A stretch of DNA of 64,000 bases, taken from Deinococcales bacterium. GTDB lineage: Bacteria; Deinococcota; Deinococci; Deinococcales; JAAFIG01. Positions 1 through 64,000 of this stretch are shown piece after piece. A program made the translations under genes and the position numbers. The number at the start of each line of letters is the position of its first letter. Position 1 is the first letter of the stretch. The DNA lies in contig JAYWGM010000048.1 of assembly GCA_043778225.1 (NCBI GenBank), positions 1 through 64,000 of the forward strand, in the 5' to 3' direction. The notes under the pieces were generated by a model. That model was not told where the DNA came from. It saw nothing but the letters and a program-made list of their open reading frames with translations, and ran no database searches.

Positions 1-102
1 GTCAAACTGTCGTTCAAACGTTAATTCGGTTTCGTTGTCACTCCTTTTAGTCGGTTAATCAGTCAAAATACGCGACTGATTAACACAATTTGGTATCAGC
101 CC

Positions 103-693
103 CTAATTGAGGGTACGTTTTTGCACCCCGACAAACTCGGACAAAATCTCGTAGCGCTCAAACAGATTTTTAGCCTCGAGTACACGCTGAGCATCCATAC
201 CGCTCAAGCGCAAATTGGCAGCAATAAATGAGGCTTTTAGGAGCATATCCTCGGGGACTTCGCTCGAGACATCACCAAATTTAGATTGCATTCGGGTTAG
301 GAATTTTTCTAAAACATCTTTGGCAATCGCTTTTGTCCAGAGCGGGTTGCTTGGCTCGAGTGGGTCGAGTTCAGCACGGGCGCAAGAATACGGATAAGTT
401 TCGTTGTCAATGTCTAAAATCCGAAAACGTTCACCACCAACCACAAGGATATTGGCACTACCGTCTGGGTTATACTCAACTTCGACCAGATGTGCCAAGG
501 TTGCTACTCGAGCAATCCGCGCTTCGGGTTCATTGGTGGCTGGCAAAACACACGGAATACCAAACGGTTCGCGGGAGTGGCGAATGCGTCCGAGTAATTC
601 TCGGTAGCGTGGTTCAAAAACGTAAAGTGGTAATGCCATACCGGGCAGCAGTACGAGTTCTCCAAGCGGAAAAAGGGGAATCTCCATAGCCAT
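103..693 (-). CDS. LON peptidase substrate-binding (N-terminal) domain protein
   Basis: IPLFPL...LLPGMALPLYVFEPRYREL motif typical of LON_substr_bdg; start trimmed to MAMEI. Confidence 0.85.
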   Translation of the reverse strand: MAMEIPLFPLGELVLLPGMALPLYVFEPRYRELLGRIRHSREPFGIPCVLPATNEPEARIARVATLAHLVEVEYNPDGSANILVVGGERFRILDIDNETYPYSCARAELDPLEPSNPLWTKAIAKDVLEKFLTRMQSKFGDVSSEVPEDMLLKASFIAANLRLSGMDAQRVLEAKNLFERYEILSEFVGVQKRTLN

Positions 694-856
694 AAAGATA
701 TTGCCTTTGGGAATTTTCGGCAATGAACTACAATACAATCTATTCCTAGCGTTGTGGACAGTTTGAATAAGAATCCTTGTTCGGTAAATTACAAAATAAA
801 TGTAGCCCAATCCAACTCAGGACATTTCCCTTCGCGCAAAAAAGCACAATAAAGTC

Positions 857-1762
857 ATGGAACTGACCTTCTCGAGCCTTGCCAGTGCCATCAGTTGGTT
901 GTTTGTGCTGCTGACCTATCAACAATACCGCGAGCGTGGCAAAACCCATCAGTTACTGTGGACACTTGGCATTGCCAGTTTTGCAATTGCCGTAACCGCC
1001 GATACGGTGGCTCGAGCGCAAGGCGGTTGGACAGAAAACGGCTACCGAATCTGGTACTTTTTTGGTGCGATGCACGGCGTAACTTTATTGGGGCATGGCA
1101 CACTCATGCTCTTAAACCGACAAAATTGGACACAGCGTTTACTCGAGGTGGTGGTGGTTGCCATGATCGTCAGCGCAGTGGTGGTCTCCAACGCCCCAAT
1201 TAACTTTGCAGCCCTGACAAGTGCTTTCGAGCCAAAAGGCACAGCTTTTCCAGACATTGCCCAAATGGGTTTTGCGACCCCGCGTTTTTGGACAATCCCG
1301 TTTAATTTGTACGGCACGGTTTGGTTGGTCGGTGGCGCACTGTACTCAAGCCTGACCTTATGGCGTTCACATCGCCCAAGAGCCATCGGCACACTTTTGA
1401 TTGCCTTGGCTGGCTTGGTGCTGGCTGGAGTCTCGAGCCTCAATCGCTTTGGGATTGATTACCTCGAAGCCATTGGGCGGATGGTTGGCGTGACGATTCT
1501 ATTTATTGGTTTTTTGTTCACCACACTCGAGCCAAATGCCCTGCCAAAAGTCAATTTGCCCAAAGTTCCACCCTTGGTGATTGCGGCTGTTTCGGGCTGG
1601 GGACTGGCTTTGGCAGCATTTTTTCAACTCGAGCCAGCCGCTTGGCAAGCCGTGATTGAATACCCCGGACTATTTTTGATTGCTGGAATTATTTTAGGTT
1701 TGTTCTGGTTAGTGCTGCAAAAAGCCCGCCAACGGGCTAAAATTTTTACAAACCATGAGTAA
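857..1762 (+). CDS. Multi-pass membrane protein, unknown function
   Basis: 301-aa ORF with about 9 hydrophobic segments; overlaps the start of the next gene. Confidence 0.7.
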   Translation: MELTFSSLASAISWLFVLLTYQQYRERGKTHQLLWTLGIASFAIAVTADTVARAQGGWTENGYRIWYFFGAMHGVTLLGHGTLMLLNRQNWTQRLLEVVVVAMIVSAVVVSNAPINFAALTSAFEPKGTAFPDIAQMGFATPRFWTIPFNLYGTVWLVGGALYSSLTLWRSHRPRAIGTLLIALAGLVLAGVSSLNRFGIDYLEAIGRMVGVTILFIGFLFTTLEPNALPKVNLPKVPPLVIAAVSGWGLALAAFFQLEPAAWQAVIEYPGLFLIAGIILGLFWLVLQKARQRAKIFTNHE

Positions 1763-2960
1763 CTGGCTGGGTTTACCTCGGAACAGCCAAAAAGCACAGG
1801 GGTTGCTGACCTTGATTGGCAGTAACTTTTTAATGTGGAGTGGCTTTTTTATGATTATTCCACTGATAAGCCTGCATTTTGTCGATAACTTGGCTTGGAG
1901 TGCTGCTTCGGTCGGTCTGGCTTTAGGAATACGCACTGTGGCACAGCAAGGTTTAGCCATTTTTAGCGGTGCGATTTCAGACAAAATCGGCGCTCGAGGC
2001 TTAATTTTATCGGGCTTAGTGATTCGCAGTCTGGGGTTTGGCAGTCTTGCATTGGTGACTGATTTCACTGGTTTGTTGTTGGCAGTGACTTTTTCTGGAA
2101 TTGGTGGAGCGCTCTTTGAAGCCCCGAAAAACGCGGCAGTGGCGGCATTGACTCCCCCCCAGACTCGTCCCAAGGTCTACGCCGTTTTAGGGATGACCGG
2201 AAGCATTGGTATGGCGCTTGGTTCTTTACTTGGTGCGGTTTTAATTAAACTTGGTTTTGAAACAGCCGCGCTGATTTCAGGGGCGGTGTATTTGCTGACT
2301 TTTTTGATCAATTGGCACTACTTACCAGATTTACGGGTCTCGAGTGGCGAACAAACAGCTTTGGCTGGCTTTGTTTTGGTTTTACAAGACCGACGATTTG
2401 TCTGGTTTACCTTTTTGTTGGCTGGAATGTTTTTGATGTGGTCACAATTTTCGCTGGCTTTAACCCTCGAGGCAACCCGTTTAGCTGGCACAACCGATGC
2501 TGTGGCATGGCTTTTTTTGGTCAACACAGGTACGGCAATTGCTTTACAGTACCCGATGACCACGTTTAGCCGCCGCTATTTTTCGGATGTGCATTGCCTG
2601 ATGCTCGGTGTCTTGATGATGGCATTGGCACTCTATGGGGTGGCTTTTTCAAACACGATTGTTTGGCTACTGATTTGCGTCGCATTTTTTTCGATTGGCT
2701 CGAGTCTTGCCAGCGCCCCACAACAAACCATCACGGCTCAATTGGCAAATCCCCAAGCTCGAGGCACTTATTTTGGCTTTAGCGCCTTGGCTTTTGCCCT
2801 TGGTGGTGGCTTGGGCAATGCCCTTGGCGGCGTGTTGCACGATTTTGGGAATCAAATTGGCTGGCTTGGCTTACCTTGGATTCTGATTGGCTCGAGCGGA
2901 ATGCTGACGGCTTTAGCGTTGTGGTTTTTTGCCAAGACGATGCCAAAAAATTTAAGCTGA
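1755..2960 (+). CDS. MFS transporter (MdtH-like)
   Basis: MFS motif A-like [11 protein letters not shown]; about 12 TM segments; 401 aa. Confidence 0.85.
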
Positions 2961-4451
2961 TTGCTTTGTTGGTTTCGATCGCCACCAACGCAAAAGTGGC
3001 GGAAGCACCAGTGTCAGCAGTGCAATTGCTAGAATTGTGGCACTGATTGGGCGCGTTAAAAAGACACTGGCATCGCCTTGCGAAATCCCCATTGCCCGAC
3101 GAAATTGTTCTTCGGCTTTTGGTCCTAGAATCATCCCAACAATGGCTGGCGCAATTGGAATATCAAAACGGCGCATAAAATAACCAAGAATGCCAATGAT
3201 GCCAAGCAAAGCCAAATCAAAAACGCTGTTATTCAAACTATAGACACCGATACTGGCAAAAACCAAAATCCCACCGTACAAAAGTGGGCGTGGAATCTCG
3301 AGCAAGCGCACCCAGACTCCGGCTAAAGGCAAATTCAAAATCAGCAGCAGGACATTACCAATGTATAAACTGGCAATTAAACCCCAAACCAAATTGCCGT
3401 TGGTGGCAAACAACAGTGGACCCGGTTGAATCCCATAACTCTGAAAAGCCGCCAACATAATCGCTGCGGTGGCACTGGTTGGTAAACCAAGGGTTAAAAG
3501 CGGCACAAGCACACCCGCCGCACTGGCGTTGTTGGCGGCTTCTGGTCCTGCCACCCCTTCGATAGCCCCATGTCCAAATTCTTCTGGGTTTTTGGCAAGG
3601 CGTTTCTCGAGTGCGTAAGATAAAAACGTCGGGATTTCCGCTCCACCGGCTGGCATCACCCCAAATGGGAAACCAAGCGCCGTCCCACGCAGCCACGGTT
3701 TCCATGAACGCGCCCAATCTTCTTTGGTCATGCTGGCACGTTCGCGCAGCTTAATCACATCTTGTCCAGCCCGAAATCTCGAGGCAACATATAAAGTCTC
3801 GCCGACTGCAAATAAACCCACCACAACAATCACGACTTCGATACCATCGGCGAGTTCGGCAAAGCCAAGGTCAAACCTCGATTGCCCAGTCAGCACATCT
3901 GTACCAACCAAACCAAGTAAAATCCCAAAAAACAAGCCAAAAATACCGCGCAGTGGGCTACCACCCAAAACCGCACTGACGGTGATAAACGAGAGCATCA
4001 TGACCGCAAAGTATTCAGCCGCCCCAAATGCCAAAGCTAAATTGACCGCCACAGGTGCAAAAAAAGTCAGCAGGATGGTGGCAATTGTTCCAGCCACAAA
4101 ACTTCCTATGGCGGCAGTGGCTAAAGCGGCTGCACCTCGACCGGCTCGAGCCATTTTGTTGCCCTCGAGACTGGTGATGATGCTGGCACTTTCGCCAGGT
4201 GTATTGAGGAGAATACTGGTGGTGCTGCCGCCGTACATTGCACCGTAATAGATACCAGCAAACATGATAAACGCCGAGACTGGCTCGACCTTAAAAGTGA
4301 CGGGCAGCAACAACGCCACGGTTAAAGCTGGTCCAATGCCCGGCAAGACCCCAACCATCGTGCCAAGGAAAACACCGATAAAACCAAAAAGTAAATTGGT
4401 TGGGGTCATCGCTACCGAAAAACCAGAAATAAGTGATTGTAGTGTTTCCAT
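2952..4451 (-). CDS. tctA: Tripartite tricarboxylate transporter permease TctA
   Basis: [15 protein letters not shown]...NTPG and PEAANNA motifs. Confidence 0.95.
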
Positions 4452-4539
4452 AGAACCTCGGTGAGCTTTGGGCTTTGTTTCTCGAGAAATCGTGTATCAA
4501 TTTGTTTATGGCTCAGGACTCATTGCCCAATCAGCCATT

Positions 4540-5046
4540 CTAAAACGGCAGAATTCCAGCCGGTAACTGTAAGCCCAGCCCTCGAGTAAAACCAAAGTAT
4601 GCAATCACCGAAACCACCACGCCAATTAAAAAATCTGTAGCAAAAGCTCGAGGACGAGCAGCCAACGCCACTGGGCGAAAACCCTGTGCAGTGGTGGCAA
4701 ACATCAGGCTCGAGGTGATTACAAAACCCAGAAAACCAATCAACAGAATTTGCACCAACAAGCCGCCGCCGACAAAAACAATTGCCAAATAATTGGTGGC
4801 AGCATTGGGGTCAGCATCTTCTTCGGCGGCTGGTTCGGCTTTGTCGCCGCGCAGGGCATTGACCAATAATAAAATTGCCATGGCGGTTAAACCTAGCCCG
4901 ACGATAAACGGAAAAATATTGGGCGGCACTCGAGCAAAGGTACTGGTGCTGCTCATGCCGTTGGCTTGGAGCAGCACAAAAATGCCGAGAACAACCCCCG
5001 CCAATGCAAAGACGACATCCGGCAGACTGACTCGAGTTGGTTTCAT
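4540..5046 (-). CDS. tctB: Tripartite tricarboxylate transporter small subunit TctB
   Basis: Small membrane protein ending FTRGLGLQLPAGIL; lies between tctC and tctA. Confidence 0.9.
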   Translation of the reverse strand: MKPTRVSLPDVVFALAGVVLGIFVLLQANGMSSTSTFARVPPNIFPFIVGLGLTAMAILLLVNALRGDKAEPAAEEDADPNAATNYLAIVFVGGGLLVQILLIGFLGFVITSSLMFATTAQGFRPVALAARPRAFATDFLIGVVVSVIAYFGFTRGLGLQLPAGILPF

Positions 5047-5068
5047 GTTTATTCCTCAGTGCAAAAAG

Positions 5069-5096
5069 CAGGGCGGACGCTAATGTCCGCCCCGAC
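5069..5096 (-). repeat. Single REP-like hairpin (GTCGGGGCGGACATTAGCGTCCGCCCTG)
   Basis: GC-rich palindrome between tctC and tctB; same GTNGGGGCG...CGCCCTG layout as the REPs at 37767-37839. Confidence 0.55.
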
Positions 5097-5102
5097 AACT
5101 GC

Positions 5103-6062
5103 TTACTTTAACAAACCAATGTCTTTTAAGGTTTTGACGATTTTATCGTCCTCGAGTTTGAGGAAGACCTCAAATTTTGCACCAGACTGGTAAAGATCAA
5201 TCCAACCTTTTTGTTTGAGCATTTCTTTCCACTGTGGTGTGGCGTTCATTTTGTCCATCAGACCAACCAATTCAAGGCGGCGGCTTTCGGTAATCCCCGG
5301 AGGGGCAACAATGCCGCGCCAATTGGCAATTTCGACATTGACTTTTTGTTCCTTAAACGATGGCGCATTGACTCCAGCGATTCTCTTGGCACTCGAGACA
5401 CCCAAAAGGCGCAATTTGCCAGCTTCAACTTGGGGCAGAAATTCGGACAGGCTCGAGACTCCAGCTGCGACTTGATTACCCAACAACGAAGCCAATGCTT
5501 CGCCGCCACCAGCATATGGCACATAATTAACTTTAGCCATATCCGTACCACTGGCTTTGGCGAGTAAACCGACCGTGATGTGGTCTGTGCCACCAGCACT
5601 ACCGCCAGCAATCGGCGTACCACCGGGGTTGGCTTTCCAAGCCGCTAAGAAGTCGCTCAGGTTCTGGATTTTGCTACTGGCTGGCACAACCAAGGCTTGA
5701 AATTCGCCCGTCAAACGTGCAATCGGTGTAACCATGTCGAGGTTGGCTTTACTTTTGTTGGTTTGAATTGCACCAACCATGACTAAGCCCATGACCATCA
5801 GTTGATTGCCATCGCCTTTGGCATTGACAAACTGGGCTAAACCGACTGTACCACCCGCACCAGCCACATTTGAGACTTGAATCCCAGTAGCCAGTTTCGT
5901 ACCCTCGAGAACATTTTGAATCGAGCGAGCCGTCTGGTCCCAACCACCACCCGGCGCGGCTGGTGCCATAATTTTAAGCCCATTGACCTGTGCCACACTC
6001 GAGACCCCAAAACCCGCCAGCAGGGCTGCCATACCAAGACCGAACAACATTCGCTTTTGCAT
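5103..6062 (-). CDS. tctC: Tripartite tricarboxylate transporter substrate-binding protein TctC (Bug family)
   Basis: [13 protein letters not shown] and [10 protein letters not shown] motifs, signal peptide; GGAGGA RBS before ATG at 6062. Confidence 0.93.
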
Positions 6063-6173
6063 ATTTCCTCCAATTGTAATTGTGACCAGATTGTATGAGC
6101 CTTTAAGCCCCTTGCATAGACTTTTGTTCATGGCTGTAAACAAAAGCAGCTCGAGTTTGCTACGATAGGTCTT

Positions 6174-7805
6174 GTGGCGCAAAAACCCAGTTTTGTTCCC
6201 AGTGTTCGCCGCACTTGGGGAATCCAGCAGCGCTTTTTTTTGCTGCAAGCAGTTTTGTTTGCACTTTTAACGCTTATTTTGGCTGGGGTACAAATCAGTA
6301 CCTTACGAAGCTCACTCGAGCAAGATTATGGCATTCGAGCCTTAAATGTGTCGCGCTCGGTGGCACTGATGCCAACCATCATCAGTGCCATGAATGACCC
6401 AAAGCCAGAATTGGTTATCAACCCTTTGGTCAACAAGTTGCGGACTCGAGTCAGTGCTGATTTTATTGTGGTTGGGAATCTCGAGGAAGTGCGCTATTCG
6501 CATCCATTGCCAGAGCGGATTGGGCAAAAAATGGTTGGCAACGATAATCAAGCGCCATTTGCTGGACAAGAAATCGTCAGTGTGGCGGTCGGTTCGTTGG
6601 GGCGTTCGATTCGCGGCAAAGTACCACTTTTTGCCGCCAATGGCAAAGTGATTGGGGTGGTCAGCACAGGTTTTTTATTACCAACCGTACAAAGCACTTT
6701 TTTGACGGTACTACAAACTTTACTGCCTTGGTATGGATTGGCATTGGTGGTGGCGCTGGTTTCCTCGAGCTTGATTGCGCGGCGCTTAAAACGCGAAATG
6801 TTTGACCTCGAGCCAGAGCAGATTGCCGCCCTGGTGCGCCAGCACCAAGCCACCTTGAGCGCCATGCAGGAAGGAGTTTTGGTGCTTGACCCGGATTCAA
6901 AAATTCAAGTTCAGAACTCTCGAGCCGAACAAATGCTTGGTGCAACGATTGGCGCAGCCTTACCTGAGATTTGGCACGAATTAGCTGCTCATCAACTCGA
7001 GGTGATGCAGAATATGGCATTTCGGTTTGGCAATCAGCACCTGATGGTCTCAAAACTCGAGATGGGGGCAGGTTGGAGTGTGGTGATTTTTCGTGACCGT
7101 GCCGAAGTGCTCGAAATTGCCCAGCAACTGACTCAGACTCAGCAGTATGCCGACCTTTTGCGGGCGCAAACCCATGAGTTCCAGAATCGTTTGCACACCA
7201 TTTCTGGCTTAATTCAACTTGGGCAACTCGAGACGGCGCTGGGCATTATTCGCCATGCCTCAGAGCGCAGCCATGCCCTCAAAGAACTCCTGCATGACCT
7301 CGAGATACCGCAAGTGGCTGCCCTGATTATTGGCAAGTACGAACGTGCCGAAGAACTGGGGGTGCAATTTAGCCTCGAATCTGGCTCGAGTTTACCCAAA
7401 CGCTGGGCGAGTCTTGGTACAGAAAGCCTTGTGCTGATGATTGGCAATTTACTCGAGAATGCTTTTGATGCCGCTCAAGAAAGTCAGCCAAAACGGGTTG
7501 AATTGATGCTTGGCACAGACCCAGACGGCTTACAAATCGAAGTTCGAGATTCTGGAGCGGGGATTCCAGTCTGGCTCGAGGCTCGGGTTTTTGAGCGTTC
7601 GGTCAGCAGCAAAGGCAGTGGGCGTGGTTATGGACTTGGTTTGGTACGCCAACACGTGCTGGCCTTGGGTGGCTCATTGCAGTTTTTTCGGCGCGAACAG
7701 CAAACGGTATTTCAGATTAGTTTTGGACCAGAAACGATTCTTGAGCCGCCCAGCCAAGCAAACATTTTAGAAAAACGACCACCAGCCCTCGGAGCAGAAA
7801 CATGA
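6174..7805 (+). CDS. CitA/DcuS-family sensor histidine kinase
   Basis: sCache-like periplasmic domain, [19 protein letters not shown]-box, [10 protein letters not shown]-box, G-boxes. Confidence 0.9.
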
Positions 7806-8473
7806 ACTTAACGCGAGCCGCCACCCAAGTCTTGTTAATCGAAGACGACCCATGGGTGGCACAAATTAACGCCCAAATGGTCTCGAGTATTGCAGGTTTT
7901 GAGGTTGTGGGTCTTGCCCGCACCATCCGCGACGCCAAAAAACGGGTGCTTGAGTTGTACCCGCAGTTATTGCTCATCGATGTCTACTTGCCCGATGGCA
8001 ATGGGCTAGACTTTTTGCATCAGTTGCGTCAAGAGCGGATTCAATTTGACGCGATGATGATAACCGCCGACAACGACCATGCAAGTGTAAAAAATGCGCT
8101 TTCTGATGGTGTTTTTGACTATTTAATTAAGCCATTTGAACGCTCGAGACTCGAAATGGCACTCGAGCGCTATGCAACTCGGCATCAGTGGCAAAATGAA
8201 AAACAACTCAACCAAGCCAAAATAGACCACCTGCTGGGGCATAAATTCGAGCCAGATTTACCCAAAGGCATAGACCCACATAAACTCGAGCAAATAAAAG
8301 CGATACTGCGTTTGCAAAATCGAGCCGCCAGTGCCGAAGAGATTGCGGTCAGCATCGGCATCAGTCGTGTGACCGCATGGCGCTACCTGGAGTATTTATG
8401 CAGCACCAATTGGGCAATCCTCGAGAACGACCAAAGTGGCACAGGCAGACCCGTCAAACGTTACCGCATATGA
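7802..8473 (+). CDS. CitB/DcuR-family response regulator
   Basis: Receiver domain (LIEDD, DVYLPDGNG, KPF); C-terminal SRVTAWRYLEYL...GRP HTH. Confidence 0.9.
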   Translation: MNLTRAATQVLLIEDDPWVAQINAQMVSSIAGFEVVGLARTIRDAKKRVLELYPQLLLIDVYLPDGNGLDFLHQLRQERIQFDAMMITADNDHASVKNALSDGVFDYLIKPFERSRLEMALERYATRHQWQNEKQLNQAKIDHLLGHKFEPDLPKGIDPHKLEQIKAILRLQNRAASAEEIAVSIGISRVTAWRYLEYLCSTNWAILENDQSGTGRPVKRYRI

Positions 8474-8519
8474 ATCTTGTGGAAACTGCTTTCCATGCAA
8501 CTTTGTGTAGACTGTAGCC

Positions 8520-8999
8520 ATGAAAATAAAATCGCTTTTGGCAATCGCGCTTGCGGTGCTACTCTGGTCTGGGTCAGCCCGAGCCCAAGATTTTAGCCTG
8601 CGCTTTGGTTTAGCGCTTTTAACCATTCCAAGTTTGCAAATTGCTTCAGAAATCAGTTTTGGAGCATTCGGTTTGGGTTCTCGAGTCACGGCTGGAACGA
8701 CGATTTTATTGTCCCGAGTGCAACTGGACGGCTATGTTTTTGTGCCATTGGCTGGGGCTTGGCAGGTTTATTTTGGTCTTGGGGTTGGCTCGTTTCTGGA
8801 TATATTTAGCGGCACACTCAACGACTTTCATGGCTTACTTGGGGTGCGTTTAAGCAGTGGGATTTTTCTCGAGTTTGTACCGCGTTTATTTTTGAGCAAT
8901 GGTTGCAATCAAAATTCTGGTTGCCAGAATTCCAATGGGCAAGTTCGCGCCATCGGTTGGGGTATTGATTTTGGCTTGGGCTTTGCATGGCGATTGTAA
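8520..8999 (+). CDS. Secreted or outer-membrane beta-barrel-like hypothetical protein
   Basis: Signal peptide (ARA|Q), alternating hydrophobic strands, aromatic C-terminal strand; TAGACT 6 nt upstream of ATG. Confidence 0.65.
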   Translation: MKIKSLLAIALAVLLWSGSARAQDFSLRFGLALLTIPSLQIASEISFGAFGLGSRVTAGTTILLSRVQLDGYVFVPLAGAWQVYFGLGVGSFLDIFSGTLNDFHGLLGVRLSSGIFLEFVPRLFLSNGCNQNSGCQNSNGQVRAIGWGIDFGLGFAWRL

Positions 9000-9057
9000 C
9001 TAAGCAAAAGTTTTCTGATTAGGTTAAACTGGCTTTAGTTGTGACAGGAGTTTTTTC

Positions 9058-11268
9058 ATGAACCGCTACGATGACCGCGCCCGACTTGTATTTCATTATG
9101 CTCGAGAAGAAGGTTCTAAACTCGGTCATGCCATGATTGGACCTGAGCATTTGCTGCTTGGCTTAATGCGTGAAGGCGGAACTGCCTGCCGTATCCTGAC
9201 CGAGTTTGGCGCAACCCTAGAAGGTTTTCGCCGTCGGGTCGAAGAAATTATTGGGCGCGGTGAGGGTTTACGCCACACCGAAGCCCCAGCCATCACTCCA
9301 AGGGCGCGTCGTGTGATGGAACTTGCTTCGTCCGAAGCCAGAAACCTTGGCAGCCAAGTGATAGGCACAGAGCATATTTTGCTTGGAATCCTGCGTGAAG
9401 GCGACGGCGTGGCGTATCGTATCCTGACCGATTTGGCTCGAGACCCAGACACGATTCGCTGGCGTATTTTAGCCCACACCGACCCCAAACAAGAACCAAA
9501 AAATGTCAATACCCCATTTTTAGACGAGTACGGACGCGATTTAACCAAGGAAGCCCGAGATGGAAAACTCGACCCTGTGATTGGGCGCAGCGAAGAAATT
9601 CGCCGTGTGGTGCAAATTCTCTCGCGCCGCACCAAAAATAACCCCGTCCTCATCGGCGACCCTGGTGTAGGTAAAACCGCGATTGCCGAAGGTTTAGCTT
9701 TAGCCATTTTCGAGAAACGAGTACCAGACAACTTGAAAAATGTCCGCTTAATTTCCATAGATTTATCGGGTGTCGTCGCGGGGACAAAATACCGTGGCGA
9801 ATTTGAGGAGCGCTTGCGCCAAATCATCGAAGAATTGCGTCAGGCTCGAGTCGTGGCATTTGTGGACGAGTTGCATACACTTGTTGGGGCTGGCGGCGCA
9901 GAAGGCACACTTGATGCCGCCAATATCCTTAAACCAGCCTTGGCTCGAGGTGAAGTCCAAGTGATTGGCGCAACCACGACTGGCGAGTATCACCGCTATA
10001 TCGAGAAAGATGCAGCCTTAGAACGGCGTTTCCAGCCTGTGCTGGTTCTCGAGCCTAGCCCCGAAGAAACCGTCGAGATTTTGCGCGGCTTAAAACCGCG
10101 TTACGAAGAGCATCACAATGTGATTATTCCAGATTCAATGCTGATTCTGGCGGTCAAGGTTGGCGAGCGCAGTTTGCCGGGGCGCAATTTCCCCGATAAA
10201 GCCATTGACCTGATTGACGAAGCTGGCTCGAGGGTGCGCTTAAATGCCAGCCTCAATATGCCAGTCTTAGAAGATGCCAGTGGTACACCGATTGTCTCGA
10301 GAGAGGACATCGAAGCGGTGGTGGATTCGTGGGGCGGAGTCTATATCGATGACCGCGACGACCAAAAATTGCTTGGACTCGAGGAAGAATTGCGGGCGCA
10401 GGTCTTTGGGCAACCCGACGCGGTGCGCTCCTTGGCTTCGGCACTGCGTCGTTCTCGAGTTGGCTTGGGTGGACAAACCCGTTTGGCAGCCAGTTTTCTC
10501 TTTGTTGGCTCGAGTGGGGTTGGCAAAACTCACCTTGCCAAAGCCTTAGCAAAAACCTTGTTTGGTTCTGACCGCAGCCTAATTCGTTTTGATATGTCCG
10601 AGTACCAAGAAGCCCACAGTGTTTCTAAACTGATTGGCGCACCGCCGGGCTACGTGGGCTACGACCAGGGTGGGCGTTTGACCGAAAGTGTGCGTCGTCA
10701 GCCGTTTAGTGTGATTTTGCTTGATGAAATCGAAAAAGCCCATCCAGATGTCTATAACACCTTTTTGCAAGTCATGGACGATGGGCGCTTGACCGATGGG
10801 ATGGGGCGAGCCGTAGACTTTAAGCGCTGTATTTTAATCATGACCAGCAACACCGGCTTTAACGTGTCTGGCGGTGTGCGCTTTGCTGGCGACTCGGAAA
10901 TTACCGACACCCAGCCCGTCAAGAACCTCTTTACCCCAGAATTTTTAGATCGCCTTGATGAAGTGATTCGCTTTAAGCCACTGGGCGAAGACGAGTTAAT
11001 TAACATCTCGAGAACCCTATTAGAAGAGATGCGCCTTGAGCTAAAAAGCCGCGATTTACGGATTAATTTTGATTCTAAAATCGCCGCCTATTTGGTCTCG
11101 AAAGTCAAACTTAAAGGCTCGAGCCGTCAGTTGAGGGCAATTATCCGCGATGAAATCGAAGACCCCTTGGCAATGGCGCTGCTGACCTTCCCCGAGGGCG
11201 AGGTCTTTGTTTCGATGCAATCTGGGAAAATTGAATTTGCACGGCTTGATTTGGTGGCTGATTTCTAA
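9058..11268 (+). CDS. clpC: ATP-dependent Clp protease ATP-binding subunit ClpC
   Basis: Clp N repeats (EHLLLGL), two AAA modules ([16 protein letters not shown]), [13 protein letters not shown]. Confidence 0.93.
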
Positions 11269-11302
11269 ATACATACTGACTAACTTGTGTTATGCTTAGC
11301 TA

Positions 11303-11542
11303 ATGTTGTCTGTTAATATGCTCGAAGCAAAAACACAGCTTTCAAAATTGGTTGAACGCGCCTTAAATGGTGAAGAAGTCGTCATTGCTCGAGATGGTCA
11401 ACCACAAGTTCGGCTTGTGCCAGTAAGACAAAAATTGCTTCGACCTATCGGTCTACACTCAGCCATAGGATTGAGTCAGCAAAGCCTAAAAGAAAGTATT
11501 TCACCGCTCTCAGCCGAAGAACTTGAGGCATGGAATGGCTAA
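11303..11542 (+). CDS. Type II antitoxin, Phd/YefM family
   Basis: VNMLEAKTQLSKLVERALNGEEVVIARDG pattern; leaderless TATGCT-6nt-ATG. Confidence 0.9.
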   Translation: MLSVNMLEAKTQLSKLVERALNGEEVVIARDGQPQVRLVPVRQKLLRPIGLHSAIGLSQQSLKESISPLSAEELEAWNG

Positions 11543-11927
11543 AAGTGTTCTAATAGATTCTCATGTCTTACTTTGGTTCAATCACAAACCAGATGAACTC
11601 AGCCCTCGGGTAACGACACTAATGCGTGACCCAGAAGTAGTTATTTTTGTTTCAAGTATGACAGCACATGAACTAGCCGTAAAATTTGCCAACGGTAAGT
11701 TGCCTGAAGCGATAACACTGATTGATGATTTTCTAGGAATACTCAGCCGCTACGGGTTTCATGAATTGCCATATACCATCAACGATGCACTAAGAGCCGC
11801 CAAACTGGAAGGAGAACACAAAGACCCTTTTGACCGTGCATTAAGCGCTCAGGCACTCGAACGAAATTACGATTTGGTCAGTATTGATAAGGTGTTGGAT
11901 CAATTTGGAGTGCAGCGCATTTGGTAA
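11535..11927 (+). CDS. vapC: Type II toxin VapC (PIN domain)
   Basis: LIDSHVLLW...HKDPFDRAL..QA PIN motifs; overlaps the antitoxin stop. Confidence 0.9.
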   Translation: MAKSVLIDSHVLLWFNHKPDELSPRVTTLMRDPEVVIFVSSMTAHELAVKFANGKLPEAITLIDDFLGILSRYGFHELPYTINDALRAAKLEGEHKDPFDRALSAQALERNYDLVSIDKVLDQFGVQRIW

Positions 11928-11946
11928 TCTGAAATCAAAGACGCTT

Positions 11947-13605
11947 TTATTGCCTCACCAACAAGCGCAGTTGCTCGAGTCCAGCACGATGACAGTAATC
12001 CCCAAAGCGCTCATGCTCGAGCCGATTGGTCTTAAAATGCTTAAACAGTGGATCGAGGGTTGGAATCATTTCTTCGCGCTTGATGTTGTCCAAAAAGACT
12101 TGCGACAAACGTGTCCCAAGGTGGCTGCCACCTAAGTACAGCGCATAACTGTTGACCCCACGTCCGACCAAACCCACTTCAGCGCTGTATGGTCGGGCGC
12201 AACCATTTGGACAGCCAGTCATACGAATGTGCGGCGCGAGCGTGTCCGACTCGAGGTCATACTGCTCGAGCAAGGTTTGGACTTCGCGGATAAGTTCTGG
12301 CAGGGCGCGTTCGGCTTCGGTAATCGCTAAACCACAAGTTGGAAAAGCTGGGCAAGCCATCGAATGACGCACGACTGGCGCGATAGCTTCTGGCAAGGCA
12401 ATACCATGAGCGCTCAGCAACGCCTCGAGCGCGGCTTTATGCTGCGGCTGGATATGACAAAGCAGCATATTTTGTTGTGGGGTCAGGCGAACCTCAGGGA
12501 CAAATTGCTCGACGGCGCGGCGCAAACCAACTCGAGCTTGGTCTTTGATGCGTCCATTTTCGATAAATAGACCAAGAAACAAGTTGCCATCGCCCTGTTC
12601 ATGCCAGCCCAGATGGTCATCGCCAGACAGCCACTCGAGCGGCTGAGGTGCTGGAAGGCTGACACCAAGCACGGCTTCGACTTTTTGCTTAAAACCAGCA
12701 ATGCCCAAGGCTTCGACCAAATACTTCATACGGCTGTACTTGCGGTCGTCGCGCCGCCCAAAGTCGCGCTGTACTGCCACAATGGCTTTGATCGTCTCGA
12801 GCAGTTGCTCTGGAGCAATGGTCGTCATCGGGTCGCCAAGGCGTGGATGGGTGTCCTTGACGGTGTGTGACTGCCCGAGTCCACCGCCGACAATCAGGGT
12901 AAAGCCCGTCAGCACTTCGCCCGTTAAAACTGGCACAATCCCAACATCTTGGGTGTAGACATCCACACAGTTATCGTTCGGGAAAGCAAAAGCAATCTTA
13001 AATTTACGTGGCAAGTACGATTCTTTATACAACGGCTCTTCTTCTTCAATGCTGGCGGCTTTTTCGCCGTCTAACCAAATTTCAAAATAGGCTCGGGCGC
13101 GTGGTTTTAGGTTGTCGGACAACGAAAGCGCATGAGCCATGATTTGGTCTCGAGCCGCAGACTTAAATGGGGCTGGACACGCCACGATATTTCGCACCAC
13201 ATCACCACACGCCGAAAGCGAAGTCAGGTTGTGGGCTTGCAGGGTTTTAAGCAGTGGCTTTAAGCCACCTTTGAGAACCCCATGGTACTGAATGGCTTGG
13301 CGGGTGGTAATCCGCAGGGTGCTGTTTGCCAATTGGTCTGATATTTGATCAAGCAACAGATATTGTTCTCGAGTCAGCACTCCACCAGCAATCGCCACCC
13401 GAATCATAAACGAATGCAGCGCCCCAAGACCTTGGGCTTTGCGAATTTTTCGTAAGTCACGGTCAGATTGTTGGTAAATGCCATGAAATTTTAAGAGCAG
13501 TTCGCTCGAGTCTATAAAATGGTCTTCTTGGTTCTCGAGTTCGCTTTGCAATGTACCACGCAAATAGTGGCTCTCGAGTTTAACGTGTTCAACTTTACTC
13601 AGCAT
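11947..13605 (-). CDS. cysI: Assimilatory sulfite reductase hemoprotein subunit
   Basis: LKFHGIYQQ, ACGDVVRN, YLPRKFK, CPAFPTCGLA and TGCPNGC siroheme/FeS motifs. Confidence 0.9.
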   Translation of the reverse strand: MLSKVEHVKLESHYLRGTLQSELENQEDHFIDSSELLLKFHGIYQQSDRDLRKIRKAQGLGALHSFMIRVAIAGGVLTREQYLLLDQISDQLANSTLRITTRQAIQYHGVLKGGLKPLLKTLQAHNLTSLSACGDVVRNIVACPAPFKSAARDQIMAHALSLSDNLKPRARAYFEIWLDGEKAASIEEEEPLYKESYLPRKFKIAFAFPNDNCVDVYTQDVGIVPVLTGEVLTGFTLIVGGGLGQSHTVKDTHPRLGDPMTTIAPEQLLETIKAIVAVQRDFGRRDDRKYSRMKYLVEALGIAGFKQKVEAVLGVSLPAPQPLEWLSGDDHLGWHEQGDGNLFLGLFIENGRIKDQARVGLRRAVEQFVPEVRLTPQQNMLLCHIQPQHKAALEALLSAHGIALPEAIAPVVRHSMACPAFPTCGLAITEAERALPELIREVQTLLEQYDLESDTLAPHIRMTGCPNGCARPYSAEVGLVGRGVNSYALYLGGSHLGTRLSQVFLDNIKREEMIPTLDPLFKHFKTNRLEHERFGDYCHRAGLEQLRLLVRQ

Positions 13606-13648
13606 AGTTCCTCAAAAAACCCGCGCCTAAAAGCACAGGTCAAGAATT

Positions 13649-14083
13649 TTAGAATGATTTAGGCTTTAAGCGGTAGGACAGTTGTCGCCATTGAAAGTAC
13701 AAAAAGCAACCGACGCAAATTTTGGTGGTCAGGTTAAGCAGCGCCAACGCCAAAACCAAAAACGCCACAATCCAACCAAGATTGGGGCTACCCAAAACAA
13801 AAAACAAGCTCGAGAGACCTAAAAAAACTGAACCAAGTCCTTGGGCAAAATTGTGTGGACGTGGGTCATCTTGCTCGAGTAGAACTTGGATTTTGAAAGT
13901 CGGTCGAAAGATATGCAGATAAAATTGCTTAAAAAGTGCTAAGCGCGGCTCGAGTGTGCCAAGCAGCATCACCAGACCAACCACGGCAACCAGTGGCGAA
14001 AATTGCAGTAGCCATGCCAGCATAATCAGCCCAACGATGCTGATTTGATTGGCTTTCAGAACGTTAGCGTCAAAAGTCTTCAT
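13649..14083 (-). CDS. DUF4395-family membrane protein
   Basis: PHNFAQGLG and ICVGCFLY motifs. Confidence 0.8.
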   Translation of the reverse strand: MKTFDANVLKANQISIVGLIMLAWLLQFSPLVAVVGLVMLLGTLEPRLALFKQFYLHIFRPTFKIQVLLEQDDPRPHNFAQGLGSVFLGLSSLFFVLGSPNLGWIVAFLVLALALLNLTTKICVGCFLYFQWRQLSYRLKPKSF

Positions 14084-14625
14084 TACCTCTCCCCCATTGA
14101 ATCTAAAGACTCGAGTAAAGCCCTCGAGACTTCGCGCTGGGCGACATCGGATACGATTGCGGCAGTCAATAGAATCCAGTCTGGTACGTTTTGAGCAAGG
14201 AGTTTTATTGGCTGACCTGCAAAAACCTGACCTTCTAACAGCCCATCAAAAATTCTAAACTCGAGTGGCTGAGCTTGGTCGCCGTAAAAAATTTCGCCAC
14301 GCAGGGTTTCTGCTCCCAAAAAAACCACAGCACGTTCGATAAACCGTGACCCCGAAAAACGAATCTCAAGCTGATGGTTACTGACATGGGCGCTGACCAC
14401 CAGGCGCACTGCGCCACTCAAGACTGTACCTAACAGACTATGAACACGCCGCTCGAGCCGCAGATTTTCGGCAAACCACCAACCACCGAGCCGCCCCTCG
14501 AGTTGCTGACCATCCCAAGAAAGTGCGATGTCATAGCGAGCCAGTGGGTCAAGGATTGAACCTTTAATGCGTTGGCGAGTGCGAAGGGTGGAAATGGGTT
14601 GTGTTCCCGTAGCAAATAATTGCAT
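14083..14625 (-). CDS. Hypothetical protein, first gene of the sulfite reductase operon
   Basis: 180-aa ORF with GGAG RBS; TAATG coupling to the DUF4395 gene. Confidence 0.65.
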   Translation of the reverse strand: MQLFATGTQPISTLRTRQRIKGSILDPLARYDIALSWDGQQLEGRLGGWWFAENLRLERRVHSLLGTVLSGAVRLVVSAHVSNHQLEIRFSGSRFIERAVVFLGAETLRGEIFYGDQAQPLEFRIFDGLLEGQVFAGQPIKLLAQNVPDWILLTAAIVSDVAQREVSRALLESLDSMGER

Positions 14626-14659
14626 GGTTTATCTCCGTTTGTGGTGAGGTCGAAAAGTT

Positions 14660-14716
14660 TTAAGCCAAAAAGGTTTCTTGCCAACAACACATTCGCAAAA
14701 AGAAGAGCCGATTCAT
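14660..14716 (-). CDS. Putative leaderless Cys-Cys leader peptide MNRLFFLRMCCWQETFLA
   Basis: ATG lies 6 nt after a TACCAT -10 box; TGT-TGT codons; directly upstream of sulfur assimilation genes. Confidence 0.5.
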   Translation of the reverse strand: MNRLFFLRMCCWQETFLA

Positions 14717-14722
14717 GAAGCT

Positions 14723-14750
14723 ATGGTATATGGTTTACAAAAATTGTCAA
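14723..14750 (-). promoter_or_regulatory. Sigma70-type promoter TTGACA-16nt-TACCAT
   Basis: Consensus -35 and TANNNT -10 read on the minus strand. Confidence 0.65.
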
Positions 14751-14804
14751 GTATTCAAGGCTACCGTCAGTCGGCTCGAGAATGTTAAGAGGCACTTGCG
14801 TAAG

Positions 14805-15980
14805 TCAGCAGCGACGCAGCATCAAGGCTAAACCATTTGCGCCGCCCATACACAAACTGGCAATCCCGATTTCTTTTTGTTGTTGCTCGAGGGTATGCAG
14901 TAAAGTCACGATAATCCGAGCGCCACTGCACCCGATTGGATGCCCCAGAGCAACTGCGCCACCATTGAGGTTGACTTTTTGAGCATCTAGCCCAAGTTCC
15001 TGTATCACCGCCAGCGCCTGAACCGCAAAGGCTTCGTTGAGTTCAAAAATGTCCACATCGGCAAGGCTCATGCGCTGTTGCTCAAGCAATTTTTGAATGG
15101 CTGGCACAGGCGAAAGGGTAAACCATTTTGGCAAAAGACCACTGGTTGCATAGCCAACAATTTCTGCCAGTGGCTTCAAACCGTGCGCTTTGGCAACTTC
15201 TTCGGACATGACCAGCAAAGCGGCTGCACCATCGTTGATACTTGGGGCATTTCCGGCGGTGACTGTACCACCATTGAGAAAAGCCGGGCGGAGTTTGGCT
15301 AGACTTTCTAGGCTCGAGTCGGCTCGCGGTGATTCGTCGGTTTCTATCGTCACCGTACCTTTTTTGGTTTCAAGATACAACGGTTCGATTTCGGCTTTGA
15401 AGCGCCCAGCCGCCATGGCTGCCACGGCTTTTTGCTGCGAATGCAACGCAAATTCATCTTGCTCGGCTCGAGAAAAACCTTTTTCTTTGGCAATAAACTC
15501 AGCCGCATCGCCCATCCGCCAATGCTCGAAGGCACAGGTTAAGCCGTCCAGCATATTGGCATCTTTGAGTTCTTGATGTCCCGCCTTAAAACCTTCTCGA
15601 GCGCCAAACATCAAATAAGGCGCATTGCTCATGGATTCCATACCGCCAGCCACAGCAATCTTAAAATCCCTAGCCCGAATACCCGAAGCCGCGATCATCA
15701 CGGCTTTCATCCCACTGCCGCAAACCACATTGACCGTGGTTGCCCCACTCGAGGGTAACATCCCAGCCTGTAAAGCCGCTTGACGGGCTGGATTTTGTCC
15801 AACGCCGGCTTGTATCACATGACCCATAATCGCTTCTTCAACCAGACTTGGCTCGAGACCCGCCCGAGCCATGGCAGCCCGAATCACGTGCGCCCCAAGT
15901 TGTGGGGCGGATACATCTTTTAATGCGCCTAAAAATCTTCCAATTGGACTGCGAACCGCCGCGACAATCACTGTTTTCAT
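14805..15980 (-). CDS. Acetyl-CoA C-acetyltransferase (thiolase)
   Basis: [20 protein letters not shown] and CMGG motifs; TACAAT-6nt-ATG at 15980. Confidence 0.95.
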
Positions 15981-16032
15981 CGGGCTATTGTAGCAAGGAA
16001 ACCATCCCACTTCGAGACTCGTAATGTAGGAC

Positions 16033-16512
16033 ATGACTTGGCTACCCGATGTGCTTTTTATTCTGATTTGGCTTGGCGCTTTGCTGGCGACCTTTATTCC
16101 AATTGTGCCAGCCACGCTGCTGATTTGGGGAGCAGCTTTGGTTCATGCGCTTTTAAGCGGTTTTCAGCCATTGACTTGGGGCTATTTATTTGCGCTTGGT
16201 GTTTTAGCTGCCGCCGCGATGTTGGTGGACAATCTCGCCGCCGCTTGGGGGGCAAAGAAATTTGGTGGCTCGAGTTATGCGGCTTGGGGCGCACTGCTTG
16301 GTGGGTTATTGGGTATTTTTCTTGGACCGATTGGTTTTTTAATTGCGCCGTTTTTAGGGGCAGTGCTGCTCGAGGTGCTGCTCGGCAAAAAATCTTGGCT
16401 CGAGGCTGGCAAAAGTGGTGTGGGGACATTGCTTGGCATACTTGGTGGGGTTGGTGCAAAACTGATTATTCATCTTGCTATGGGTATTTTGGTTTTAAGC
16501 CGCATTCTTTAA
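16033..16512 (+). CDS. DUF456-family membrane protein
   Basis: PIVPA...[16 protein letters not shown]...PFLGA pattern. Confidence 0.85.
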
Positions 16513-18893
16513 TACTTTGTTCCACCCTCGAGACTTTCGCCATATGGAATCCAGATGTTTTTGACTTGGGTGGCTTCACGCAGGGCTGTTTTTGGCTCGA
16601 GAAGCGCTACGTCCTGCCCCTCGAGATTCCAAGTGCGCTTTAAGTTACTGGCACTGGCTTGCTCAAGCATTTTAGCCTTACTGGTTAGCCAAAGCGCATC
16701 CACATCCATGTGTTCGGCTAACGTTTTGCCAAGGCTGGTCGAATCGCCCGTGATGATGTTGACCACGCCATTTGGCACATCAGAAGTCTCGAGCAAGCTA
16801 TAGAAATCGGTGGCAACCAGAGGATTGATTTGGCTTGGCACAACCACCACCGTATTGCCCAGCGCAATGGCAGGGGCAATCAGAGCGATCAAGCCCAAGA
16901 GCGGTTGGTCATCGGGGCATAAAATACCAATCACACCGATGGCTTCGTTCATGGCTAATGCCACACCACGCATTGGAATGCTATGGACTGCGCCATCGAA
17001 TTTATCTGCCCATGCCGCATAAATAAATAATTTCTCGATTGCCATTTCGACCTCGAGTTTGGCGGCTTCTAGGTTGCCCGACTGGCTCGAGAGGCGTTTT
17101 GCAAAGTCGGATGCTCGAGCCGCTAAATTTTCTGCCAAGTAGTACAAAATTTGCGCTCGGTTGTGGGCGGTGGCGCTCCCCCAACCAGATGCCGCATGAG
17201 CCGCCTCAACTGCATTGCGGATGTCTTTGCGGTTGCCCTCGCTGACTTCGCCCAAAAGCACACCGCTCGAGGAATATATGGCTCTCGAGTAACCAGAATC
17301 TGGGCGAACCTGCTTACCGCCTATAAATAATTTGGGGGTTCGGTCAATCGGGGGCATTGTCAAAGCATCTTGTTGCAGTGTGGGCGAGGCAAGCCTAGCC
17401 CCTAAGGTGGATTTTGGCTTTTGCCTTTCGACTTTTATTGCTTTCAAATACTCGTACATCCCTTCGCGTCCGCCTTCACGACCAAACCCAGATTCTTTGA
17501 CCCCACCAAAGCCAGCCGCCGCATCCATTTGGTTGGTGCAATTGACCCAAACAATCCCAGCTTTGATGCGCGGCGCAACCTCGAGCGCCAAATTGATGTT
17601 TTCTGTCCAGACACTCGAGGCAAGCCCGTAGACCGTATTGTTGGCAAGTCCAATCGCTTCTTCGATGGTACGAAACGGCATCATGACCACGACTGGTCCA
17701 AAAATCTCGAGTTGCGCTACGGTGCTGCTGGGCGAGATGGCACTAAAAACAGTGGGTGGATAAAAATAGCCATTGGTTGGACAAGTCCAAGACGGCTGCC
17801 ACAGGCTCGAGCCTTCGGACACGCCTTGGGCTACCAAACTCGAGACCCGCTCAAATTGCTCGAGGCTGCACAAAGCACCCATATCAATGTTTTTCTCGAG
17901 CGGATTACCAATTCGTAAGGTTTCCATACGGGCGCGGAGTTTAGCAAGCAGCGAATCATGAATGCTTTCGTGAACCAGAATGCGGCTGCCAGCACAACAG
18001 ACTTCGCCTTGGTTAAACCAAATCGCATCCACCACGCCTTCGACCACGCTATCAAGGTCGGCATCATCAAAGACCAAAAACGGCGACTTGCCACCCAACT
18101 CGAGCGAAAGCTTTTTGCCTGTGCCAGCCGTGGCAACACGGATTTGCTTACCAACTTCGGTACTGCCCGTAAAAGCAATTTTATCTACGCCAGCATGATT
18201 AACCAGTGCCTTACCAGTCTCACCATCGCCAGTCACAATGTTCAGGACACCCGCCGGCAACCCAGCCTCGAGTGCAATTTCAGCAAAAAGTAATGCCGTG
18301 AGCGGCGTGAATTCGGCAGGTTTTAGCACCACCGTACAACCTGCTGATAATGCTGGTGCGACTTTCCACGCCAGCATAAGAAGTGGGAAATTCCACGGAA
18401 TAATTTGCCCGACCACACCAGCCGCCTCAAACCCAGAAAATTCGGTCTCGAGCAGTTGCGCCCAACCCGCATGATGATAAAAATGCCGCGCCACAAGTGG
18501 AATATCAATGTCTCGAGTTTCACGGATGGGTTTGCCATTGTCCAGCGTCTCGAGAACCGCAAATAGACGGCTGTGTTTTTGAACCAGCCGCGCCAAAGCA
18601 TACAAGTACCGCGCTCGAGCATGACCAGACAAGGCTTTCCAGGCTGGCAAGGCTTTACGGGCGGCTTTGACGGCTGTGTCCACGTCGCTGCTCGAGCCAG
18701 AGGCAAATTTTGCCAACACGGTTTTGTTGGCAGGGTTAATCGTCTCGAGCGACACTTTGGTTTTGACCCATTTATTGGCAATGAATAAATGAAATGATTT
18801 TTTGTGCGACTCGAGCCACGCCAAGGCTTCGGCAGCAGATTCGGGGGCAGCACCGTACTCGAGGGTATCAAAAATTTGGGCGACAGTTGGCAT
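16509..18893 (-). CDS. Aldehyde dehydrogenase, long two-domain (ALDH16-like) form
   Basis: IIPWNFP, FTGST, LELGGK and NQGEVCCAG motifs plus a second degenerate ALDH domain; AAGGAG RBS. Confidence 0.92.
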   Translation of the reverse strand: MPTVAQIFDTLEYGAAPESAAEALAWLESHKKSFHLFIANKWVKTKVSLETINPANKTVLAKFASGSSSDVDTAVKAARKALPAWKALSGHARARYLYALARLVQKHSRLFAVLETLDNGKPIRETRDIDIPLVARHFYHHAGWAQLLETEFSGFEAAGVVGQIIPWNFPLLMLAWKVAPALSAGCTVVLKPAEFTPLTALLFAEIALEAGLPAGVLNIVTGDGETGKALVNHAGVDKIAFTGSTEVGKQIRVATAGTGKKLSLELGGKSPFLVFDDADLDSVVEGVVDAIWFNQGEVCCAGSRILVHESIHDSLLAKLRARMETLRIGNPLEKNIDMGALCSLEQFERVSSLVAQGVSEGSSLWQPSWTCPTNGYFYPPTVFSAISPSSTVAQLEIFGPVVVMMPFRTIEEAIGLANNTVYGLASSVWTENINLALEVAPRIKAGIVWVNCTNQMDAAAGFGGVKESGFGREGGREGMYEYLKAIKVERQKPKSTLGARLASPTLQQDALTMPPIDRTPKLFIGGKQVRPDSGYSRAIYSSSGVLLGEVSEGNRKDIRNAVEAAHAASGWGSATAHNRAQILYYLAENLAARASDFAKRLSSQSGNLEAAKLEVEMAIEKLFIYAAWADKFDGAVHSIPMRGVALAMNEAIGVIGILCPDDQPLLGLIALIAPAIALGNTVVVVPSQINPLVATDFYSLLETSDVPNGVVNIITGDSTSLGKTLAEHMDVDALWLTSKAKMLEQASASNLKRTWNLEGQDVALLEPKTALREATQVKNIWIPYGESLEGGTKY

Positions 18894-18896
18894 GGG
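18861..18896. repeat. 36-bp direct repeat, copy 1 (ALDH first 11 codons)
   Basis: GAGGGTATCAAAAATTTGGGCGACAGTTGGCATGGG, identical to 20508-20543. Confidence 0.95.
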
Positions 18897-19044
18897 GTAT
18901 TCTCCTTGTATACTTCGTGGTTTTTCAATCTAAGTCTCTACACATTTTTGCTTCATAATTACATAGCCATTACATAAGAACTACTCTTCTAAACAGGTTT
19001 TTTTAACGTATAGATTTATTTTTTCTCTCATCATTACATAGCCT

Positions 19045-20499
19045 TCAGCCCCAAAATGGCAAATAACTCATTTCCTTTTTTGACTTACCCTCAGGATTTG
19101 ATATTTTTACCAAGCCACTCGCGAGTGTCTCTTTGATAATTTTTGAAGCCGACGGATAATTCCGCTCTTCAATCTTAAATCTTTGCCTGACGGTCGCATT
19201 TGTCATTCGTTTTCCACTCACCCATAATAAACTCGCGTGCTGATAACAGGCTCTGATTTTTTCATCTCGAGACATCTCCGACAATGAGCGAGGCGCAAAT
19301 AAAACTGCAATAGTGTTATCCCCAGATACCCGAAAATCAGGTGGAGGCAACTGAAAAAATTCTGCTTGAAAAACAACTTTATCAATACCTGTACCACGCT
19401 CTTCACAAAATTCCATACGCCGCATCAATTTTGCCAACTGCTCATTACGCGAACGGGGAGGTTGGTCTAAAAAGCGATTGGTATCAATCAATGGTATCCC
19501 TGGGTTCACAAATTCGATTCGATCCTCAAATACTTCAGCAGCCACACCAGCCCCCGAAATTGAAAAATCTTGATGAATAAGAGCATTCACCAGTAGCTCT
19601 CGCAACGCCAATTCTGGATATACACTGACTGTTTCACGAAAAACCCGACCAATCTGTTCATTTGATGGTAAATGCTCTTCTATAAACCGCACGGCATCAT
19701 CAATATCTAAGGCATACCCACGCGATTGAATCTGGCGTTCACGAATGGTTTTAACTTTATTGCGTCCTTGATAAACAATAACCCTCAATGCCTTGCGTTC
19801 CAAACGCTTAAACAGCTTTAAATCTCGAGCAAAAAGTATTGCAGCGCAATTGGTAATCGCAAAAACTTCACCTTGTCGAAGCAAAAAACCCTCATCAATA
19901 AGTCTATTCAAAATCAATTCACGTTCGGTTGGCAAAGGCAGTTGCAATCGCTTAAAAAACTCAAAGTAATCAAGCAACCCAAGCACAGCATCGGCTGTTA
20001 AATCAAACAAAGCCACATCAGATTCAAAATGGATGACCCTAAACAAATCCCAAAGCCGACGTTCCTTCTCGGGATAACCGCTCAATTGCGTTAAATTCTC
20101 ACCAATCCGAACAAATTCATCTTTGTTGAATCGAGTAGGCAAACCTCGAGCCGCAGGAATTTCCAGAATAACCACTGCTAAACTCGCTATTTCAAACTCG
20201 AAAAAGCGAAAATCTAAACGTGGGGTCAATCCAATCTGCAACCACAACTCAAGCGCCTGATTACCAACTCGAGCCGTCCGAGGCTGGAAAGAAGTCCCAA
20301 CCACGCGATGCGAACCATCCTCGATACCCCAAACAACATATCCAAAAGGTTGACTTTGCAAAGCGGCTGAATTTGACAAACCCGAAATATACTTTGCAAT
20401 TCGTTCAGGGTCATCATTATTATGCTTAAATTCGAGCCATTCCGTTTCAGATGGAAACGAAAGCAAGTGAATTAATAATTGTTCAAACTGAGACTTCAT
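19045..20499 (-). CDS. Schlafen/AlbA_2 domain ATP-binding protein (AlbA_2 + HATPase_c_4 + wHTH)
   Basis: ETEWLEFK...ISGLSN...GYVVWGIED N-terminus; LRELLVNALIHQD...RN..L....EERGTG. Confidence 0.85.
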   Translation of the reverse strand: MKSQFEQLLIHLLSFPSETEWLEFKHNNDDPERIAKYISGLSNSAALQSQPFGYVVWGIEDGSHRVVGTSFQPRTARVGNQALELWLQIGLTPRLDFRFFEFEIASLAVVILEIPAARGLPTRFNKDEFVRIGENLTQLSGYPEKERRLWDLFRVIHFESDVALFDLTADAVLGLLDYFEFFKRLQLPLPTERELILNRLIDEGFLLRQGEVFAITNCAAILFARDLKLFKRLERKALRVIVYQGRNKVKTIRERQIQSRGYALDIDDAVRFIEEHLPSNEQIGRVFRETVSVYPELALRELLVNALIHQDFSISGAGVAAEVFEDRIEFVNPGIPLIDTNRFLDQPPRSRNEQLAKLMRRMEFCEERGTGIDKVVFQAEFFQLPPPDFRVSGDNTIAVLFAPRSLSEMSRDEKIRACYQHASLLWVSGKRMTNATVRQRFKIEERNYPSASKIIKETLASGLVKISNPEGKSKKEMSYLPFWG

Positions 20500-20507
20500 G
20501 GTCTCTT

Positions 20508-20543
20508 GAGGGTATCAAAAATTTGGGCGACAGTTGGCATGGG
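20508..20543. repeat. 36-bp direct repeat, copy 2; begins the mini-ORF MPTVAQIFDTLKRP* (20496-20540, minus strand)
   Basis: Identical to 18861-18896; mini-ORF stop overlaps the AlbA ATG (ATGA). Confidence 0.9.
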
Positions 20544-20639
20544 CTTAGTTTACTCGAGAAACAGACCTAAAACGCAATTTATCTTTGACCACGAAACCCG
20601 AAACGCAAATTGGTTAGGACGCGCTCAAGCACAAAGAAT

Positions 20640-20678
20640 AAAGCACCACCCTCGAGTATTTGGGGTGGTACTTTTTTT
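20640..20678. terminator. Intrinsic terminator-like hairpin
   Basis: AAAGCACCACCC-loop-GGGGTGGTACTTTTTTT downstream of the lipoprotein gene. Confidence 0.6.
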
Positions 20679-20689
20679 GGTCGTGATAC

Positions 20690-22576
20690 TTAGAAATTTG
20701 CATTTGCAGTGCTGGCAGTACCATTTACACCATTATTGTTTCCAGTACCACCTTGTACACCAAGTCCAAAGATAACACTGTTGGCATTGGCAGCCGTTCC
20801 GTAAGTAACAGTGAGGGCTGTGGCTGTACCTGCGGCAGCGTTGAATGCCGCGCCTCCGTTTGCGTTTCCGCCAGAACCACCTTTGCCAGTAAACGTTTGC
20901 CCTGAATTATTCATTGCAGAACCTGGCGCTCCGCCTTGTCCACCCGTAGCATTATTTGTATTGAAGATTGAAGCGGTGATGCTTAATGTGGCTGAATTCG
21001 CATTAAAAATTGCACCGCCTTGGGCTGTCCCGCCCAATCCGCCGATACCATTGGGATAACCAAAAGTAGGAGAACCCGCAGCGCCCGCACCACCAACACC
21101 ACCACTTGCTTTATTGCCACTCAAAAGACTGCTCGACTTAATGGTCAGTGTGCCAGAATTATAGATTGCACCGCCTTGAGCCGCCCCACCGACACCACCA
21201 TTAGCCTCACCATTGATACTAAAGCCTTGTACACCATTGCTACCGACATCACCTTGGGCTTTGTTATTTTGTAGTTTCATGTTGCTTAATATCAGTGTAC
21301 CAGCGTTTAGAATTGCAGCCCCTTGTGCAGAAGTACCAGAAACATAGCCATTACCGATGGTGAAGTTGTTCATGGTCACAGTATTACCAAATTGAATATC
21401 AAAAACACGCACATTACTGCTCGTAAAAGCAGTTGCCCCACCCAACACAGCCGCCGTTGGCGTGGCGTTGGTATTGGTGATGGTCAAGTTTCTACCAATT
21501 ACCAAGGTACTTAAAAGGGTGATGTTTTGACCGTTAATACCATTTAAGTTGATTGTACCACCTGGGGCAATATTGAGAATCGCACTGCGTAATGTTCCAG
21601 CGCCACTGTCTGCATTGCTCGAGACGTTGATGGTTGTTGGTGCTTGTACCAAATAAATCGCAGTCGGCGCAGCCACAGCCCGTGCTAAGCGCACACTCGG
21701 AATAAAACGGTTAGGCGCAGTAAGATAACTCGAGCCAGGCAAGATATTAACAGCAGCCCCTGTCAATTGGGCTGTTTGAATTGGAACACTGTTTAGGGCT
21801 TGTTGCTCGAGGCTTTGGGTGACTCTGGTTTGATCGTCTGTAACCACCAAAAAGTCCATTGAAAAGGTAAATGGGTCGTCAGTTATTGTGGTCTGCAATG
21901 GAAAACGTACAGCAAAAGTCACACGCCCATCGAATTGATTGGTGCTTGGGTTAGCAGCCAAGGCACGGTCTATTGGGTTAGCACTGGTGCGCCGAACCAC
22001 AAAACCATAATTGATTGGGACAACCCCAGCCGTGGTAAAACTCGAGACTTCAGATTCGTCAAAGACCTGAAAATCCTCTGCACCAGAACTGGTTTCGACC
22101 GCATTATTTAGGGCGTTATAGCGCATTCCATGGGTTGGCTTAAACGATTGCGCCAAGGCTGGCGTGGTCAAAAGTGTGCCACCATAACTTTTCATATCAG
22201 CAATTGCACTTTCGCCAAGACTGGTTGCGGTACTGACCGCCAAGAAACTGATATTGCTGTTGGCAGTTGTGTAGGCTGTGCCATTTGTGGCGGCGTTGCG
22301 AATATCGTAAGTCGCACTGACCCAGCGCTCGCCACCAGAACCTCGAGTACCAGTGGTAAAAGTGCTGGTATTGATTAGCTTCATTTGGATGCCACTGGCT
22401 GTGCCGATTAGGGTTTGTGGTTGCAATTTGGCATTTCCGTTTGCGCCACTCGAGTCAAGCAAAAAATTGACCCGCATCAGCCCTAGAACTTGTTGTGGTT
22501 CAGAACTGACTTGGGTACAGGCTGCCAAGGCAATGGCTGCCATAAAAGCAGTCGTAACATTTATAAAATTTTTCAT
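20690..22576 (-). CDS. Large surface lipoprotein with Gly-rich beta-helix-like (GGAIxN) C-terminal repeats
   Basis: Lipobox LAAC; DSGAGTLRSAI motif; repeated AQGGAI(Y/F)N units; AAGGAG RBS. Confidence 0.8.
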   Translation of the reverse strand: MKNFINVTTAFMAAIALAACTQVSSEPQQVLGLMRVNFLLDSSGANGNAKLQPQTLIGTASGIQMKLINTSTFTTGTRGSGGERWVSATYDIRNAATNGTAYTTANSNISFLAVSTATSLGESAIADMKSYGGTLLTTPALAQSFKPTHGMRYNALNNAVETSSGAEDFQVFDESEVSSFTTAGVVPINYGFVVRRTSANPIDRALAANPSTNQFDGRVTFAVRFPLQTTITDDPFTFSMDFLVVTDDQTRVTQSLEQQALNSVPIQTAQLTGAAVNILPGSSYLTAPNRFIPSVRLARAVAAPTAIYLVQAPTTINVSSNADSGAGTLRSAILNIAPGGTINLNGINGQNITLLSTLVIGRNLTITNTNATPTAAVLGGATAFTSSNVRVFDIQFGNTVTMNNFTIGNGYVSGTSAQGAAILNAGTLILSNMKLQNNKAQGDVGSNGVQGFSINGEANGGVGGAAQGGAIYNSGTLTIKSSSLLSGNKASGGVGGAGAAGSPTFGYPNGIGGLGGTAQGGAIFNANSATLSITASIFNTNNATGGQGGAPGSAMNNSGQTFTGKGGSGGNANGGAAFNAAAGTATALTVTYGTAANANSVIFGLGVQGGTGNNNGVNGTASTANANF

Positions 22577-22716
22577 TATTTTTCTCCTTTGGTTGGAATC
22601 TCGAGTTGAATTGGTACACGAATAGGTGAACCACCAATCAGCGCTACAAACACGCCTATCACCTCGAGTTTTGGAGTTTGATACCGAATTTTCTGGTTCT
22701 CATGACTGACTTGCAT
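22576..22716 (-). CDS. 46-aa peptide with lasso/RRE-type RiPP leader motif (YQTPKLEVIG)
   Basis: AAAGGAG RBS before ATG at 22716; YxxPxLxxxG motif; TAATG overlap with the lipoprotein start. Confidence 0.65.
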   Translation of the reverse strand: MQVSHENQKIRYQTPKLEVIGVFVALIGGSPIRVPIQLEIPTKGEK

Positions 22717-23062
22717 ACGACTCCTTTGAGCAACCATCTTGGGGGAAATAAAAGCCTCTTTGAACAAAGTCAGCCTAGCACGAATGGTGCTAATCTCACT
22801 ATAATTTTATAGTGCTGAACACAAAAAGACACAACTTGCAAGAGTAGGTAAACTCAGGTAATATATTACATACCAATATGACCGAACCCAAATTCTTCTC
22901 GAGCAACGGGCATTTGGATGTAACCATTGCGGGTTACAACGGCAATCCTCGAGTCCATTAAAAGCGCCATGTAGACCATTCCAACCGAATTTTGCCAGTA
23001 TCAGCGCGGCTTTTCTAAATCCAGCCCTCGAAATGTGTATAAATTTCTTGTAAACTCGAGCC

Positions 23063-23557
23063 ATGAAACGAATTGTGCCTCAAATTGGTCAAGAAAGCGT
23101 TTGGGATTATCCACGTCCACCAAGGCTCGAGCCGTGCAGCAAGCAGATTAAAATTATTACGGGCGGTTTGGTGCTGCTCGAGTCAACACGAGCTTTTCGG
23201 ATTCTCGAGACTTCACACCCACCCAGTTATTACGTGCCACCCGAGGACGTGAAGCTCGAGTTGCTGGCACGTGGCTCTGGCTCGAGCTACTGCGAATTTA
23301 AGGGCGAAGCAGCTTATTATGACCTAAAATCTGGGGTCAAAAATTCTGCTTGGTTTTATCCAAGTCCAACCAAAGCCTATACCGCAATTGCTGGGTATTT
23401 GGCGTTCTATCCATCTCGAGTGGTGCTGCAAGACGGCGACGGTTGCTTTGTGGATTCTGAACGTGTGATTCCGCAAGCTGGAAATTTTTATGCTGGTTGG
23501 ATTACCGCCGATGTGGTCGGTCCATTCAAAGGCGAAGTTGGAACTCAAGGTTGGTAA
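23063..23557 (+). CDS. DUF427 domain protein
   Basis: ESVWDYPRPP, LETSHPPSYY, CEFKG and FYAGWIT motifs. Confidence 0.9.
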   Translation: MKRIVPQIGQESVWDYPRPPRLEPCSKQIKIITGGLVLLESTRAFRILETSHPPSYYVPPEDVKLELLARGSGSSYCEFKGEAAYYDLKSGVKNSAWFYPSPTKAYTAIAGYLAFYPSRVVLQDGDGCFVDSERVIPQAGNFYAGWITADVVGPFKGEVGTQGW

Positions 23558-23973
23558 ACAAAACGCATCACAAAAGCACTTTCGGGACACGCACCTTGAA
23601 ATTCCACTGAGGCTTTCAGTTGGTTTGGTACATCGGCTCGAGTTATTTTTGTAAACCCAAACTGCATAAAGAAATTTTCAGCAGTTTCGGTCAGTAAAAT
23701 TATTTCTTCAATCCCAAGGCTTGTGGCATCTGCCAGCACTTTTTGAACAATCAACCCGCCCTTTCCTTCTCCGTGCCGACTCGAGACAACCGCAACCGAA
23801 CGCAGCAAGGCTGTTTGCCCATAAATCTCGAGTCCTGCTGTGGCAATCAAGTTTTCTTCGTCAAACAGCACCCAGAAGTTTGTTTGCTCGATTCCCTCGA
23901 GAACAAGGTTTGCCAATTGCAGAAGCGCTTTTATTTTCTTAAAGTCGGCTGATGTGGCTTTACGCAGTAGCAT
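23545..23973 (-). CDS. GNAT N-acetyltransferase, ArsN2-like
   Basis: ALLRSVAV, LLTETAENFF..FGF and SVEFQGACPESA motifs; follows arsR. Confidence 0.8.
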   Translation of the reverse strand: MLLRKATSADFKKIKALLQLANLVLEGIEQTNFWVLFDEENLIATAGLEIYGQTALLRSVAVVSSRHGEGKGGLIVQKVLADATSLGIEEIILLTETAENFFMQFGFTKITRADVPNQLKASVEFQGACPESAFVMRFVYQP

Positions 23974-24467
23974 CAGCAGCAAACCAGACTCGAGTTGGTC
24001 GGGGTACAACAACCGCCAGCCACTGAACCCAGCAAGGCATCGGCTTTGCGCTCAGCGCTTTTACAACGCACACCGTCTGGCTCGAGATAAACCACCAAGT
24101 TTTGACCATCGTCCTCGAGCTTGGCAATGCTGTAGCGTGCTGCCGGCTCGCCAGCCGAAGCGTATAAAAAAACCAGTTCGGATTCTTGGACAAAGTTTAC
24201 TTTTGGACTGACTTTGTTGTAAATGCTCAGGAATTTCCCAACGCTGATGTACTCGCGGTTTGGCTCGAGAGCGGTGCGCCAAAGTTCAATCACGGTTTCG
24301 GAAAACTTGTGTTCCATGCCGCCGCAGTCAACAGTATGGTACTCGAGGGCTTTGAATTCGGTGACATGATAGCCAACAGGTACACGCTGACCTTTACCAA
24401 TCTCAAAAACCATTGGGCGGGCGGTGTGTGGCTCGAGGTCGGTCAAAAACGATTGCAGATTTTTCAT
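23973..24467 (-). CDS. DUF6428-like protein
   Basis: VPVGYHVTEFK...VDCGG...ETVIELW motif; Cys-rich tail; AGGAG RBS. Confidence 0.75.
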   Translation of the reverse strand: MKNLQSFLTDLEPHTARPMVFEIGKGQRVPVGYHVTEFKALEYHTVDCGGMEHKFSETVIELWRTALEPNREYISVGKFLSIYNKVSPKVNFVQESELVFLYASAGEPAARYSIAKLEDDGQNLVVYLEPDGVRCKSAERKADALLGSVAGGCCTPTNSSLVCC

Positions 24468-24475
24468 GATTTCTC

Positions 24476-24658
24476 CTAAAACAGACAAGCGCAAGCAGCA
24501 TCAGCGCTGGTCAGGGCGAGTGGTATAGATTTTGGAATTGGGCGAAAGCGTTTTAGAAAGCTCAGCAAGGCTTGTTCAAATATAAATTGCTCGAGATGCG
24601 AAACTCGCACTTGGCGCTGAATGGCTTCTTGGTGATGTTGAATCAGGTATTCATTCAT
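24476..24658 (-). CDS. 60-aa hypothetical protein ending CACLF
   Basis: AAGGAG RBS upstream of ATG 24658; fills the gap between arsR and DUF6428. Confidence 0.55.
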   Translation of the reverse strand: MNEYLIQHHQEAIQRQVRVSHLEQFIFEQALLSFLKRFRPIPKSIPLALTSADAACACLF

Positions 24659-24679
24659 AAATCTCCTTATATCGAAATA

Positions 24680-24695
24680 CATCAATACGTTGATG
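24680..24695. promoter_or_regulatory. Putative ArsR operator CATCAA-N4-TTGATG
   Basis: Inverted repeat directly upstream of the ars-like genes. Confidence 0.5.
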
Positions 24696-24704
24696 CAAAA
24701 TTTT

Positions 24705-25028
24705 TTAACAACAACCCTCGAGATACCCTTGAACCATCCGAAAAACACGAATATCTAAGCTGTAGTACATCCATTTACCGCGTTTTTGGGCTTGTACCAG
24801 CCCAGCCGACAGTAAAGACTTCATATGATGGCTGACTGTAGATTGCGATAAACCTGTCACTTCCTCGAGGTCGCAGCCACAGATGCCATCGCCACAACAA
24901 CCAACGGCATCGGATGCCAAGTGGAGTACAATTTTCAGCCTTGCTGGGTCAGAAAGCGCCTTAAAAACCGATGCCACAGTCTCGAGCGCCACAAATTCTG
25001 GGGCTTTTGACTCGAGGGTTAAAAGCAT
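24705..25028 (-). CDS. arsR: ArsR/SmtB family transcriptional repressor
   Basis: FKALSDPARLKI...CGCDL...LSQSTVSHHMKSL..AGLV...KRGKWMYYSL. Confidence 0.9.
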   Translation of the reverse strand: MLLTLESKAPEFVALETVASVFKALSDPARLKIVLHLASDAVGCCGDGICGCDLEEVTGLSQSTVSHHMKSLLSAGLVQAQKRGKWMYYSLDIRVFRMVQGYLEGCC

Positions 25029-25052
25029 TGACACTAGCCAAATATAGACTAT

Positions 25053-25072
25053 ATATTGATAATTGTCAATAT
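25053..25072. promoter_or_regulatory. Near-palindromic operator ATATTGATAATTGTCAATAT
   Basis: Imperfect inverted repeat overlapping a minus-strand TTGACA upstream of arsR. Confidence 0.5.
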
Positions 25073-25104
25073 GTTCAACAGAATCATTTGGGTTAGAATG
25101 GCGT

Positions 25105-25716
25105 ATGAAAGACACGCCTTGGTGGATGTACGTTGTGGTGATTGCAATTGGTGTTGGTGTTGGTCTGTTGTTGCGCCCCATTATTCAAAACAGCAGTCTT
25201 GGCAATCCTCAAACTACGCCCAACATTCGCTGTGCTGGCGAACAGGGCAGCGAACTTGCCTTATCCGAGACGTTAAGCAGCAGTTTTGCTGGACAGACCC
25301 AAACAATTAGCCGCACTTACTTACTCGAGCGACCGGGGCAAGTGCCTTTACAATTTGAAGGTGGCAAAGACTCGGACAGCACTGTATTGACCTGCAACGC
25401 CGTGGCTTTTGGTCCTGGAGCGCGGGTTTCTTTTGCTCGAGCTTCCGAAATTCAGGTGATTGAGTTTCTTGGTCCAAGCGTTAAGCGTTTTGTTTTAGCC
25501 AACGACCAAGCCTTCTCGAGTTTTGCGCTTGAAGCTAAATTTAAGTTGGGCTTAAAGCTCGAGGATTACCGCCCACAAGCTGCACCAAGTCTCGAGGAAG
25601 CTGGAAAACGTGGACGGCTCGAGTTATCCCGAATCAAATCCGACCCTATTTTCCCAAGTCGGTTGGTGTTTACCACCACCAATGGCGGTGCGACTTGGAC
25701 ATTTCAAAAACGCTAA
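25105..25716 (+). CDS. Membrane-anchored hypothetical protein with C-terminal Asp-box-like motif
   Basis: N-terminal TM helix; TTNGGATW; TAGAAT shortly before ATG. Confidence 0.6.
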   Translation: MKDTPWWMYVVVIAIGVGVGLLLRPIIQNSSLGNPQTTPNIRCAGEQGSELALSETLSSSFAGQTQTISRTYLLERPGQVPLQFEGGKDSDSTVLTCNAVAFGPGARVSFARASEIQVIEFLGPSVKRFVLANDQAFSSFALEAKFKLGLKLEDYRPQAAPSLEEAGKRGRLELSRIKSDPIFPSRLVFTTTNGGATWTFQKR

Positions 25717-25801
25717 GCAGTTCGCGTCAGACACCTTAGCCAGATTTGTTACGGTACTGTAACGCCTTTGGCTGTAAAATGACTTGGTAAAGGAGTAAAC
25801 C

Positions 25802-27556
25802 ATGAAAAAAAGTTGGGGAGCATTACTTTTGGTTGGAGCGTTACTAAGTTTTCTCGAGGCAAAGGCGCAAAATGCCTATCCGCCAAGTGGATTTATAAAA
25901 GTTGGCAGCCAAGTTTCGCTCGAGTTGCGCCAGACGTGGAGCAGCACAGTTTCGGGCAAGGATGCCGATGGTGATTGGACTGGTGATGTTCGTGGCACAA
26001 ATGGCACAGTGGGTAAATTATTTGCTTTTTCGCAGAACAACAATGGCTTTGCTTTTCAGGTGGCGTATGCTGGCGCAAGCGAGTTTTGTATTTTGGCTGG
26101 TGCAAATGCGGTTGCAAGCTCGAGTGGCTCAAGTACCACTTATGTTGGAACACGTTTTTATAAACAAGGTACGGGTAGCACCAGCAACGATAACGCGCAA
26201 TGCCGTGTGACCGTTAGCAATGGTGGTGGCACAGTCACGCAACCCGTGCAACCCACACAGCCTATCCAGCCCCCAACGCTACCCAGCCCACAGGCGCAAA
26301 TTCCAGCCCTGACTTTTCCGCCACGTCTCGAGGTCGGGCAACGTTGGGAATTTAGGCTCGGCAACCGCCCGGTGATTTATCGCGGTGCTTTAACTGCCCT
26401 AGATTCAGCCCGAAATGTCTACACGGGGTCGCTGCTGACCGAAAATGCCCCAAATAGTGGTTTTGCTGGAGATACCATCAGAGAGCGTAAACTCGAGATG
26501 TTCTTTGCCCAAGATACCTTGGCGGCTTATGCCACCGACCCACAAGGCGGCGTGACCGTTTGTAGTTTTGCTGGGGCTGGGACTTTGCAAAATAACGTTT
26601 TAACTGGAGCAGTTTTTTACCGTGCGCCGGGTGCAAGCCAATTTAGCACCTTGACGGCTATCACCGATGCACCTTGTAAAATCAATCTCGAGCCAGTTGC
26701 CCAAGCCAATCAGCCCGTCTCCCCTATTCAGCCAATACAACCTACTCCGACTTTATCTGCCACCGTGCCAGCCCAAGTTGGCGATACATGGCGGGTTGCT
26801 GCTACTGGCTATGAACCTTGGATTCTCAGTTTCACAAGTTTAGACAAAGGTGATGCCGCCGGAACTGCCACACAAGGCACGGCTCGAGGTGAGACCTTGG
26901 GTATAAAACTTAGCAATGGCGGCTACAGTTTTCTGATTGGAATTACAAACCGAATTTTTGCTTGTACACTTGCTCCTAACGCAACCGCCCAAGGCGCAAC
27001 CCTAAATGGTTCGTTGTTTGAAATTGTGACCGTCGGCAATCAAAACCAAACTAAGGACTTAAATGCTTCTTGTGGTGCAACCCTCACGGCTCGAGGGGCA
27101 ACAGTTGTGACCCAACCAGTTCAAACATTAAGTGCTAATTTCCCACCAAGAGTGGGTCAGACTTGGACAATCACCATAGATGGGTTTGCCCCGTGGGTAA
27201 TTTTGTTTAAGGATATAGACAAAGACGGCGACCCAAGCGGCACTGGTTTACAAAATGGAATCGCCCGACAAGGCGTGGCTTTTCTTAACCAAGGTTCAAA
27301 AGTATTCTTGATGGCTGGCGATAATAACTTGCTGTACTACTGTATTTTTGCCGCCAATGTACAAGCAAATGGAGCTACCTTTTCGGGTGGTGTGGCATCA
27401 CAAGCTGCCCAAGGCGCACAAAGCCTTACACCACTCAATAAGTCTTGTACGGCAACCTTGACGGCACAACAACTCTTAAAGGCTGCCTCGGCTTCAATCG
27501 AAACTCGAGCTTCTTATACATTTCCAAACATTCTGCGACTGTTGCCGTTATTTTAA
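25802..27556 (+). CDS. Secreted protein with four tandem two-Cys domains and P/Q/T linkers
   Basis: Signal peptide, AAGGAG RBS, repeated VG(Q/D)xW...C...C units. Confidence 0.75.
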   Translation: MKKSWGALLLVGALLSFLEAKAQNAYPPSGFIKVGSQVSLELRQTWSSTVSGKDADGDWTGDVRGTNGTVGKLFAFSQNNNGFAFQVAYAGASEFCILAGANAVASSSGSSTTYVGTRFYKQGTGSTSNDNAQCRVTVSNGGGTVTQPVQPTQPIQPPTLPSPQAQIPALTFPPRLEVGQRWEFRLGNRPVIYRGALTALDSARNVYTGSLLTENAPNSGFAGDTIRERKLEMFFAQDTLAAYATDPQGGVTVCSFAGAGTLQNNVLTGAVFYRAPGASQFSTLTAITDAPCKINLEPVAQANQPVSPIQPIQPTPTLSATVPAQVGDTWRVAATGYEPWILSFTSLDKGDAAGTATQGTARGETLGIKLSNGGYSFLIGITNRIFACTLAPNATAQGATLNGSLFEIVTVGNQNQTKDLNASCGATLTARGATVVTQPVQTLSANFPPRVGQTWTITIDGFAPWVILFKDIDKDGDPSGTGLQNGIARQGVAFLNQGSKVFLMAGDNNLLYYCIFAANVQANGATFSGGVASQAAQGAQSLTPLNKSCTATLTAQQLLKAASASIETRASYTFPNILRLLPLF

Positions 27557-27673
27557 TTTGCGAGTTTGCCGCCTTTTGCGGTACAATATGCCGTTTTGAA
27601 TTCTCGAGCGCCCAAAGACTGGGCGCTCGTTTGCCACCCAAGCGTCTAAAAAGCGTTTGCAACAAGGAGATTT

Positions 27674-28237
27674 ATGATTAGCGTAACCGAATTAAGAAGC
27701 AACACCAAAGTCGAAATGGAAAATGGTTTATGGGAAACCATAGACTATATGCACCAAAAAATTGGTCGCGGCGGCGCAAAAGTCGTGGCAAAGTTTCGTA
27801 ACTTAGAAACTGGCAGCATTGTAGACCGCACTTTTAGCGCCACCGAAAAATTGCAAGATATTTTTATCGAAGGGCGCACAATGCAGTTTTTATATAAAGA
27901 CAGCGAAGACTTTGTTTTTATGGACATGGAAACCTTTGACCAACAAACCCTTCCGATGATTCTGGCTGGCGATTCGGCACGGTTCTTAAAAGAAAATACC
28001 GAAGTTGAAGTCCAGTTTTTCCGTGAAAAGCCATTAAAAATTAGCTTACCCAACATGGTGGTCTTAAAAATCATCGAAGCTGCCCCAGGCTTAAAAGGCG
28101 ATACCGCTTCGGGTGGTGGCACAAAAGCCGCCAAACTCGAGACTGGCACAACCATTCAAGTGCCACTTTTTATTGAACAAGAAGAGTCGGTCAAAGTGGA
28201 TACCCGCACTGGCGAATACCTTGGACGCTCGAATTAA
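27674..28237 (+). CDS. efp: Elongation factor P
   Basis: KIGRGGA, PGLKGDT...K.A.LETG..IQVPLFI and VDTRTGEY motifs. Confidence 0.97.
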   Translation: MISVTELRSNTKVEMENGLWETIDYMHQKIGRGGAKVVAKFRNLETGSIVDRTFSATEKLQDIFIEGRTMQFLYKDSEDFVFMDMETFDQQTLPMILAGDSARFLKENTEVEVQFFREKPLKISLPNMVVLKIIEAAPGLKGDTASGGGTKAAKLETGTTIQVPLFIEQEESVKVDTRTGEYLGRSN

Positions 28238-28242
28238 AAGCA

Positions 28243-28324
28243 AGGTAAAAAGGAGAAAGGGTCAAAAGGTTAAATATCTTAGCGAACACTCCATTTAACT
28301 TTTTCCCTTTTGACCTTTTTACCT
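28243..28324. repeat. Inverted array of AAAAGGT(T/C/A)-like units between convergent efp and ppc
   Basis: Purine arm AGGTAAAAAGG...AAAAGGTTAAAT, pyrimidine arm ATTTAACTTTT...CCTTTTTACCT. Confidence 0.65.
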
Positions 28325-28331
28325 AAGTTCT

Positions 28332-30893
28332 TTACCCCGTGTTGCGTAATCCTGCCGCAATGCCTTGGATGCTCAACAGCAAGGCTCGCTCGAGGGTGGC
28401 GCGTTCGGCATTCTCGGTGGGTGTAGAGCGATAACGGCGCAACAATTCGACTTGGACAATATGAATCGGGTCGACATAAGGGTTGCGGACTTCGATACTG
28501 CGCCGCAAGCGTGGTTCGGACTCGAGTAAATCTCCACCGATGGCGGCTTTGACGTGCTGCACGGCTCGAGCGTATTCCTCGAGAACCGCGTCCCGCAGTT
28601 GCGGTTGCTCGGAAAGTGCAGCATAGCGCTTAAAAATACTCATGTCGGACTTGGCAAGGCTCATCTGGGCGTTATCGAGCAAACTGCGAAAAAATGCCCA
28701 ATCGCGGTAGAGTTTGGCGCTTAAACCCGCTTGTTGTTGCTCGAGTGCCGCTAAACCAGCCCCAAGCCCATACCACCCGGGAACAGTCGCACGGTTTTGT
28801 GTCCAACTCATGACCCACGGGATGGCTCGCAAATTATCCAAAGTCGGTTTACCGGGGCGACGCACTGGGCGGCTGGCAATCCGTAGGCTGGCAATTTCGT
28901 TGATTGGCGTAACCGCTTCAAAAAACTCGAGGAAGTTTGAGTCAAAAACCAAGGCTTGATAGGCTTGGCTCGAGGCAGCCGCCGCCAGATTCAAGGCTTC
29001 GCGCCATTGCAGTGGCACAATCTGAGGTTCTTGAGCAGCAGCTACAATCATCGCGTACAGCAGTTGCTCGAGGTTACGTTTTGCCAATTCTGGACTGGCA
29101 TAACGGTCGGCAAGGGCTTCGCCTTGTTCGGTCAGGCGCAAACCCGCACCAATTGTGCCGGGTGGTTGCGCCATGATGCCTCGAGCCGCCGGACCGCCAC
29201 CACGCCCAATACTTGTACCGCGCCCATGAAAGAAACGATACGGCACAGCCAGCGCCGCAAAAAGTTCAGCTAATTTTTCTTGGGCTTGGTAAAGCGCCCA
29301 GTTGGCAGCCAAGAAACCCGCTTCTTTGTTGCTGTCCGAGTAGCCAAGCATCACTTCTTGGACTCGAGAACCCAAGTGAGCGCGGTAAATCGGGCTTTGC
29401 AAAAGCGCTTGCATCACACTTGGGCAGTTCTCGAGGTCGTGTGGTGTTTCAAAAAGCGGTGAGACATCCAGCGCCAAAAAACCAGCCTCGCGCCCAAGAA
29501 TCAGCGCTTCAAGGACATCCGAAGCACTTTCGCCATGCGAAATCACATAGCGCCCAAAAGCATGGGGGTTGGTCTCGAGGTGCGCCCGCATGACCCGCAA
29601 TGGCTCGAGGACGGCTGTAAGCTCCTCTGAACTAGCCATACCTATCGGCAACAATGGTCGTCGGGTCTCGAGTTCGCTTTCAAGCAATGCCATACGTTCT
29701 GGCTCGGACAGAGCTGCATAGCTTTGGCTAACTCCGCCTAAGGCAAGTAGCTCGGCGACTGCACTTTCGATTTTACCCGAGAATTCACGAATATCGAGCG
29801 CCACCAAATGCGTCCCGAACATTTTTGCCCGCACTAAGACTGGCTCGACAAAAACCCGAGCCGCCCGTTCTTGTCCAGCTGCCACCAAAGAATCGCGCAC
29901 TTGCTCGAGGATTGGGACAGCCTCGACTGATTCGGTGCGTAAGCGCAAATGCAGCGCTTCGAGTTCGGCTCGCCATGGCTCTGGGGCAGTCGAATCTAAA
30001 TGAACATGAACCCGTTCGCGGTGCTGCGAAAGCACCGTAAAAAGCTGATTGATTTCTAAGCGCAAGGTTTCTCGAGCTTGGGTCTGGTGATAGCGCAGGG
30101 TTTCGGCAGTCACTTCTGGGGTCACAAACGGGTTTCCATCGCGGTCGCCGCCAATCCACGAATAAAACTTGAGCGGCAGATTGACCTCGGGCGTACCCGC
30201 CCCAAATTCTTGCTGCATGGCGTTTTGTAAATCAACCTGTAAACTGGGCAGGGCTGCCGAAATTGAAGTTAAATAATGCAGACCATTGACCACTTCGTCG
30301 TGAACTGTTGGGTTGCGAGCTTGAAGCTCGAGTGTTCCCCACAGCACTTCAATTCGAGCCGTGACCCGCTCGATCGCTTCGGAGCGCTCAGACTCAGACT
30401 CGAGTAAGTTCAGTTCTTCGGAAATATGCTCGAGGTGCGCCCGAACAGTGCGGCGGCGCAATTCGGTCGGATGCGCCGTAAAAGTGCTACCCAACTCGAC
30501 TTGGCGCAGTAAATCGGCAACTTTTTGCGCCGAAAACCCCTGTTTTTTAAGCTGAAAAATCGCATCATGCAGGCTTTGTTTGCGTGGCTCGAGAACCGAG
30601 GCTCGGGTGTCACGCCAACGCACCCGATGGCGCTCTTCGGCAAGATTGACCAAATGAAAATACTGGGTAAAAGCCCGAATCAGGGCTTCGGCATCGGCAA
30701 TGCCCAACTTAGCAGCAATCGTCTCGAGTTGCTGCGGTGCGCTCTGGTCGCCGCCTCGAGCGCGTTTGGTCAGTTCGCGCACTTCTTCTTCGAGGTCAAA
30801 AAATTCTTGACCTTCTTGCTCGATGAGAACCGCACCAAGGCAGCGCCCAAGTAAATCCACATCTTTAGACAGCGCATCTCGAGTAAAATTCAT
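28332..30893 (-). CDS. ppc: Phosphoenolpyruvate carboxylase
   Basis: FTAHPTE, WIGGDRDGNP, QEVMLGYSDSNK, FHGRGTSIGRGG, LRAIPW, GLRNTG. Confidence 0.97.
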   Translation of the reverse strand: MNFTRDALSKDVDLLGRCLGAVLIEQEGQEFFDLEEEVRELTKRARGGDQSAPQQLETIAAKLGIADAEALIRAFTQYFHLVNLAEERHRVRWRDTRASVLEPRKQSLHDAIFQLKKQGFSAQKVADLLRQVELGSTFTAHPTELRRRTVRAHLEHISEELNLLESESERSEAIERVTARIEVLWGTLELQARNPTVHDEVVNGLHYLTSISAALPSLQVDLQNAMQQEFGAGTPEVNLPLKFYSWIGGDRDGNPFVTPEVTAETLRYHQTQARETLRLEINQLFTVLSQHRERVHVHLDSTAPEPWRAELEALHLRLRTESVEAVPILEQVRDSLVAAGQERAARVFVEPVLVRAKMFGTHLVALDIREFSGKIESAVAELLALGGVSQSYAALSEPERMALLESELETRRPLLPIGMASSEELTAVLEPLRVMRAHLETNPHAFGRYVISHGESASDVLEALILGREAGFLALDVSPLFETPHDLENCPSVMQALLQSPIYRAHLGSRVQEVMLGYSDSNKEAGFLAANWALYQAQEKLAELFAALAVPYRFFHGRGTSIGRGGGPAARGIMAQPPGTIGAGLRLTEQGEALADRYASPELAKRNLEQLLYAMIVAAAQEPQIVPLQWREALNLAAAASSQAYQALVFDSNFLEFFEAVTPINEIASLRIASRPVRRPGKPTLDNLRAIPWVMSWTQNRATVPGWYGLGAGLAALEQQQAGLSAKLYRDWAFFRSLLDNAQMSLAKSDMSIFKRYAALSEQPQLRDAVLEEYARAVQHVKAAIGGDLLESEPRLRRSIEVRNPYVDPIHIVQVELLRRYRSTPTENAERATLERALLLSIQGIAAGLRNTG

Positions 30894-31681
30894 AGGCGCA
30901 CCTCACCTTCATACGTTCCTAGTTCGTTGGTCTCGAGGAACGTATAGCGCACACCTCGAGTCACTTTGCCAGCAATCAAATCAAAGGCAAGCGCCGACAT
31001 CTGAACCGCGCCCTGGGCAACTTCGGCTTTCATCGGTAAACCAGTGCGGAGTTTATAGATACTGGCTTCTAAACCCATACCGATGCTCGAGTTCAAAACA
31101 CCCGTCATACCAACATCGCTCTGAAACAGTGTGCCATTGGGCAAAATACGGGTGTCAGCCGTCGCTACATGGGTATGCGTGCCGATACAAGCAGCAATCT
31201 GACCATCAAAATAGGAGGCAAAACAGATTTTTTCCGAAGTGGCTTCGGCATGAAAATCCACAAAGATTGGCGAATCCACATTCTCGAGGACTGACTCGAG
31301 GGCATCATAAGGGTTATCGTTGGGCTGCATAAAAACCCGCCCCAAGAGATTGACAACCGTAATTTTTTCGTCTCCGACCACAAATGTACCGTAGCCACGT
31401 CCGGGGGCTTCTTTGACCGCATTGAGCGGACGAATCAAACGCGGGTCGTTGGTCAGTTGCAGCACTTCTTTGTTGTCCCACGCATGGTTGCCAAGCGTGA
31501 TGCAATGCACCCCAGCTTTACAGAGTGCATCGAATGAATCTTTATTGATTCCATGTCCACCAGCCGCATTTTCACCGTTGGCAATAATAAAATCAAAATT
31601 GGATTTAATTCGCGGCAAATGGCTCGAGATTAAATTTCGCCCGGGTTTACCAAAGACATCGCCAATAAAAAGCACTCGCAC
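30890..31681 (-). CDS. ymdB: YmdB-family metallophosphoesterase (TIGR00282)
   Basis: FIGDVFGKPG, NGENAAGG, TLGNH, DFHAEATSEK, GTHTHV. Confidence 0.93.
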   Translation of the reverse strand: MRVLFIGDVFGKPGRNLISSHLPRIKSNFDFIIANGENAAGGHGINKDSFDALCKAGVHCITLGNHAWDNKEVLQLTNDPRLIRPLNAVKEAPGRGYGTFVVGDEKITVVNLLGRVFMQPNDNPYDALESVLENVDSPIFVDFHAEATSEKICFASYFDGQIAACIGTHTHVATADTRILPNGTLFQSDVGMTGVLNSSIGMGLEASIYKLRTGLPMKAEVAQGAVQMSALAFDLIAGKVTRGVRYTFLETNELGTYEGEVRL

Positions 31682-31769
31682 GTGGTTAGGCTAACAGGAA
31701 TTGGCGCGAAAATGTGCGAACAAGCGTTCAGTTGCTCGGTTTACAAGATTTATCAAGTATACTCAAAGC

Positions 31770-32666
31770 GTGAAACGACTGGCAGTATTGTTGGCAATCC
31801 TTAGCTCGAGCTTTTTGATGGTTCAAGCCACAACCCTTTCAGTGGTCATGACCGACTTTACTGGCGAACGAATTGAAATTTCCAGCACTGCCAGAATCGT
31901 GACGCTTGGCAGCAGTCTGACCGAAATAGTCTATGCCTTAAATGCCCAGCAGCGCTTAGTGGCGGTCGATGCCACCAGCAATTTTCCACTCGAGACCAAA
32001 AACTTAATGCAGTTGCCATCTGCTCGAAGCGCCACGCTCGAGGGCGTACTCAATGCCAAACCGAGCTTGGTCTTAACGCTCGATACCGCCCTGCCCGAAA
32101 CGATACAAGGTTTACGAAAATTTAACATTCCAACCGTGGTCATCAGCGCCAAAGAGAACCTTGAAAACAGCCAAAATAAAATTCGTTTTGTGGCTCAAGC
32201 CCTGTCACTCGAGACTCGAGGACTGGAACTAATTCGCAATTATCAAAAAGACCTTGCCTTGGCAAAAAGCCTCTACTCGAGCATCCGAAACCGCCCTAAA
32301 GTGATGTTTTTATATAGTGGCTCTGGCGGCAAAATCACGGTTTCTGGGCGCGATACCGCCGCCGATGCGGTGATTAAATTGGCGGGTGGCACAAATCCGT
32401 TCCAGAGCTACACGGGTTATGCACCACTCTCGCAGGAAGCCACAATTCTTGCCAATCCAGACATCATTTTGATGACCAGCCTTGGGTACAGTGGGGCTGG
32501 AGAAACCCAAGGTTTACTGCGCCTACCGGGGCTTGCCAACACCAAAGCTGGACGAAATAAAAACTTTTTGCACTTTGAAGGCAATTATTTACTTGGCTTT
32601 GGTCCACGCATTGGGCAAGCGGTGCTAGAACTGATGTATGCGATTCACCCAGAACTTAAAAAATAG
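31770..32666 (+). CDS. Heme/hemin ABC transporter substrate-binding protein (HmuT-like)
   Basis: RIVTLGSSLTEIVYAL...VAVDATS and LLGFGPR motifs; TATACT-6nt-GTG start. Confidence 0.85.
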   Translation: MKRLAVLLAILSSSFLMVQATTLSVVMTDFTGERIEISSTARIVTLGSSLTEIVYALNAQQRLVAVDATSNFPLETKNLMQLPSARSATLEGVLNAKPSLVLTLDTALPETIQGLRKFNIPTVVISAKENLENSQNKIRFVAQALSLETRGLELIRNYQKDLALAKSLYSSIRNRPKVMFLYSGSGGKITVSGRDTAADAVIKLAGGTNPFQSYTGYAPLSQEATILANPDIILMTSLGYSGAGETQGLLRLPGLANTKAGRNKNFLHFEGNYLLGFGPRIGQAVLELMYAIHPELKK

Positions 32667-32713
32667 GTTCTCGAGTAGAAAATGAATTTAGCAAATCCTA
32701 AACAAATTAAAAT

Positions 32714-32744
32714 AAAAAGCCCTACGCAAAACGCGCAGGGCTTC
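32714..32744. terminator. Terminator hairpin between convergent hmuT-like and ilvD genes
   Basis: AAAAAGCCCTACGC-AAAAC-GCGCAGGGCTT. Confidence 0.55.
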
Positions 32745-32781
32745 TCAAAACTATTTTTTTAACCCTCGAGTGCGTTACGAT

Positions 32782-34440
32782 TTAATCCTCGAGAATTGCA
32801 CCGTACCTGGCACTCGAAACCTGCTTGGCATATCGTGCAAATAGCCCAGTCTTGAACTCGAGTTCTGGCGCAACCCAACTTTTGGCTCGAGCCGCCAAGG
32901 TTGCTTCGTCTACCCGCACCTCCAGTAAACCTGTATCGCAATTGATATGGATAATATCGCCTTCATGCACATGGGCAATCGTGCCGCCAACTTGGGCTTC
33001 TGGCGACACATGACCAATCATCAAGCCTTTTGTACCGCCACTAAAACGCCCGTCTGTGACCAGCGCCACAAATTCACCAATGCCTTCGCCAACAATCGCA
33101 CTGGTCACACTTAACATCTCGGGCATTCCCGGTGCGCCTTTTGGTCCGACGTAGCGAATAACCACCACATCGCCATGGTTAATTTGTTTATGCAGCACAG
33201 CTTTCATGGCGGCTTGTTCGGTATCAAAAACCCGAGCCGGACCAGTGTGTTCGTGGCGCTCCGTGCCAGCCAGTTTTAAGACCGCGCCGTCGGTGGCAAG
33301 GTTGCCGTGCAGCACCAGCAAACCGCCTGTAGGCTTAAAGGCATTTTCTCGAGTCACCACGACTTGCTGACCGGGCGTTTCGGTCACACCCTCGACTTCT
33401 TGTGTCAAAGTTTTACCCGTAATCGTCTGTTGGTTGCCATCAATCATGCCGCCGTCTATTAAATTCTTAATAATCAGCGGAATCCCGCCAGCCTCCCAGA
33501 GTTCCCACGCGGTGTAGACACCCCAAGGGCGCATATTGGCAATTACGGGGGTGCGCCTCGAGACATCATCAAAATCTTGTAACTCGAGGTGAATATCTGC
33601 TTCTCGAGCAATTGCCATTAAGTGCAGTACGGCATTGGTGCTGCCGCCTGTAGCCGAAACGGCGGCAATGGCGTTTAAGAAACTCTGGCGGGTCAAAAAA
33701 TCCTTGGGTTTACGGTTGTGCTTAATCGCGTCCATCAAGACATGACCCGCTTTTCGGGTGGCTTCTTTTTTCTCTGGCGCGGTGGCGGGAATACTGTTGT
33801 AGCCGACGGGCGATAAGCCCAGCACCTCGAGCGCCATGCTCATGGTGTTGGCGGTGTACTGCCCACCACACGCCCCAGCCCCCGGAATGGCGACCCGTTC
33901 AACCGCATCGAGTTCGGCATCGGTAATTTTACCAGCCGCGTGCTGTCCGACGGCTTCAAAGACACTGACCACAGTTAGGTTTTTATCGCCCAAGCGCCCC
34001 GGCGCGATGCTCCCACCGTACAAGACAAGCCCCGGGACATTAGCGCGAATAAGTCCCATCGCACCGCCCGGATTGGTTTTATCGCACGCCACCAGTGCCA
34101 CCATCGCGTCGTACATATAGCCTTGGGCGACAATCTCGACACAATCAGCAATTAACTCCCTCGAGACCAGACTGGCTCGCATTCCCGGTGTTCCCATGCT
34201 GATACCATCCGAAATAGCGGGCGCACCAAATTCAAACGGATGAATTCCAGCTTCTTTACAGCCAATTTTGAGGTCTTCGGCTAAATCGCGTAAATGGAAA
34301 TTACATGGCATTCCTTCTGTCCACGTGTTGATAATCCCGACCCACGGAATCTTAAATTCGGCATCGCCAATACCAATGGCACGGAGCATGGCTCGAGCGG
34401 GGGCTTGTTGTGGTCCTTGTTTGATGGTGTCGCTTTTCAC
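32782..34440 (-). CDS. ilvD: Dihydroxy-acid dehydratase
   Basis: [47 protein letters not shown]. Confidence 0.97.
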
Positions 34441-34471
34441 GCTGGGTATTCTAACAGGCTAGACTAGGCTG

Positions 34472-35146
34472 GTGAATATCCAGCGCCTGACCCTCGAGAC
34501 GAATAACTTAGAAACCATGAAAGATTTTTACAGTCGTATTCTCGAGTTACCCACAAGGCTCGAGAATGGTATTTTATACATTCAGATTGGCAGTAGCGAA
34601 CTGGTCTTTCTCGAGAACCCACAAACAAAGGCTCGATACCATTTTGCTTTCAACATCCCCGAACAGCAAATAGACCAAGGTATTCAATGGCTCGAAGCTC
34701 GAGTACCACTTATTCTCGAGAATGGCACTAAAAAAGTGGATTTCCCAAATTGGAACGCCTACGCGGTTTACTTCGCTGACCCTGCTGGGAATATCCTCGA
34801 ATTGATAGCTCGACGCGAATTGACCCATTCAGAAATAATCCCCTTTGATTCGAGTGGTTTATTGAATATTTCAGAAATTGGTATTTCAGTACCAGATGCA
34901 ACAGTTTTTGCAAATTGGACAGAAGAAATTTTAGGCATAACCAGATACCGCACTGGCTCGAGTAGCTTTACATCAATCGGAGATGCAAATGGGTTAATCA
35001 TTGCGGTTTCTATTGGGCGCGAATGGCATCCGAATACAGGAATTCTTGCCGAACCGTTTTACACAAAAATCGAATTTGTGGGCGAAGAAAGCCCCATCTC
35101 TGGGGTTCAGTATTTGGATTTACCGTACTTCTTCTCGAGGGTCTGA
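34472..35146 (+). CDS. VOC/glyoxalase family protein
   Basis: YHFAFNIP...W...YFADPAGNILELIAR. Confidence 0.85.
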   Translation: MNIQRLTLETNNLETMKDFYSRILELPTRLENGILYIQIGSSELVFLENPQTKARYHFAFNIPEQQIDQGIQWLEARVPLILENGTKKVDFPNWNAYAVYFADPAGNILELIARRELTHSEIIPFDSSGLLNISEIGISVPDATVFANWTEEILGITRYRTGSSSFTSIGDANGLIIAVSIGREWHPNTGILAEPFYTKIEFVGEESPISGVQYLDLPYFFSRV

Positions 35147-35168
35147 CAAAAGCGTGTACAATGCCAGA

Positions 35169-36383
35169 ATGCTCAAAGGTCTGCATCTCAAAAATTTTAA
35201 GTCATGGCGCGAAGCGAACGTAACTTTAGCGCCAATTACAGGTTTTTTTGGAGCAAACAGCAGTGGCAAAAGCAGCTTATTGCAAGCGCTTTTACTGATG
35301 AAACAGACAGTAGAAAGTTCTGACCAGCAGCAATTATTCGATTTTGGTAATGAAAAGACGTATGTTGACTTAGGTTCTTACAAGAATATTATTTTTCAAG
35401 CTCAATTTCAGCAAAAGTTAAGTCTAGGATTAAAATTTCAACATAAAGATAATAATTTTTATTTAGGTACTACGGTTGGATTTGATAAAGAGAATCAGGA
35501 TTCTGTTATTAGTTATGGTGTATTTTTTGAGTTAGATGGGATAATCGTAGATAGTAGTCCAAATACAAAAAATGGTAAGTTTTATAGTGCTTATGATGAA
35601 AAAAATACGCATGATCCAAAAGGAATAATTTGGAAAGTAGACCTATTTTTTGAACATACTTTGTCAAATCTTCGGTATGTTGGACCTTTGCGTGAACCCC
35701 CGAAAAGAACCTATCTCTGGTCTGGGTCTGCACCTTCTAACGTTGGTAAATCTGGCGAAAATACTGTTGCTGCACTACTCGCGGCTCGAGCCAAAGGTAC
35801 TCTGGTCAATGGTCAACCGCTCGAGGTGGTGATTTCCGAAAAACTCCAACAACTTGGATTAATTCATTCTTTTCGGCTCGAGGAACTGCGCGAAGGTACA
35901 AATATCTTTCGGGTGTTGTTACAACTGACTCCCGAATCGCCCGAAGTTTCGCTGACCGATGTGGGCTTTGGTGTTTCGCAGCTTTTGCCTGTGCTGGTAC
36001 TGCTTTATTATGTGCCAGAAGGCAGCACGATTATTCTTGAGCAGCCAGAATTGCATTTGCATCCGAGTGTCCAATCGGGTTTGGCAGATATTCTCATAGA
36101 TGCCCATAAAACCCGTGGGGTACAGATTTTGCTCGAGAGTCATTCGGAGCATTTGTTGCAGCGTTTGCAGCGCCGAATTGCCGAAGAAAGCATCACACCT
36201 GAAGATGTAAAATTATACTTTTGTTCGCTCGAGCATGGTGAATCAAAACTAACGCCGCTCGAATTGGACGAGTATGGCAATATCCATAATTACCCTAAGG
36301 ATTTTTTCGGAGACCGATTTGATGAAGTTGCTGCAACAGCCGAAGCTGGGATTAAACGCCGATTGGATCTCGTGGGTACTTAA
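35169..36383 (+). CDS. AAA/ABC-type ATPase with DUF3696-like C-terminus
   Basis: NFKSW, GANSSGKS, DVGFGVSQLLP, EQPELHLHP, ESHSEH; TACAAT-6nt-ATG. Confidence 0.88.
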   Translation: MLKGLHLKNFKSWREANVTLAPITGFFGANSSGKSSLLQALLLMKQTVESSDQQQLFDFGNEKTYVDLGSYKNIIFQAQFQQKLSLGLKFQHKDNNFYLGTTVGFDKENQDSVISYGVFFELDGIIVDSSPNTKNGKFYSAYDEKNTHDPKGIIWKVDLFFEHTLSNLRYVGPLREPPKRTYLWSGSAPSNVGKSGENTVAALLAARAKGTLVNGQPLEVVISEKLQQLGLIHSFRLEELREGTNIFRVLLQLTPESPEVSLTDVGFGVSQLLPVLVLLYYVPEGSTIILEQPELHLHPSVQSGLADILIDAHKTRGVQILLESHSEHLLQRLQRRIAEESITPEDVKLYFCSLEHGESKLTPLELDEYGNIHNYPKDFFGDRFDEVAATAEAGIKRRLDLVGT

Positions 36384-36898
36384 TGCCAGCTTTTGTGGTA
36401 GATGACAATTTGCTGATTGTGGCAGAAAAAGCGGTTGCTGATGAACATACTTCCGAAACTTGTCGGCAAAATTGTATTTATGCTTTGCGGCAAGCTCAAA
36501 AAAATGTAGTCGTGCTGGATAAATCCGATCAAATTCTAGCTGGTTATCTTCAAAAACTTCGACCGCTGCGTAAGGGTTTAGCAGGCTCAGAATTTTTAAT
36601 CTGGTTGCTGCAAAATCAGTATCATCCAAGTTATTGCGAACGGGTAGCAATTACGCCACTCAATGATAGTTTTGCAGAAGTACCACCTGAGATTAGAGAA
36701 AAGAGCGCATCTGGACAGCGTTTTGACCGTAAGGATCACAAATGGTTGGCTGTGGCTCGAGCTAGTGCAAACAGCCCTGTAATTTTGAATGCAACGGATA
36801 CGGACTGGCGTGATTGGTTGGGGTTACTCGGGCAGAATGATTTTTTGATTCGGTTTGTCTGTCCAGAATTGATGGTTACTGATGCTAAACCAGCTTAA
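36383..36898 (+). CDS. PIN-like hypothetical protein partnering the ATPase
   Basis: VVDDNLLIVA N-terminus and D.KD.KWLAVA...NATDTDW acidic motifs; TAATG coupling. Confidence 0.6.
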   Translation: MPAFVVDDNLLIVAEKAVADEHTSETCRQNCIYALRQAQKNVVVLDKSDQILAGYLQKLRPLRKGLAGSEFLIWLLQNQYHPSYCERVAITPLNDSFAEVPPEIREKSASGQRFDRKDHKWLAVARASANSPVILNATDTDWRDWLGLLGQNDFLIRFVCPELMVTDAKPA

Positions 36899-38540
36899 AA
36901 CGCAACTCGAGGACAGCAAAGCGCCGTTTTTACTGGCGGTGTCTGGTGGGCGTGACTCAATGGCATTACTGCATTTAGCTCATGCCGCTAAGCTCGAGAT
37001 TTGTGTGGCGCACCTTGACCATACCCTGCGTGAAAACTCGAGCCTCGATGCAGAATTTGTCCGAGAAGTCTGTGCAGGACTCGAGATACCTTTTTTTTCG
37101 GAAACCATTGCAGTCTCGAGCATTGCCACCAAACGCGGCTGGTCGCTCGAGGAAGCCGCCCGAAATGTGCGCTATGAATTTCTGTCTCGAGTTGCCAAGA
37201 AAAATAGCTGCCAAACAATCCTAACCGCTCATACGCTCGAGGACAATGCTGAAACGATTTTAATGCAACTGCTGCGCGGTACAGCCAAGGCGACTGGCAT
37301 ACCGCCACAAAATGGACGAGTGTTCCGACCGCTACTGGGGATTTCAAAAACAGAACTCGAGACTTATTTGCTCGAGCATGGTCTAACTTGGCGTGAAGAC
37401 CCTAGCAACACCAGCCCCCAATTTACCCGAAACTGGGTGCGTCTTGAGATTCTGCCGCGCTTAACCGAACGTTTTCCCAACACTGTTCAACGCCTTGCAA
37501 GATACGCCACAATTTCGAGGGATGAAGACACGTTTCTCGAGCAGCTTTCGACAATTCCAGTCTGGACTGACCTACGACTCGAGCAAAAAGCCATTCAACG
37601 CCGTGTGATTCGTAAAATCCTTGAGCAAAGTGGTGTGCCAATAGATTATACCCACATTGAGAGCCTTAGAACTGCCCTCGAGCAATCGCAGACCACCAGA
37701 ATTTCATTGCCCAATGATTTTGTGGGTCTTGTCCAAAACGGTAAAATCAATATCCATCCATCAACCGTAGGGGCGACCCTTGTGGTCGCCCTGCTCAATT
37801 CAAATGCTGTTACAGGGCGGGTACAAGACCCGCCCCTACAAAATCAGGGGTTTGAATCAGCGCTCGAGTTGGCGCAAAAGGCTTTTCCAAATGCGGTTTT
37901 GCGTATCCGAGAAAACGGCGATTTTATAACTTTGTCTGGTGGCACAAAAAAACTTTCTCAAGTCCTGATTGACCGTAAAATTACTCGAGAAATCCGCGAC
38001 CACATTCGGGTGTTGGCGATTGGGCAAAAAATTGTTTTTGTCGGTCTCGAGCCACCACTTTTGGATGCCAGTTTGCCAGCCCCCAAAGACCCCGAACTCG
38101 AGGCAATGAAAGTGGCAATACAACAAGCCCAAATCGCGGCAACTCTGGGCGAAGTGCCAGTTGGGGCGGTCATTTTGTACAACAACTCAGTGATTGCCAA
38201 AGCCCACAACCAATCTCGAGCTTTATCCGACATGACCCAACACGCTGAAATTGAGGTTCTACGGACGGCGGCTCGAGTTTTGAAGACACCATACCTGACC
38301 GATTGTACTCTGGTCGTCACGCTCGAGCCATGCCTGATGTGCCTTGGTGCAGCCCTTGAAGCTCGGGTGGGGCGGATTGTTTTTGCGGCTCGCAATCCAA
38401 AGAGCGGTGCATTAGGCAGTGTTTTGGATGCGACTCGAGCCAATTGGAATCATGGCTTTACGGTGCGAACGGGTTTACTCGAGCAAAAAGCACAATTGTT
38501 GTTAAGCACTTTTTTCTCGAGCAAACGCGACAAACCGTAG
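36882..38540 (+). CDS. tilS: tRNA(Ile)-lysidine synthetase fused to TadA-like tRNA adenosine deaminase
   Basis: AVSGGRDS, EEAARNVRY, TAHTLED, RPLL; C-terminal EVPVGAVI...HAE...TLEPCLMC. Confidence 0.93.
   Translation: MLNQLKTQLEDSKAPFLLAVSGGRDSMALLHLAHAAKLEICVAHLDHTLRENSSLDAEFVREVCAGLEIPFFSETIAVSSIATKRGWSLEEAARNVRYEFLSRVAKKNSCQTILTAHTLEDNAETILMQLLRGTAKATGIPPQNGRVFRPLLGISKTELETYLLEHGLTWREDPSNTSPQFTRNWVRLEILPRLTERFPNTVQRLARYATISRDEDTFLEQLSTIPVWTDLRLEQKAIQRRVIRKILEQSGVPIDYTHIESLRTALEQSQTTRISLPNDFVGLVQNGKINIHPSTVGATLVVALLNSNAVTGRVQDPPLQNQGFESALELAQKAFPNAVLRIRENGDFITLSGGTKKLSQVLIDRKITREIRDHIRVLAIGQKIVFVGLEPPLLDASLPAPKDPELEAMKVAIQQAQIAATLGEVPVGAVILYNNSVIAKAHNQSRALSDMTQHAEIEVLRTAARVLKTPYLTDCTLVVTLEPCLMCLGAALEARVGRIVFAARNPKSGALGSVLDATRANWNHGFTVRTGLLEQKAQLLLSTFFSSKRDKP
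37767..37839. repeat. REPIN: two inverted GTAG-type REP palindromes inside tilS-tadA
   Basis: GTAGGGGCGACCCTTGTGGTCGCCCTG (+) and GTAGGGGCGGGTCTTGTACCCGCCCTG (-). Confidence 0.8.
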
Positions 38541-38553
38541 CCTCGCTCTGATT

Positions 38554-40269
38554 TTAGGCATATTGCAATTTGACTTGCTGCTCTGCTATAAACTGCGTCT
38601 CGAGCCTAGCCCGATGCTCGAGAACAGCACTGGTGATGGCGTGCTTTAATTCAGGTAAACCAAGTTTTTGCTGTGCCGAGACACGAATTCCGCCAAGTCG
38701 ATCTTCGAGGGTGTCCATATCAAATGGGTCGGCTCGGTCGCTTTTATTTAAGACCAAAAGCCGTGGAATACCATCTAGCTCGAGTTCGCTTAAAATCCCT
38801 TCGACCGCCTTATGGCGCTCAAGGGCATCTTCGGCACTGGCATCCAACACGTGCATCAGTACATCGACATCCAAAAGCTCTTCGAGGGTGCTGCGAAAAG
38901 CCCGTTTTAAGTCGGTTGGCAATTCGCGGATAAACCCGACCGTATCGGTAAAAACAATTTCGCCATAATCTGGCAAAAAACCGCGCCGGCTGGTTGGCGC
39001 GAGGGTTGCAAAAAGTTTATTTTCGGCAAGTACACTCGAGTGGGTCAGTGCGTTCAGCAAGGTAGACTTGCCAGCATTGGTGTAGCCAACGATTGCCACA
39101 TTGGGAATACCGCTCTTCAAACGGCTCTTGCGCCGTTCTTGCTGGCGGTTGTTGAGGTCGCGCAGGGTCTGCTCGAGAAAAGTGATGCGGTCGTTGATGC
39201 GGCGGCGGTCAAGCTCAAGTTTGGTTTCGCCAGGTCCGCGAGTGCCAATAGCGCCGCCCGAACCAGCCGCACCACCACCAATTTTACTTAACTTTGTACC
39301 TTGCCCAAGTAATCGTGGTTTCATGTACTGCAACTGCGCCAATTCGACTTGCAGTTTAGATTCTGGTCCACTGGCGTGCTGGGCAAAAATATCAAGGATT
39401 AATTGGTTGCGGTCAATGATTTTTAGGTTGGTGGACTTTTCGATCTCTCGAGCTTGGGCTGGGTTTAAGCCCTCGCCAAAAATCAGCACATCAGCATCCA
39501 AATGGTATGCTCGACTGGTCAATTCCTCGAGTTTACCGCGCCCAATTAAGGTATCGGCTTTGGCAAATTTACGAAAGACCAGTTCTTGGTAAACCACAAC
39601 CGCGCCAGCCGTGCGGGCAAGCTCGGATAACTCCTCGAGGGCGGCTTCGGCATTGATTCCAGTGCCTCGGTCGAGTTGCACCAAAATCGCTCGTTCCTCG
39701 CTGCTGCGCTTGGTTTCACGCACTTTTTGGGTACGGGTAAATTCTTCTTCGAGCGCTCGGGTATTGGCGGCAATATCCCAGTTCTCGAGGGCTTGGACAG
39801 TTTGCGGTGCGTAAATGCGCCAATCTTCTTCCTCGAGTTTGGCGTTGGGCGGCGTTAAATGTGCCAAGTGTGCATCGCCGGGTATGCCACCACCTTTAAC
39901 TTCGATTGCCACAATCGCATCCAAGCGATTCAAAAACAGGGTGGATAAATCCGACTTAGAAAGCGGCGCGGCTTTGGGATGGGCATGAACCAACCACAGA
40001 CCACGCAAACGACTTTCGGCTTCGCGCCCACGCTCGAGGTTTGGAAATTCGGTTCGGCTGGCATCGCCGACCGAAACCGTAACCACTCGCCCACGGCGGT
40101 CTATTAAGACACAGACTTCGCGGTTAATCTCGAGTGCCAGTTCGGTTAGGCTACGTGCCAATTCTGGGGTTACAGCCGTGTTGGGCGGCACTTTACGACG
40201 GTACAAATTAGACAAGAGTTTGAGAACGCTGGGCTTTAAGCCACTGACATGACCATGTACTTTTTCCGT
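38554..40269 (-). CDS. hflX: GTPase HflX with long N-terminal extension; probable ACG/ATT start
   Basis: LILDIFAQHA, GTRGPGETKLE, GYTNAGKS, DTVGF, NKSD; AGGAGG SD precedes ATT-ACG-GAA-AAA-GTA-CAT-GGT. Confidence 0.93.
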   Translation of the reverse strand, partial: TEKVHGHVSGLKPSVLKLLSNLYRRKVPPNTAVTPELARSLTELALEINREVCVLIDRRGRVVTVSVGDASRTEFPNLERGREAESRLRGLWLVHAHPKAAPLSKSDLSTLFLNRLDAIVAIEVKGGGIPGDAHLAHLTPPNAKLEEEDWRIYAPQTVQALENWDIAANTRALEEEFTRTQKVRETKRSSEERAILVQLDRGTGINAEAALEELSELARTAGAVVVYQELVFRKFAKADTLIGRGKLEELTSRAYHLDADVLIFGEGLNPAQAREIEKSTNLKIIDRNQLILDIFAQHASGPESKLQVELAQLQYMKPRLLGQGTKLSKIGGGAAGSGGAIGTRGPGETKLELDRRRINDRITFLEQTLRDLNNRQQERRKSRLKSGIPNVAIVGYTNAGKSTLLNALTHSSVLAENKLFATLAPTSRRGFLPDYGEIVFTDTVGFIRELPTDLKRAFRSTLEELLDVDVLMHVLDASAEDALERHKAVEGILSELELDGIPRLLVLNKSDRADPFDMDTLEDRLGGIRVSAQQKLGLPELKHAITSAVLEHRARLETQFIAEQQVKLQYA

Positions 40270-40414
40270 AATGACCTCCTAAGACGACAAAACCTCGAGA
40301 ACGCTTGGTGCGTCGTCTCGAGGTGGGATGAATGTTTTCAACTTGGAGGTATTGTACCGCGTTTTTTTAAGAAGATTGTGCGCCAGTTGACTTAAAACCA
40401 CTAAGCCCAAGGGC

Positions 40415-40615
40415 TTAGGCTTCGGGTAGGATGCCGCGATTACGGCGACGGTCTACACTGTTTTGCAGGGTTTCGGCTTCGCGTTCTTCGGCAAGCATAT
40501 CTGCCCATTCGCCAAGGTTGCGGATACCGGCTTCGACTGCTTCGACTGGAGTACGGAATTTTGTACCCTCGAGAAAACGCAGTGTGGCTCGTTTCATGTA
40601 ATTTGTACGCTTCAT
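40415..40615 (-). CDS. 66-aa hypothetical protein
   Basis: GGAGGG RBS upstream; charged, protein-like composition. Confidence 0.55.
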   Translation of the reverse strand: MKRTNYMKRATLRFLEGTKFRTPVEAVEAGIRNLGEWADMLAEEREAETLQNSVDRRRNRGILPEA

Positions 40616-40719
40616 AAACCCCTCCAGGGTGGTGTTAGGTTGTGCCTAACCTTTGAATGGATTTATCCTAGCAAACCAAGCGTCATACAATCGTCAAAAA
40701 CTTTTTTGGAGGTGAGTAC

Positions 40720-41315
40720 CTAAGTACACGTCAAAACTTTTAACCCGCACCTAAAAGCGTGAATTCCGATACGGTAATCGTGCCAAAACGAACCGAAAGG
40801 AATTCACCTATGCAGCATACCGCAACTAAATTACTCGAGCTAACCCAAGCCAATCTCAACTAGGACATCCGAAGACAACGTTTCATCATTGCTTTCGTCC
40901 TCGCTTTAATTGCAGTACGAACCGTCAATCTGACCCAAATAGCTGTTCACATGAACGCAAGTCAGTCAAAGCTAATGTACCGTACAATCCAACGTTTTTT
41001 CTTGATCCCAACACGCACTTGACGGGCGGGATCGCTTTCAGAGTTTTCGTCCTGATAGTCACGCTTTCCTCAAATTTCTACTATCCCTACTACCAGATGA
41101 ACCATTGACCTTAATCATGAACCGAACCAACTGGGATTACGGCAAGATTCACATTAACTACTTGGTGATTGGTGTTCTTTACCAAAGCACAGTCATACCC
41201 TTTTGAGCAAAGTTTATTTCGTATTGGACTGGATTTTTTACGTGGACTAATTTTTGATGGTTCTCTCGAGAAACGTGAAAATCGACTTGTCTTTGGAGTT
41301 TTGACGTGTACTTAG
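40720..41315 (+). mobile_element. Internally deleted IS4-family insertion sequence (596 bp)
   Basis: Perfect 19-bp TIRs CTAAGTACACGTCAAAACT (40720-40738 and 41297-41315); transposase fragments inside. Confidence 0.85.
40810..41300 (+). pseudogene. IS4-family transposase remnant
   Basis: Fragments VRTVNLTQIA, YRTIQRFF, NRTNWDYGKIHINYLVIG and SLFRIGLDFL, with stops, frameshifts and missing core. Confidence 0.8.
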
Positions 41316-41683
41316 ATTTACCATAGAAGGTTTCTCGAGTCTGACTGCTTATCGGGCTAACTTTGTTCAATCGGTGCATTTGCTTAAAGTAGCTTTACTC
41401 GGCGAGAAAGCGGGGACTTTGCCTAAAATTCAAGAACGAATTCTCGAGTATGGGCAACAGCATTAAATACCTTCGGACTCAAATTAAAAAACCGTACAGA
41501 ATTCTAGGTAGCTCATCACAATTTGACTTGGGCGCTGATTAAATCCGCCAAGGCTCGAGCCGCATTGCTTTGCTTTGCCAACCAAGTTTCGACCAATTTC
41601 ATTGTCTTGGATGGTGCAGTACAGAGTAGTATTACAAATTCTCCCACTCTGTACAGAACCGTCATTAGCTCGAGATAAAAAGT

Positions 41684-44353
41684 TTACGGCAAGCGAATGG
41701 TCAATGCCCCAAGGATAACGTCAATCGGAGTAAGTTGGTCGCCTGTTGTTACTCCGTTACCAAGTTGCCCTTCGGTGTCATCGCCCCAACTGAACATTTT
41801 ACCGTCTGACTTGAGTGCCAACGAATGCAAACCGCCAGCCGCAATCGCCACAATGTTGGTCGCACCACCAACGACGGTTGGAGTGGATTTATCGGCAAGT
41901 GGTGTTCCATCGCCAAGTTGTCCTTTTTCGTCCGAACCCCAAGTCAGCACCGTTCCGTCCTTTTTTAATGCCACAGAATGATTGAGACCAGCCGCAATTG
42001 CCACGATGTTGTTGGAGTTACTGCCGCCAACTGCAACTGGTGTCGTTCTATCTGTACTTGAGCCGTCGCCGAGTTCGCCACTAAAATTTGCGCCCCAAGC
42101 CAGCAGTGTGCCGTCTGATTTGAGGGCTAAAGAAAAACTCCGACCCGCCGCAATTGCCACAATGTTGGTTGCATCTTGTACTGGTACAGGTGTCGTCGAA
42201 GACACTCCGCCAGCAGCATTATCGCCAAGTTGCCCGAAATCATCCGAACCCCAAGCCAGTATTGTTCCGTCTGATTTGAGTGCCAAAGAATGTTTTTCAC
42301 CGGCTGCAATGGCAACAGTGTTGCTTGTGCCTGGCACTAAGGTTGGTGTCGTGTTGTTAGGTGCAGTGTTGCCTAGTTGTTTGTCACGATTATCACCCCA
42401 ACTGTACACATTGCCGTCGTCTCTTAATGCCAGTGAATGGTTTGTGCCTGTGGCTATCGAAGTAAATTTGAAGGTCACGCCGACATCTACAGGAACGGAT
42501 GTCGAATTAATAGAGCCTTGTAGGTTATTGCCAAGTTGTCCGTGGGTGTTATCGCCCCAACTGATGAGCGAACCATCGGTTTTGAGTGCCAGCGAATAAA
42601 ATCCACCTGCGGAAACCGCCACGATGTTGGTGTTCTTTGCGCCACTGACCGCTACAGGTGTGGGTGAGTTATTCAGGTTACTTGTGCCGAGTTGACCAAA
42701 AGCCCCTTGTCCCCAAGCCAAGACGGTGTTGTCTGATTTTAAGGCTAAAGTATGGTGTTGACCACCACTGATACTGGCTTGGTTTGGATTGATGCTGATA
42801 AAAATGGTTTTTTTCTGGGTTGGGTCTTGGACACTACTTGCAGTAATCCGTACAATCCGTCCAACAGAAGTGTTTGGGGCGGAATAGGTGTTGGTGGTGC
42901 CAAATCCGGTATTTTGCAGCGAACCATTGCCACTCGAGAGTGTCCCAATACCATCGTTTTCGATCTTCCAAGTCGAGTTTGGATTGAATTGATTCACATT
43001 ACCACTCGAGGTCACTGTGGCGCTCAGTTGGGTTGACTCACCAGTTTTTAAGGCTGACTTTGCGGCGGTCAAGGTCACACCCGTGATACTGGCTGGTTTG
43101 ATGGTCATGGTGATTGTGCCAAATTTGCTCGAATCCCCAGTGCTGGTAGCTTTAATCTCCACTGTACGTTCTCTGGCATCGGCACCTGGAACACTAAAAG
43201 TGATGGATGAACCTGTGGGGTTAATCAGAATTGCATTGTCAGTGGTGACAATGCTCCAAGTCACGGCATTACTAAACGTACCATTGCCTGTAACCGTGGC
43301 GGTCAGCGTGGTGTTTGTGGCAGGCAACACAGTTGTGGCAGGCGCACTGATGGTCACGGCAGTCACACCTGGAGTGGCGGCTGTGATGCTCAGGCTGACT
43401 TCGCCAAATTTGCTGGCATCCTGATTGCTGGTGGCACGAATCACAGTTGTGCCATTTGGGGCAGTAGCAGGAATCGAAAAAACCACGGGTGAACCTGTCG
43501 TGGCAGACAATGAACCTACTCCACTGGTAATGCTCCAAGTGACTGCATTACTAAACGTACCTGTTCCTACGACCACAGCACTTAAATTGGCTTGTGTTCC
43601 GCCACTGACAATCGGCATGTCTGAACTGGCAGTCACCGAAGTAATACTCGAGTTTGTGCCTTGAAACGTAGTCAGGATTGTATTTTGTAATGTCAGAGTA
43701 TAGGCGTTCCCAGCCAAATCGGTTAGGCTCGAGCTAACCAGCAGTGCATAGGAAATAGCGGATTGTGCCGAGGTTGTCAGGGTCACGGTTTTGTTATCTG
43801 CCGCAACACTGGCAGCACTTACAGTTAATCCCTGTGATGGAAAACTAAAATTCGTAGCTAAATTCCCCCCTGCAATGGCTTCACTAAAGACCACGGTCAC
43901 ACTGGTGTTGCTTGCGGCGGTTGTACTTACCACCGTTGGAGGCGTGGTATCCCCAGTAACAGGTGCGGCGGTCACGGTCAATTTGAAGGGAATGGTTTTG
44001 GTCAGAGAACCCGAAATGCCTTTGATAGTCAGGGTTGTCTCGCCCAGAGCAGCATTAGCGGCAACGTTCACAGTCAAGGTGCTGGTGCTTGAGGTCGAAA
44101 CTGGATTAAAGCTGCTGGTCACACCTGTAGGCGCTCCTTCGAGACTCAGCGCTACCGAATTTGCAAAACCCCCCGTTTTGGTTAAGCTAACCGCAAGTGT
44201 CCCTGATTGGGTTCTTTTAACCGTGAGGCTCGAGTTATCCAAACTTAAACTAAAATCTGGTACTGGAGCAGGGGCTGGCGGACAGGCAACCAAACCAACC
44301 ATCAAGAAACCCGCCAAAAGTGTTTTGCCAATAAAACCAATCTTGAACTGCAT
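41684..44353 (-). CDS. Surface lipoprotein with Ig-like domains and C-terminal RCC1 beta-propeller
   Basis: Lipobox LVAC; about 7 repeats of IAAG..HSLALKSDG...WG....GQLG; GGAGG RBS before MQFKI. Confidence 0.9.
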   Translation of the reverse strand: MQFKIGFIGKTLLAGFLMVGLVACPPAPAPVPDFSLSLDNSSLTVKRTQSGTLAVSLTKTGGFANSVALSLEGAPTGVTSSFNPVSTSSTSTLTVNVAANAALGETTLTIKGISGSLTKTIPFKLTVTAAPVTGDTTPPTVVSTTAASNTSVTVVFSEAIAGGNLATNFSFPSQGLTVSAASVAADNKTVTLTTSAQSAISYALLVSSSLTDLAGNAYTLTLQNTILTTFQGTNSSITSVTASSDMPIVSGGTQANLSAVVVGTGTFSNAVTWSITSGVGSLSATTGSPVVFSIPATAPNGTTVIRATSNQDASKFGEVSLSITAATPGVTAVTISAPATTVLPATNTTLTATVTGNGTFSNAVTWSIVTTDNAILINPTGSSITFSVPGADARERTVEIKATSTGDSSKFGTITMTIKPASITGVTLTAAKSALKTGESTQLSATVTSSGNVNQFNPNSTWKIENDGIGTLSSGNGSLQNTGFGTTNTYSAPNTSVGRIVRITASSVQDPTQKKTIFISINPNQASISGGQHHTLALKSDNTVLAWGQGAFGQLGTSNLNNSPTPVAVSGAKNTNIVAVSAGGFYSLALKTDGSLISWGDNTHGQLGNNLQGSINSTSVPVDVGVTFKFTSIATGTNHSLALRDDGNVYSWGDNRDKQLGNTAPNNTTPTLVPGTSNTVAIAAGEKHSLALKSDGTILAWGSDDFGQLGDNAAGGVSSTTPVPVQDATNIVAIAAGRSFSLALKSDGTLLAWGANFSGELGDGSSTDRTTPVAVGGSNSNNIVAIAAGLNHSVALKKDGTVLTWGSDEKGQLGDGTPLADKSTPTVVGGATNIVAIAAGGLHSLALKSDGKMFSWGDDTEGQLGNGVTTGDQLTPIDVILGALTIRLP

Positions 44354-44475
44354 ACCTACCTCCATAGAGAACTGCGAATAACCTTAACAAGCGGGGTGAG
44401 TGGCTTTGATGTTTTCAAAAGCAGCAATGAACGCAAACCCGTTAGATACACAGTACAAAGTAGAGCGTAAATTGG

Positions 44476-44505
44476 GCGTAAACTCGAGAATTCTCGAGTT
44501 TACGC
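44476..44505. promoter_or_regulatory. Perfect 30-bp palindrome, candidate operator
   Basis: GCGTAAACTCGAGAA|TTCTCGAGTTTACGC in the divergent intergenic region. Confidence 0.6.
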
Positions 44506-44574
44506 TCTGGGTTCTTGTTGCATTCTCAAAAACAGCACTTAGGTTTACTCGAGAAATTTGTCTATAATGAATCC

Positions 44575-47418
44575 ATGCACTTGAGGACGTTGGGCAAACT
44601 GGCTTTGGATTCCGTGGAATTTCCACGCCCCAAGCTGTTGTTGCTCCTTTCGTACTTGGCTATCGAAGGCAGCAAAGAAAAACGTCATTTGTACGAATTG
44701 TTTTGGTCTGGTGCAAGCGACCCTGCTACCAGTTTACGGATGGCTTTGGGGCAGTTTCGCAAAGTTGCCCCCGATTTGGTGGTTACGGATGAACGCACTG
44801 TGTCTACAAAAGTCGCGCATGACCTGACCGAATTGCAAAGTATTATTGCCCAGCACGACCCGAACAAGCTCGAGGCGTTTTATACGGGCGAGTTTTTGCA
44901 GGGGTTTTCCTTGCCCGATTGGAGTTCCGAACTCGAGGAATGGGTTTATAGCACCCGTGAGTTTGTGGCGCGGGGGGTGCGGGGTGCTTACCTTCGTGCT
45001 GCCGAACAACACGCAAACCAAGGTGCGTTTTTTGCGGCTGTACAGTGGGCAGAAAAAGCCTTTTGTTTGGGCAAGCAAGACGACCTATCGCCAGAAGACC
45101 TCGAGCGTTTGTACCCGTTGCTGCTGGCAGGGGACAGTTCGCTTTGTAGCCAAGCCAAGAAGCTGATTAACGTGTTTGGTCTCGAGCTTAGCCAGACTCG
45201 AGACCAAGCCCAAGCGCGTTTTTTTTCGGCATCTACTCGCCCAGAAACCAAATCCGAAGGTACACCTCACAATTTGCCTCGAGCCAAGACTTCATTTGTT
45301 GGGCGTGACCCCGAGTTGGTCGAGTTGGGGCAATTGCTTTCCCAACGCGAAGTGCTGCTGATTACCCTCTTGGGGATGGGCGGCATTGGCAAGACCCGCC
45401 TTGCCTTGCAATTGGCAAGCCAACAGGTACAAGAGCAGAATTTTCCCGATGGTGTCTATTTTGTGCCGCTCGAGTCGCTGACTGAAGCCAACCAAATACC
45501 CTTAGTTTTAGCCCAAACACTTCATATTACCGTGAAGGAAAACCCTTTTGCCTCGGTTGCGGTCGGCATAGGCAACCAGAGATTGCTGTTGGTTTTGGAT
45601 AACTTCGAGCATCTGATGGACGCGGCGCTACTTATTTCCCAAATGCTGGAGGTATGCCCTCACTTACGGATTGTGGTCACATCGCGCGAACGGCTGCACC
45701 TCGAGGAAGAACACGTCATGCCCTTGCAGGGTTTGCCTTGCCCAAGCCACATTCGTTTTGCCGAAAGCGAGTATGTGGATGCGATTCGGCTTTTTGTGCA
45801 ACGTGCCAAACGAGCGCGGCTGGACTTTGAGCTAACGAAGGAAAACCTGCCGCAAGTCCTCGAGATTTGCCGTTTGGTCGAAGGTTCACCTCTGGGCATC
45901 GAATTGGCAGCCGTTTGGTTGGGTTCGTTATCCTTAACCCAGATTGCCCGGGAGATTGGTCAGAACATTGGGTTGCTCGAGACCAACAGCCGCAATATTG
46001 TCGGTCGGCATCAAAGTATCCAAGCCGTTTTTGAACACTCTTGGCAGCTCTTAAAACCCAAAGAGCAACGCATTCTTGCTCAACTTTCGGTTTTTCGTGG
46101 TGGGTTTACCCGTCTGGCTGCCTCGAGCGTGTCGGACTCCAATTTGGCGCTGCTGTCTGGACTGGTTAATAAATCGGTGCTGCGCCTAGATGACCCCCAA
46201 GGACGGTACGATTTTCACCCTTTGCTGCTCGAGTATGCCAGTCAAAAGTTGGTCGGGTTGGGCGAGGTTACCCGCCAACAGCACGCGCAGTATTTTCTCG
46301 AGTTGGTCAAAGCCAGCCAGGATAATTTGCAAGCCCAAATCAAATGTTGCCAACAAGAATACGAAAACTTGCTGGCTGCCTTGGCTTGGTCACAAGAAAA
46401 TCATCAGGGGATGTTTGGCTTGCAGTTGGGCTTGCTGCTTGGTGCTTTGTGGCAATCTCAGGGTTATAGCTCTGAAGGCATTCATTGGCTCAGAACTGTG
46501 CTGTCACATCCAGACGCAGCCACCGCCAGCGTCGAACGGGTTCAAGCCTTACTTTTGCTTTCACGCATTGCTTCGCTGCACAGTGAACACCAACGGCTGG
46601 CGCTTGAGTCTGGCAAAGAAGGGCTAAGACTGGCTCAAATCCTCGAAGCCGACGAACAGATTGTCCAAGCCTACTTGCGTTTGAGTCTGGTGGCACAAAA
46701 GCAACAAGACTGGACTGCCATGCAGGAGTACGGACAGGCGGGTCTGTCCTTGGCACGGCAACTCGAGCATCCAAAACTGACCGCCAATGCACTTTGGATT
46801 GTTGGTGGTAATTTGGCAATCATCACTGGTGATTATGTGGGCGGACGCAAGTACCTTGAAGAAAGCCTGAGCCTCAATCGTCACTTCGGCTCACGCCTTG
46901 ACATTGGGTTATCGCTCAACAATTTGGGCTTTTTGGTGTTTTTGCTCGGCGACTTGCAGGCTGCCAAAACCTATCTCGAGGAATCACTGCACATTGCTCA
47001 GGACTTGCCCGACCACTATCTGACAAGCGTTGCCCAAGATAGCTTGAGCGCTGTGATGCAAGACCTTGGCGAACTCGAATCGGCACGTTTACTGGTAGAA
47101 CAATCGCTGCAATACAGTTGGCAAATCAAAAACACCATGAACATTCACAATGCGCTCGAGAACTTTGCCAGTCTGGCTGCACTGCAAGGGCAACCAAAAC
47201 GCGCCATTCAGTTGTGGGGCGCAGCCGAACGCTTCCAACCGCAAGACAACTCGCGCATTACCATGCTCTGGCATGAACGCAATAAACGATTCATGTCCAT
47301 GACCAGAGACCAACTGGGTGACATCAGCTTTCAAGCCCACTGGAAGACTGGCAAAGTCATGAAGCTCGAGGATGCGGTGCGTTTCGCGCTCAAAGTGACA
47401 GCCTTGGTTGCCGACTAA
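44575..47418 (+). CDS. STAND-class regulator (SARP/BTAD-like N-terminus, NB-ARC ATPase, TPR repeats)
   Basis: LLLLSYLAIEG, HNLP...SFVGR, GMGGIGKTRLA, LLVLDNFEHL, G.PLGIELAA, TPRs; TATAAT-6nt-ATG. Confidence 0.88.
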   Translation: MHLRTLGKLALDSVEFPRPKLLLLLSYLAIEGSKEKRHLYELFWSGASDPATSLRMALGQFRKVAPDLVVTDERTVSTKVAHDLTELQSIIAQHDPNKLEAFYTGEFLQGFSLPDWSSELEEWVYSTREFVARGVRGAYLRAAEQHANQGAFFAAVQWAEKAFCLGKQDDLSPEDLERLYPLLLAGDSSLCSQAKKLINVFGLELSQTRDQAQARFFSASTRPETKSEGTPHNLPRAKTSFVGRDPELVELGQLLSQREVLLITLLGMGGIGKTRLALQLASQQVQEQNFPDGVYFVPLESLTEANQIPLVLAQTLHITVKENPFASVAVGIGNQRLLLVLDNFEHLMDAALLISQMLEVCPHLRIVVTSRERLHLEEEHVMPLQGLPCPSHIRFAESEYVDAIRLFVQRAKRARLDFELTKENLPQVLEICRLVEGSPLGIELAAVWLGSLSLTQIAREIGQNIGLLETNSRNIVGRHQSIQAVFEHSWQLLKPKEQRILAQLSVFRGGFTRLAASSVSDSNLALLSGLVNKSVLRLDDPQGRYDFHPLLLEYASQKLVGLGEVTRQQHAQYFLELVKASQDNLQAQIKCCQQEYENLLAALAWSQENHQGMFGLQLGLLLGALWQSQGYSSEGIHWLRTVLSHPDAATASVERVQALLLLSRIASLHSEHQRLALESGKEGLRLAQILEADEQIVQAYLRLSLVAQKQQDWTAMQEYGQAGLSLARQLEHPKLTANALWIVGGNLAIITGDYVGGRKYLEESLSLNRHFGSRLDIGLSLNNLGFLVFLLGDLQAAKTYLEESLHIAQDLPDHYLTSVAQDSLSAVMQDLGELESARLLVEQSLQYSWQIKNTMNIHNALENFASLAALQGQPKRAIQLWGAAERFQPQDNSRITMLWHERNKRFMSMTRDQLGDISFQAHWKTGKVMKLEDAVRFALKVTALVAD

Positions 47419-47471
47419 AGAGCGCCTTACCCTTGGTTTTGTGCCATCAAAGCCGTTACACTGCAAACCAG

Positions 47472-48551
47472 ATGAATCATTCTTATTTCGATTTTCTACC
47501 GCTTCAAAACGGTGCGTTGACCAAACCCGGCTTACCGAGTTTCCCGTGGTTAGAACTCAGTCAAGTGCTGCTGCTCGAGGCGCTAGAAAAAGAAAAACTG
47601 GGTTCAGTCATGGATTTATCGGCTCGAGGTGGGGCGGTGGCTTTGGCATTGGCAGCCAATGGCGCAAAAGTGATGGTCTCGGATTCAAGCGCGGCGGCTT
47701 TATCGTGCTTGGCTAAAACTGCTTTAGAAATTGGCATACAAGAAAATGCTGATACTGTGATTGCCATTTTGAATGGTGAACGTGGCAATGCTCGGGTGAT
47801 GCACACGATTCTCGAGTCGTGGCATTGTTGCAAAGCTGGTGGAACAGTTTTTCTGGCAGGCGATAAAGACAAAGGTTTTGAGCGTTACTTGAAGCAAGCC
47901 AAAACCATTTTTGGGGCTGGCGAAATTATTGCTCGAGGTAAAGGTTTTCGGGTGGCGAAACTCGAGAAAACGCTGCTTGAAATTCCAGAAGCACTCGAGC
48001 CACTCATCTTTGCTGTCGAAGCTCGGGGGCAGACGCTCCAAGCTGTGGCGCACGCCGGTACGTTTGCTTCGGGTAAACTCGATGCGGCGAGTGCCTTATT
48101 GCTCGAGCATTTGCCAAGTGGGGCTGGTCGGATGGTGCTGGACATTGGCGCGGGTTATGGGGTGCTGTCTGGGTTCTTAGCCCTTGAGGGCGCAAAGATT
48201 AGTCTGCTCGAGGATGATGCCTTGAGTGTCCAAAGTTGCACCGACACGCTTAAAGCCAATGGTTTGACTGGCACAGTGCTGCATTCAGATGTGGATTCGG
48301 CACTCGAGAAAACTGCCAAGTTCGATTTGATTGTTATGAATCCACCATTTCATGTCGGTAAGGAAATGCGAATAGATGTGGCGCTCGAGTTTATCGCGGC
48401 TGCTAAACGTCATGCCACGAAAAACACCGAGATTTTCTTGGTTGCCAATCACTTTTTGCCTTATGAAACACCATTCGCCAGCCTTGGGAAACTCGAGACG
48501 GTGGTCAATGCCAAAGGCTTTAAGGTGCTTAAAGTGGCAATGTCAGGCTGA
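47472..48551 (+). CDS. Class I SAM-dependent methyltransferase, RsmC (16S m2G1207)-like
   Basis: GTFASGKLDAAS.LLL, VLDIGAGYG, MNPPFH, LVANHFLPYE. Confidence 0.8.
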   Translation: MNHSYFDFLPLQNGALTKPGLPSFPWLELSQVLLLEALEKEKLGSVMDLSARGGAVALALAANGAKVMVSDSSAAALSCLAKTALEIGIQENADTVIAILNGERGNARVMHTILESWHCCKAGGTVFLAGDKDKGFERYLKQAKTIFGAGEIIARGKGFRVAKLEKTLLEIPEALEPLIFAVEARGQTLQAVAHAGTFASGKLDAASALLLEHLPSGAGRMVLDIGAGYGVLSGFLALEGAKISLLEDDALSVQSCTDTLKANGLTGTVLHSDVDSALEKTAKFDLIVMNPPFHVGKEMRIDVALEFIAAAKRHATKNTEIFLVANHFLPYETPFASLGKLETVVNAKGFKVLKVAMSG

Positions 48552-49304
48552 CTGGGTTTTGGCAACCACATCAATGGTTTTGTCATCGTCTTCAAAATCT
48601 TCATCATCATCCTCGGCTCGCGTAAATTCTAAATTGTCAAAGTCAATTTCATCCAAGAAATCTTCGTCGCCACCAATCATAAATTCATAATTCCCCTCAC
48701 CAACGGTACGGTTTAAGGTATTCATAATTCTGGTGACATTATCGTAAGGTCCGCTGAAAAAAAACGGACGACCGTTCTCGTCACCTGTTGGGATGTCGTC
48801 TGTACAATTTTCTGGGTGTGCCTCGCCTAGAATGGGCATGGCTTTACGGGCATCTTTATGTGGTTCAAAACCAAGTCCTTTGGCGTAAGCAATCGCAGTC
48901 TGAATCATTTTGGCGGCAAAATCAAGGCTGCAAGGCTGCATGGTTTGGGTTTCGTTAAGCAATTCTAAAAACTCGCCTCTGAATTGGAATTCAGAATCAA
49001 AACCTCGAGTCATGGCATTTTTGATTCCCAAACAGCCAAGGTCTACTAAAAATAAGCCAATTGCCACAACCCCAACAGCATTTTTTCGAGCCACCACCAA
49101 TTGATTGATTGAACGGTAATCTGCCCAATCTTGATTGACCCAACAACCAAGCAGCGACCAAGACCCCGATTGCTTGGCATTGACCCTCGAGACATCTGGA
49201 AGGCTTTGAATTTGTTCTTTGCGAGCATTATCTTTTGCTTTACGGGCATCGCGCCGCGCTTGTTTGGCAAGGGCTTTCTCGAGTTTGGCTGGGTCTTTAG
49301 ACAT
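48543..49304 (-). CDS. Hypothetical protein with acidic tail
   Basis: 253-aa ORF; TATACT-6nt-ATG; FLVDLGCLGIKNA and G.P.FFSGPYDN motifs. Confidence 0.7.
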   Translation of the reverse strand: MSKDPAKLEKALAKQARRDARKAKDNARKEQIQSLPDVSRVNAKQSGSWSLLGCWVNQDWADYRSINQLVVARKNAVGVVAIGLFLVDLGCLGIKNAMTRGFDSEFQFRGEFLELLNETQTMQPCSLDFAAKMIQTAIAYAKGLGFEPHKDARKAMPILGEAHPENCTDDIPTGDENGRPFFFSGPYDNVTRIMNTLNRTVGEGNYEFMIGGDEDFLDEIDFDNLEFTRAEDDDEDFEDDDKTIDVVAKTQSA

Positions 49305-49318
49305 GAGGTGAGTATAAC

Positions 49319-50323
49319 CTAAACTGTAGCAATGACTTTGATGGTGTGTTCAATCATTTCGTCGGTAATCTGAAAATGCGTCACCAAGCGCACCAGATTC
49401 TCCGCCATGATTCCAGCCCGAACACCCTGGGCTGCCCACGCCTCGAGTTTTTCTGGGGCATTCTCGAGCGTAATGTAAACCATGTTGGTCTGAACCCGCT
49501 CAAGGTCAATCTTGAAGCCTCGAGCCTCAAGCGTGGTTGCCAAGTGCATGGCTTGGTGGTGGGTCTGCTCGAGGTGGCTACGGTGATGCCTCAGGGCGTA
49601 CATTCCAGCAGCCGCGAGGCTGCCCGCTTGGCGCATTCCACCGCCCAACATTTTTCTGTAGCGGTGGCATTCTTTAATAAACGCCTTTGAACCCGCCACA
49701 AGGCTACCGACGGGCGCACCAAGTCCTTTAGATAAACATACAGCAGCGCTATCAAAATGCTTGGTGACTTCGCTTGCTTCGAGTTTTTGGGCTGCCAAGG
49801 CGTTCCAGATTCGCGCTCCATCCAAATGCAGTGGAATACCTTCCTCAAGTGAAATTTGACGAATTCCTGCAATCACCTCGAGCGGCAAAACTGTACCACC
49901 TGCTCGATTATGGGTGTTCTCGAGTGCGATTAAACCACTTGGGCTTTGATGGACACTGCGCCGAATTGCTTTACGCACATCCGACGGGTCTGGTACACCT
50001 TGAGGCGCATCAACAAAACGCGGTACAACCCCAGCAAAAGCCGCCATCATGCCGAGTTCGTACTCGTAAATATGTGCGCCTTGGGTACAAATCACTTCCT
50101 GCCCACGTTGGGTGTGGGCTGCTATCGCAATTTGGTTGGCTTGCACGCCACTGCTGGTAAACAGCGCCGCTTCAAACCCCAGTAAATCTGCCACGTAATC
50201 TTGCAACGCATTGACGGTTGGGTCTTCGCCATAAACATCGTCGCCAACTGGCGCATCAAACATCACTTGGCGCATCTCGAGGGTCGGCGTGGTAACAGTA
50301 TCGGAGCGTAAATCTACAATCAT
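49319..50323 (-). CDS. ltaE: Low-specificity L-threonine aldolase
   Basis: [48 protein letters not shown]. Confidence 0.95.
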
Positions 50324-50332
50324 AAAATCCTC

Positions 50333-50406
50333 TGGGTTAAAAGGTCAAAGGGTTAAAAGGTTAAAAGTTAAACACCCACCTTTTCTACTTTTAACCTTTT
50401 AACCCT
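50333..50406. repeat. Inverted array of GGTTAAAA-like octamers
   Basis: GGGTTAAAAGGTCAAAGGGTTAAAAGGTTAAAAG...CTTTTAACCTTTTAACCC. Confidence 0.7.
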
Positions 50407-50411
50407 GCCTT

Positions 50412-51083
50412 TCACCCTACCGTACTCGGGTCAATCCAACCGCGTTTAATCCCGAACAGCACGGCTTCAGTTCTCGAGCCAACCCCGAGTTTAGAAAAAA
50501 CATTTGCCAAGTGTACTTGGACTGTGCGCGGCGAAATATCCAAGACCTTGGCGATTTCTTTGTTGGTGCTGCCACTGGCGGCGGCGCGTAAAACCTCGAG
50601 TTCTCGAGGTGAAAGCCCTTCGCCGTCAAAGGCAACGGTCGGTTGTTGCGAAAACCGATTTAAGACTTTTTTGGCGATGCTGGGATGGAGCGCACTTTCA
50701 CCATGAAAAACTGCCCGAATCGCGTTAATCAGTTCTTCTTCTCGAGCGTTTTTAAGAATGTACCCTGCTGCTCCAGCCTCGAGCAGCGCAAAGACGTAGG
50801 CATCGTCGTCAAAACTGGTTAAGACCAGCACTGCTACACTGGGATGGTGCTGTTTAATTTGCTTGGTCGCATCAATGCCGTTCATGCCGGGCATCGAGAC
50901 ATCCATTAAAATCACATCGGGGCGGGTGGCATTGACAAAAGCTAAGGCTTCGCGTCCATCGGCGGCTTCGCCAATCACCAGAAAATCGGCGTGAGGCTCG
51001 AGCATTTCTTTTGTGCCTTTGCGGACAATGGGATGGTCGTCTACCAATAAAATCTGGATTTGTCGTTCAATCATTTCTTCCAT
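50412..51083 (-). CDS. NarL/LuxR-family response regulator (orphan)
   Basis: LLVDDHPIVR, DVSMPGMNG, LSPRELEVL...NKEIA...ISPRTV..H. Confidence 0.92.
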   Translation of the reverse strand: MEEMIERQIQILLVDDHPIVRKGTKEMLEPHADFLVIGEAADGREALAFVNATRPDVILMDVSMPGMNGIDATKQIKQHHPSVAVLVLTSFDDDAYVFALLEAGAAGYILKNAREEELINAIRAVFHGESALHPSIAKKVLNRFSQQPTVAFDGEGLSPRELEVLRAAASGSTNKEIAKVLDISPRTVQVHLANVFSKLGVGSRTEAVLFGIKRGWIDPSTVG

Positions 51084-51135
51084 ACGAGATTCTAACCCGT
51101 TTCTTAACGGCTCGAGTCGCGTAGAATAGACCAAT

Positions 51136-51537
51136 ATGAGCCGAACCCCCAAAGCCGAACTCAACGAATTGGCACAAGCCAAGAATACCTCGCTCGAGTT
51201 TCAAACCGAACTGCTCGACCCAAACCGTCCCAACGAAGGGTTTATTAGCGTCGTACAGTGGAATGAAACTGAATATAAAGGTTATGGGCGCAGCAAAAAA
51301 GATGCCGAACATGAAGCCGCCCGAATTGCTTTAACCCAAGTCAGTGAAGGAATAGAAGAAACCGAAGACCAAGAAATGCTCGAGCGCTGGCAAATCTACC
51401 CCGAGCTATTGGCGGAGTGTTTACGCATTGCTGCCAAAACCGATACAAATCTCGAGACCATCCGTGAGAATGCGGTGGCGTTGTATCAGGACTTGTTGCT
51501 TGATTTGGGCTATGAACCCGAAGAACTCGAGGGGTAA
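51136..51537 (+). CDS. Double-stranded RNA-binding-motif protein
   Basis: PKAELNELAQ...GYGRSKKDAEHEAARIAL dsRBD signature. Confidence 0.75.
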   Translation: MSRTPKAELNELAQAKNTSLEFQTELLDPNRPNEGFISVVQWNETEYKGYGRSKKDAEHEAARIALTQVSEGIEETEDQEMLERWQIYPELLAECLRIAAKTDTNLETIRENAVALYQDLLLDLGYEPEELEG

Positions 51538-51590
51538 AAGGTTCTACTTTTACCCTTTTGACCTTTTCTACTTTTCACCTTTTAACCCGC
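51532..51590. repeat. CCTTTT-rich octamer array (same family as 28243 and 50333)
   Basis: CTTTTACCCTTTTGACCTTTTCTACTTTTCACCTTTTAACCC. Confidence 0.6.
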
Positions 51591-51591
51591 C

Positions 51592-52377
51592 CTAAGAACT
51601 CGCACTGGTGTATGAACGCAGCGCAAAACGCCAGAACCATCTCGAGGCAGCAAAAAAAACCACGGCTAAAGCCAACGAAATCCAAACCGAATTGGTCTCG
51701 AGTTTGCCAACTAGGGCTTGGGCGGGAACAGTCGTGATAAAAGCAATTGGAATCACAAAAGTAAAAAAAATGCTCATCCAGCCTGGAAAAACCGTGACTG
51801 GAAATTGCCCAGCGCGGTAAAAGCCCCAGAATAATTCGGTGATGTTCTCGACCCTGACAAACCAAAAAGCCGTGGTTGAGAGGGCAAACCAAATGCTGTA
51901 AACCATCAGGTACGCCGAAAGTAAAAGCAGTATTCCGATGCACAAATTACCAAGACTGACTCGAGGCTCGAGTTGCAACAATGCCCAAATAACGATTGCT
52001 ATACCAAGCAAGACATCGGGAAAACGCAGCAAATTGATGTTGCGAAAGCTGACCAAAAACTGTGCATCTATCGGTTTAAGCAGCGTAAAATCCATTGTGC
52101 CGGTGCGGACACCTTCAGCAATTCGGTTTAAGTTGGGCGCAAGTGCCATGCTCATCAGACCGTCAAAAAAAGTAAAAATACCCAGCACCACGGCTGCCTC
52201 GAGCAACGACCAACCACCCAAGCTACGGCTTGTGCCAATCAAAATACTGAGACCCAACAGCGACCCGCCGACCCGCAAAACTGTTTCAATCAGGTTGACC
52301 ACAAAATTAGCACGATACTCGAGTTGGGTGCTGAGACTCGCGCCCATAAAAATAGCAATCAGTCTTGAGTAGCGCAT
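51592..52377 (-). CDS. ABC-2 type transporter permease (DUF990-like)
   Basis: LEYRANF, G.MDF.LLKPID.QF and PIAFITTVPA motifs; ends YTSASS. Confidence 0.88.
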   Translation of the reverse strand: MRYSRLIAIFMGASLSTQLEYRANFVVNLIETVLRVGGSLLGLSILIGTSRSLGGWSLLEAAVVLGIFTFFDGLMSMALAPNLNRIAEGVRTGTMDFTLLKPIDAQFLVSFRNINLLRFPDVLLGIAIVIWALLQLEPRVSLGNLCIGILLLLSAYLMVYSIWFALSTTAFWFVRVENITELFWGFYRAGQFPVTVFPGWMSIFFTFVIPIAFITTVPAQALVGKLETNSVWISLALAVVFFAASRWFWRFALRSYTSASS

Positions 52378-53039
52378 TAACGACGTGAACTGGCTTGTTG
52401 TAAGCGGCTGCTCGGTAAAATTGCTGATGGATTAAGGATTGTACCACCGCGACGGACTTCAAAATGCAAATGTGGACCACTGCTGTTGCCCGTGCTACCA
52501 ACCCTCGAGATCATCTGCCCTTGGCGCACCCGTTGCCCTTTGGAGACCAAACGCCTCGAGTTATGGGCATAGTAATAATCGCGCCCATCTATACCGCGAA
52601 TTGTAATCAGTTGACCATAGCCAAATACATTCCAACCCGAAAATGTAACCGTTCCAGAGAGCGCCGCGTAAACTGGTGTGCCGGTTGGGGCAGCCAAATC
52701 TAAACCAGCATGACCACTCTTTGGACCTCGGTAGGAATAGCGTTGGGTGATTACACCCATCAAAGGCCAGAGCGGGCGCTCGTAGCTACTCGAGACTTGA
52801 GCCACTGGACTGCTGCTCGAGCCAGGAAGCTGTAGCACTTGCCCAATGCGAATGCGGTCAGCAGAAAGCTGATTGGCAGCCCGCAACCCAGAAAGACTCA
52901 CTCCATTGCGTCTGGCAATACTCGAGAGCGTATCGCCTGTGCGAACAGTCACGCTTTGAGCGCTGGCGACTGCGACTAGAGCGGCTGTGGCTAAACCCAG
53001 TACAATTTTGCCGAATCGGTTCTTGATAAAATCAATCAT
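52377..53039 (-). CDS. LysM domain M23 family peptidase
   Basis: VRTGDTLSSIA LysM; HAGLD, YAH and TGNSSGPHLHFE. Confidence 0.92.
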   Translation of the reverse strand: MIDFIKNRFGKIVLGLATAALVAVASAQSVTVRTGDTLSSIARRNGVSLSGLRAANQLSADRIRIGQVLQLPGSSSSPVAQVSSSYERPLWPLMGVITQRYSYRGPKSGHAGLDLAAPTGTPVYAALSGTVTFSGWNVFGYGQLITIRGIDGRDYYYAHNSRRLVSKGQRVRQGQMISRVGSTGNSSGPHLHFEVRRGGTILNPSAILPSSRLQQASSRR

Positions 53040-53211
53040 TGCCTAAGGACAGTAGCACACCAGATATAGAGATGGAAGTGCAAATTTCACACGGGCTTCA
53101 TAACCACGCCCTTTACAAATCAAATTGTTTTTGCTAAGTTAGCACGGCTGCCCTAAAAAGCAGCACTTCTCGAGCCTCGCTCGGGACACGGCTTAAAAAC
53201 CCGTGGGCATT

Positions 53212-53320
53212 GGAGACAGCGGGGGCTGCCGAGCTTAATGATCCCGCCGAGATGCGCGCCAACTTAAATTAAAGTGAAGCCGCGTTTTAGAGTTTTTAGT
53301 CTGTCAAATGTGGCGTTTTG
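53212..53320 (+). promoter_or_regulatory. Ribosomal protein L10 leader (autoregulatory RNA)
   Basis: GAGACAGCGGG...CTTAATGATCCCGCCGAG core typical of L10 leaders; upstream of rplJ; ends approximate. Confidence 0.65.
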
Positions 53321-53351
53321 TCATGTCTGACTACACGAAGGAGAAAGCAAC

Positions 53352-53849
53352 GTGGCGAACATCCGCAATACCCAAACACTCGCCTCGCTTCGGGTTGCCC
53401 TCGAGGGACAGTCGAGCTTTTATATCGTTGATTACCAAGGTTTACCCAGCAATCAAATCGTCGCTTTGCGTAAGGATTTACGCACGGTCGGCGCTACGAT
53501 TCTGGTTGCCAAAAATACCCTGATTCACAAAGCCGTATCGGAACGTGGTTTCGATATGCGCGATGTTTTTCATGGACCCAGTGCGCTTGTGCTGGTTGGC
53601 GAAGACGCGGTTACACCCGTCAAAAAACTGGCAGAATTTGCGAAGAAGAACGACAAAGGTATTCCACAAGCCAAAGGTGGAATTCTCGATGGTGAAATGC
53701 TCGACGCGAAGAAACTTGAAGCCCTGAGCAGTATGCCCAGCAAAGACGAATTACGCGCCCAAATCGTGGGTGTACTCTCGAGCAAGCTCTCGGAATTCGT
53801 TGGTATCTTGGAAGCAAAAGTCACAAAAGACGAAGGCGTAGCCGCCTAA
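53352..53849 (+). CDS. rplJ: 50S ribosomal protein L10
   Basis: DYQGL...LRKDLR......VAKNTL; LSSMPSKDELRAQIVG. Confidence 0.95.
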   Translation: MANIRNTQTLASLRVALEGQSSFYIVDYQGLPSNQIVALRKDLRTVGATILVAKNTLIHKAVSERGFDMRDVFHGPSALVLVGEDAVTPVKKLAEFAKKNDKGIPQAKGGILDGEMLDAKKLEALSSMPSKDELRAQIVGVLSSKLSEFVGILEAKVTKDEGVAA

Positions 53850-53888
53850 ACAGCAACGGGCGTATGCGCCTAATCTCGGAGGTAATTT

Positions 53889-54257
53889 ATGGCATTAGAT
53901 ATTGCAAGCATTAAAGAACAACTTTCTGGCGCAACCGTCCTCGAGCTTAAAAGCCTGATTGACGACCTGAAAGAAACTTGGGGCGTGACCGCCATGGTTG
54001 CCGCAGGTCCAGCCGGCGCAGCCGTCGCCGAAGTGGTCGAAGAGAAAACCGAATTTGACGTTATCTTAAAGAGCATTGACGCAGCCAAGAAAATCGCCGT
54101 GATTAAAGAAGTCCGTGCGATTACTGGTTTGGGTCTTGCCGAAGCCAAAGCCCTAACCGAAAATGGTGGCAACATCAAAGAAGGTATCGGCAAGGACGAT
54201 GCAGCCAAGCTCAAAAAGCAACTCGAAGACGCTGGTGCAGTCGTCGAAGTCAAGTAA
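53889..54257 (+). CDS. rplL: 50S ribosomal protein L7/L12
   Basis: [30 protein letters not shown]. Confidence 0.97.
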
Positions 54258-54292
54258 TTGTGTTACCATACTCGAGAGCTTTCTCGAGTTTT

Positions 54293-54367
54293 GGGCAGAT
54301 AGCTCAGCGGTAGAGCGGTCGCCTTACAAGCGACTGGTCGCAGGTTCAATCCCTGTTCTGCCCACCA
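54293..54367 (+). tRNA. tRNA-Val (anticodon TAC)
   Basis: GGGCAGA/TCTGCCC acceptor stem, anticodon arm GTCGC-CTTACAA-GCGAC, GGTTCAAT T-loop, encoded CCA. Confidence 0.95.
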
Positions 54368-54371
54368 CGCT

Positions 54372-54408
54372 AGAGACGCAGATTTTAAAATCTGCGTCTC
54401 TTCTTTTT
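54372..54408 (+). terminator. Intrinsic terminator after tRNA-Val
   Basis: AGAGACGCAGATTTT/AAAATCTGCGTCTCT palindrome followed by a T-rich tract. Confidence 0.8.
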
Positions 54409-54494
54409 CTTGGTTTTACACCCTAACTAATCCAGTAAAGCCAGTCCAATTAAGCCATTGATTGTTTTAAAACCATCCAAGGTGACAAATCAGT

Positions 54495-54962
54495 TTACCC
54501 ATCTTGCAAAACCATCTCGACCAACTGATCTAAACAGATTCCCCAACCAACATGAAAGCCCATCTCTTCGTGCTGTTGGCGGCTGGCTTGGTCTTTGTGC
54601 ATTGCAATCGCGCTGTATTTTGTGCCAGTGCCATGAGGCTCGAGTAAAATTGTGGCGGTAAAAAAAGCCTTTTCGTTAGGTCTGAAATCTGCGCCAAGAG
54701 CATCGGTAAAAACCAATTTGCGATGAGGGATAATCTCGAGGTAACAGCCAGTGTTGGGGAATTCCTGCCCTTCTGGCGAACGCATCGTGGTCTGGCACAG
54801 TCCACCAACACGCAAGTCTATTTGGCAATCCGAGACTGTCCATGGACGTGGTGCAAACCATTTTTTGAGGTGTTCTGGTTGTGTCCAAGCCGCCCAGACA
54901 AGTTCGGGGGCAACAGGCACAATACGCTCGAGGATTAAATCGGTTTCGGGGTTAAAATTCAT
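54495..54962 (-). CDS. SRPBCC/AHSA1 domain protein
   Basis: LERIV...[20 protein letters not shown]...[16 protein letters not shown]. Confidence 0.9.
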
Positions 54963-55299
54963 GGTTTTTCTCCTTGGCTAGCTGAGGTAAGTATTGATCG
55001 AGTTGGTCAAGGCGTTGTTCCCAGAGATGGCGTTGCTGACTTAACCAATTTTCAACTTGCTGTATGGCTTTTGTCTCGAGGCTGTAGGTTCGTACCCGAC
55101 CTGTTTTGGTCGAATGAACCAAGCCGCTTTGCTCGAGAACGTTCAGATGCTGCATAAACGAAGGGAGTGCCATAGAAAACGGAGTCATCAATTGACTGGC
55201 ACTGGCTGAACCTTGACCAAGGCGCTCGATCACAGCGCGACGGGTGGGGTCTGCAAGGGCATGGAACAATTGGTTGTACTCGAGTAATTGCTTAGGCAC
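54952..55299 (-). CDS. ArsR-family regulator (SRPBCC-associated)
   Basis: [14 protein letters not shown]...[17 protein letters not shown]...KTGRVR. Confidence 0.9.
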
Positions 55300-55372
55300 T
55301 TACCTAAGTATATATCCTAATACCATTCTTGTCAAGTCGCATTTTTGTTGCTTTTTCTGTTCTTGGCAGATT

Positions 55373-56203
55373 CTAATAGATTGATGTGGCATCTCGAGGT
55401 AGACCCTGCACGTGTTTGAGATACGCGCTGACTTTGGCATCGTCTTGAAATGGATACTCGAGCCTAAAATGGCTGGCGACCTCGAGAGCGGCACTTCTAA
55501 ATAACTTAGTCAATGCCCTTAACGCCCGCCAAGCCTGTGTAAATTCTGCATTGCTATAGGTTTGGAGAAATTGCTGTTGCTGCTCAAGCATCAGATAATT
55601 GGGTAGGTGTTTACCCAATTTGCCAAGTGGCAGCATAAAATTGGTTTTTGCCCCAATTTGCCAAGTCAGCATTTGTAAAAGCTGTTGGCGCAAAATCTCG
55701 AGGTGATGCTGGGCGTAAATCATTTCTTTGCGCCATAATCCTTTCGCCACATACGGACAAACCCACCAAAATTCGTTACAACACTCAAAAAAAGTCTGGT
55801 TGCTTGGTGGTTGGGGCAGGTAATCAGCTAGACTGGGTGGCGCTAGGGCTGGCACAAGATTGTCTTTATCAAGTAAAAGCAGGCTTAGACTGTCGGCATT
55901 AAACTGCCCGATTTTAAGCGTCAAATCGAGCCTTTGACCATCCATAAACTGCATTAGGTAAGTATAAGAATCTTTTGAGGCTTGGTCTCCAAAGTCGTCT
56001 GGGCATTGCAAAACCATCCGTTGACCAAAGCAATCAATCCAATTGGCATTGGCTTTATACGACTCGAGTTCAGTCACCAAATACACGATGTCAAAATCCT
56101 CGAAAATATCGTGGTTGGCAAAGGGGTTGGCTTTTGAACCATTGAGCATCACCGCGCGGACTCGAGGGTCGTTCTGGGCTGTCGAAATAATCAGTTCGAG
56201 CAT
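55373..56203 (-). CDS. Aminoglycoside 6-adenylyltransferase (AadK/ANT(6) family)
   Basis: RVRAVMLNGS.AN....DIFEDFDIVY; YLMQFMDG.RLDL; CCNEFWWVCPYVAKGLWR.E. Confidence 0.88.
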   Translation of the reverse strand: MLELIISTAQNDPRVRAVMLNGSKANPFANHDIFEDFDIVYLVTELESYKANANWIDCFGQRMVLQCPDDFGDQASKDSYTYLMQFMDGQRLDLTLKIGQFNADSLSLLLLDKDNLVPALAPPSLADYLPQPPSNQTFFECCNEFWWVCPYVAKGLWRKEMIYAQHHLEILRQQLLQMLTWQIGAKTNFMLPLGKLGKHLPNYLMLEQQQQFLQTYSNAEFTQAWRALRALTKLFRSAALEVASHFRLEYPFQDDAKVSAYLKHVQGLPRDATSIY

Positions 56204-56228
56204 TGGTATGACCTTATCACTTCTAAAA

Positions 56229-56266
56229 ATAAAAAACACCCTCAAGGCAACTCGAGGGTGTTTGCA
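56229..56266 (-). terminator. Intrinsic terminator after fusA
   Basis: AAACACCCTCGAG-TTGC-CTTGAGGGTGTTT followed by a T tract (minus strand). Confidence 0.8.
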
Positions 56267-56278
56267 AAAAACGATGCT

Positions 56279-58381
56279 TTACTTGTTGTTCTTGACCAAG
56301 GTTTCCATGATTGAACGTGGAACTTCGGAGTAATGATCAAAAAACATACTGTAACTGGCTCGTCCTTGGGTCATCGAACGCATATCGGTGGCGTAACCAA
56401 ACATTTCTGAAAGTGGCACGTGAGCTTTGACCAAGCGGGCATTGCCGCGTTCGTCCATGCCTTGGATTTGTCCACGACGACCGTTCAAATCGCCGATGAT
56501 GCTGCCCATGTATTCTTCTGGTACAACCACTTCAACCCGCATGATTGGCTCGAGAATGGCGGGTGCGCCTTTTTGGACGGCTTCCTTAATTGCCATGCTG
56601 CCAGCAATCTTAAACGCCATTTCCGAGGAGTCAACGTCGTGGTAACTGCCACCGGTCATGGTCACTTTTAAGTCAACAATTGGGAAACCAATCAGTGGAC
56701 CGGAGTGCAGGCTTTCTTCCATTCCTTTTTGGGCAGGTCCGACAAATTCACGTGGAACTTCGCCACCGACCACAGCGTTCTCGAATTGGAAACCAGCCCC
56801 ACGCTCGAGTGGCTCAGCGGTAATTTTAACGTGACCGAATTGTCCACGACCACCGGACTGACGCACAAACTTACCTTCGCAGTCCACCCGTCGGGTGATG
56901 GTTTCACGGTAGGCGACTTGTGGTGCGCCAACTGTGCTTTCGACTTTGAATTCGCGGCGTAAACGGTCTACCAGAATCTCGAGGTGAAGTTCACCCATGC
57001 CGCTAATGATTGTTTGACCACTTTCTTGGTTGGTCTCAACGCGGAAAGTTGGGTCTTCTTCGGCGAGCTTGGCTAAGCCAGCCCCCATGCGGTCTTGGTC
57101 AGCTTTGGTTTTTGGTTCGACCGACAAGCTAATTACGGGGTCTGGAATTTCGATTCGCTCGAGCATCACGACGTTATCGTTATCACCAATAATCGTGTCA
57201 CCGGTCGAGGCATCTTTCACGCCCACAACCGCACCGATGTCGCCAGCCCTAAGTTCAGCAATTTCTTCACGGTGATTGGCGTGCATTTTCAGTAAGCGCC
57301 CAACCCGTTCTTTTTTGCCTTTGCTCGAGTTATAGACATAGCTGCCGCTGACCAATGTTCCCGAGTAAACGCGCACAAAGGTTAAGCGACCCACATACGG
57401 GTCGGTCATGATTTTGAAAGCCAAACCAGCCAATGTTCCTTTTGGATCACTTGGGAATTCAACTTCGTTACCCTCTTCGTCTGTACCTTTAATCGGTGGG
57501 ACATCGAGTGGGCTTGGGAGGTAATCAATCACCGCGTCAAGCATCAGTTGAACGCCTTTATTCTTGAGCGCACTGCCACAAAGTACGGGGAACATAATCA
57601 TGCTAATTGTTCCGACGCGCAAAGCAGCTTTGAGTTCCATTTCCTCGACTTCTTGTCCCTCGAGGTACTTTTCCATGACACTTTCAGAGGCATCGGCAGC
57701 CACTTCGACCAGTTCTGCACGAGCAGTTTTGGCACGCTCGAGCCAATCGGCTGGTATCTCGGTTTCTTCGATATTTGTGCCAAGGTCGTTATGGAATAAA
57801 TGCGCCCGCATCCGCACCAAATCAATAATCCCAATAAACTTGTCCTCTGCACCCATCGGCAATTGAATCGGGGCTGGTTTAGCACCAAGGCGTTCTTTGA
57901 TGTCGTTGACCACCAAGTTAAAGTCCGCACCGGTTTTGTCCATCTTGTTGCTAAAAGCAATCCGTGGCACTCGGTAGCGGTCGGCTTGCCGCCAAACGGT
58001 TTCGGATTGTGGTTCTACGCCTTGCGAGGAGTCAAAGACGGCTACAGCGCCGTCAAGGACGCGCATACTGCGTTCGACTTCGATCGTAAAATCAACGTGA
58101 CCGGGGGTATCAATGATATTAACCACAAAGGGAATACCGTACTGGGCGTGAGTCCATTCAGCAGTTGTGGCGGCGGCAGTAATCGTGATACCACGTTCGC
58201 GCTCTTGCTCCATCCAGTCCATTGTGGCTAACCCTTCATGAACCTCGCCGATTTTGTGAACCTTGCCTGTGTAATACAAAATCCGCTCGGTGGTGGTGGT
58301 TTTACCAGCGTCAATGTGCGCCGCAATACCGATGTTACGGGTGGTGTTTAAGTAGTTTTTAAGATCAAGGTCTTTGAACAT
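56279..58381 (-). CDS. fusA: Elongation factor G
   Basis: [41 protein letters not shown]. Confidence 0.98.
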
Positions 58382-58433
58382 ATAGATTTGCTCCTAGTGA
58401 GCTTTTGAAGCCAATTGGCTCGAGAGAGACGAA

Positions 58434-58529
58434 TTACCAGAATCGAATCACAGCAGCTTGCCGTAATGCCAGAAGGCAACCAGACGCACCTATTAAGGTT
58501 TCATCGGTTACTAATTCCATTTGATTCAC
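58434..58529 (-). CDS. Candidate 31-aa small ORF between rpsG and fusA
   Basis: AGGAGGTGA SD 6 nt before GTG; MNQMELVTDETLIGASGCLLALRQAAVIRFW*. Confidence 0.45.
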   Translation of the reverse strand: MNQMELVTDETLIGASGCLLALRQAAVIRFW

Positions 58530-58673
58530 TTCGACTCACCTCCTGACCCTCAAACCCGAGCGACACTCGAGATTCTGCACTTAAATGTGTTGGCTGAATG
58601 TCAGCCAGATACCACATCAAGAGACCGCCCTGTCGCAAGGGTGCGCTGGCGGTCTCGAGGAATTTATACCAGA

Positions 58674-59144
58674 TTACCAGCGATAATGGGCGTAAGCGCG
58701 GTTGGCTTCTGCCATACGTTCAACATCATCTTTCTTTTTGATTGCACCGCCACGACCTTGGGCAGCATCGAGGATTTCTCCTGCGACTCGCTCGATGGCA
58801 GTGCGTTCTGGGCGGGTATTGGCTGCGCCGACCAACCAACGCAGCGCAAGGCTTTGTTGACGGCGAACCGAAACTTCGACTGGTACTTGGTAAGTGCTAC
58901 CACCGACGCGGCGGCTACGAACTTCGACGCGGGGTTTGATATTATCAAAAGCGCTCTTAAAGACACGCATTGGTTCTTGACCGCTTTTATCTTGAATCAG
59001 GCGGCACGCGCCATAAAAAATTTTGCTGGCAAGGTTTTTCTTGCCGCGCTCCATCAGGCGGTTGATTAAACTCGAGACGATGACATCGTTATAAACGAGG
59101 TCTGGTTGGATAACTCTGACTTCTGCTTGGCGACGACGCGACAT
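58674..59144 (-). CDS. rpsG: 30S ribosomal protein S7
   Basis: EVRSRRVGGSTYQVP, MAEANRAYAHYRW. Confidence 0.98.
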   Translation of the reverse strand: MSRRRQAEVRVIQPDLVYNDVIVSSLINRLMERGKKNLASKIFYGACRLIQDKSGQEPMRVFKSAFDNIKPRVEVRSRRVGGSTYQVPVEVSVRRQQSLALRWLVGAANTRPERTAIERVAGEILDAAQGRGGAIKKKDDVERMAEANRAYAHYRW

Positions 59145-59154
59145 GGTTTACCCC

Positions 59155-59562
59155 TTACTTCTTCTTGGCTGGGGCTGCGCCTTTTGCGCCTGCCTTGGCT
59201 TTCTTCGTACCGTACTTGCTGCGGCTCTTATTGCGGTCTTTGACACCTTGGGTGTCCAGTGTGCCACGAATAATGTGGTAACGCACGCCCGGCAAGTCCT
59301 TGACACGCCCACCACGAATCAGCACCACGCTGTGTTCTTGGAGGTTGTGACCCTCGCCCGGAATATAAGCGGTGACTTCAAAAGCACTGCTTAAACGCAC
59401 ACGGGCGATTTTACGAAGCGCCGAGTTTGGCTTCTTCGGGGTGGTGGTCTTGACCACGGTGCAAACACCACGGCGAAATGGGCTACCTTTGAGGGCTGGC
59501 ACTTTGCTCTTTTTGACCAGCACACGGCGACCTTTTCTTAATAACTGCTGAACTGTAGGCAT
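59155..59562 (-). CDS. rpsL: 30S ribosomal protein S12
   Basis: [41 protein letters not shown]. Confidence 0.98.
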
Positions 59563-59720
59563 TCGACTCCTTCTCGAGTTCGACAACGGGTTTCTAATGT
59601 CCCCCGCAGATGCTTTAAGTGTAAACGGATTGTTAATTTCAATCCCACTCGAGCAAACTTTGCAAATATACTCGAGAAGACAGCAAAACACAAGAGGCGT
59701 TTTGAAGAAGTTTATAGTTC

Positions 59721-60239
59721 TTAACCTTCACTGACCACAAATTTTTCAAACCAAGCAGCCACTTGACTACCATGGGCTGCTTTCCAGACTGCCCAGACTT
59801 CTCTTGCCCAACGCTCGACCAAGCTCGAGCGCTCGAGTGAGGTTTTACCCGCCACCACATCGGCAACCGTTAGGCAGTTGGCAAACGAGGGCGGGGTCAA
59901 CCAATGAAAGCGGCTGTGTTTCTTGGTGCTGTCAAAACGCCCGGGGCGGATTCGCAACCACATGGCTTGCTCGGGCTTAAAATTGGCTTCAAAAATGCCA
60001 TACAGCACCATCAAATGAATTGCTACCGAATTGATGGCTTGGTTGGACAGTACACCAGGATGTTGGATTGCAAAAATATCCACAAGTACAGCGCTAAACG
60101 CTGTTGGCTCGAGTACATCAGGCAGAGCATTAAAAGCTGCCCAGCAAGCTGCACTCGAGTCCATATAACGGTGGGTTGCACCACCCTCAAGAACGGGAAA
60201 CAGCCCGCCACAACCAATGCAAGGCTCTTGAAATGTCAT
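59721..60239 (-). CDS. DUF5946-like protein
   Basis: C.GCG...HRYM.SS.ACW...VD..A.QHPG......SV..HL; TAAACT-6nt-ATG. Confidence 0.7.
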
Positions 60240-60291
60240 CTGTAGAGTTTACAGTCTTGAGCCATCAAAAACATCCAAAAAATTTATTCAC

Positions 60292-62259
60292 CTAGTCTGT
60301 TTGTAAAATTTCTACCCCATAAGGCTCGAGATACAGAATATCGTAGGTCTTGCCAGTCAAAATACTTCTGGCTGGCTGCTCGAGTTTAATGCTGTGTGGT
60401 TTTGGGCTGTGGTTTAGGTAAAAACGCAGACAATGCCCATCTTTGTGGCGCTCGGTAATCTCGATTTCGGCGTGGCTGGTTGACTCGAGTAACCCAGCCA
60501 GCAGCGCTTTAGGCAAAGCAGCATCACCAAGCGCCCCAACATAAATAACCTGTCCTTTTCCTACCAGATTGCGGCTGATGGCAACACTTTGGGCATAGTG
60601 GTCTTGGGTGTAATGGGCGATTGCACTGGCGCTGGTCAATTCGAGGACATCACACCAAAGGCTGATTGAGATGTCTGGCAGCTGTGCATCAGTCCACCTG
60701 ATGGCATTGCTGTTTTGGTACAACGAATCGTATTCGACCACTTTGACCCCAGCCAGAGGTTGCAGTAAACCCGGCAGGGCTTGATTGACAATCGCGTTGC
60801 TGTTGTCTTTGACCCCACTTCGGGCGGTTAAGACCAATGTGCCACCGTTTTCTACAAATTGCTCGAGCTTGGCGGTTATTTCTGGGGTCACGAGGTGCAA
60901 TAAAGGCGCAATGATGATTTTGTAAGGGCTTAAATCGGCTTGAGTAGAAATCACATCGGTGCTGATATTGCGCCGATGCAAAGCACTGTACCAGTAACCA
61001 AATTGTTCGGTGTACGATAAGTTTGGATTATTTGGTTGGATTTGAAGCGCAAATCTCGAGTCGTAATCTTGAAGCAGCGCGACGGTTGCTTCAATCTTTG
61101 AAGCAAGAATCTGGCTGCCAATTTGTTGTAGCTCGAGTCCAAATTTTTTGGCTTCTTGGTAACGTCGCCCAGTTGTGCCATCATGCTCGAGTAAGCCGTG
61201 CCAGTATTGCTCTGTGCCAAAGCGGGCAGTGCGAAAACGAAAAAACACAATCCCATCTGCGCCGTGAGCAATGGCTTGGTATGCCCAAAGCCGCAATTCG
61301 CCTGGACGTGGGTGAGGCACAACCATTTCCCAGCCGCCAGCCCCTGCTTGTTGTTCCATGACCCAGAAATTTTGTTGTTTTAAGCCTCGTATGGTGCTGT
61401 GTCCAAGGGCGGCTCGAGATGAATCATCATTTGCTTGGATGTTCCACCAAATTCTTGGGTAATTATCCCAACTGACAAAATCAAGCTCTTTTGCTAAATC
61501 AAAATAATCAAGTTGATCGTAGCCAAAGCCCATCAAATTATGGGTGATAAAATGTGCTGGGCAAGCGGCGCGAATCAGTTTAATCTGTTCGGCTTGAAAC
61601 GACACGTAGCCATCGGAGCTAAAACGGGCAAAATCGAGCGCTAAACCCGGATTATGCGAAGCCCCCGTCTCGAGTGGCAAAGGAATTTGTGACCAAGTTG
61701 TGTAGGTCTGAGACCAAAAAATTGTTCCCCAAGCGGCTTCTAAGGCGTTGAGTGAAGTGTATTTTTGCTCGAGCCAATTTTGAAAGGCAGTTTGAGCAGC
61801 ACTCGAATACGAACGATCACCAAATTCGTTATCTATTTGCCAGCCAATAACGTCTGGACAGTTGGCATAGTGGGCAGTCAGGGCAGTCACAATTCGTTTG
61901 GCGTGTTGCCGATACCCAAGATGATGTGGACAGTAGCCACGGCGGTGTCCAAAGGTTACTGCCTGACCACTCGGCATGACCCTAAACAGCGTTGGGTCGC
62001 TGCTCATCAGCCAAGCGGGTGGCGAGGCAGTTGGCGTACACAGTACAACCTCAAGACCATGGGCTGACAAAATGGCAATCGCTCGGTCAAGCCAAGTAAA
62101 ATCGAATTTGCCCAATTCTGGCTCGAGTTTGACCCATGCAAATTCAGCAAGGCGCACCAAATTAAACCCTGCTTCCTGCATTAGTTTGGCATCGGTTGCC
62201 CAACGGTCTTCTGACCACTGCTCAGGGTAATAATCTACACCAACATAAAATTTATTCAT
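60292..62259 (-). CDS. GH42 beta-galactosidase
   Basis: GVDYYPEQW, AEFAW..LEP..G.FDF, PTASPPAW, WQIDNE, FWVMEQQ, EQYWHG. Confidence 0.92.
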   Translation of the reverse strand: MNKFYVGVDYYPEQWSEDRWATDAKLMQEAGFNLVRLAEFAWVKLEPELGKFDFTWLDRAIAILSAHGLEVVLCTPTASPPAWLMSSDPTLFRVMPSGQAVTFGHRRGYCPHHLGYRQHAKRIVTALTAHYANCPDVIGWQIDNEFGDRSYSSAAQTAFQNWLEQKYTSLNALEAAWGTIFWSQTYTTWSQIPLPLETGASHNPGLALDFARFSSDGYVSFQAEQIKLIRAACPAHFITHNLMGFGYDQLDYFDLAKELDFVSWDNYPRIWWNIQANDDSSRAALGHSTIRGLKQQNFWVMEQQAGAGGWEMVVPHPRPGELRLWAYQAIAHGADGIVFFRFRTARFGTEQYWHGLLEHDGTTGRRYQEAKKFGLELQQIGSQILASKIEATVALLQDYDSRFALQIQPNNPNLSYTEQFGYWYSALHRRNISTDVISTQADLSPYKIIIAPLLHLVTPEITAKLEQFVENGGTLVLTARSGVKDNSNAIVNQALPGLLQPLAGVKVVEYDSLYQNSNAIRWTDAQLPDISISLWCDVLELTSASAIAHYTQDHYAQSVAISRNLVGKGQVIYVGALGDAALPKALLAGLLESTSHAEIEITERHKDGHCLRFYLNHSPKPHSIKLEQPARSILTGKTYDILYLEPYGVEILQTD

Positions 62260-62260
62260 T

Positions 62261-63751
62261 TTATCTGCCCCAAGCAATCTGGCTAGAGCGCAACTCGAGT
62301 TTGAAATCACGAATTTTAGTGTTTTGGTCAATCAGCAGTATTTCGATGCCAGTCATGGTCGCAAAATCCTCGAGCATTTCGGCAGTCACGCAATAACTGT
62401 AAGCTGTATGGTGTGCGCCTCCTGCGTAAATCCAAGCAGCACAAGCAGTCTTAAAATCAGGTTGGCACTGCCAAACGGCTCGAGCCACAGGTAAGTTGGG
62501 CATCGGTGGCGGTTCAATGGCAGTAACACTATTGACGATTAAGCGAAAGCGATTGCCTAAATCCACCAGCGAGGCATTGAGGGCTGTGCCAGCAGGGGCA
62601 TTAAAGACGCTTCGTACAGGATCGGATTTTCCACCAATTCCAAGAGGATGAATCTCGAGGCGGGGCTTAGTGGCGGCAATACTTTCACAAACCTCGAGCA
62701 TATGCGCCCCAAGCACCAGATGATTGTTGACTTCGAGATGATAAGTATAATCTTCCATAAAGCTCGTGCCACCAGTTAAGCCGTGTCCCATGACTTTCAT
62801 GGCGCGTAACAGGGCAGCTGTTTTCCAATCGCCTTCTGCCCCAAAACCATAGCCTTGTGCCATCAGGCGTTGTACTGCTAAACCGGGTAGTTGCTCGAGT
62901 CCGTGTAAATCCTCGAAGGTCGTGGTGAAGCCCTTAAAGTTACCCTGCTCGAGGAAATCCTTTAATCCAAGTTCGAGTTTGGCACTGTAACGAAATGCTG
63001 CGTGGCTCGAGCCAGATGGCTGTAATTCGGGTGCAATTTCGTACTGGCGAGTATATTCCTCGAGTAGCGAATCTATTCTTGAATCCGCTATGGCGTTGAC
63101 TCGAGCCACCAAATCACCAATGCCGTAGCCATTGACACTAAAACCAAATTGTTGTTCGGCAGCAACTTTATCACCGTCGGTCACCGAAACAAAGCGCATA
63201 TTATCGCCAAAGCGAGCCAATGCCGCGCCCTGTAAATCGTGCCAAGCCCGTGCTGCTCGAGTCCATGCACTTAAACATTGCAAGACTTCGGGGTCTGACC
63301 AATGCCCGACAATCACTTTGCGATTCAGTTTTAATCGGGTGTGCAAATGCCCAGCCTCGCGGTCGCCATGGGCGGCTTGGTTGAGGTTCATAAAATCCAT
63401 GTCAATGCTGTTCCACGGTAAATCCTTATTAAATTGGGTGTGCAGATGACACAAGGGTTTTTGCAATTGCTCGAGACCACGAATCCACATTTTGGCTGGC
63501 GAGAAGGTGTGCATCCATAAGACCACGCCAGCGCACTCGGCACTCGAGTTTGCTTCGAGTAGAGCCGTTGTAATTTCATCGGGCGTGGTGAGTAATTTCT
63601 TGAACACAAATGGAATTGGTAATTGCCCACTCGCGTTTATGCTCAAAGCAACGGCGGCGGCATTGGTGGCAACTTGCTCGAGTGCCGAAGCACCGTACAA
63701 ATGCTGTGAGCCGCAAAAAAACCAGATTTCGGATTTGCCAAGATTATTCAT
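62261..63751 (-). CDS. araA: L-arabinose isomerase
   Basis: [45 protein letters not shown]. Confidence 0.97.
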
Positions 63752-64000
63752 GCTGACCTCTTTTTTGTCCGTACTGATTTTGGTAACGCTGATATAAGCG
63801 TTCGATGTCATCAGTTGCCAATGGTTTTACATTGCCCAACTGCATGGCTAGAAACGATGTTTTGGCTACGTCCTCGCACATGATTGCGGCTTTGAGCGCG
63901 TCACGCGGGGTTTTGCCAATCGTAAAAACCCCGTGGTTTTGTAAAATAATCGCTGGGCTACGGTGATGCTCGAGTATCCGCACGACTTCATGTCCGATTT
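63744..64000 (-). CDS. araD: L-ribulose-5-phosphate 4-epimerase (partial, 3' end)
   Basis: [10 protein letters not shown]...A.KAA.MCEDVA...RYQN.YGQ; upstream of araA; cut by the window edge. Confidence 0.85.

Follow-up and report, generated by a model that had tools for sequence, protein, structure and literature searches.

CTCGAG is a HIP1-like, highly iterated palindrome throughout a family of Deinococcales

The palindrome CTCGAG occurs about once every 160 bases in the genome of the source bacterium (G000), and its enrichment is common to all 19 genomes, from all genera, of that bacterium's family, hereafter the host family. Very probably, CTCGAG is in a dynamic equilibrium maintained by a selection-like force that is specific for the hexamer, acts on the DNA itself rather than on codons, peptides or RNA, operates continuously in every host-family lineage, is weaker in three sister families and is reversed in sign in a fourth. 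As its mechanism we tentatively favor mismatch or heteroduplex correction biased towards the perfect palindrome, a gene-conversion-like drive that we regard as plausible, if short of probable.

In the window, the whole stretch of 64,000 nt that was analyzed, we counted 414 copies, or one per 155 bp. In 100 dinucleotide-preserving shuffles of the same DNA the mean was 8.84 and the maximum 16, so that none reached the observed number and the excess is about 47-fold. The hyper-abundance described in the initial annotation is therefore real, and its hand count of 13 copies in one short stretch proved exact on recount. The features of the window referred to here are the following (coordinates, strand, identity):

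1..64000, no strand, CTCGAG copies over the whole window, 414 sites counted
36901..37690, no strand, the hand-counted stretch, 13 sites in 790 bp
36882..38540, plus strand, TilS-TadA fusion ORF with TilS_N, TilS_C and TadA matches, 23 sites (13.9/kb)
28332..30893, minus strand, PEP carboxylase gene by family match, 23 sites (9.0/kb)
56279..58381, minus strand, EF-G gene by family match, 7 sites (3.3/kb) despite high conservation
41669..42933, no strand, the window's longest site-free gap in the gap list, 1,264 bp

The TilS-TadA fusion ORF was the densest among the long genes checked. The ORF enclosing the longest gap (41684–44365, 893 aa) had no NCBIfam match.

Over the whole genome, 24,877 copies in 4.03 Mb exceed the order-0 expectation 26.7 times. 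CTCGAG is the commonest hexamer in G000 by approximately three-fold, and its z-score ranks first among the 4,096 hexamers in two other host-family genomes. As is characteristic of highly iterated palindromes (HIPs), it is a short palindrome that is grossly over-represented genome-wide.

All three reading frames and the spacers carry the motif at similar density, bearing out the earlier observation of several frames and intergenic copies. About 348–349 sites of the window are coding (6.36/kb) and 66 intergenic (7.11/kb), with 208 copies read as CTC-GAG (Leu-Glu), 69 as xCT-CGA-Gxx and 72 as xxC-TCG-AGx; the corresponding genome-wide values are 6.21/kb coding, 5.91/kb intergenic, and frame counts of 13,084, 4,370 and 4,463. 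We give practically no credence to the reading that the excess arises artefactually from codon usage, the amino-acid make-up of proteins or dinucleotide bias. The Leu-Glu frame does account for 60% of the coding sites, as such an artefact might produce, but intergenic density equals coding density, and the excess persists under every control applied. A codon-preserving shuffle of the window (n = 200) predicted 37.0 ± 5.3 coding sites, with a maximum of 51, against the 349 observed. Genome-wide, a shuffle preserving both amino acids and codons (n = 20) predicted ~2,347, with a maximum of 2,447, against 21,917; the coding excess is thus 9.3-fold over the synonymous shuffle, and it is 22-fold over a codon-order shuffle. 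Related words (GTCGAG, ATCGAG, CTCGAC and others) have observed/expected (O/E) ratios near or below 1. Together with the dinucleotide shuffles, these controls led us to reject the compositional explanation: like a HIP, CTCGAG occupies all frames and non-coding DNA beyond what codon usage provides. Neither of the two outcomes that the initial annotation had named as refuting, loss of the excess under a shuffle of this type and confinement to a single frame, was observed.

The motif also leaves a mark on proteins. Leu-Glu dipeptides are inflated 2.3-fold in G000, and CTCGAG encodes 69% of the 18,906 Leu-Glu pairs, while outside the motif Leu is encoded by CTC at 9.2% of its positions and Glu by GAG at 22.5%. 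Of the synonymously accessible positions, 69%, 56% and 43% are occupied in the three frame classes, respectively.

We then compared sites between genomes, most of which are metagenome-type assemblies, 57–94% complete. Close strains suitable for polarizing gain and loss were not found (in a metagenome scan, PEP carboxylase matches reached no more than 60% protein identity), and conditional occupancy was therefore used. At Leu-Glu positions conserved with a congener, a site was matched by a site with a probability of 0.80, as compared to 0.09 for the neutral codon control, and a position lacking a site in one genome carried one in the other with a probability of 0.37, as compared to ~0.007. In total, 873 of 1,493 sites are held in common with the congener, at 46% codon identity. 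Conservation between related genomes is thus far above neutral, as in HIPs, and sites arise convergently. The implied bias towards CTCGAG is ~100-fold in odds, an estimate from a rough two-state model near saturation rather than from polarized substitutions, since G000 and its congeners share only 70–82% DNA identity. The bias is directional for all neighbor classes and not for C-to-T changes alone.

Against a genome of another genus, the same two probabilities at conserved Leu-Glu positions were 0.83 and 0.71, leaving a positional memory of 0.12. Leu-Glu O/E was 2.29 and 2.25 in this pair, with only 353 Leu-Glu positions in common out of 875 and 824; in the same orthologs compared with a depleted outgroup, it was 2.31 versus 0.93.

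The footprint of the motif is confined to the hexamer. Flank preferences are weak (G at −1 in only 30.5% of sites in G000), and perfect palindromy extends further at 19–20% of sites, coding and intergenic alike, against 25% expected. A longer motif or hairpin centre was rejected on these grounds, and the intergenic hairpins proposed initially do not generalize. Divergence at four-fold degenerate sites dips only within 0–3 bp of a site (0.375 versus about 0.48–0.50) and is unaltered beyond, and neither a zone of lowered mutation nor a conversion tract was seen around sites. Separately, of two short matches from the genome comparison that had seemed multi-copy, one proved to be a hairpin repeat of low copy number and the other a stretch present once.

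Beyond the host family, a weaker, hexamer-specific enrichment was found in three sister families, which include several near-complete or single-contig genomes, while CTCGAG is strongly depleted in a fourth family of the order; 23 genomes of the order count as depleted. Nine motif-free islands of imported DNA consist of low-GC (34–46%) coding sequence; rRNA was rejected as their cause, as they gave no Rfam match. CTCGAG was present in all five whole phage records examined, at 2.4–5.2 sites/kb. A complete phage genome of 110 kb with terminal repeats has 318 copies and a complete one of 36.9 kb has 107. GAGCTC is absent from the CTCGAG-rich phage genomes. The islands and the phages suggest that the force acts on resident DNA in general.

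These observations bear on the possibility that natural selection acts site by site, maintaining copies at high density and fairly even intervals, to be bound or read as marks by a protein that recognizes CTCGAG. Such copies may serve nucleoid organization or form a "self" mark that a nuclease or defense system reads. Spacing gives this explanation some weight: within genes it is more even than opportunity predicts (CV 0.884 versus a null of 0.978 ± 0.007), and both close pairs 7–12 bp apart (227 versus 484 expected) and long gaps of 480–1000 bp (358 versus 462 expected) are fewer. The host-like density in phage genomes that lack GAGCTC and the strong positional conservation point the same way, the latter being also the ground on which selection was argued for HIP1 (Xu, Lawrence & Durand 2018, PMC5861425, in its accessible part). 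Nevertheless, genome-wide spacing has a CV of 1.00, site-free imported islands of 2–5.6 kb are tolerated, and a candidate protein was not found. Occupancy across genera is nearly independent of the state of the partner, suggesting that no particular position matters, and the filling of 69% of Leu-Glu pairs together with the 2.3-fold inflation looks like saturation rather than a needed density. On balance, we consider site-wise selection somewhat unlikely.

Among short over-represented words, CTCGAG also resembles Chi, the site of RecBCD/AddAB, which marks self DNA for an end-processing machine and has an asymmetric sequence whose orientation follows replication. CTCGAG, by contrast, is palindromic, and the AddAB/RecB nuclease domain (PDDEXK_1) was detected in only 10 of the 19 host-family genomes, being absent from G000 and eight others. 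A Chi/AddAB self signal is unsupported for these reasons, which also weigh against a Chi-like role under site-wise selection.

Methylation offers another route. In the available text of Elhai 2015 (PMC4390886), a matching methyltransferase (MTase) is described wherever a HIP is abundant, and the model of its section 3.4 holds that the word offers a G-meC dinucleotide. Under this model or a variant of it, CTCGAG would be methylated and methylation-guided repair would create and protect the sites, with enzymes that are non-orthologous or too divergent to recognize. Every inventoried host-family genome does encode several MTases, whose specificity is not readable from sequence, and predicted CTCGAG methylases are frequent in the order, mostly without a partner XhoI-family nuclease: the beta type in 7 of 12 genomes of g8, 6 of 9 of g15 and 11 of 16 of g9, and the gamma type in 3 of 5 of g13 and in five further genera. 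In G016, a beta-type carrier, 83 of the 86 TCGA sites lie in CTCGAG, as would be expected were methylation of CTCGAG to protect them against restriction at TCGA. Methylated CTCGAG and TCGA are reported in a 2026 preprint to be shared within one hot-spring host-virus group, whose taxon is not stated in the part available, and an orphan CTCGAG methyltransferase is known in Nocardia, where clusters of the motif lie at the origin (Blow et al. 2016, PMC4752239, accessible portion). The Nocardia case shares the word and its non-random placement with ours, but there a solitary methylase goes with a local cluster between replication genes, according to the same portion, whereas the host family shows genome-wide saturation and no homologous methylase was identified in it.

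The gene inventory of the host family speaks against such a link. No universal MTase was found among the PF00145, PF01555, PF02384 and PF02086 classes in the six host-family genomes inventoried: the largest orthogroup of the first three classes spans at most three of the six, and the Dam-like D12 class (PF02086) splits into several non-universal groups, with weak matches only in G006 and G010. When the order's XhoI-partner methylases of beta and gamma type were used as probes, none of the 19 genomes had a close homolog of either; the best matches were 26–47% identical, with higher values on short segments only, and tblastn against the whole G000 genome gave nothing closer. PDB look-ups for two G000 MTases returned generic class matches with no clue to specificity. 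Genomes with a predicted MTase are no denser in sites than members of the same genus without one (1.15 versus 1.78 sites/kb in g8, 0.86 versus 0.93 in g9, and 1.82 versus 1.99 in g15), and G056, G019 and G013 are enriched with neither type. As there is no GC dinucleotide within CTCGAG and the preceding base is G at only 30.5% of sites, the G-meC rule cannot apply. We therefore consider an MTase-linked mechanism improbable.

A classical restriction-modification system fares no better. The XhoI-family nuclease (PF04555) was found in none of the 19 host-family genomes; across the order, the same search picked up the nuclease family in 6 of 111 genomes, which shows that it works. Restriction-modification of the XhoI/PaeR7I type was thus not found in the host family. 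Repair by the very short patch (VSP) pathway, as in Dcm/Vsr of E. coli at CCWGG, would likewise tie repair to one word and shift word frequencies genome-wide, although the shift at Dcm sites is slight and limited to the T:G mismatch left by m5C deamination. The present case has no Vsr endonuclease in our search, no universal C5 MTase (G010 has 21,883 copies of CTCGAG yet no C5 MTase at all), a deamination neighbor (CTTGAG/CTCAAG) that is not depleted (O/E 1.41), and ~100-fold odds. We rejected m5C deamination with VSP repair on the first three of these grounds. The initial annotation had suggested a HIP1-like motif, selected or repair-driven, with orphan-methyltransferase-linked repair as a candidate cause; selection-like or repair-like maintenance stands, while the methyltransferase link is unsupported in the host family.

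CTCGAG might further be a signal for DNA uptake that molecular drive has spread: competence would prefer CTCGAG-rich DNA, and recombination would spread the sites. The likeness to the USS of Pasteurellaceae and the DUS of Neisseriaceae is considerable, as each is a family-wide word that lies in coding DNA, affects peptides and is absent from foreign DNA, and the spread of USS/DUS is thought to be due to drive rather than organismal benefit. CTCGAG fits this picture in occurring in every host-family genus and in all frames, in distorting peptide composition, in its absence from imported islands and in its slightly even spacing, and a ComEC domain was found in 18 of the 19 genomes. However, the named controls from Deinococcus and Thermus have competence genes to the same extent, which makes their presence non-discriminating. 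Known uptake signals are ~9–12 bases long, and USS/DUS recur at intervals of roughly a kb, often in pairs that form terminators; CTCGAG has 6 bp, occurs six times per kb, lies outside longer inverted repeats and forms no terminator-like inverted pairs. It is also carried by phages, which do not enter by competence. We rate an uptake signal as very improbable.

We infer that a repair or conversion bias involving a dedicated recognition factor, rather than site-wise selection, best accounts for the pattern. Under the biased-correction mechanism, a putative factor would recognize CTCGAG, and a one-off variant lying opposite a perfect site would be resolved in favor of the perfect copy, making gains faster and losses slower. 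Synonymous opportunities would be filled first, followed by amino-acid changes from X-Glu or Leu-X to Leu-Glu, and a nearby existing site would remove the asymmetry, producing mild spacing interference. MutS is present in all 19 host-family genomes, hence mismatch repair is available. No candidate for the recognition factor was found, and the central actor of the drive is therefore hypothetical; as no zone of altered divergence was seen around sites, conversion tracts have left no direct trace. Retention, convergent gain, saturation and even spacing are equally predicted by weak site-wise selection, and the host-like density in phages fits selection on the phage more readily than a slow repair bias of the host.

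In cyanobacteria, HIPs have been on record since the 1990s, and we know of no agreed cause for them. CTCGAG resembles HIP1 (GCGATCGC) as a short palindrome in many-fold excess, found in every frame and in genes as in spacers, conserved above neutral between related genomes, lineage-wide and unexplained in its cause. Unlike that cyanobacterial octamer, it is a hexamer in another phylum, lacks the GC that would carry a G-meC mark, a HIP property, and has no cognate MTase found in any of the 19 host-family genomes. It is also about six times denser, at one per 160 bp as compared to about one per kb for HIPs in cyanobacteria (Elhai 2015, PMC4390886, available text). The same text mentions neither CTCGAG nor Deinococcus, and among the titles listed by literature searches, which did not cover subscription journals, nothing concerned CTCGAG as a highly iterated or over-represented palindrome in this group.

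Overall, these results position CTCGAG as a second HIP-like system, in another phylum, denser, built on a different word and apparently without a cognate methylase. This separates the general features of such systems (a selection-like force, saturation and effects on proteins) from methylation, which is possibly incidental. The gradient of one saturated family, three weak ones and one of opposite sign makes the question testable, and phages share the signature. In practical terms, imported DNA is recognizable by its motif density, which may also help to connect phages with their hosts, and models of protein evolution for this group should allow for the Leu-Glu distortion. A more ambitious reading, which we advance with more reserve than the drive itself, is that an undescribed, methylase-independent, CTCGAG-recognizing system shapes entire genomes across one order of Deinococcota, having saturated one family at ~100-fold odds over neutral and rewritten its proteins, and acting more weakly in three families and their phages, while a fourth purges the word without an XhoI-type system. 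If true, a force that edits genomes at a specific sequence, by biased conversion or self-marking, would be of a new kind and, because complete genomes of the sister families show an attenuated signal, would offer a tractable entry to the 30-year-old question of HIP1.

CTCGAG, the XhoI site, occurs 414 times in the window, against a mean of 8.84 and a maximum of 16 in 100 dinucleotide-preserving shuffles, which bears out the hyper-abundance claimed in the initial annotation; the 13 copies counted there by hand in 36901–37690 are exact. By our rough gene calls (50 genes), 348–349 copies are coding (6.36 per kb) and 66 are intergenic (7.11 per kb). They lie in several reading frames, as had also been claimed: 208 read CTC-GAG (Leu-Glu), 69 xCT-CGA-Gxx and 72 xxC-TCG-AGx. 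Shuffles that left the protein sequence and codon usage of every gene intact yielded 37.0 ± 5.3 sites (at most 51 in 200 shuffles) against the 349 coding sites observed. Loss of the enrichment under such a shuffle, or confinement to one frame, had been named beforehand as grounds for abandoning the claim; since the enrichment outlasts the shuffle and occupies more than one frame, the claim stands. A placement of CTCGAG at the centre of hairpins did not prove general, with palindromy extending past the hexamer at 19–20% of sites against 25% expected.

The genome that includes the window, G000 (4.03 Mb in 107 contigs, 48.7% G+C, 89% complete), carries 24,877 copies, one per 162 bp and 26.7 times the order-0 expectation, making CTCGAG its commonest hexamer by about three-fold. 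Densities are 6.21 per kb in coding and 5.91 per kb in intergenic DNA, and flanking bases show almost no preference, which marks the word as a true hexamer. Based on our own crude ORF picks, 21,917 sites are coding (13,084 Leu-Glu, 4,370 and 4,463 by frame), compared with 2,347 expected under a synonymous shuffle (maximum 2,447 of 20) and 998 after a codon-order shuffle. A strong, selection-like force, specific to the hexamer, is evident at the level of DNA and favours CTCGAG.

This DNA word has changed the G000 proteome. Leu-Glu is the most over-represented dipeptide (observed/expected ratio, O/E, 2.31; Glu-Leu 0.96), and CTCGAG spells 69% of its 18,906 occurrences, while elsewhere CTC accounts for 9.2% of the codons for Leu and GAG for 22.5% of those for Glu; by our own arithmetic, CTCGAG at a Leu-Glu pair has odds roughly 100-fold those predicted from codon usage. 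At positions compatible with the word, given today's protein sequence, occupancy reaches 69%, 56% and 43% in the three frame classes. Among Leu-Glu pairs spelled otherwise, Leu codons with a final G are rarer than expected: TTGGAA occurs 278 times and TTAGAA 1,210 times, despite TTG being the commoner codon. In two genomes of the same family, CTGGAG is at 0.25 of its count under shuffling.

One gene of the window harbours hairpins within its reading frame:
Window 36882–38540, + strand: TilS-TadA ORF, 552 aa, with the N- and C-terminal domains of tRNA-lysidine synthetase TilS joined to tRNA adenosine deaminase TadA.
Window 37768–37842: two GC-rich hairpins with stems of 8–9 bp, within the TilS-TadA reading frame.
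Each hairpin has 3–4 copies in G000 at no more than 3 substitutions, and short near-identical matches were present in all five congeners searched; they are a small REP-like repeat, in frame inside the TilS-TadA gene.

Congener DNA is only 70–82% identical to G000 and a search for a closer strain found none, so orthologs were aligned codon by codon and the site state in one genome was used to predict that in the other. With the congener G003 (236 gene pairs, 78% amino-acid and 46% codon identity), 873 of 1,493 CTCGAG sites are in common. The 972 conserved Leu-Glu positions split 546/138/106/182 by site state, giving a probability of a site of 0.80 opposite a site and 0.37 opposite none; in the same alignments, the neutral control is 0.249 × 0.363 = 0.09 for retaining CTC and GAG and 0.059 × 0.117 = about 0.007 for gaining them. 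A two-state fit yields 0.27 expected losses and 0.60 gains per position over this divergence. By a rough conversion of our own from the control codon turnover, and from comparisons that are near saturation, loss is several-fold slower and gain more than 10-fold faster than neutral.

Opposite G011, from another genus (151 pairs, 53% identity), the corresponding values are 0.83 and 0.71, a positional memory of 0.12; Leu-Glu O/E is 2.29 and 2.25 in this pair, and of their 875 and 824 Leu-Glu positions only 353 coincide. Opposite G014, the outgroup from the depleted sister family f3 (171 pairs), 0 of 1,170 sites are in common, and only 143 of 735 frame-0 (Leu-Glu) sites face Leu-Glu, the remainder facing Leu-Ala, Leu-Asp, Leu-Arg, Val-Glu and further pairs; in the same orthologous proteins, Leu-Glu O/E is 2.31 in G000 versus 0.93 in G014. 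Each lineage has thus kept generating CTCGAG anew, independently of the others.

The window's EF-G finds its best named match in a Deinococcus (74% identity). Within the order, all 19 genomes of G000's own family, f1 (five genera, mostly incomplete metagenome-type assemblies), carry 4.3–6.8 CTCGAG per kb, and f3 (genus g7) shows depletion in each of the 23 genomes sampled (40–942 copies per genome); a 400-kb sample of G014 (G014:C1:1-400000) holds 4 (O/E 0.03, 0.07 of the synonymous shuffle). The other three families, sampled over 24–100 kb, show intermediate levels and a hexamer-specific signal. Under a codon-preserving shuffle, CTCGAG ranks first of 4,096 hexamers in six of nine genomes sampled outside f1 and f3 (G067, G024, G056, G019, G015 and G013; O/E 2.0–3.5, z 7.7–19.3), ranks 11 and 20 in two more and is not elevated in G016. 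Leu-Glu O/E is 1.15–1.54 in the intermediate families versus 0.98 in f3. The force has been active throughout f1; three sister families show a weaker form of it, and in f3 its sign is inverted. In G016 (G016:C1:1-80000), 83 of the 86 TCGA tetramers fall within CTCGAG, with O/E no higher than 0.08 in every other NTCGAN context, so even this genome shows special preservation of the hexamer. No published report of CTCGAG over-representation in this phylum was found in the literature covered, which excluded subscription journals, nor in Elhai's 2015 paper on highly iterated palindromes (HIPs; PMC4390886).

About half of the 64 palindromic hexamers hardly occur in G000 (GGCGCC 3 copies; GGGCCC, GACGTC and AGGCCT 1 each), and GGCC has 131 sites in 4 Mb. 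This avoidance profile correlates (Spearman) at 0.81 with a congener and 0.53 with another f1 genus, and is uncorrelated with the f3 outgroup (0.11).

For cyanobacterial HIPs, Elhai's paper ties an abundant HIP to a methyltransferase (MTase). Some 20 genes of G000 resemble MTases, spanning the Type I, Type ISP, gamma, beta, C5 and D12 classes. The inventory, made by sequence, from which specificities cannot be read, was extended to one genome from each of five genera (87–94% complete), and no cluster formed at a threshold of 35% identity includes more than three of the six f1 genomes. Beta-class enzymes occur in all six but are not one group: three are 48–79% identical, the others 24–31% or matching briefly across the conserved catalytic region. 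HsdM-like enzymes are ordinary Type I enzymes with HsdS. D12 matches in 18 of 19 f1 genomes form at least five groups, the largest covering six of the 14 genomes with D12 loci examined (G006 and G010 give weak matches only); GATC avoidance is genus-specific. Classical m5C/Vsr bias was rejected as the cause of the excess, as Vsr was not found in G000 and no C5 MTase in G010. A nuclease lies beside a C5 enzyme that is kept, at 80% identity, in the congener G006:
L015:2483-3082 (G000:C33): HNH nuclease, 199 aa, directly after a C5 methyltransferase.

XhoI-family nucleases were found in six of 111 genomes of the order, none of them in f1, G000 included, or f3. Those of family f4 are each paired with a beta-class MTase, which is 340 aa long in three loci and 354 and 482 aa in the remaining two, and a broken one adjoins a gamma-class MTase with a TaqI_C domain. 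When these predicted CTCGAG methylases served as probes, many genomes of the order proved to have close homologs: of the beta type (at least 62% identity) in g8 (7/12), g15 (6/9), g9 (11/16) and g12 (1/1), and of the gamma type (at least 44%) in g13 (3/5), g24, g27 (2/2), g23 and g20. G016 carries a nuclease-less beta-type homolog at 63% identity. Only five of 25 beta-type carriers also have the nuclease. Close homologs of either type are absent from all 19 f1 genomes and all 23 genomes of the CTCGAG-purging f3, and within genera carriers are not richer in CTCGAG than non-carriers (per kb, 1.15 vs 1.78 in g8, 0.86 vs 0.93 in g9, 1.82 vs 1.99 in g15). The methyltransferase-linked cause suggested initially thus finds no tie in f1 gene content to any conserved methyltransferase or restriction enzyme, and CTCGAG in f1 departs from both the methyltransferase rule and the G-meC model of Elhai. 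A methyltransferase-linked model with non-orthologous enzymes is, in our judgement, distinctly unlikely; it draws on the near-confinement of TCGA to CTCGAG in G016, on how common nuclease-less CTCGAG-type methylases are in other parts of the order and on a 2026 preprint, the available text of which describes methylated CTCGAG and TCGA common to one hot-spring host-virus group, its taxon not given.

Constraint at CTCGAG sites is point-like: four-fold-site divergence is flat (0.47–0.52) at every distance from conserved sites and dips to 0.375 only within 0–3 bp. Spacing has a genome-wide CV of 1.00, setting aside 14 gaps of at least 1.8 kb. Within genes it is more even than when occupancy is reshuffled among each gene's available positions (CV 0.884 vs 0.978 ± 0.007), with fewer close pairs (227 vs 484 at 7–12 bp, 332 vs 587 at 12–18 bp), about 13% enrichment at 60–240 bp and 358 spacings of 480–1000 bp vs 462. 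Pairs 6 bp apart, which would generate GAGCTC, are absent from G000, where GAGCTC has only 24 copies. Our tentative preference is for mismatch or heteroduplex correction, which would be biased towards the perfect palindrome through a putative recognition factor. MutS is present in all 19 f1 genomes and ComEC in 18; the AddAB/RecB nuclease domain occurs in only 10 and is absent from G000. The main rival, which we consider rather unlikely, is selection on individual sites for a CTCGAG array that would serve in binding or self-marking, somewhat favoured by the even spacing and by CTCGAG-rich phage genomes.

Nine long motif-free stretches examined are low-GC (34–46%) coding DNA and gave no RNA-family matches. 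The largest looks imported, and the near-CTCGAG-free island has a counterpart in G006:
G000:C44:57429-63066 (locus L218): largest motif-free stretch, 5.6 kb, 33.7% G+C, five co-oriented ORFs of 254–428 aa.
G000:C40:7693-11073 (loci L012, L014, L020): near-CTCGAG-free island with a GmrSD-type nuclease, a 431-aa methyltransferase-like protein and a C5 MTase fragment.

When viral contigs were scanned for closely spaced CTCGAG triplets, at least 124 stretches were returned, and signature-bearing loci encode phage proteins (L341, endolysin and tail; L327/L328, terminase, portal and major head). CTCGAG in their ORFs exceeds all 200 codon-preserving shuffles, with counts biased upward because some seed triplets fall within the tested ORFs. 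Whole viral records, counted free of this bias, carry 2.4–5.2 CTCGAG per kb in all five checked. The complete phage genome G113 (110,308 bp, direct terminal repeats) holds 318 CTCGAG and a complete 36.9-kb phage genome 107, both with zero GAGCTC; the complete or nearly complete records G113, G112 and G115 have 2.4–2.9 per kb and likewise zero GAGCTC. Drive by an uptake signal is a minor rival that we hold to be very improbable. CTCGAG content may allow phages to be assigned to their hosts.

Follow-up and report, generated by a model that had tools for sequence, protein, structure and literature searches.

An 18-codon frame with two tandem cysteine codons, encoding MNRLFFLRMCCWQETFLA, stands at the predicted mRNA start of a sulfite reductase operon in an uncultured member of the Deinococcales, and it is probably a real leader peptide that senses cysteine. 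The operon encodes a 180-aa protein, a DUF4395 protein, and an assimilatory sulfite reductase, and lies on the minus strand of the 64,000-nucleotide stretch of DNA that we analyzed (the window). Because the Cys-Cys frame sits at the predicted start of the message and is kept in all close relatives, it most likely raises sulfur assimilation at low cysteine. We favor, with somewhat better than even confidence, a leaderless cysteine-sensing leader peptide for this operon, on a promoter that would also bear the operator of a sulfur regulator. The sensor part, the Cys leader peptide, is likely. Masking of the ribosome-binding site (RBS) is the best reading of the output, although an unproven one that fits the sequences of five congeners well and that of the window poorly. 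The sequences themselves show the layout of the leader, its conservation, the preference of the genome for leaderless starts, and the related Cys leaders of the lineage. The transcription start site, translation of the frame, ribosome pausing, and the output step are what we infer from the arrangement described below.

Promoter, leaderless frame, and operon

The window is contig C48 of a metagenome-assembled genome of 4.03 Mb, 89% complete and 48.7% G+C. On its minus strand, a −35 box, TTGACA (14750-14745), is followed after a 16-nt spacer by a −10 box, TACCAT (14723..14728), and six nucleotides later (AGCTTC) by the ATG of a small open reading frame (sORF). The preliminary description had given this promoter arrangement, and it is exact to the base. 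The −35 box lies inside a 26-nt block, AATACTTGACAATTTTTGTAAACCAT (14730..14755, minus strand), that is invariant in the six genomes of the genus that have the operon. The sORF occupies 14660..14716 on the minus strand, its stop codon counted in, and runs from the ATG at 14716-14714 to a TAA at 14662-14660. Its codons are ATG AAT CGG CTC TTC TTT TTG CGA ATG TGT TGT TGG CAA GAA ACC TTT TTG GCT TAA, in which the tandem TGT TGT (14684..14689, minus strand) is the proposed sensing site. A spacer of 34 nt (14626..14659), as had been claimed, separates the stop codon from the ATG of the first operon gene at 14625; it contains a Shine-Dalgarno (SD) sequence, GGAG, at 14636-14633.

Taken alone, the window does not raise this promoter above chance. 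A consensus scan of 13500-15500 found one sigma-70-like site, that of the sORF, and shuffled sequences yield as many (1.6 ± 1.4). The case therefore depends on comparison, and it is conservation in relatives that lifts the promoter above chance. With two mismatches allowed, the genome has a single copy of the 26-nt block. A near-copy with three mismatches on contig C106 was treated as chance; the gene behind it presumably encodes a phosphatidate cytidylyltransferase-like membrane protein, as judged from its N-terminal sequence. Rfam gave no match in 11000-17000 at E values up to 1, so the region corresponds to no known riboswitch or leader family. No intrinsic terminator was found in 14626-14716 by a site scan, nor in the minimum free energy (MFE) folds of the leaders of the window and five congeners.

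The distance between the −10 box and the start codon of the sORF matches the genome's own leaderless signature. Among 2751 long ORFs, the spacing from TANNNT to the first ATG or GTG is 6 nt in 384 cases and 7 nt in 164, against about 45 per position elsewhere, and from this enrichment a large share of the genes in this genome appears to start leaderless. This agrees with Deinococcus deserti, in which 47% of mRNAs begin at the initiation codon, according to the accessible part of the study by de Groot et al. (2014, PMC4007540). At the level of sequence, the sORF is leaderless in the same way as the mycobacterial frames considered below, with 6 nt between the −10 box and the ATG in the window and 6-7 nt in congeners.

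All three operon genes lie on the minus strand. The first (14083..14625) encodes the 180-aa protein, which has no Pfam or NCBIfam match, and the second (13649..14083) is a DUF4395 gene (PF14340, E = 8.8e-29). The third (11947..13605) encodes an assimilatory sulfite reductase hemoprotein of the CysI/Sir type (552 aa, NIR_SIR and NIR_SIR_ferr domains) that scores 709 bits against NF010029, the profile for assimilatory sulfite reductase hemoprotein, with a cut-off of 457. Coordinates and profile matches bear out the order proposed earlier, a hypothetical gene followed by DUF4395 and cysI, and the order is identical in all six genomes of the genus that hold the operon. The sORF is the first cistron, and the assimilatory sulfite reductase is the third gene of the operon. 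The predicted structure of the 180-aa protein is confident (pLDDT 86.9; 12 strands and a long C-terminal helix). Since its only matches in the PDB are weak, LolA or lipocalin-like folds at a TM score of 0.36 or less, the protein is left without an assigned function.

The genes for the 180-aa and DUF4395 proteins travel as a pair. In this genus they precede sir, and in a genome of a sister genus (G013) they lie behind sbp-cysT-cysW-cysA (L026, 7131-7715 and 6666-7091, minus strand, after sbp-cysTWA). The leader would tie this pair to sulfur assimilation. The genome of the window (G000), at 89% completeness, has no match to the PAPS reductase or ATP sulfurylase families, and cysC, cysH, and sat of G013 gave no matches in it as tblastn queries; PAPS_reduct was found in four of seven congeners. 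A gene pair for a Phd/YefM antitoxin and a PIN-domain toxin (11303-11927, plus strand) converges on the 3' end of the gene for sulfite reductase.

Conservation in the genus and other Cys leaders in the order

Orthologues of the 180-aa protein are present in five of the seven other genomes of the genus, at 70-75% identity; the two genomes that lack one are 57% and 82% complete. Upstream of the operon, the 26-nt promoter block is the same in all six genomes despite differing upstream neighbors. The −10 box reads TACCAT, TAAAGT, or TAGATT, and in every case an ATG follows 6-7 nt on. It opens a frame of 15-18 codons: MNRLFFLRMCCWQETFLA in the window and MKLCDLLEPRMCCCSSR, MNFSVLQKPRMRCCP (in two genomes), MYLHVLQKPRMRCCP, and MKFVFKTRETRMPCCCH in the congeners. 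The frames have in common the motif R-M-(x)-C-C(-C), with Cys runs of MCCW, MCCC, MRCC (three times), and MPCCC, such that at least two adjacent Cys codons are found in six of six. As the preliminary description had proposed, the Cys codons upstream of the orthologous operons are thus kept, together with the position of the start and the frame.

The manner in which the frames differ is consistent with selection for a translated frame with adjacent Cys codons. The distance from the ATG to an invariant CGAATG is 21, 27, or 30 nt, each length state being divisible by three. At either edge of the Cys run, a T to C change gives Arg in three genomes and a T to G change gives Trp in the window; at least two adjacent Cys codons remain. 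A CCA insertion ahead of the run in one genome preserves the frame. The N-terminal codons and the spacer of 34-52 nt between the sORF stop and gene 1 (46-52 nt in congeners against 34 nt in the window) are poorly conserved among the six genomes. All 14 Cys codons of the runs are TGT, in a genome where TGT and TGC are used about equally (3250 against 3298). Since some three deep lineages are all that the six genomes represent, the evidence for a translated, Cys-Cys-selected frame is good but not overwhelming.

Outside this group, a DNA search of 19 genomes of the family detected the leader in these same six alone, and on that search it is confined to one genus. A scan of the genome collection with the 180-aa protein returned the five congeners and G013, and a scan of metagenomes returned one locus, at 44% identity, that has no Cys sORF ahead of it. 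The element appears narrow, since no Cys sORF was found ahead of the distant homologues of the 180-aa gene that were examined, upstream of cysK in the genome of the window, or upstream of the cysC operon in four congeners.

Other cysteine leaders were nevertheless found in the order. Ahead of cysS in the genome of the window is an unannotated frame, MKFLALCCCPRVRVA (C101:28559-28680; L024 1371-1470), that follows TATACT by 6 nt. It is succeeded by an 8-bp stem, CGCTCGAG / CTCGAGCG, a T-run, TTTTTTATTT, and then the SD sequence and cysS. This leader, with its CCC, is kept in eight of eight genomes of the genus, and the cysS leaders use TGC as well as TGT. From its sequence, it reads as a textbook leaderless transcription attenuator. 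The sister genus, in the same family, has a leader on the reverse strand, MRPLPLFPIRTCCRMSTLEARC (L027, 564-700, from G013:C1:5052100-5055600), before cysC-cysH-sat with sir further on, and its terminator is GCAGCGC-AGATG-GCGCTGC-TTTTTTT (7-bp stem, T7). The words TGTTGT and CGAATG occur in this leader in reversed order relative to that of the window.

Another family of the order has, about 150 nt before sir, a frame of 27 codons that ends in SCCRSLCCS (G063, L052 5844-5927) and a homologous frame that ends in ARCSC (G019, L053 ~5835-5905); the promoters ahead of both contain the operator-like word found in that of the window. In a third family, four genomes showed no CC frame within 6 kb before sir. 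The upstream comparison was made without G008 and G010, where a contig ends or the operon is unclear. Genome-wide Cys-Cys screens are noisy: 19 of 520 promoter-like sORFs contain CC, and there are 66 intergenic candidates and 128 with the −10 geometry, of which the sir and cysS leaders alone were taken further to conservation. As far as these sequences indicate, Cys-codon leaders turn up repeatedly across the order, though with a patchy distribution. The word CTCGAG, which occurs 24,877 times in the genome of the window against about 931 expected from base composition, makes up the stem of the cysS terminator and those of hairpins in congener leaders.

The preliminary description had also inferred that a cysteine-sensing attenuator exists in this lineage. 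Conservation in six of six genomes, leaderless starts on a large scale, and sister Cys leaders equipped with terminators all support this. It had further offered sensing of Met-Cys as a variant, and nothing favors that over sensing of Cys. We rejected a Met-Cys sensor: a single Met precedes the run, and its conservation is explained equally well if AUG-YG base-pairs with the AUGCA of gene 1.

The output step and control at the promoter

In the mechanism that we propose, transcription would begin at or beside the A of the ATG at 14716, and a 70S ribosome would read the 18-codon frame. When charged tRNA-Cys is scarce, the ribosome would pause with the tandem UGU in its decoding center, where it would cover the Cys tract and a few nucleotides on its 5' side and keep them unpaired. 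Since that tract would otherwise pair with the SD sequence and AUG of gene 1, the pause would open the RBS and the operon would be translated. With ample cysteine, the ribosome would clear the frame, the leader would refold, and initiation at gene 1 would be damped.

Because the sulfite reductase leader, unlike its sister leaders, has no terminator, we examined occlusion of the RBS. The preliminary description had suggested that such a fold be sought; it is supported for the five congeners, as a predicted duplex between the Cys tract and the SD-AUG region, but not for the window's own sequence. In the congeners, the segment from AUG through the Cys tract pairs with GGAGA-ACA(A)C-C-AUGCA of gene 1 at −12.4 to −15.0 kcal/mol. 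These duplexes beat 95.3-99.7% of tract shuffles and 97.7-99.3% of 600 other initiation regions (top 0.7-2.3%). The RNAalifold consensus is the same helix (12 pairs, −1.86 kcal/mol), with no compensatory changes. The third-position U of the congener Cys codons pairs with A in the duplex, which would explain the exclusive use of TGT; the cysS leaders need no such pairing.

In the window, the corresponding duplex reaches −4.4 kcal/mol, worse than 89% of tract shuffles and better than no more than 33% of 600 unrelated SD-bearing initiation regions. The 121-nt leader folds to an MFE of −17.8 kcal/mol (z = +0.88), a stability equaled or exceeded by 167 of 200 shuffles; in the MFE structure, UCUUC of codons 4-5 pairs with GGAGA at a probability of only 0.25-0.33. 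For all six leaders, the pairing probability of the SD sequence is not above that of shuffles (0.79-0.97, where shuffles average 0.69-0.78 and 9-55% of them score at least as high). When a 28-nt ribosome footprint over the Cys codons was masked in silico, the SD sequence became freer in only one leader of six (0.79 to 0.52). Another pyrimidine stretch, CCUCC or UCUUC at codons 4-7, can replace the Cys tract in pairing. The pairing probabilities, the outcome of masking, and the lack of compensatory changes speak against RBS masking.

The main alternative for the output step, an unlikely one in our estimate, retains the same ribosome-pausing sensor and couples it to transcription, with Rho acting on the untranslated first part of the operon to cause termination or polarity. 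It would suit a leader that has no intrinsic terminator and, in the window, a weak RBS-masking helix, and with sister leaders that work through terminators, output at the level of transcription would be a local habit. Rho was suggested for terminator-less Cys leaders of actinobacteria in the text available from Seliverstov et al. (2005, PMC1262725). However, the 34-52 nt from the sORF stop to the next start are short for Rho loading, and the complementarity of the tract to the initiation region in five of six genomes would be left without a role. The mycobacterial terminator-less case, moreover, was shown to be translational, according to the portion of the preprint consulted (10.1101/834739).

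RBS masking is the output that we prefer. In its fullest form, the proposal is a terminator-less, translation-level Cys attenuator outside the Actinobacteria, in which the UGU sensing codons are also the strand that masks the SD sequence and AUG, an operator lies on the same promoter, and the helix of the window has largely decayed. We hold this version tentatively and put its chances somewhat below even. If it is true, one sensor would be wired to two outputs side by side, a terminator at cysS and at cysC-cysH-sat-sir of G013, and RBS masking here.

The promoter itself contains an imperfect, operator-like palindrome, TGACAA-TTT-TTGTAA (14735..14749), that overlaps the −35 box and the spacer. 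The pattern TKAYAA-N3-TTRTMA is not enriched in the genome, since seven matches were found against about 4-5 expected. Four of the seven lie on promoters: those of the sulfite reductase operon, a leaderless SufE-domain gene (C19), a double-rhodanese gene (C70), and a Peripla_BP_2 gene. The last is in the window, where TTTACAAGATTTATCAAGTATACT (31741-31755, plus strand) overlaps the promoter of this gene, which encodes a substrate-binding protein and has a leaderless start at the GTG at 31770. The same word is found on the cysC promoter of four congeners, before the operon for a sulfate-binding protein and before the homologue of the 180-aa gene in G013, and before sir in G019, G063, and G031. 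It has been seen before sulfur genes in three genera and two families of the order. A sulfur regulator may bind at the palindrome. The sulfate transporter operon of G013 and a gene for an Rrf2-family regulator are divergently oriented, and this regulator has a 64%-identical orthologue in the genome of the window (C36, 26729-27199). Our suggestion that the binding protein is of the Rrf2 type is a guess modeled on CymR; our literature search returned no paper on Rrf2 or palindrome regulation of this sort in Deinococcus. As the candidate operator overlaps its promoter, the sORF would not be the sole control, and we predict from the sequence a two-layer control of the sulfite reductase operon, by operator and leader.

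It could also be that an operator-binding transcription factor controls the operon by itself, the sORF being a by-product of the leaderless start and CGAATG-GTTGTTG a DNA or RNA element that reads as Cys-Cys by accident, either as a second operator or as an anti-RBS strand acting constitutively. The invariant 26-nt promoter has the palindrome, which recurs at SufE, rhodanese, and cysC promoters that have no sORF. The 14 of 14 TGT codons and the invariant CGAATG point to a constraint at the level of nucleotides, and the ATG of CGAATG pairs, along with the tract, with the AUGCAA start of gene 1. Constraints on nucleotides and on coding can coexist, however, and the frame stays open through three indel states, each a multiple of three. 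The T to C, T to G, and CCA changes always leave at least two adjacent in-frame Cys codons, and two further cysteine-metabolism operons in the family have independent, non-homologous Cys-rich leaders. We consider control by such a factor alone improbable. Less probable still is a functional Cys micropeptide, for instance a metal- or sulfur-binding partner of the operon proteins, for which R-M-(x)-C-C is conserved and the first two operon proteins have no known function, but everything outside R-M-x-C-C diverges in products of 15-18 aa that end 1-7 residues past the Cys run, and other genera that have the 180-aa/DUF4395 pair lack the peptide there.

Comparison with known systems

Leaderless Cys-rich sORFs that act as attenuators in mycobacteria, the precedent cited in the preliminary description, are indeed on record (Canestrari et al., bioRxiv 10.1101/834739). 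In the portion of that preprint available, polycysteine leaderless sORFs are described at Ms5788A of M. smegmatis and six further loci; the polycysteine tract of Ms5788A pairs with the SD region, and its regulation was shown to be translational (10.1101/834739). As far as that text allows comparison, the frame of the window is similarly leaderless, has at least two adjacent Cys codons near its 3' end, and comes first on the transcript of a sulfur or cysteine operon. It likewise has no intrinsic terminator, and in the five congeners its Cys tract is complementary to the SD sequence of the next gene. Unlike Ms5788A, it belongs to the phylum Deinococcota, has no sequence relation to the mycobacterial frame, and is known here from sequence alone. 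Its frame is shorter (15-18 against 30 codons), as are the 3' untranslated region (34-52 against 97 nt) and the Cys run (2-3 against 8 residues). There is no long stable duplex, the pairing is weak in the window, and a candidate operator lies on the same promoter.

Closer in phylogeny are the leader peptides of D. deserti. The accessible text of de Groot et al. (2014, PMC4007540) reports 14 leaderless leader peptides with mapped transcription start sites, which precede genes for tRNA ligases and amino-acid biosynthesis and for which transcription attenuation was proposed; one is a 10-aa peptide with two Cys residues before cysS. On the evidence of that text, the leader of the window shares with them the order, the geometry of −10 box and 5' AUG, and regulatory codons that correspond to what the controlled gene produces. 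In the genome of the window, the leader ahead of cysS is the direct counterpart of the two-Cys cysS leader there (PMC4007540). The sulfite reductase leader differs from those described in having no terminator. None of the D. deserti leader peptides precedes a sulfite reductase in supplementary tables S2, S9, and S10 (PMC4007540), with one supplementary file outside the search.

In that charged tRNA would be sensed by pausing at tandem codons for the end product, the leader resembles attenuators of the trp and his type and uORFC-8-2, which is described in the text available as a Cys leader motif before cysS of Rhodobacterales (PMC8632094). Classical attenuators need a terminator and a competing antiterminator, and a terminator is absent between the sORF and gene 1. 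Because a terminator was sought and not found, the sulfite reductase leader is not a classical transcription attenuator. It is nearer in this respect to the terminator-less Cys leaders of actinobacteria, whose mode of action Seliverstov et al. left open, with Rho suggested, in the part of their paper at hand (2005, PMC1262725). These also have Cys runs close to where a short ORF ends and lack a conserved terminator hairpin, but, as described there, they are actinobacterial and precede other operons (PMC1262725).

Within the portions of the literature covered by our search, Cys leaders are described in mycobacteria and other Actinobacteria, before cysS of D. deserti, and before cysS of Rhodobacterales; none was found before a sulfite reductase in Deinococcota. 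As we read it, the sulfite reductase leader belongs to a type of switch already known and extends that type to a new lineage. To our knowledge, cysteine was long without a described ribosome-mediated attenuator, and the experimentally dissected cases are mycobacterial only. Added interest comes from the terminator-less design, a UGU-only tract that would double as an anti-RBS strand, and two possible output modes in one lineage. Three unannotated, putative regulatory genes are flagged in this lineage, namely the sulfite reductase sORF, the cysS leader, and the leader of the G013 operon. That the two designs coexist within single genomes suggests easy exchange of the output step between termination and RBS masking. 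A conserved Cys leader in Deinococcota, next to terminator-type ones, also suggests that many bacteria use tiny unannotated frames to sense the charging of tRNA-Cys.
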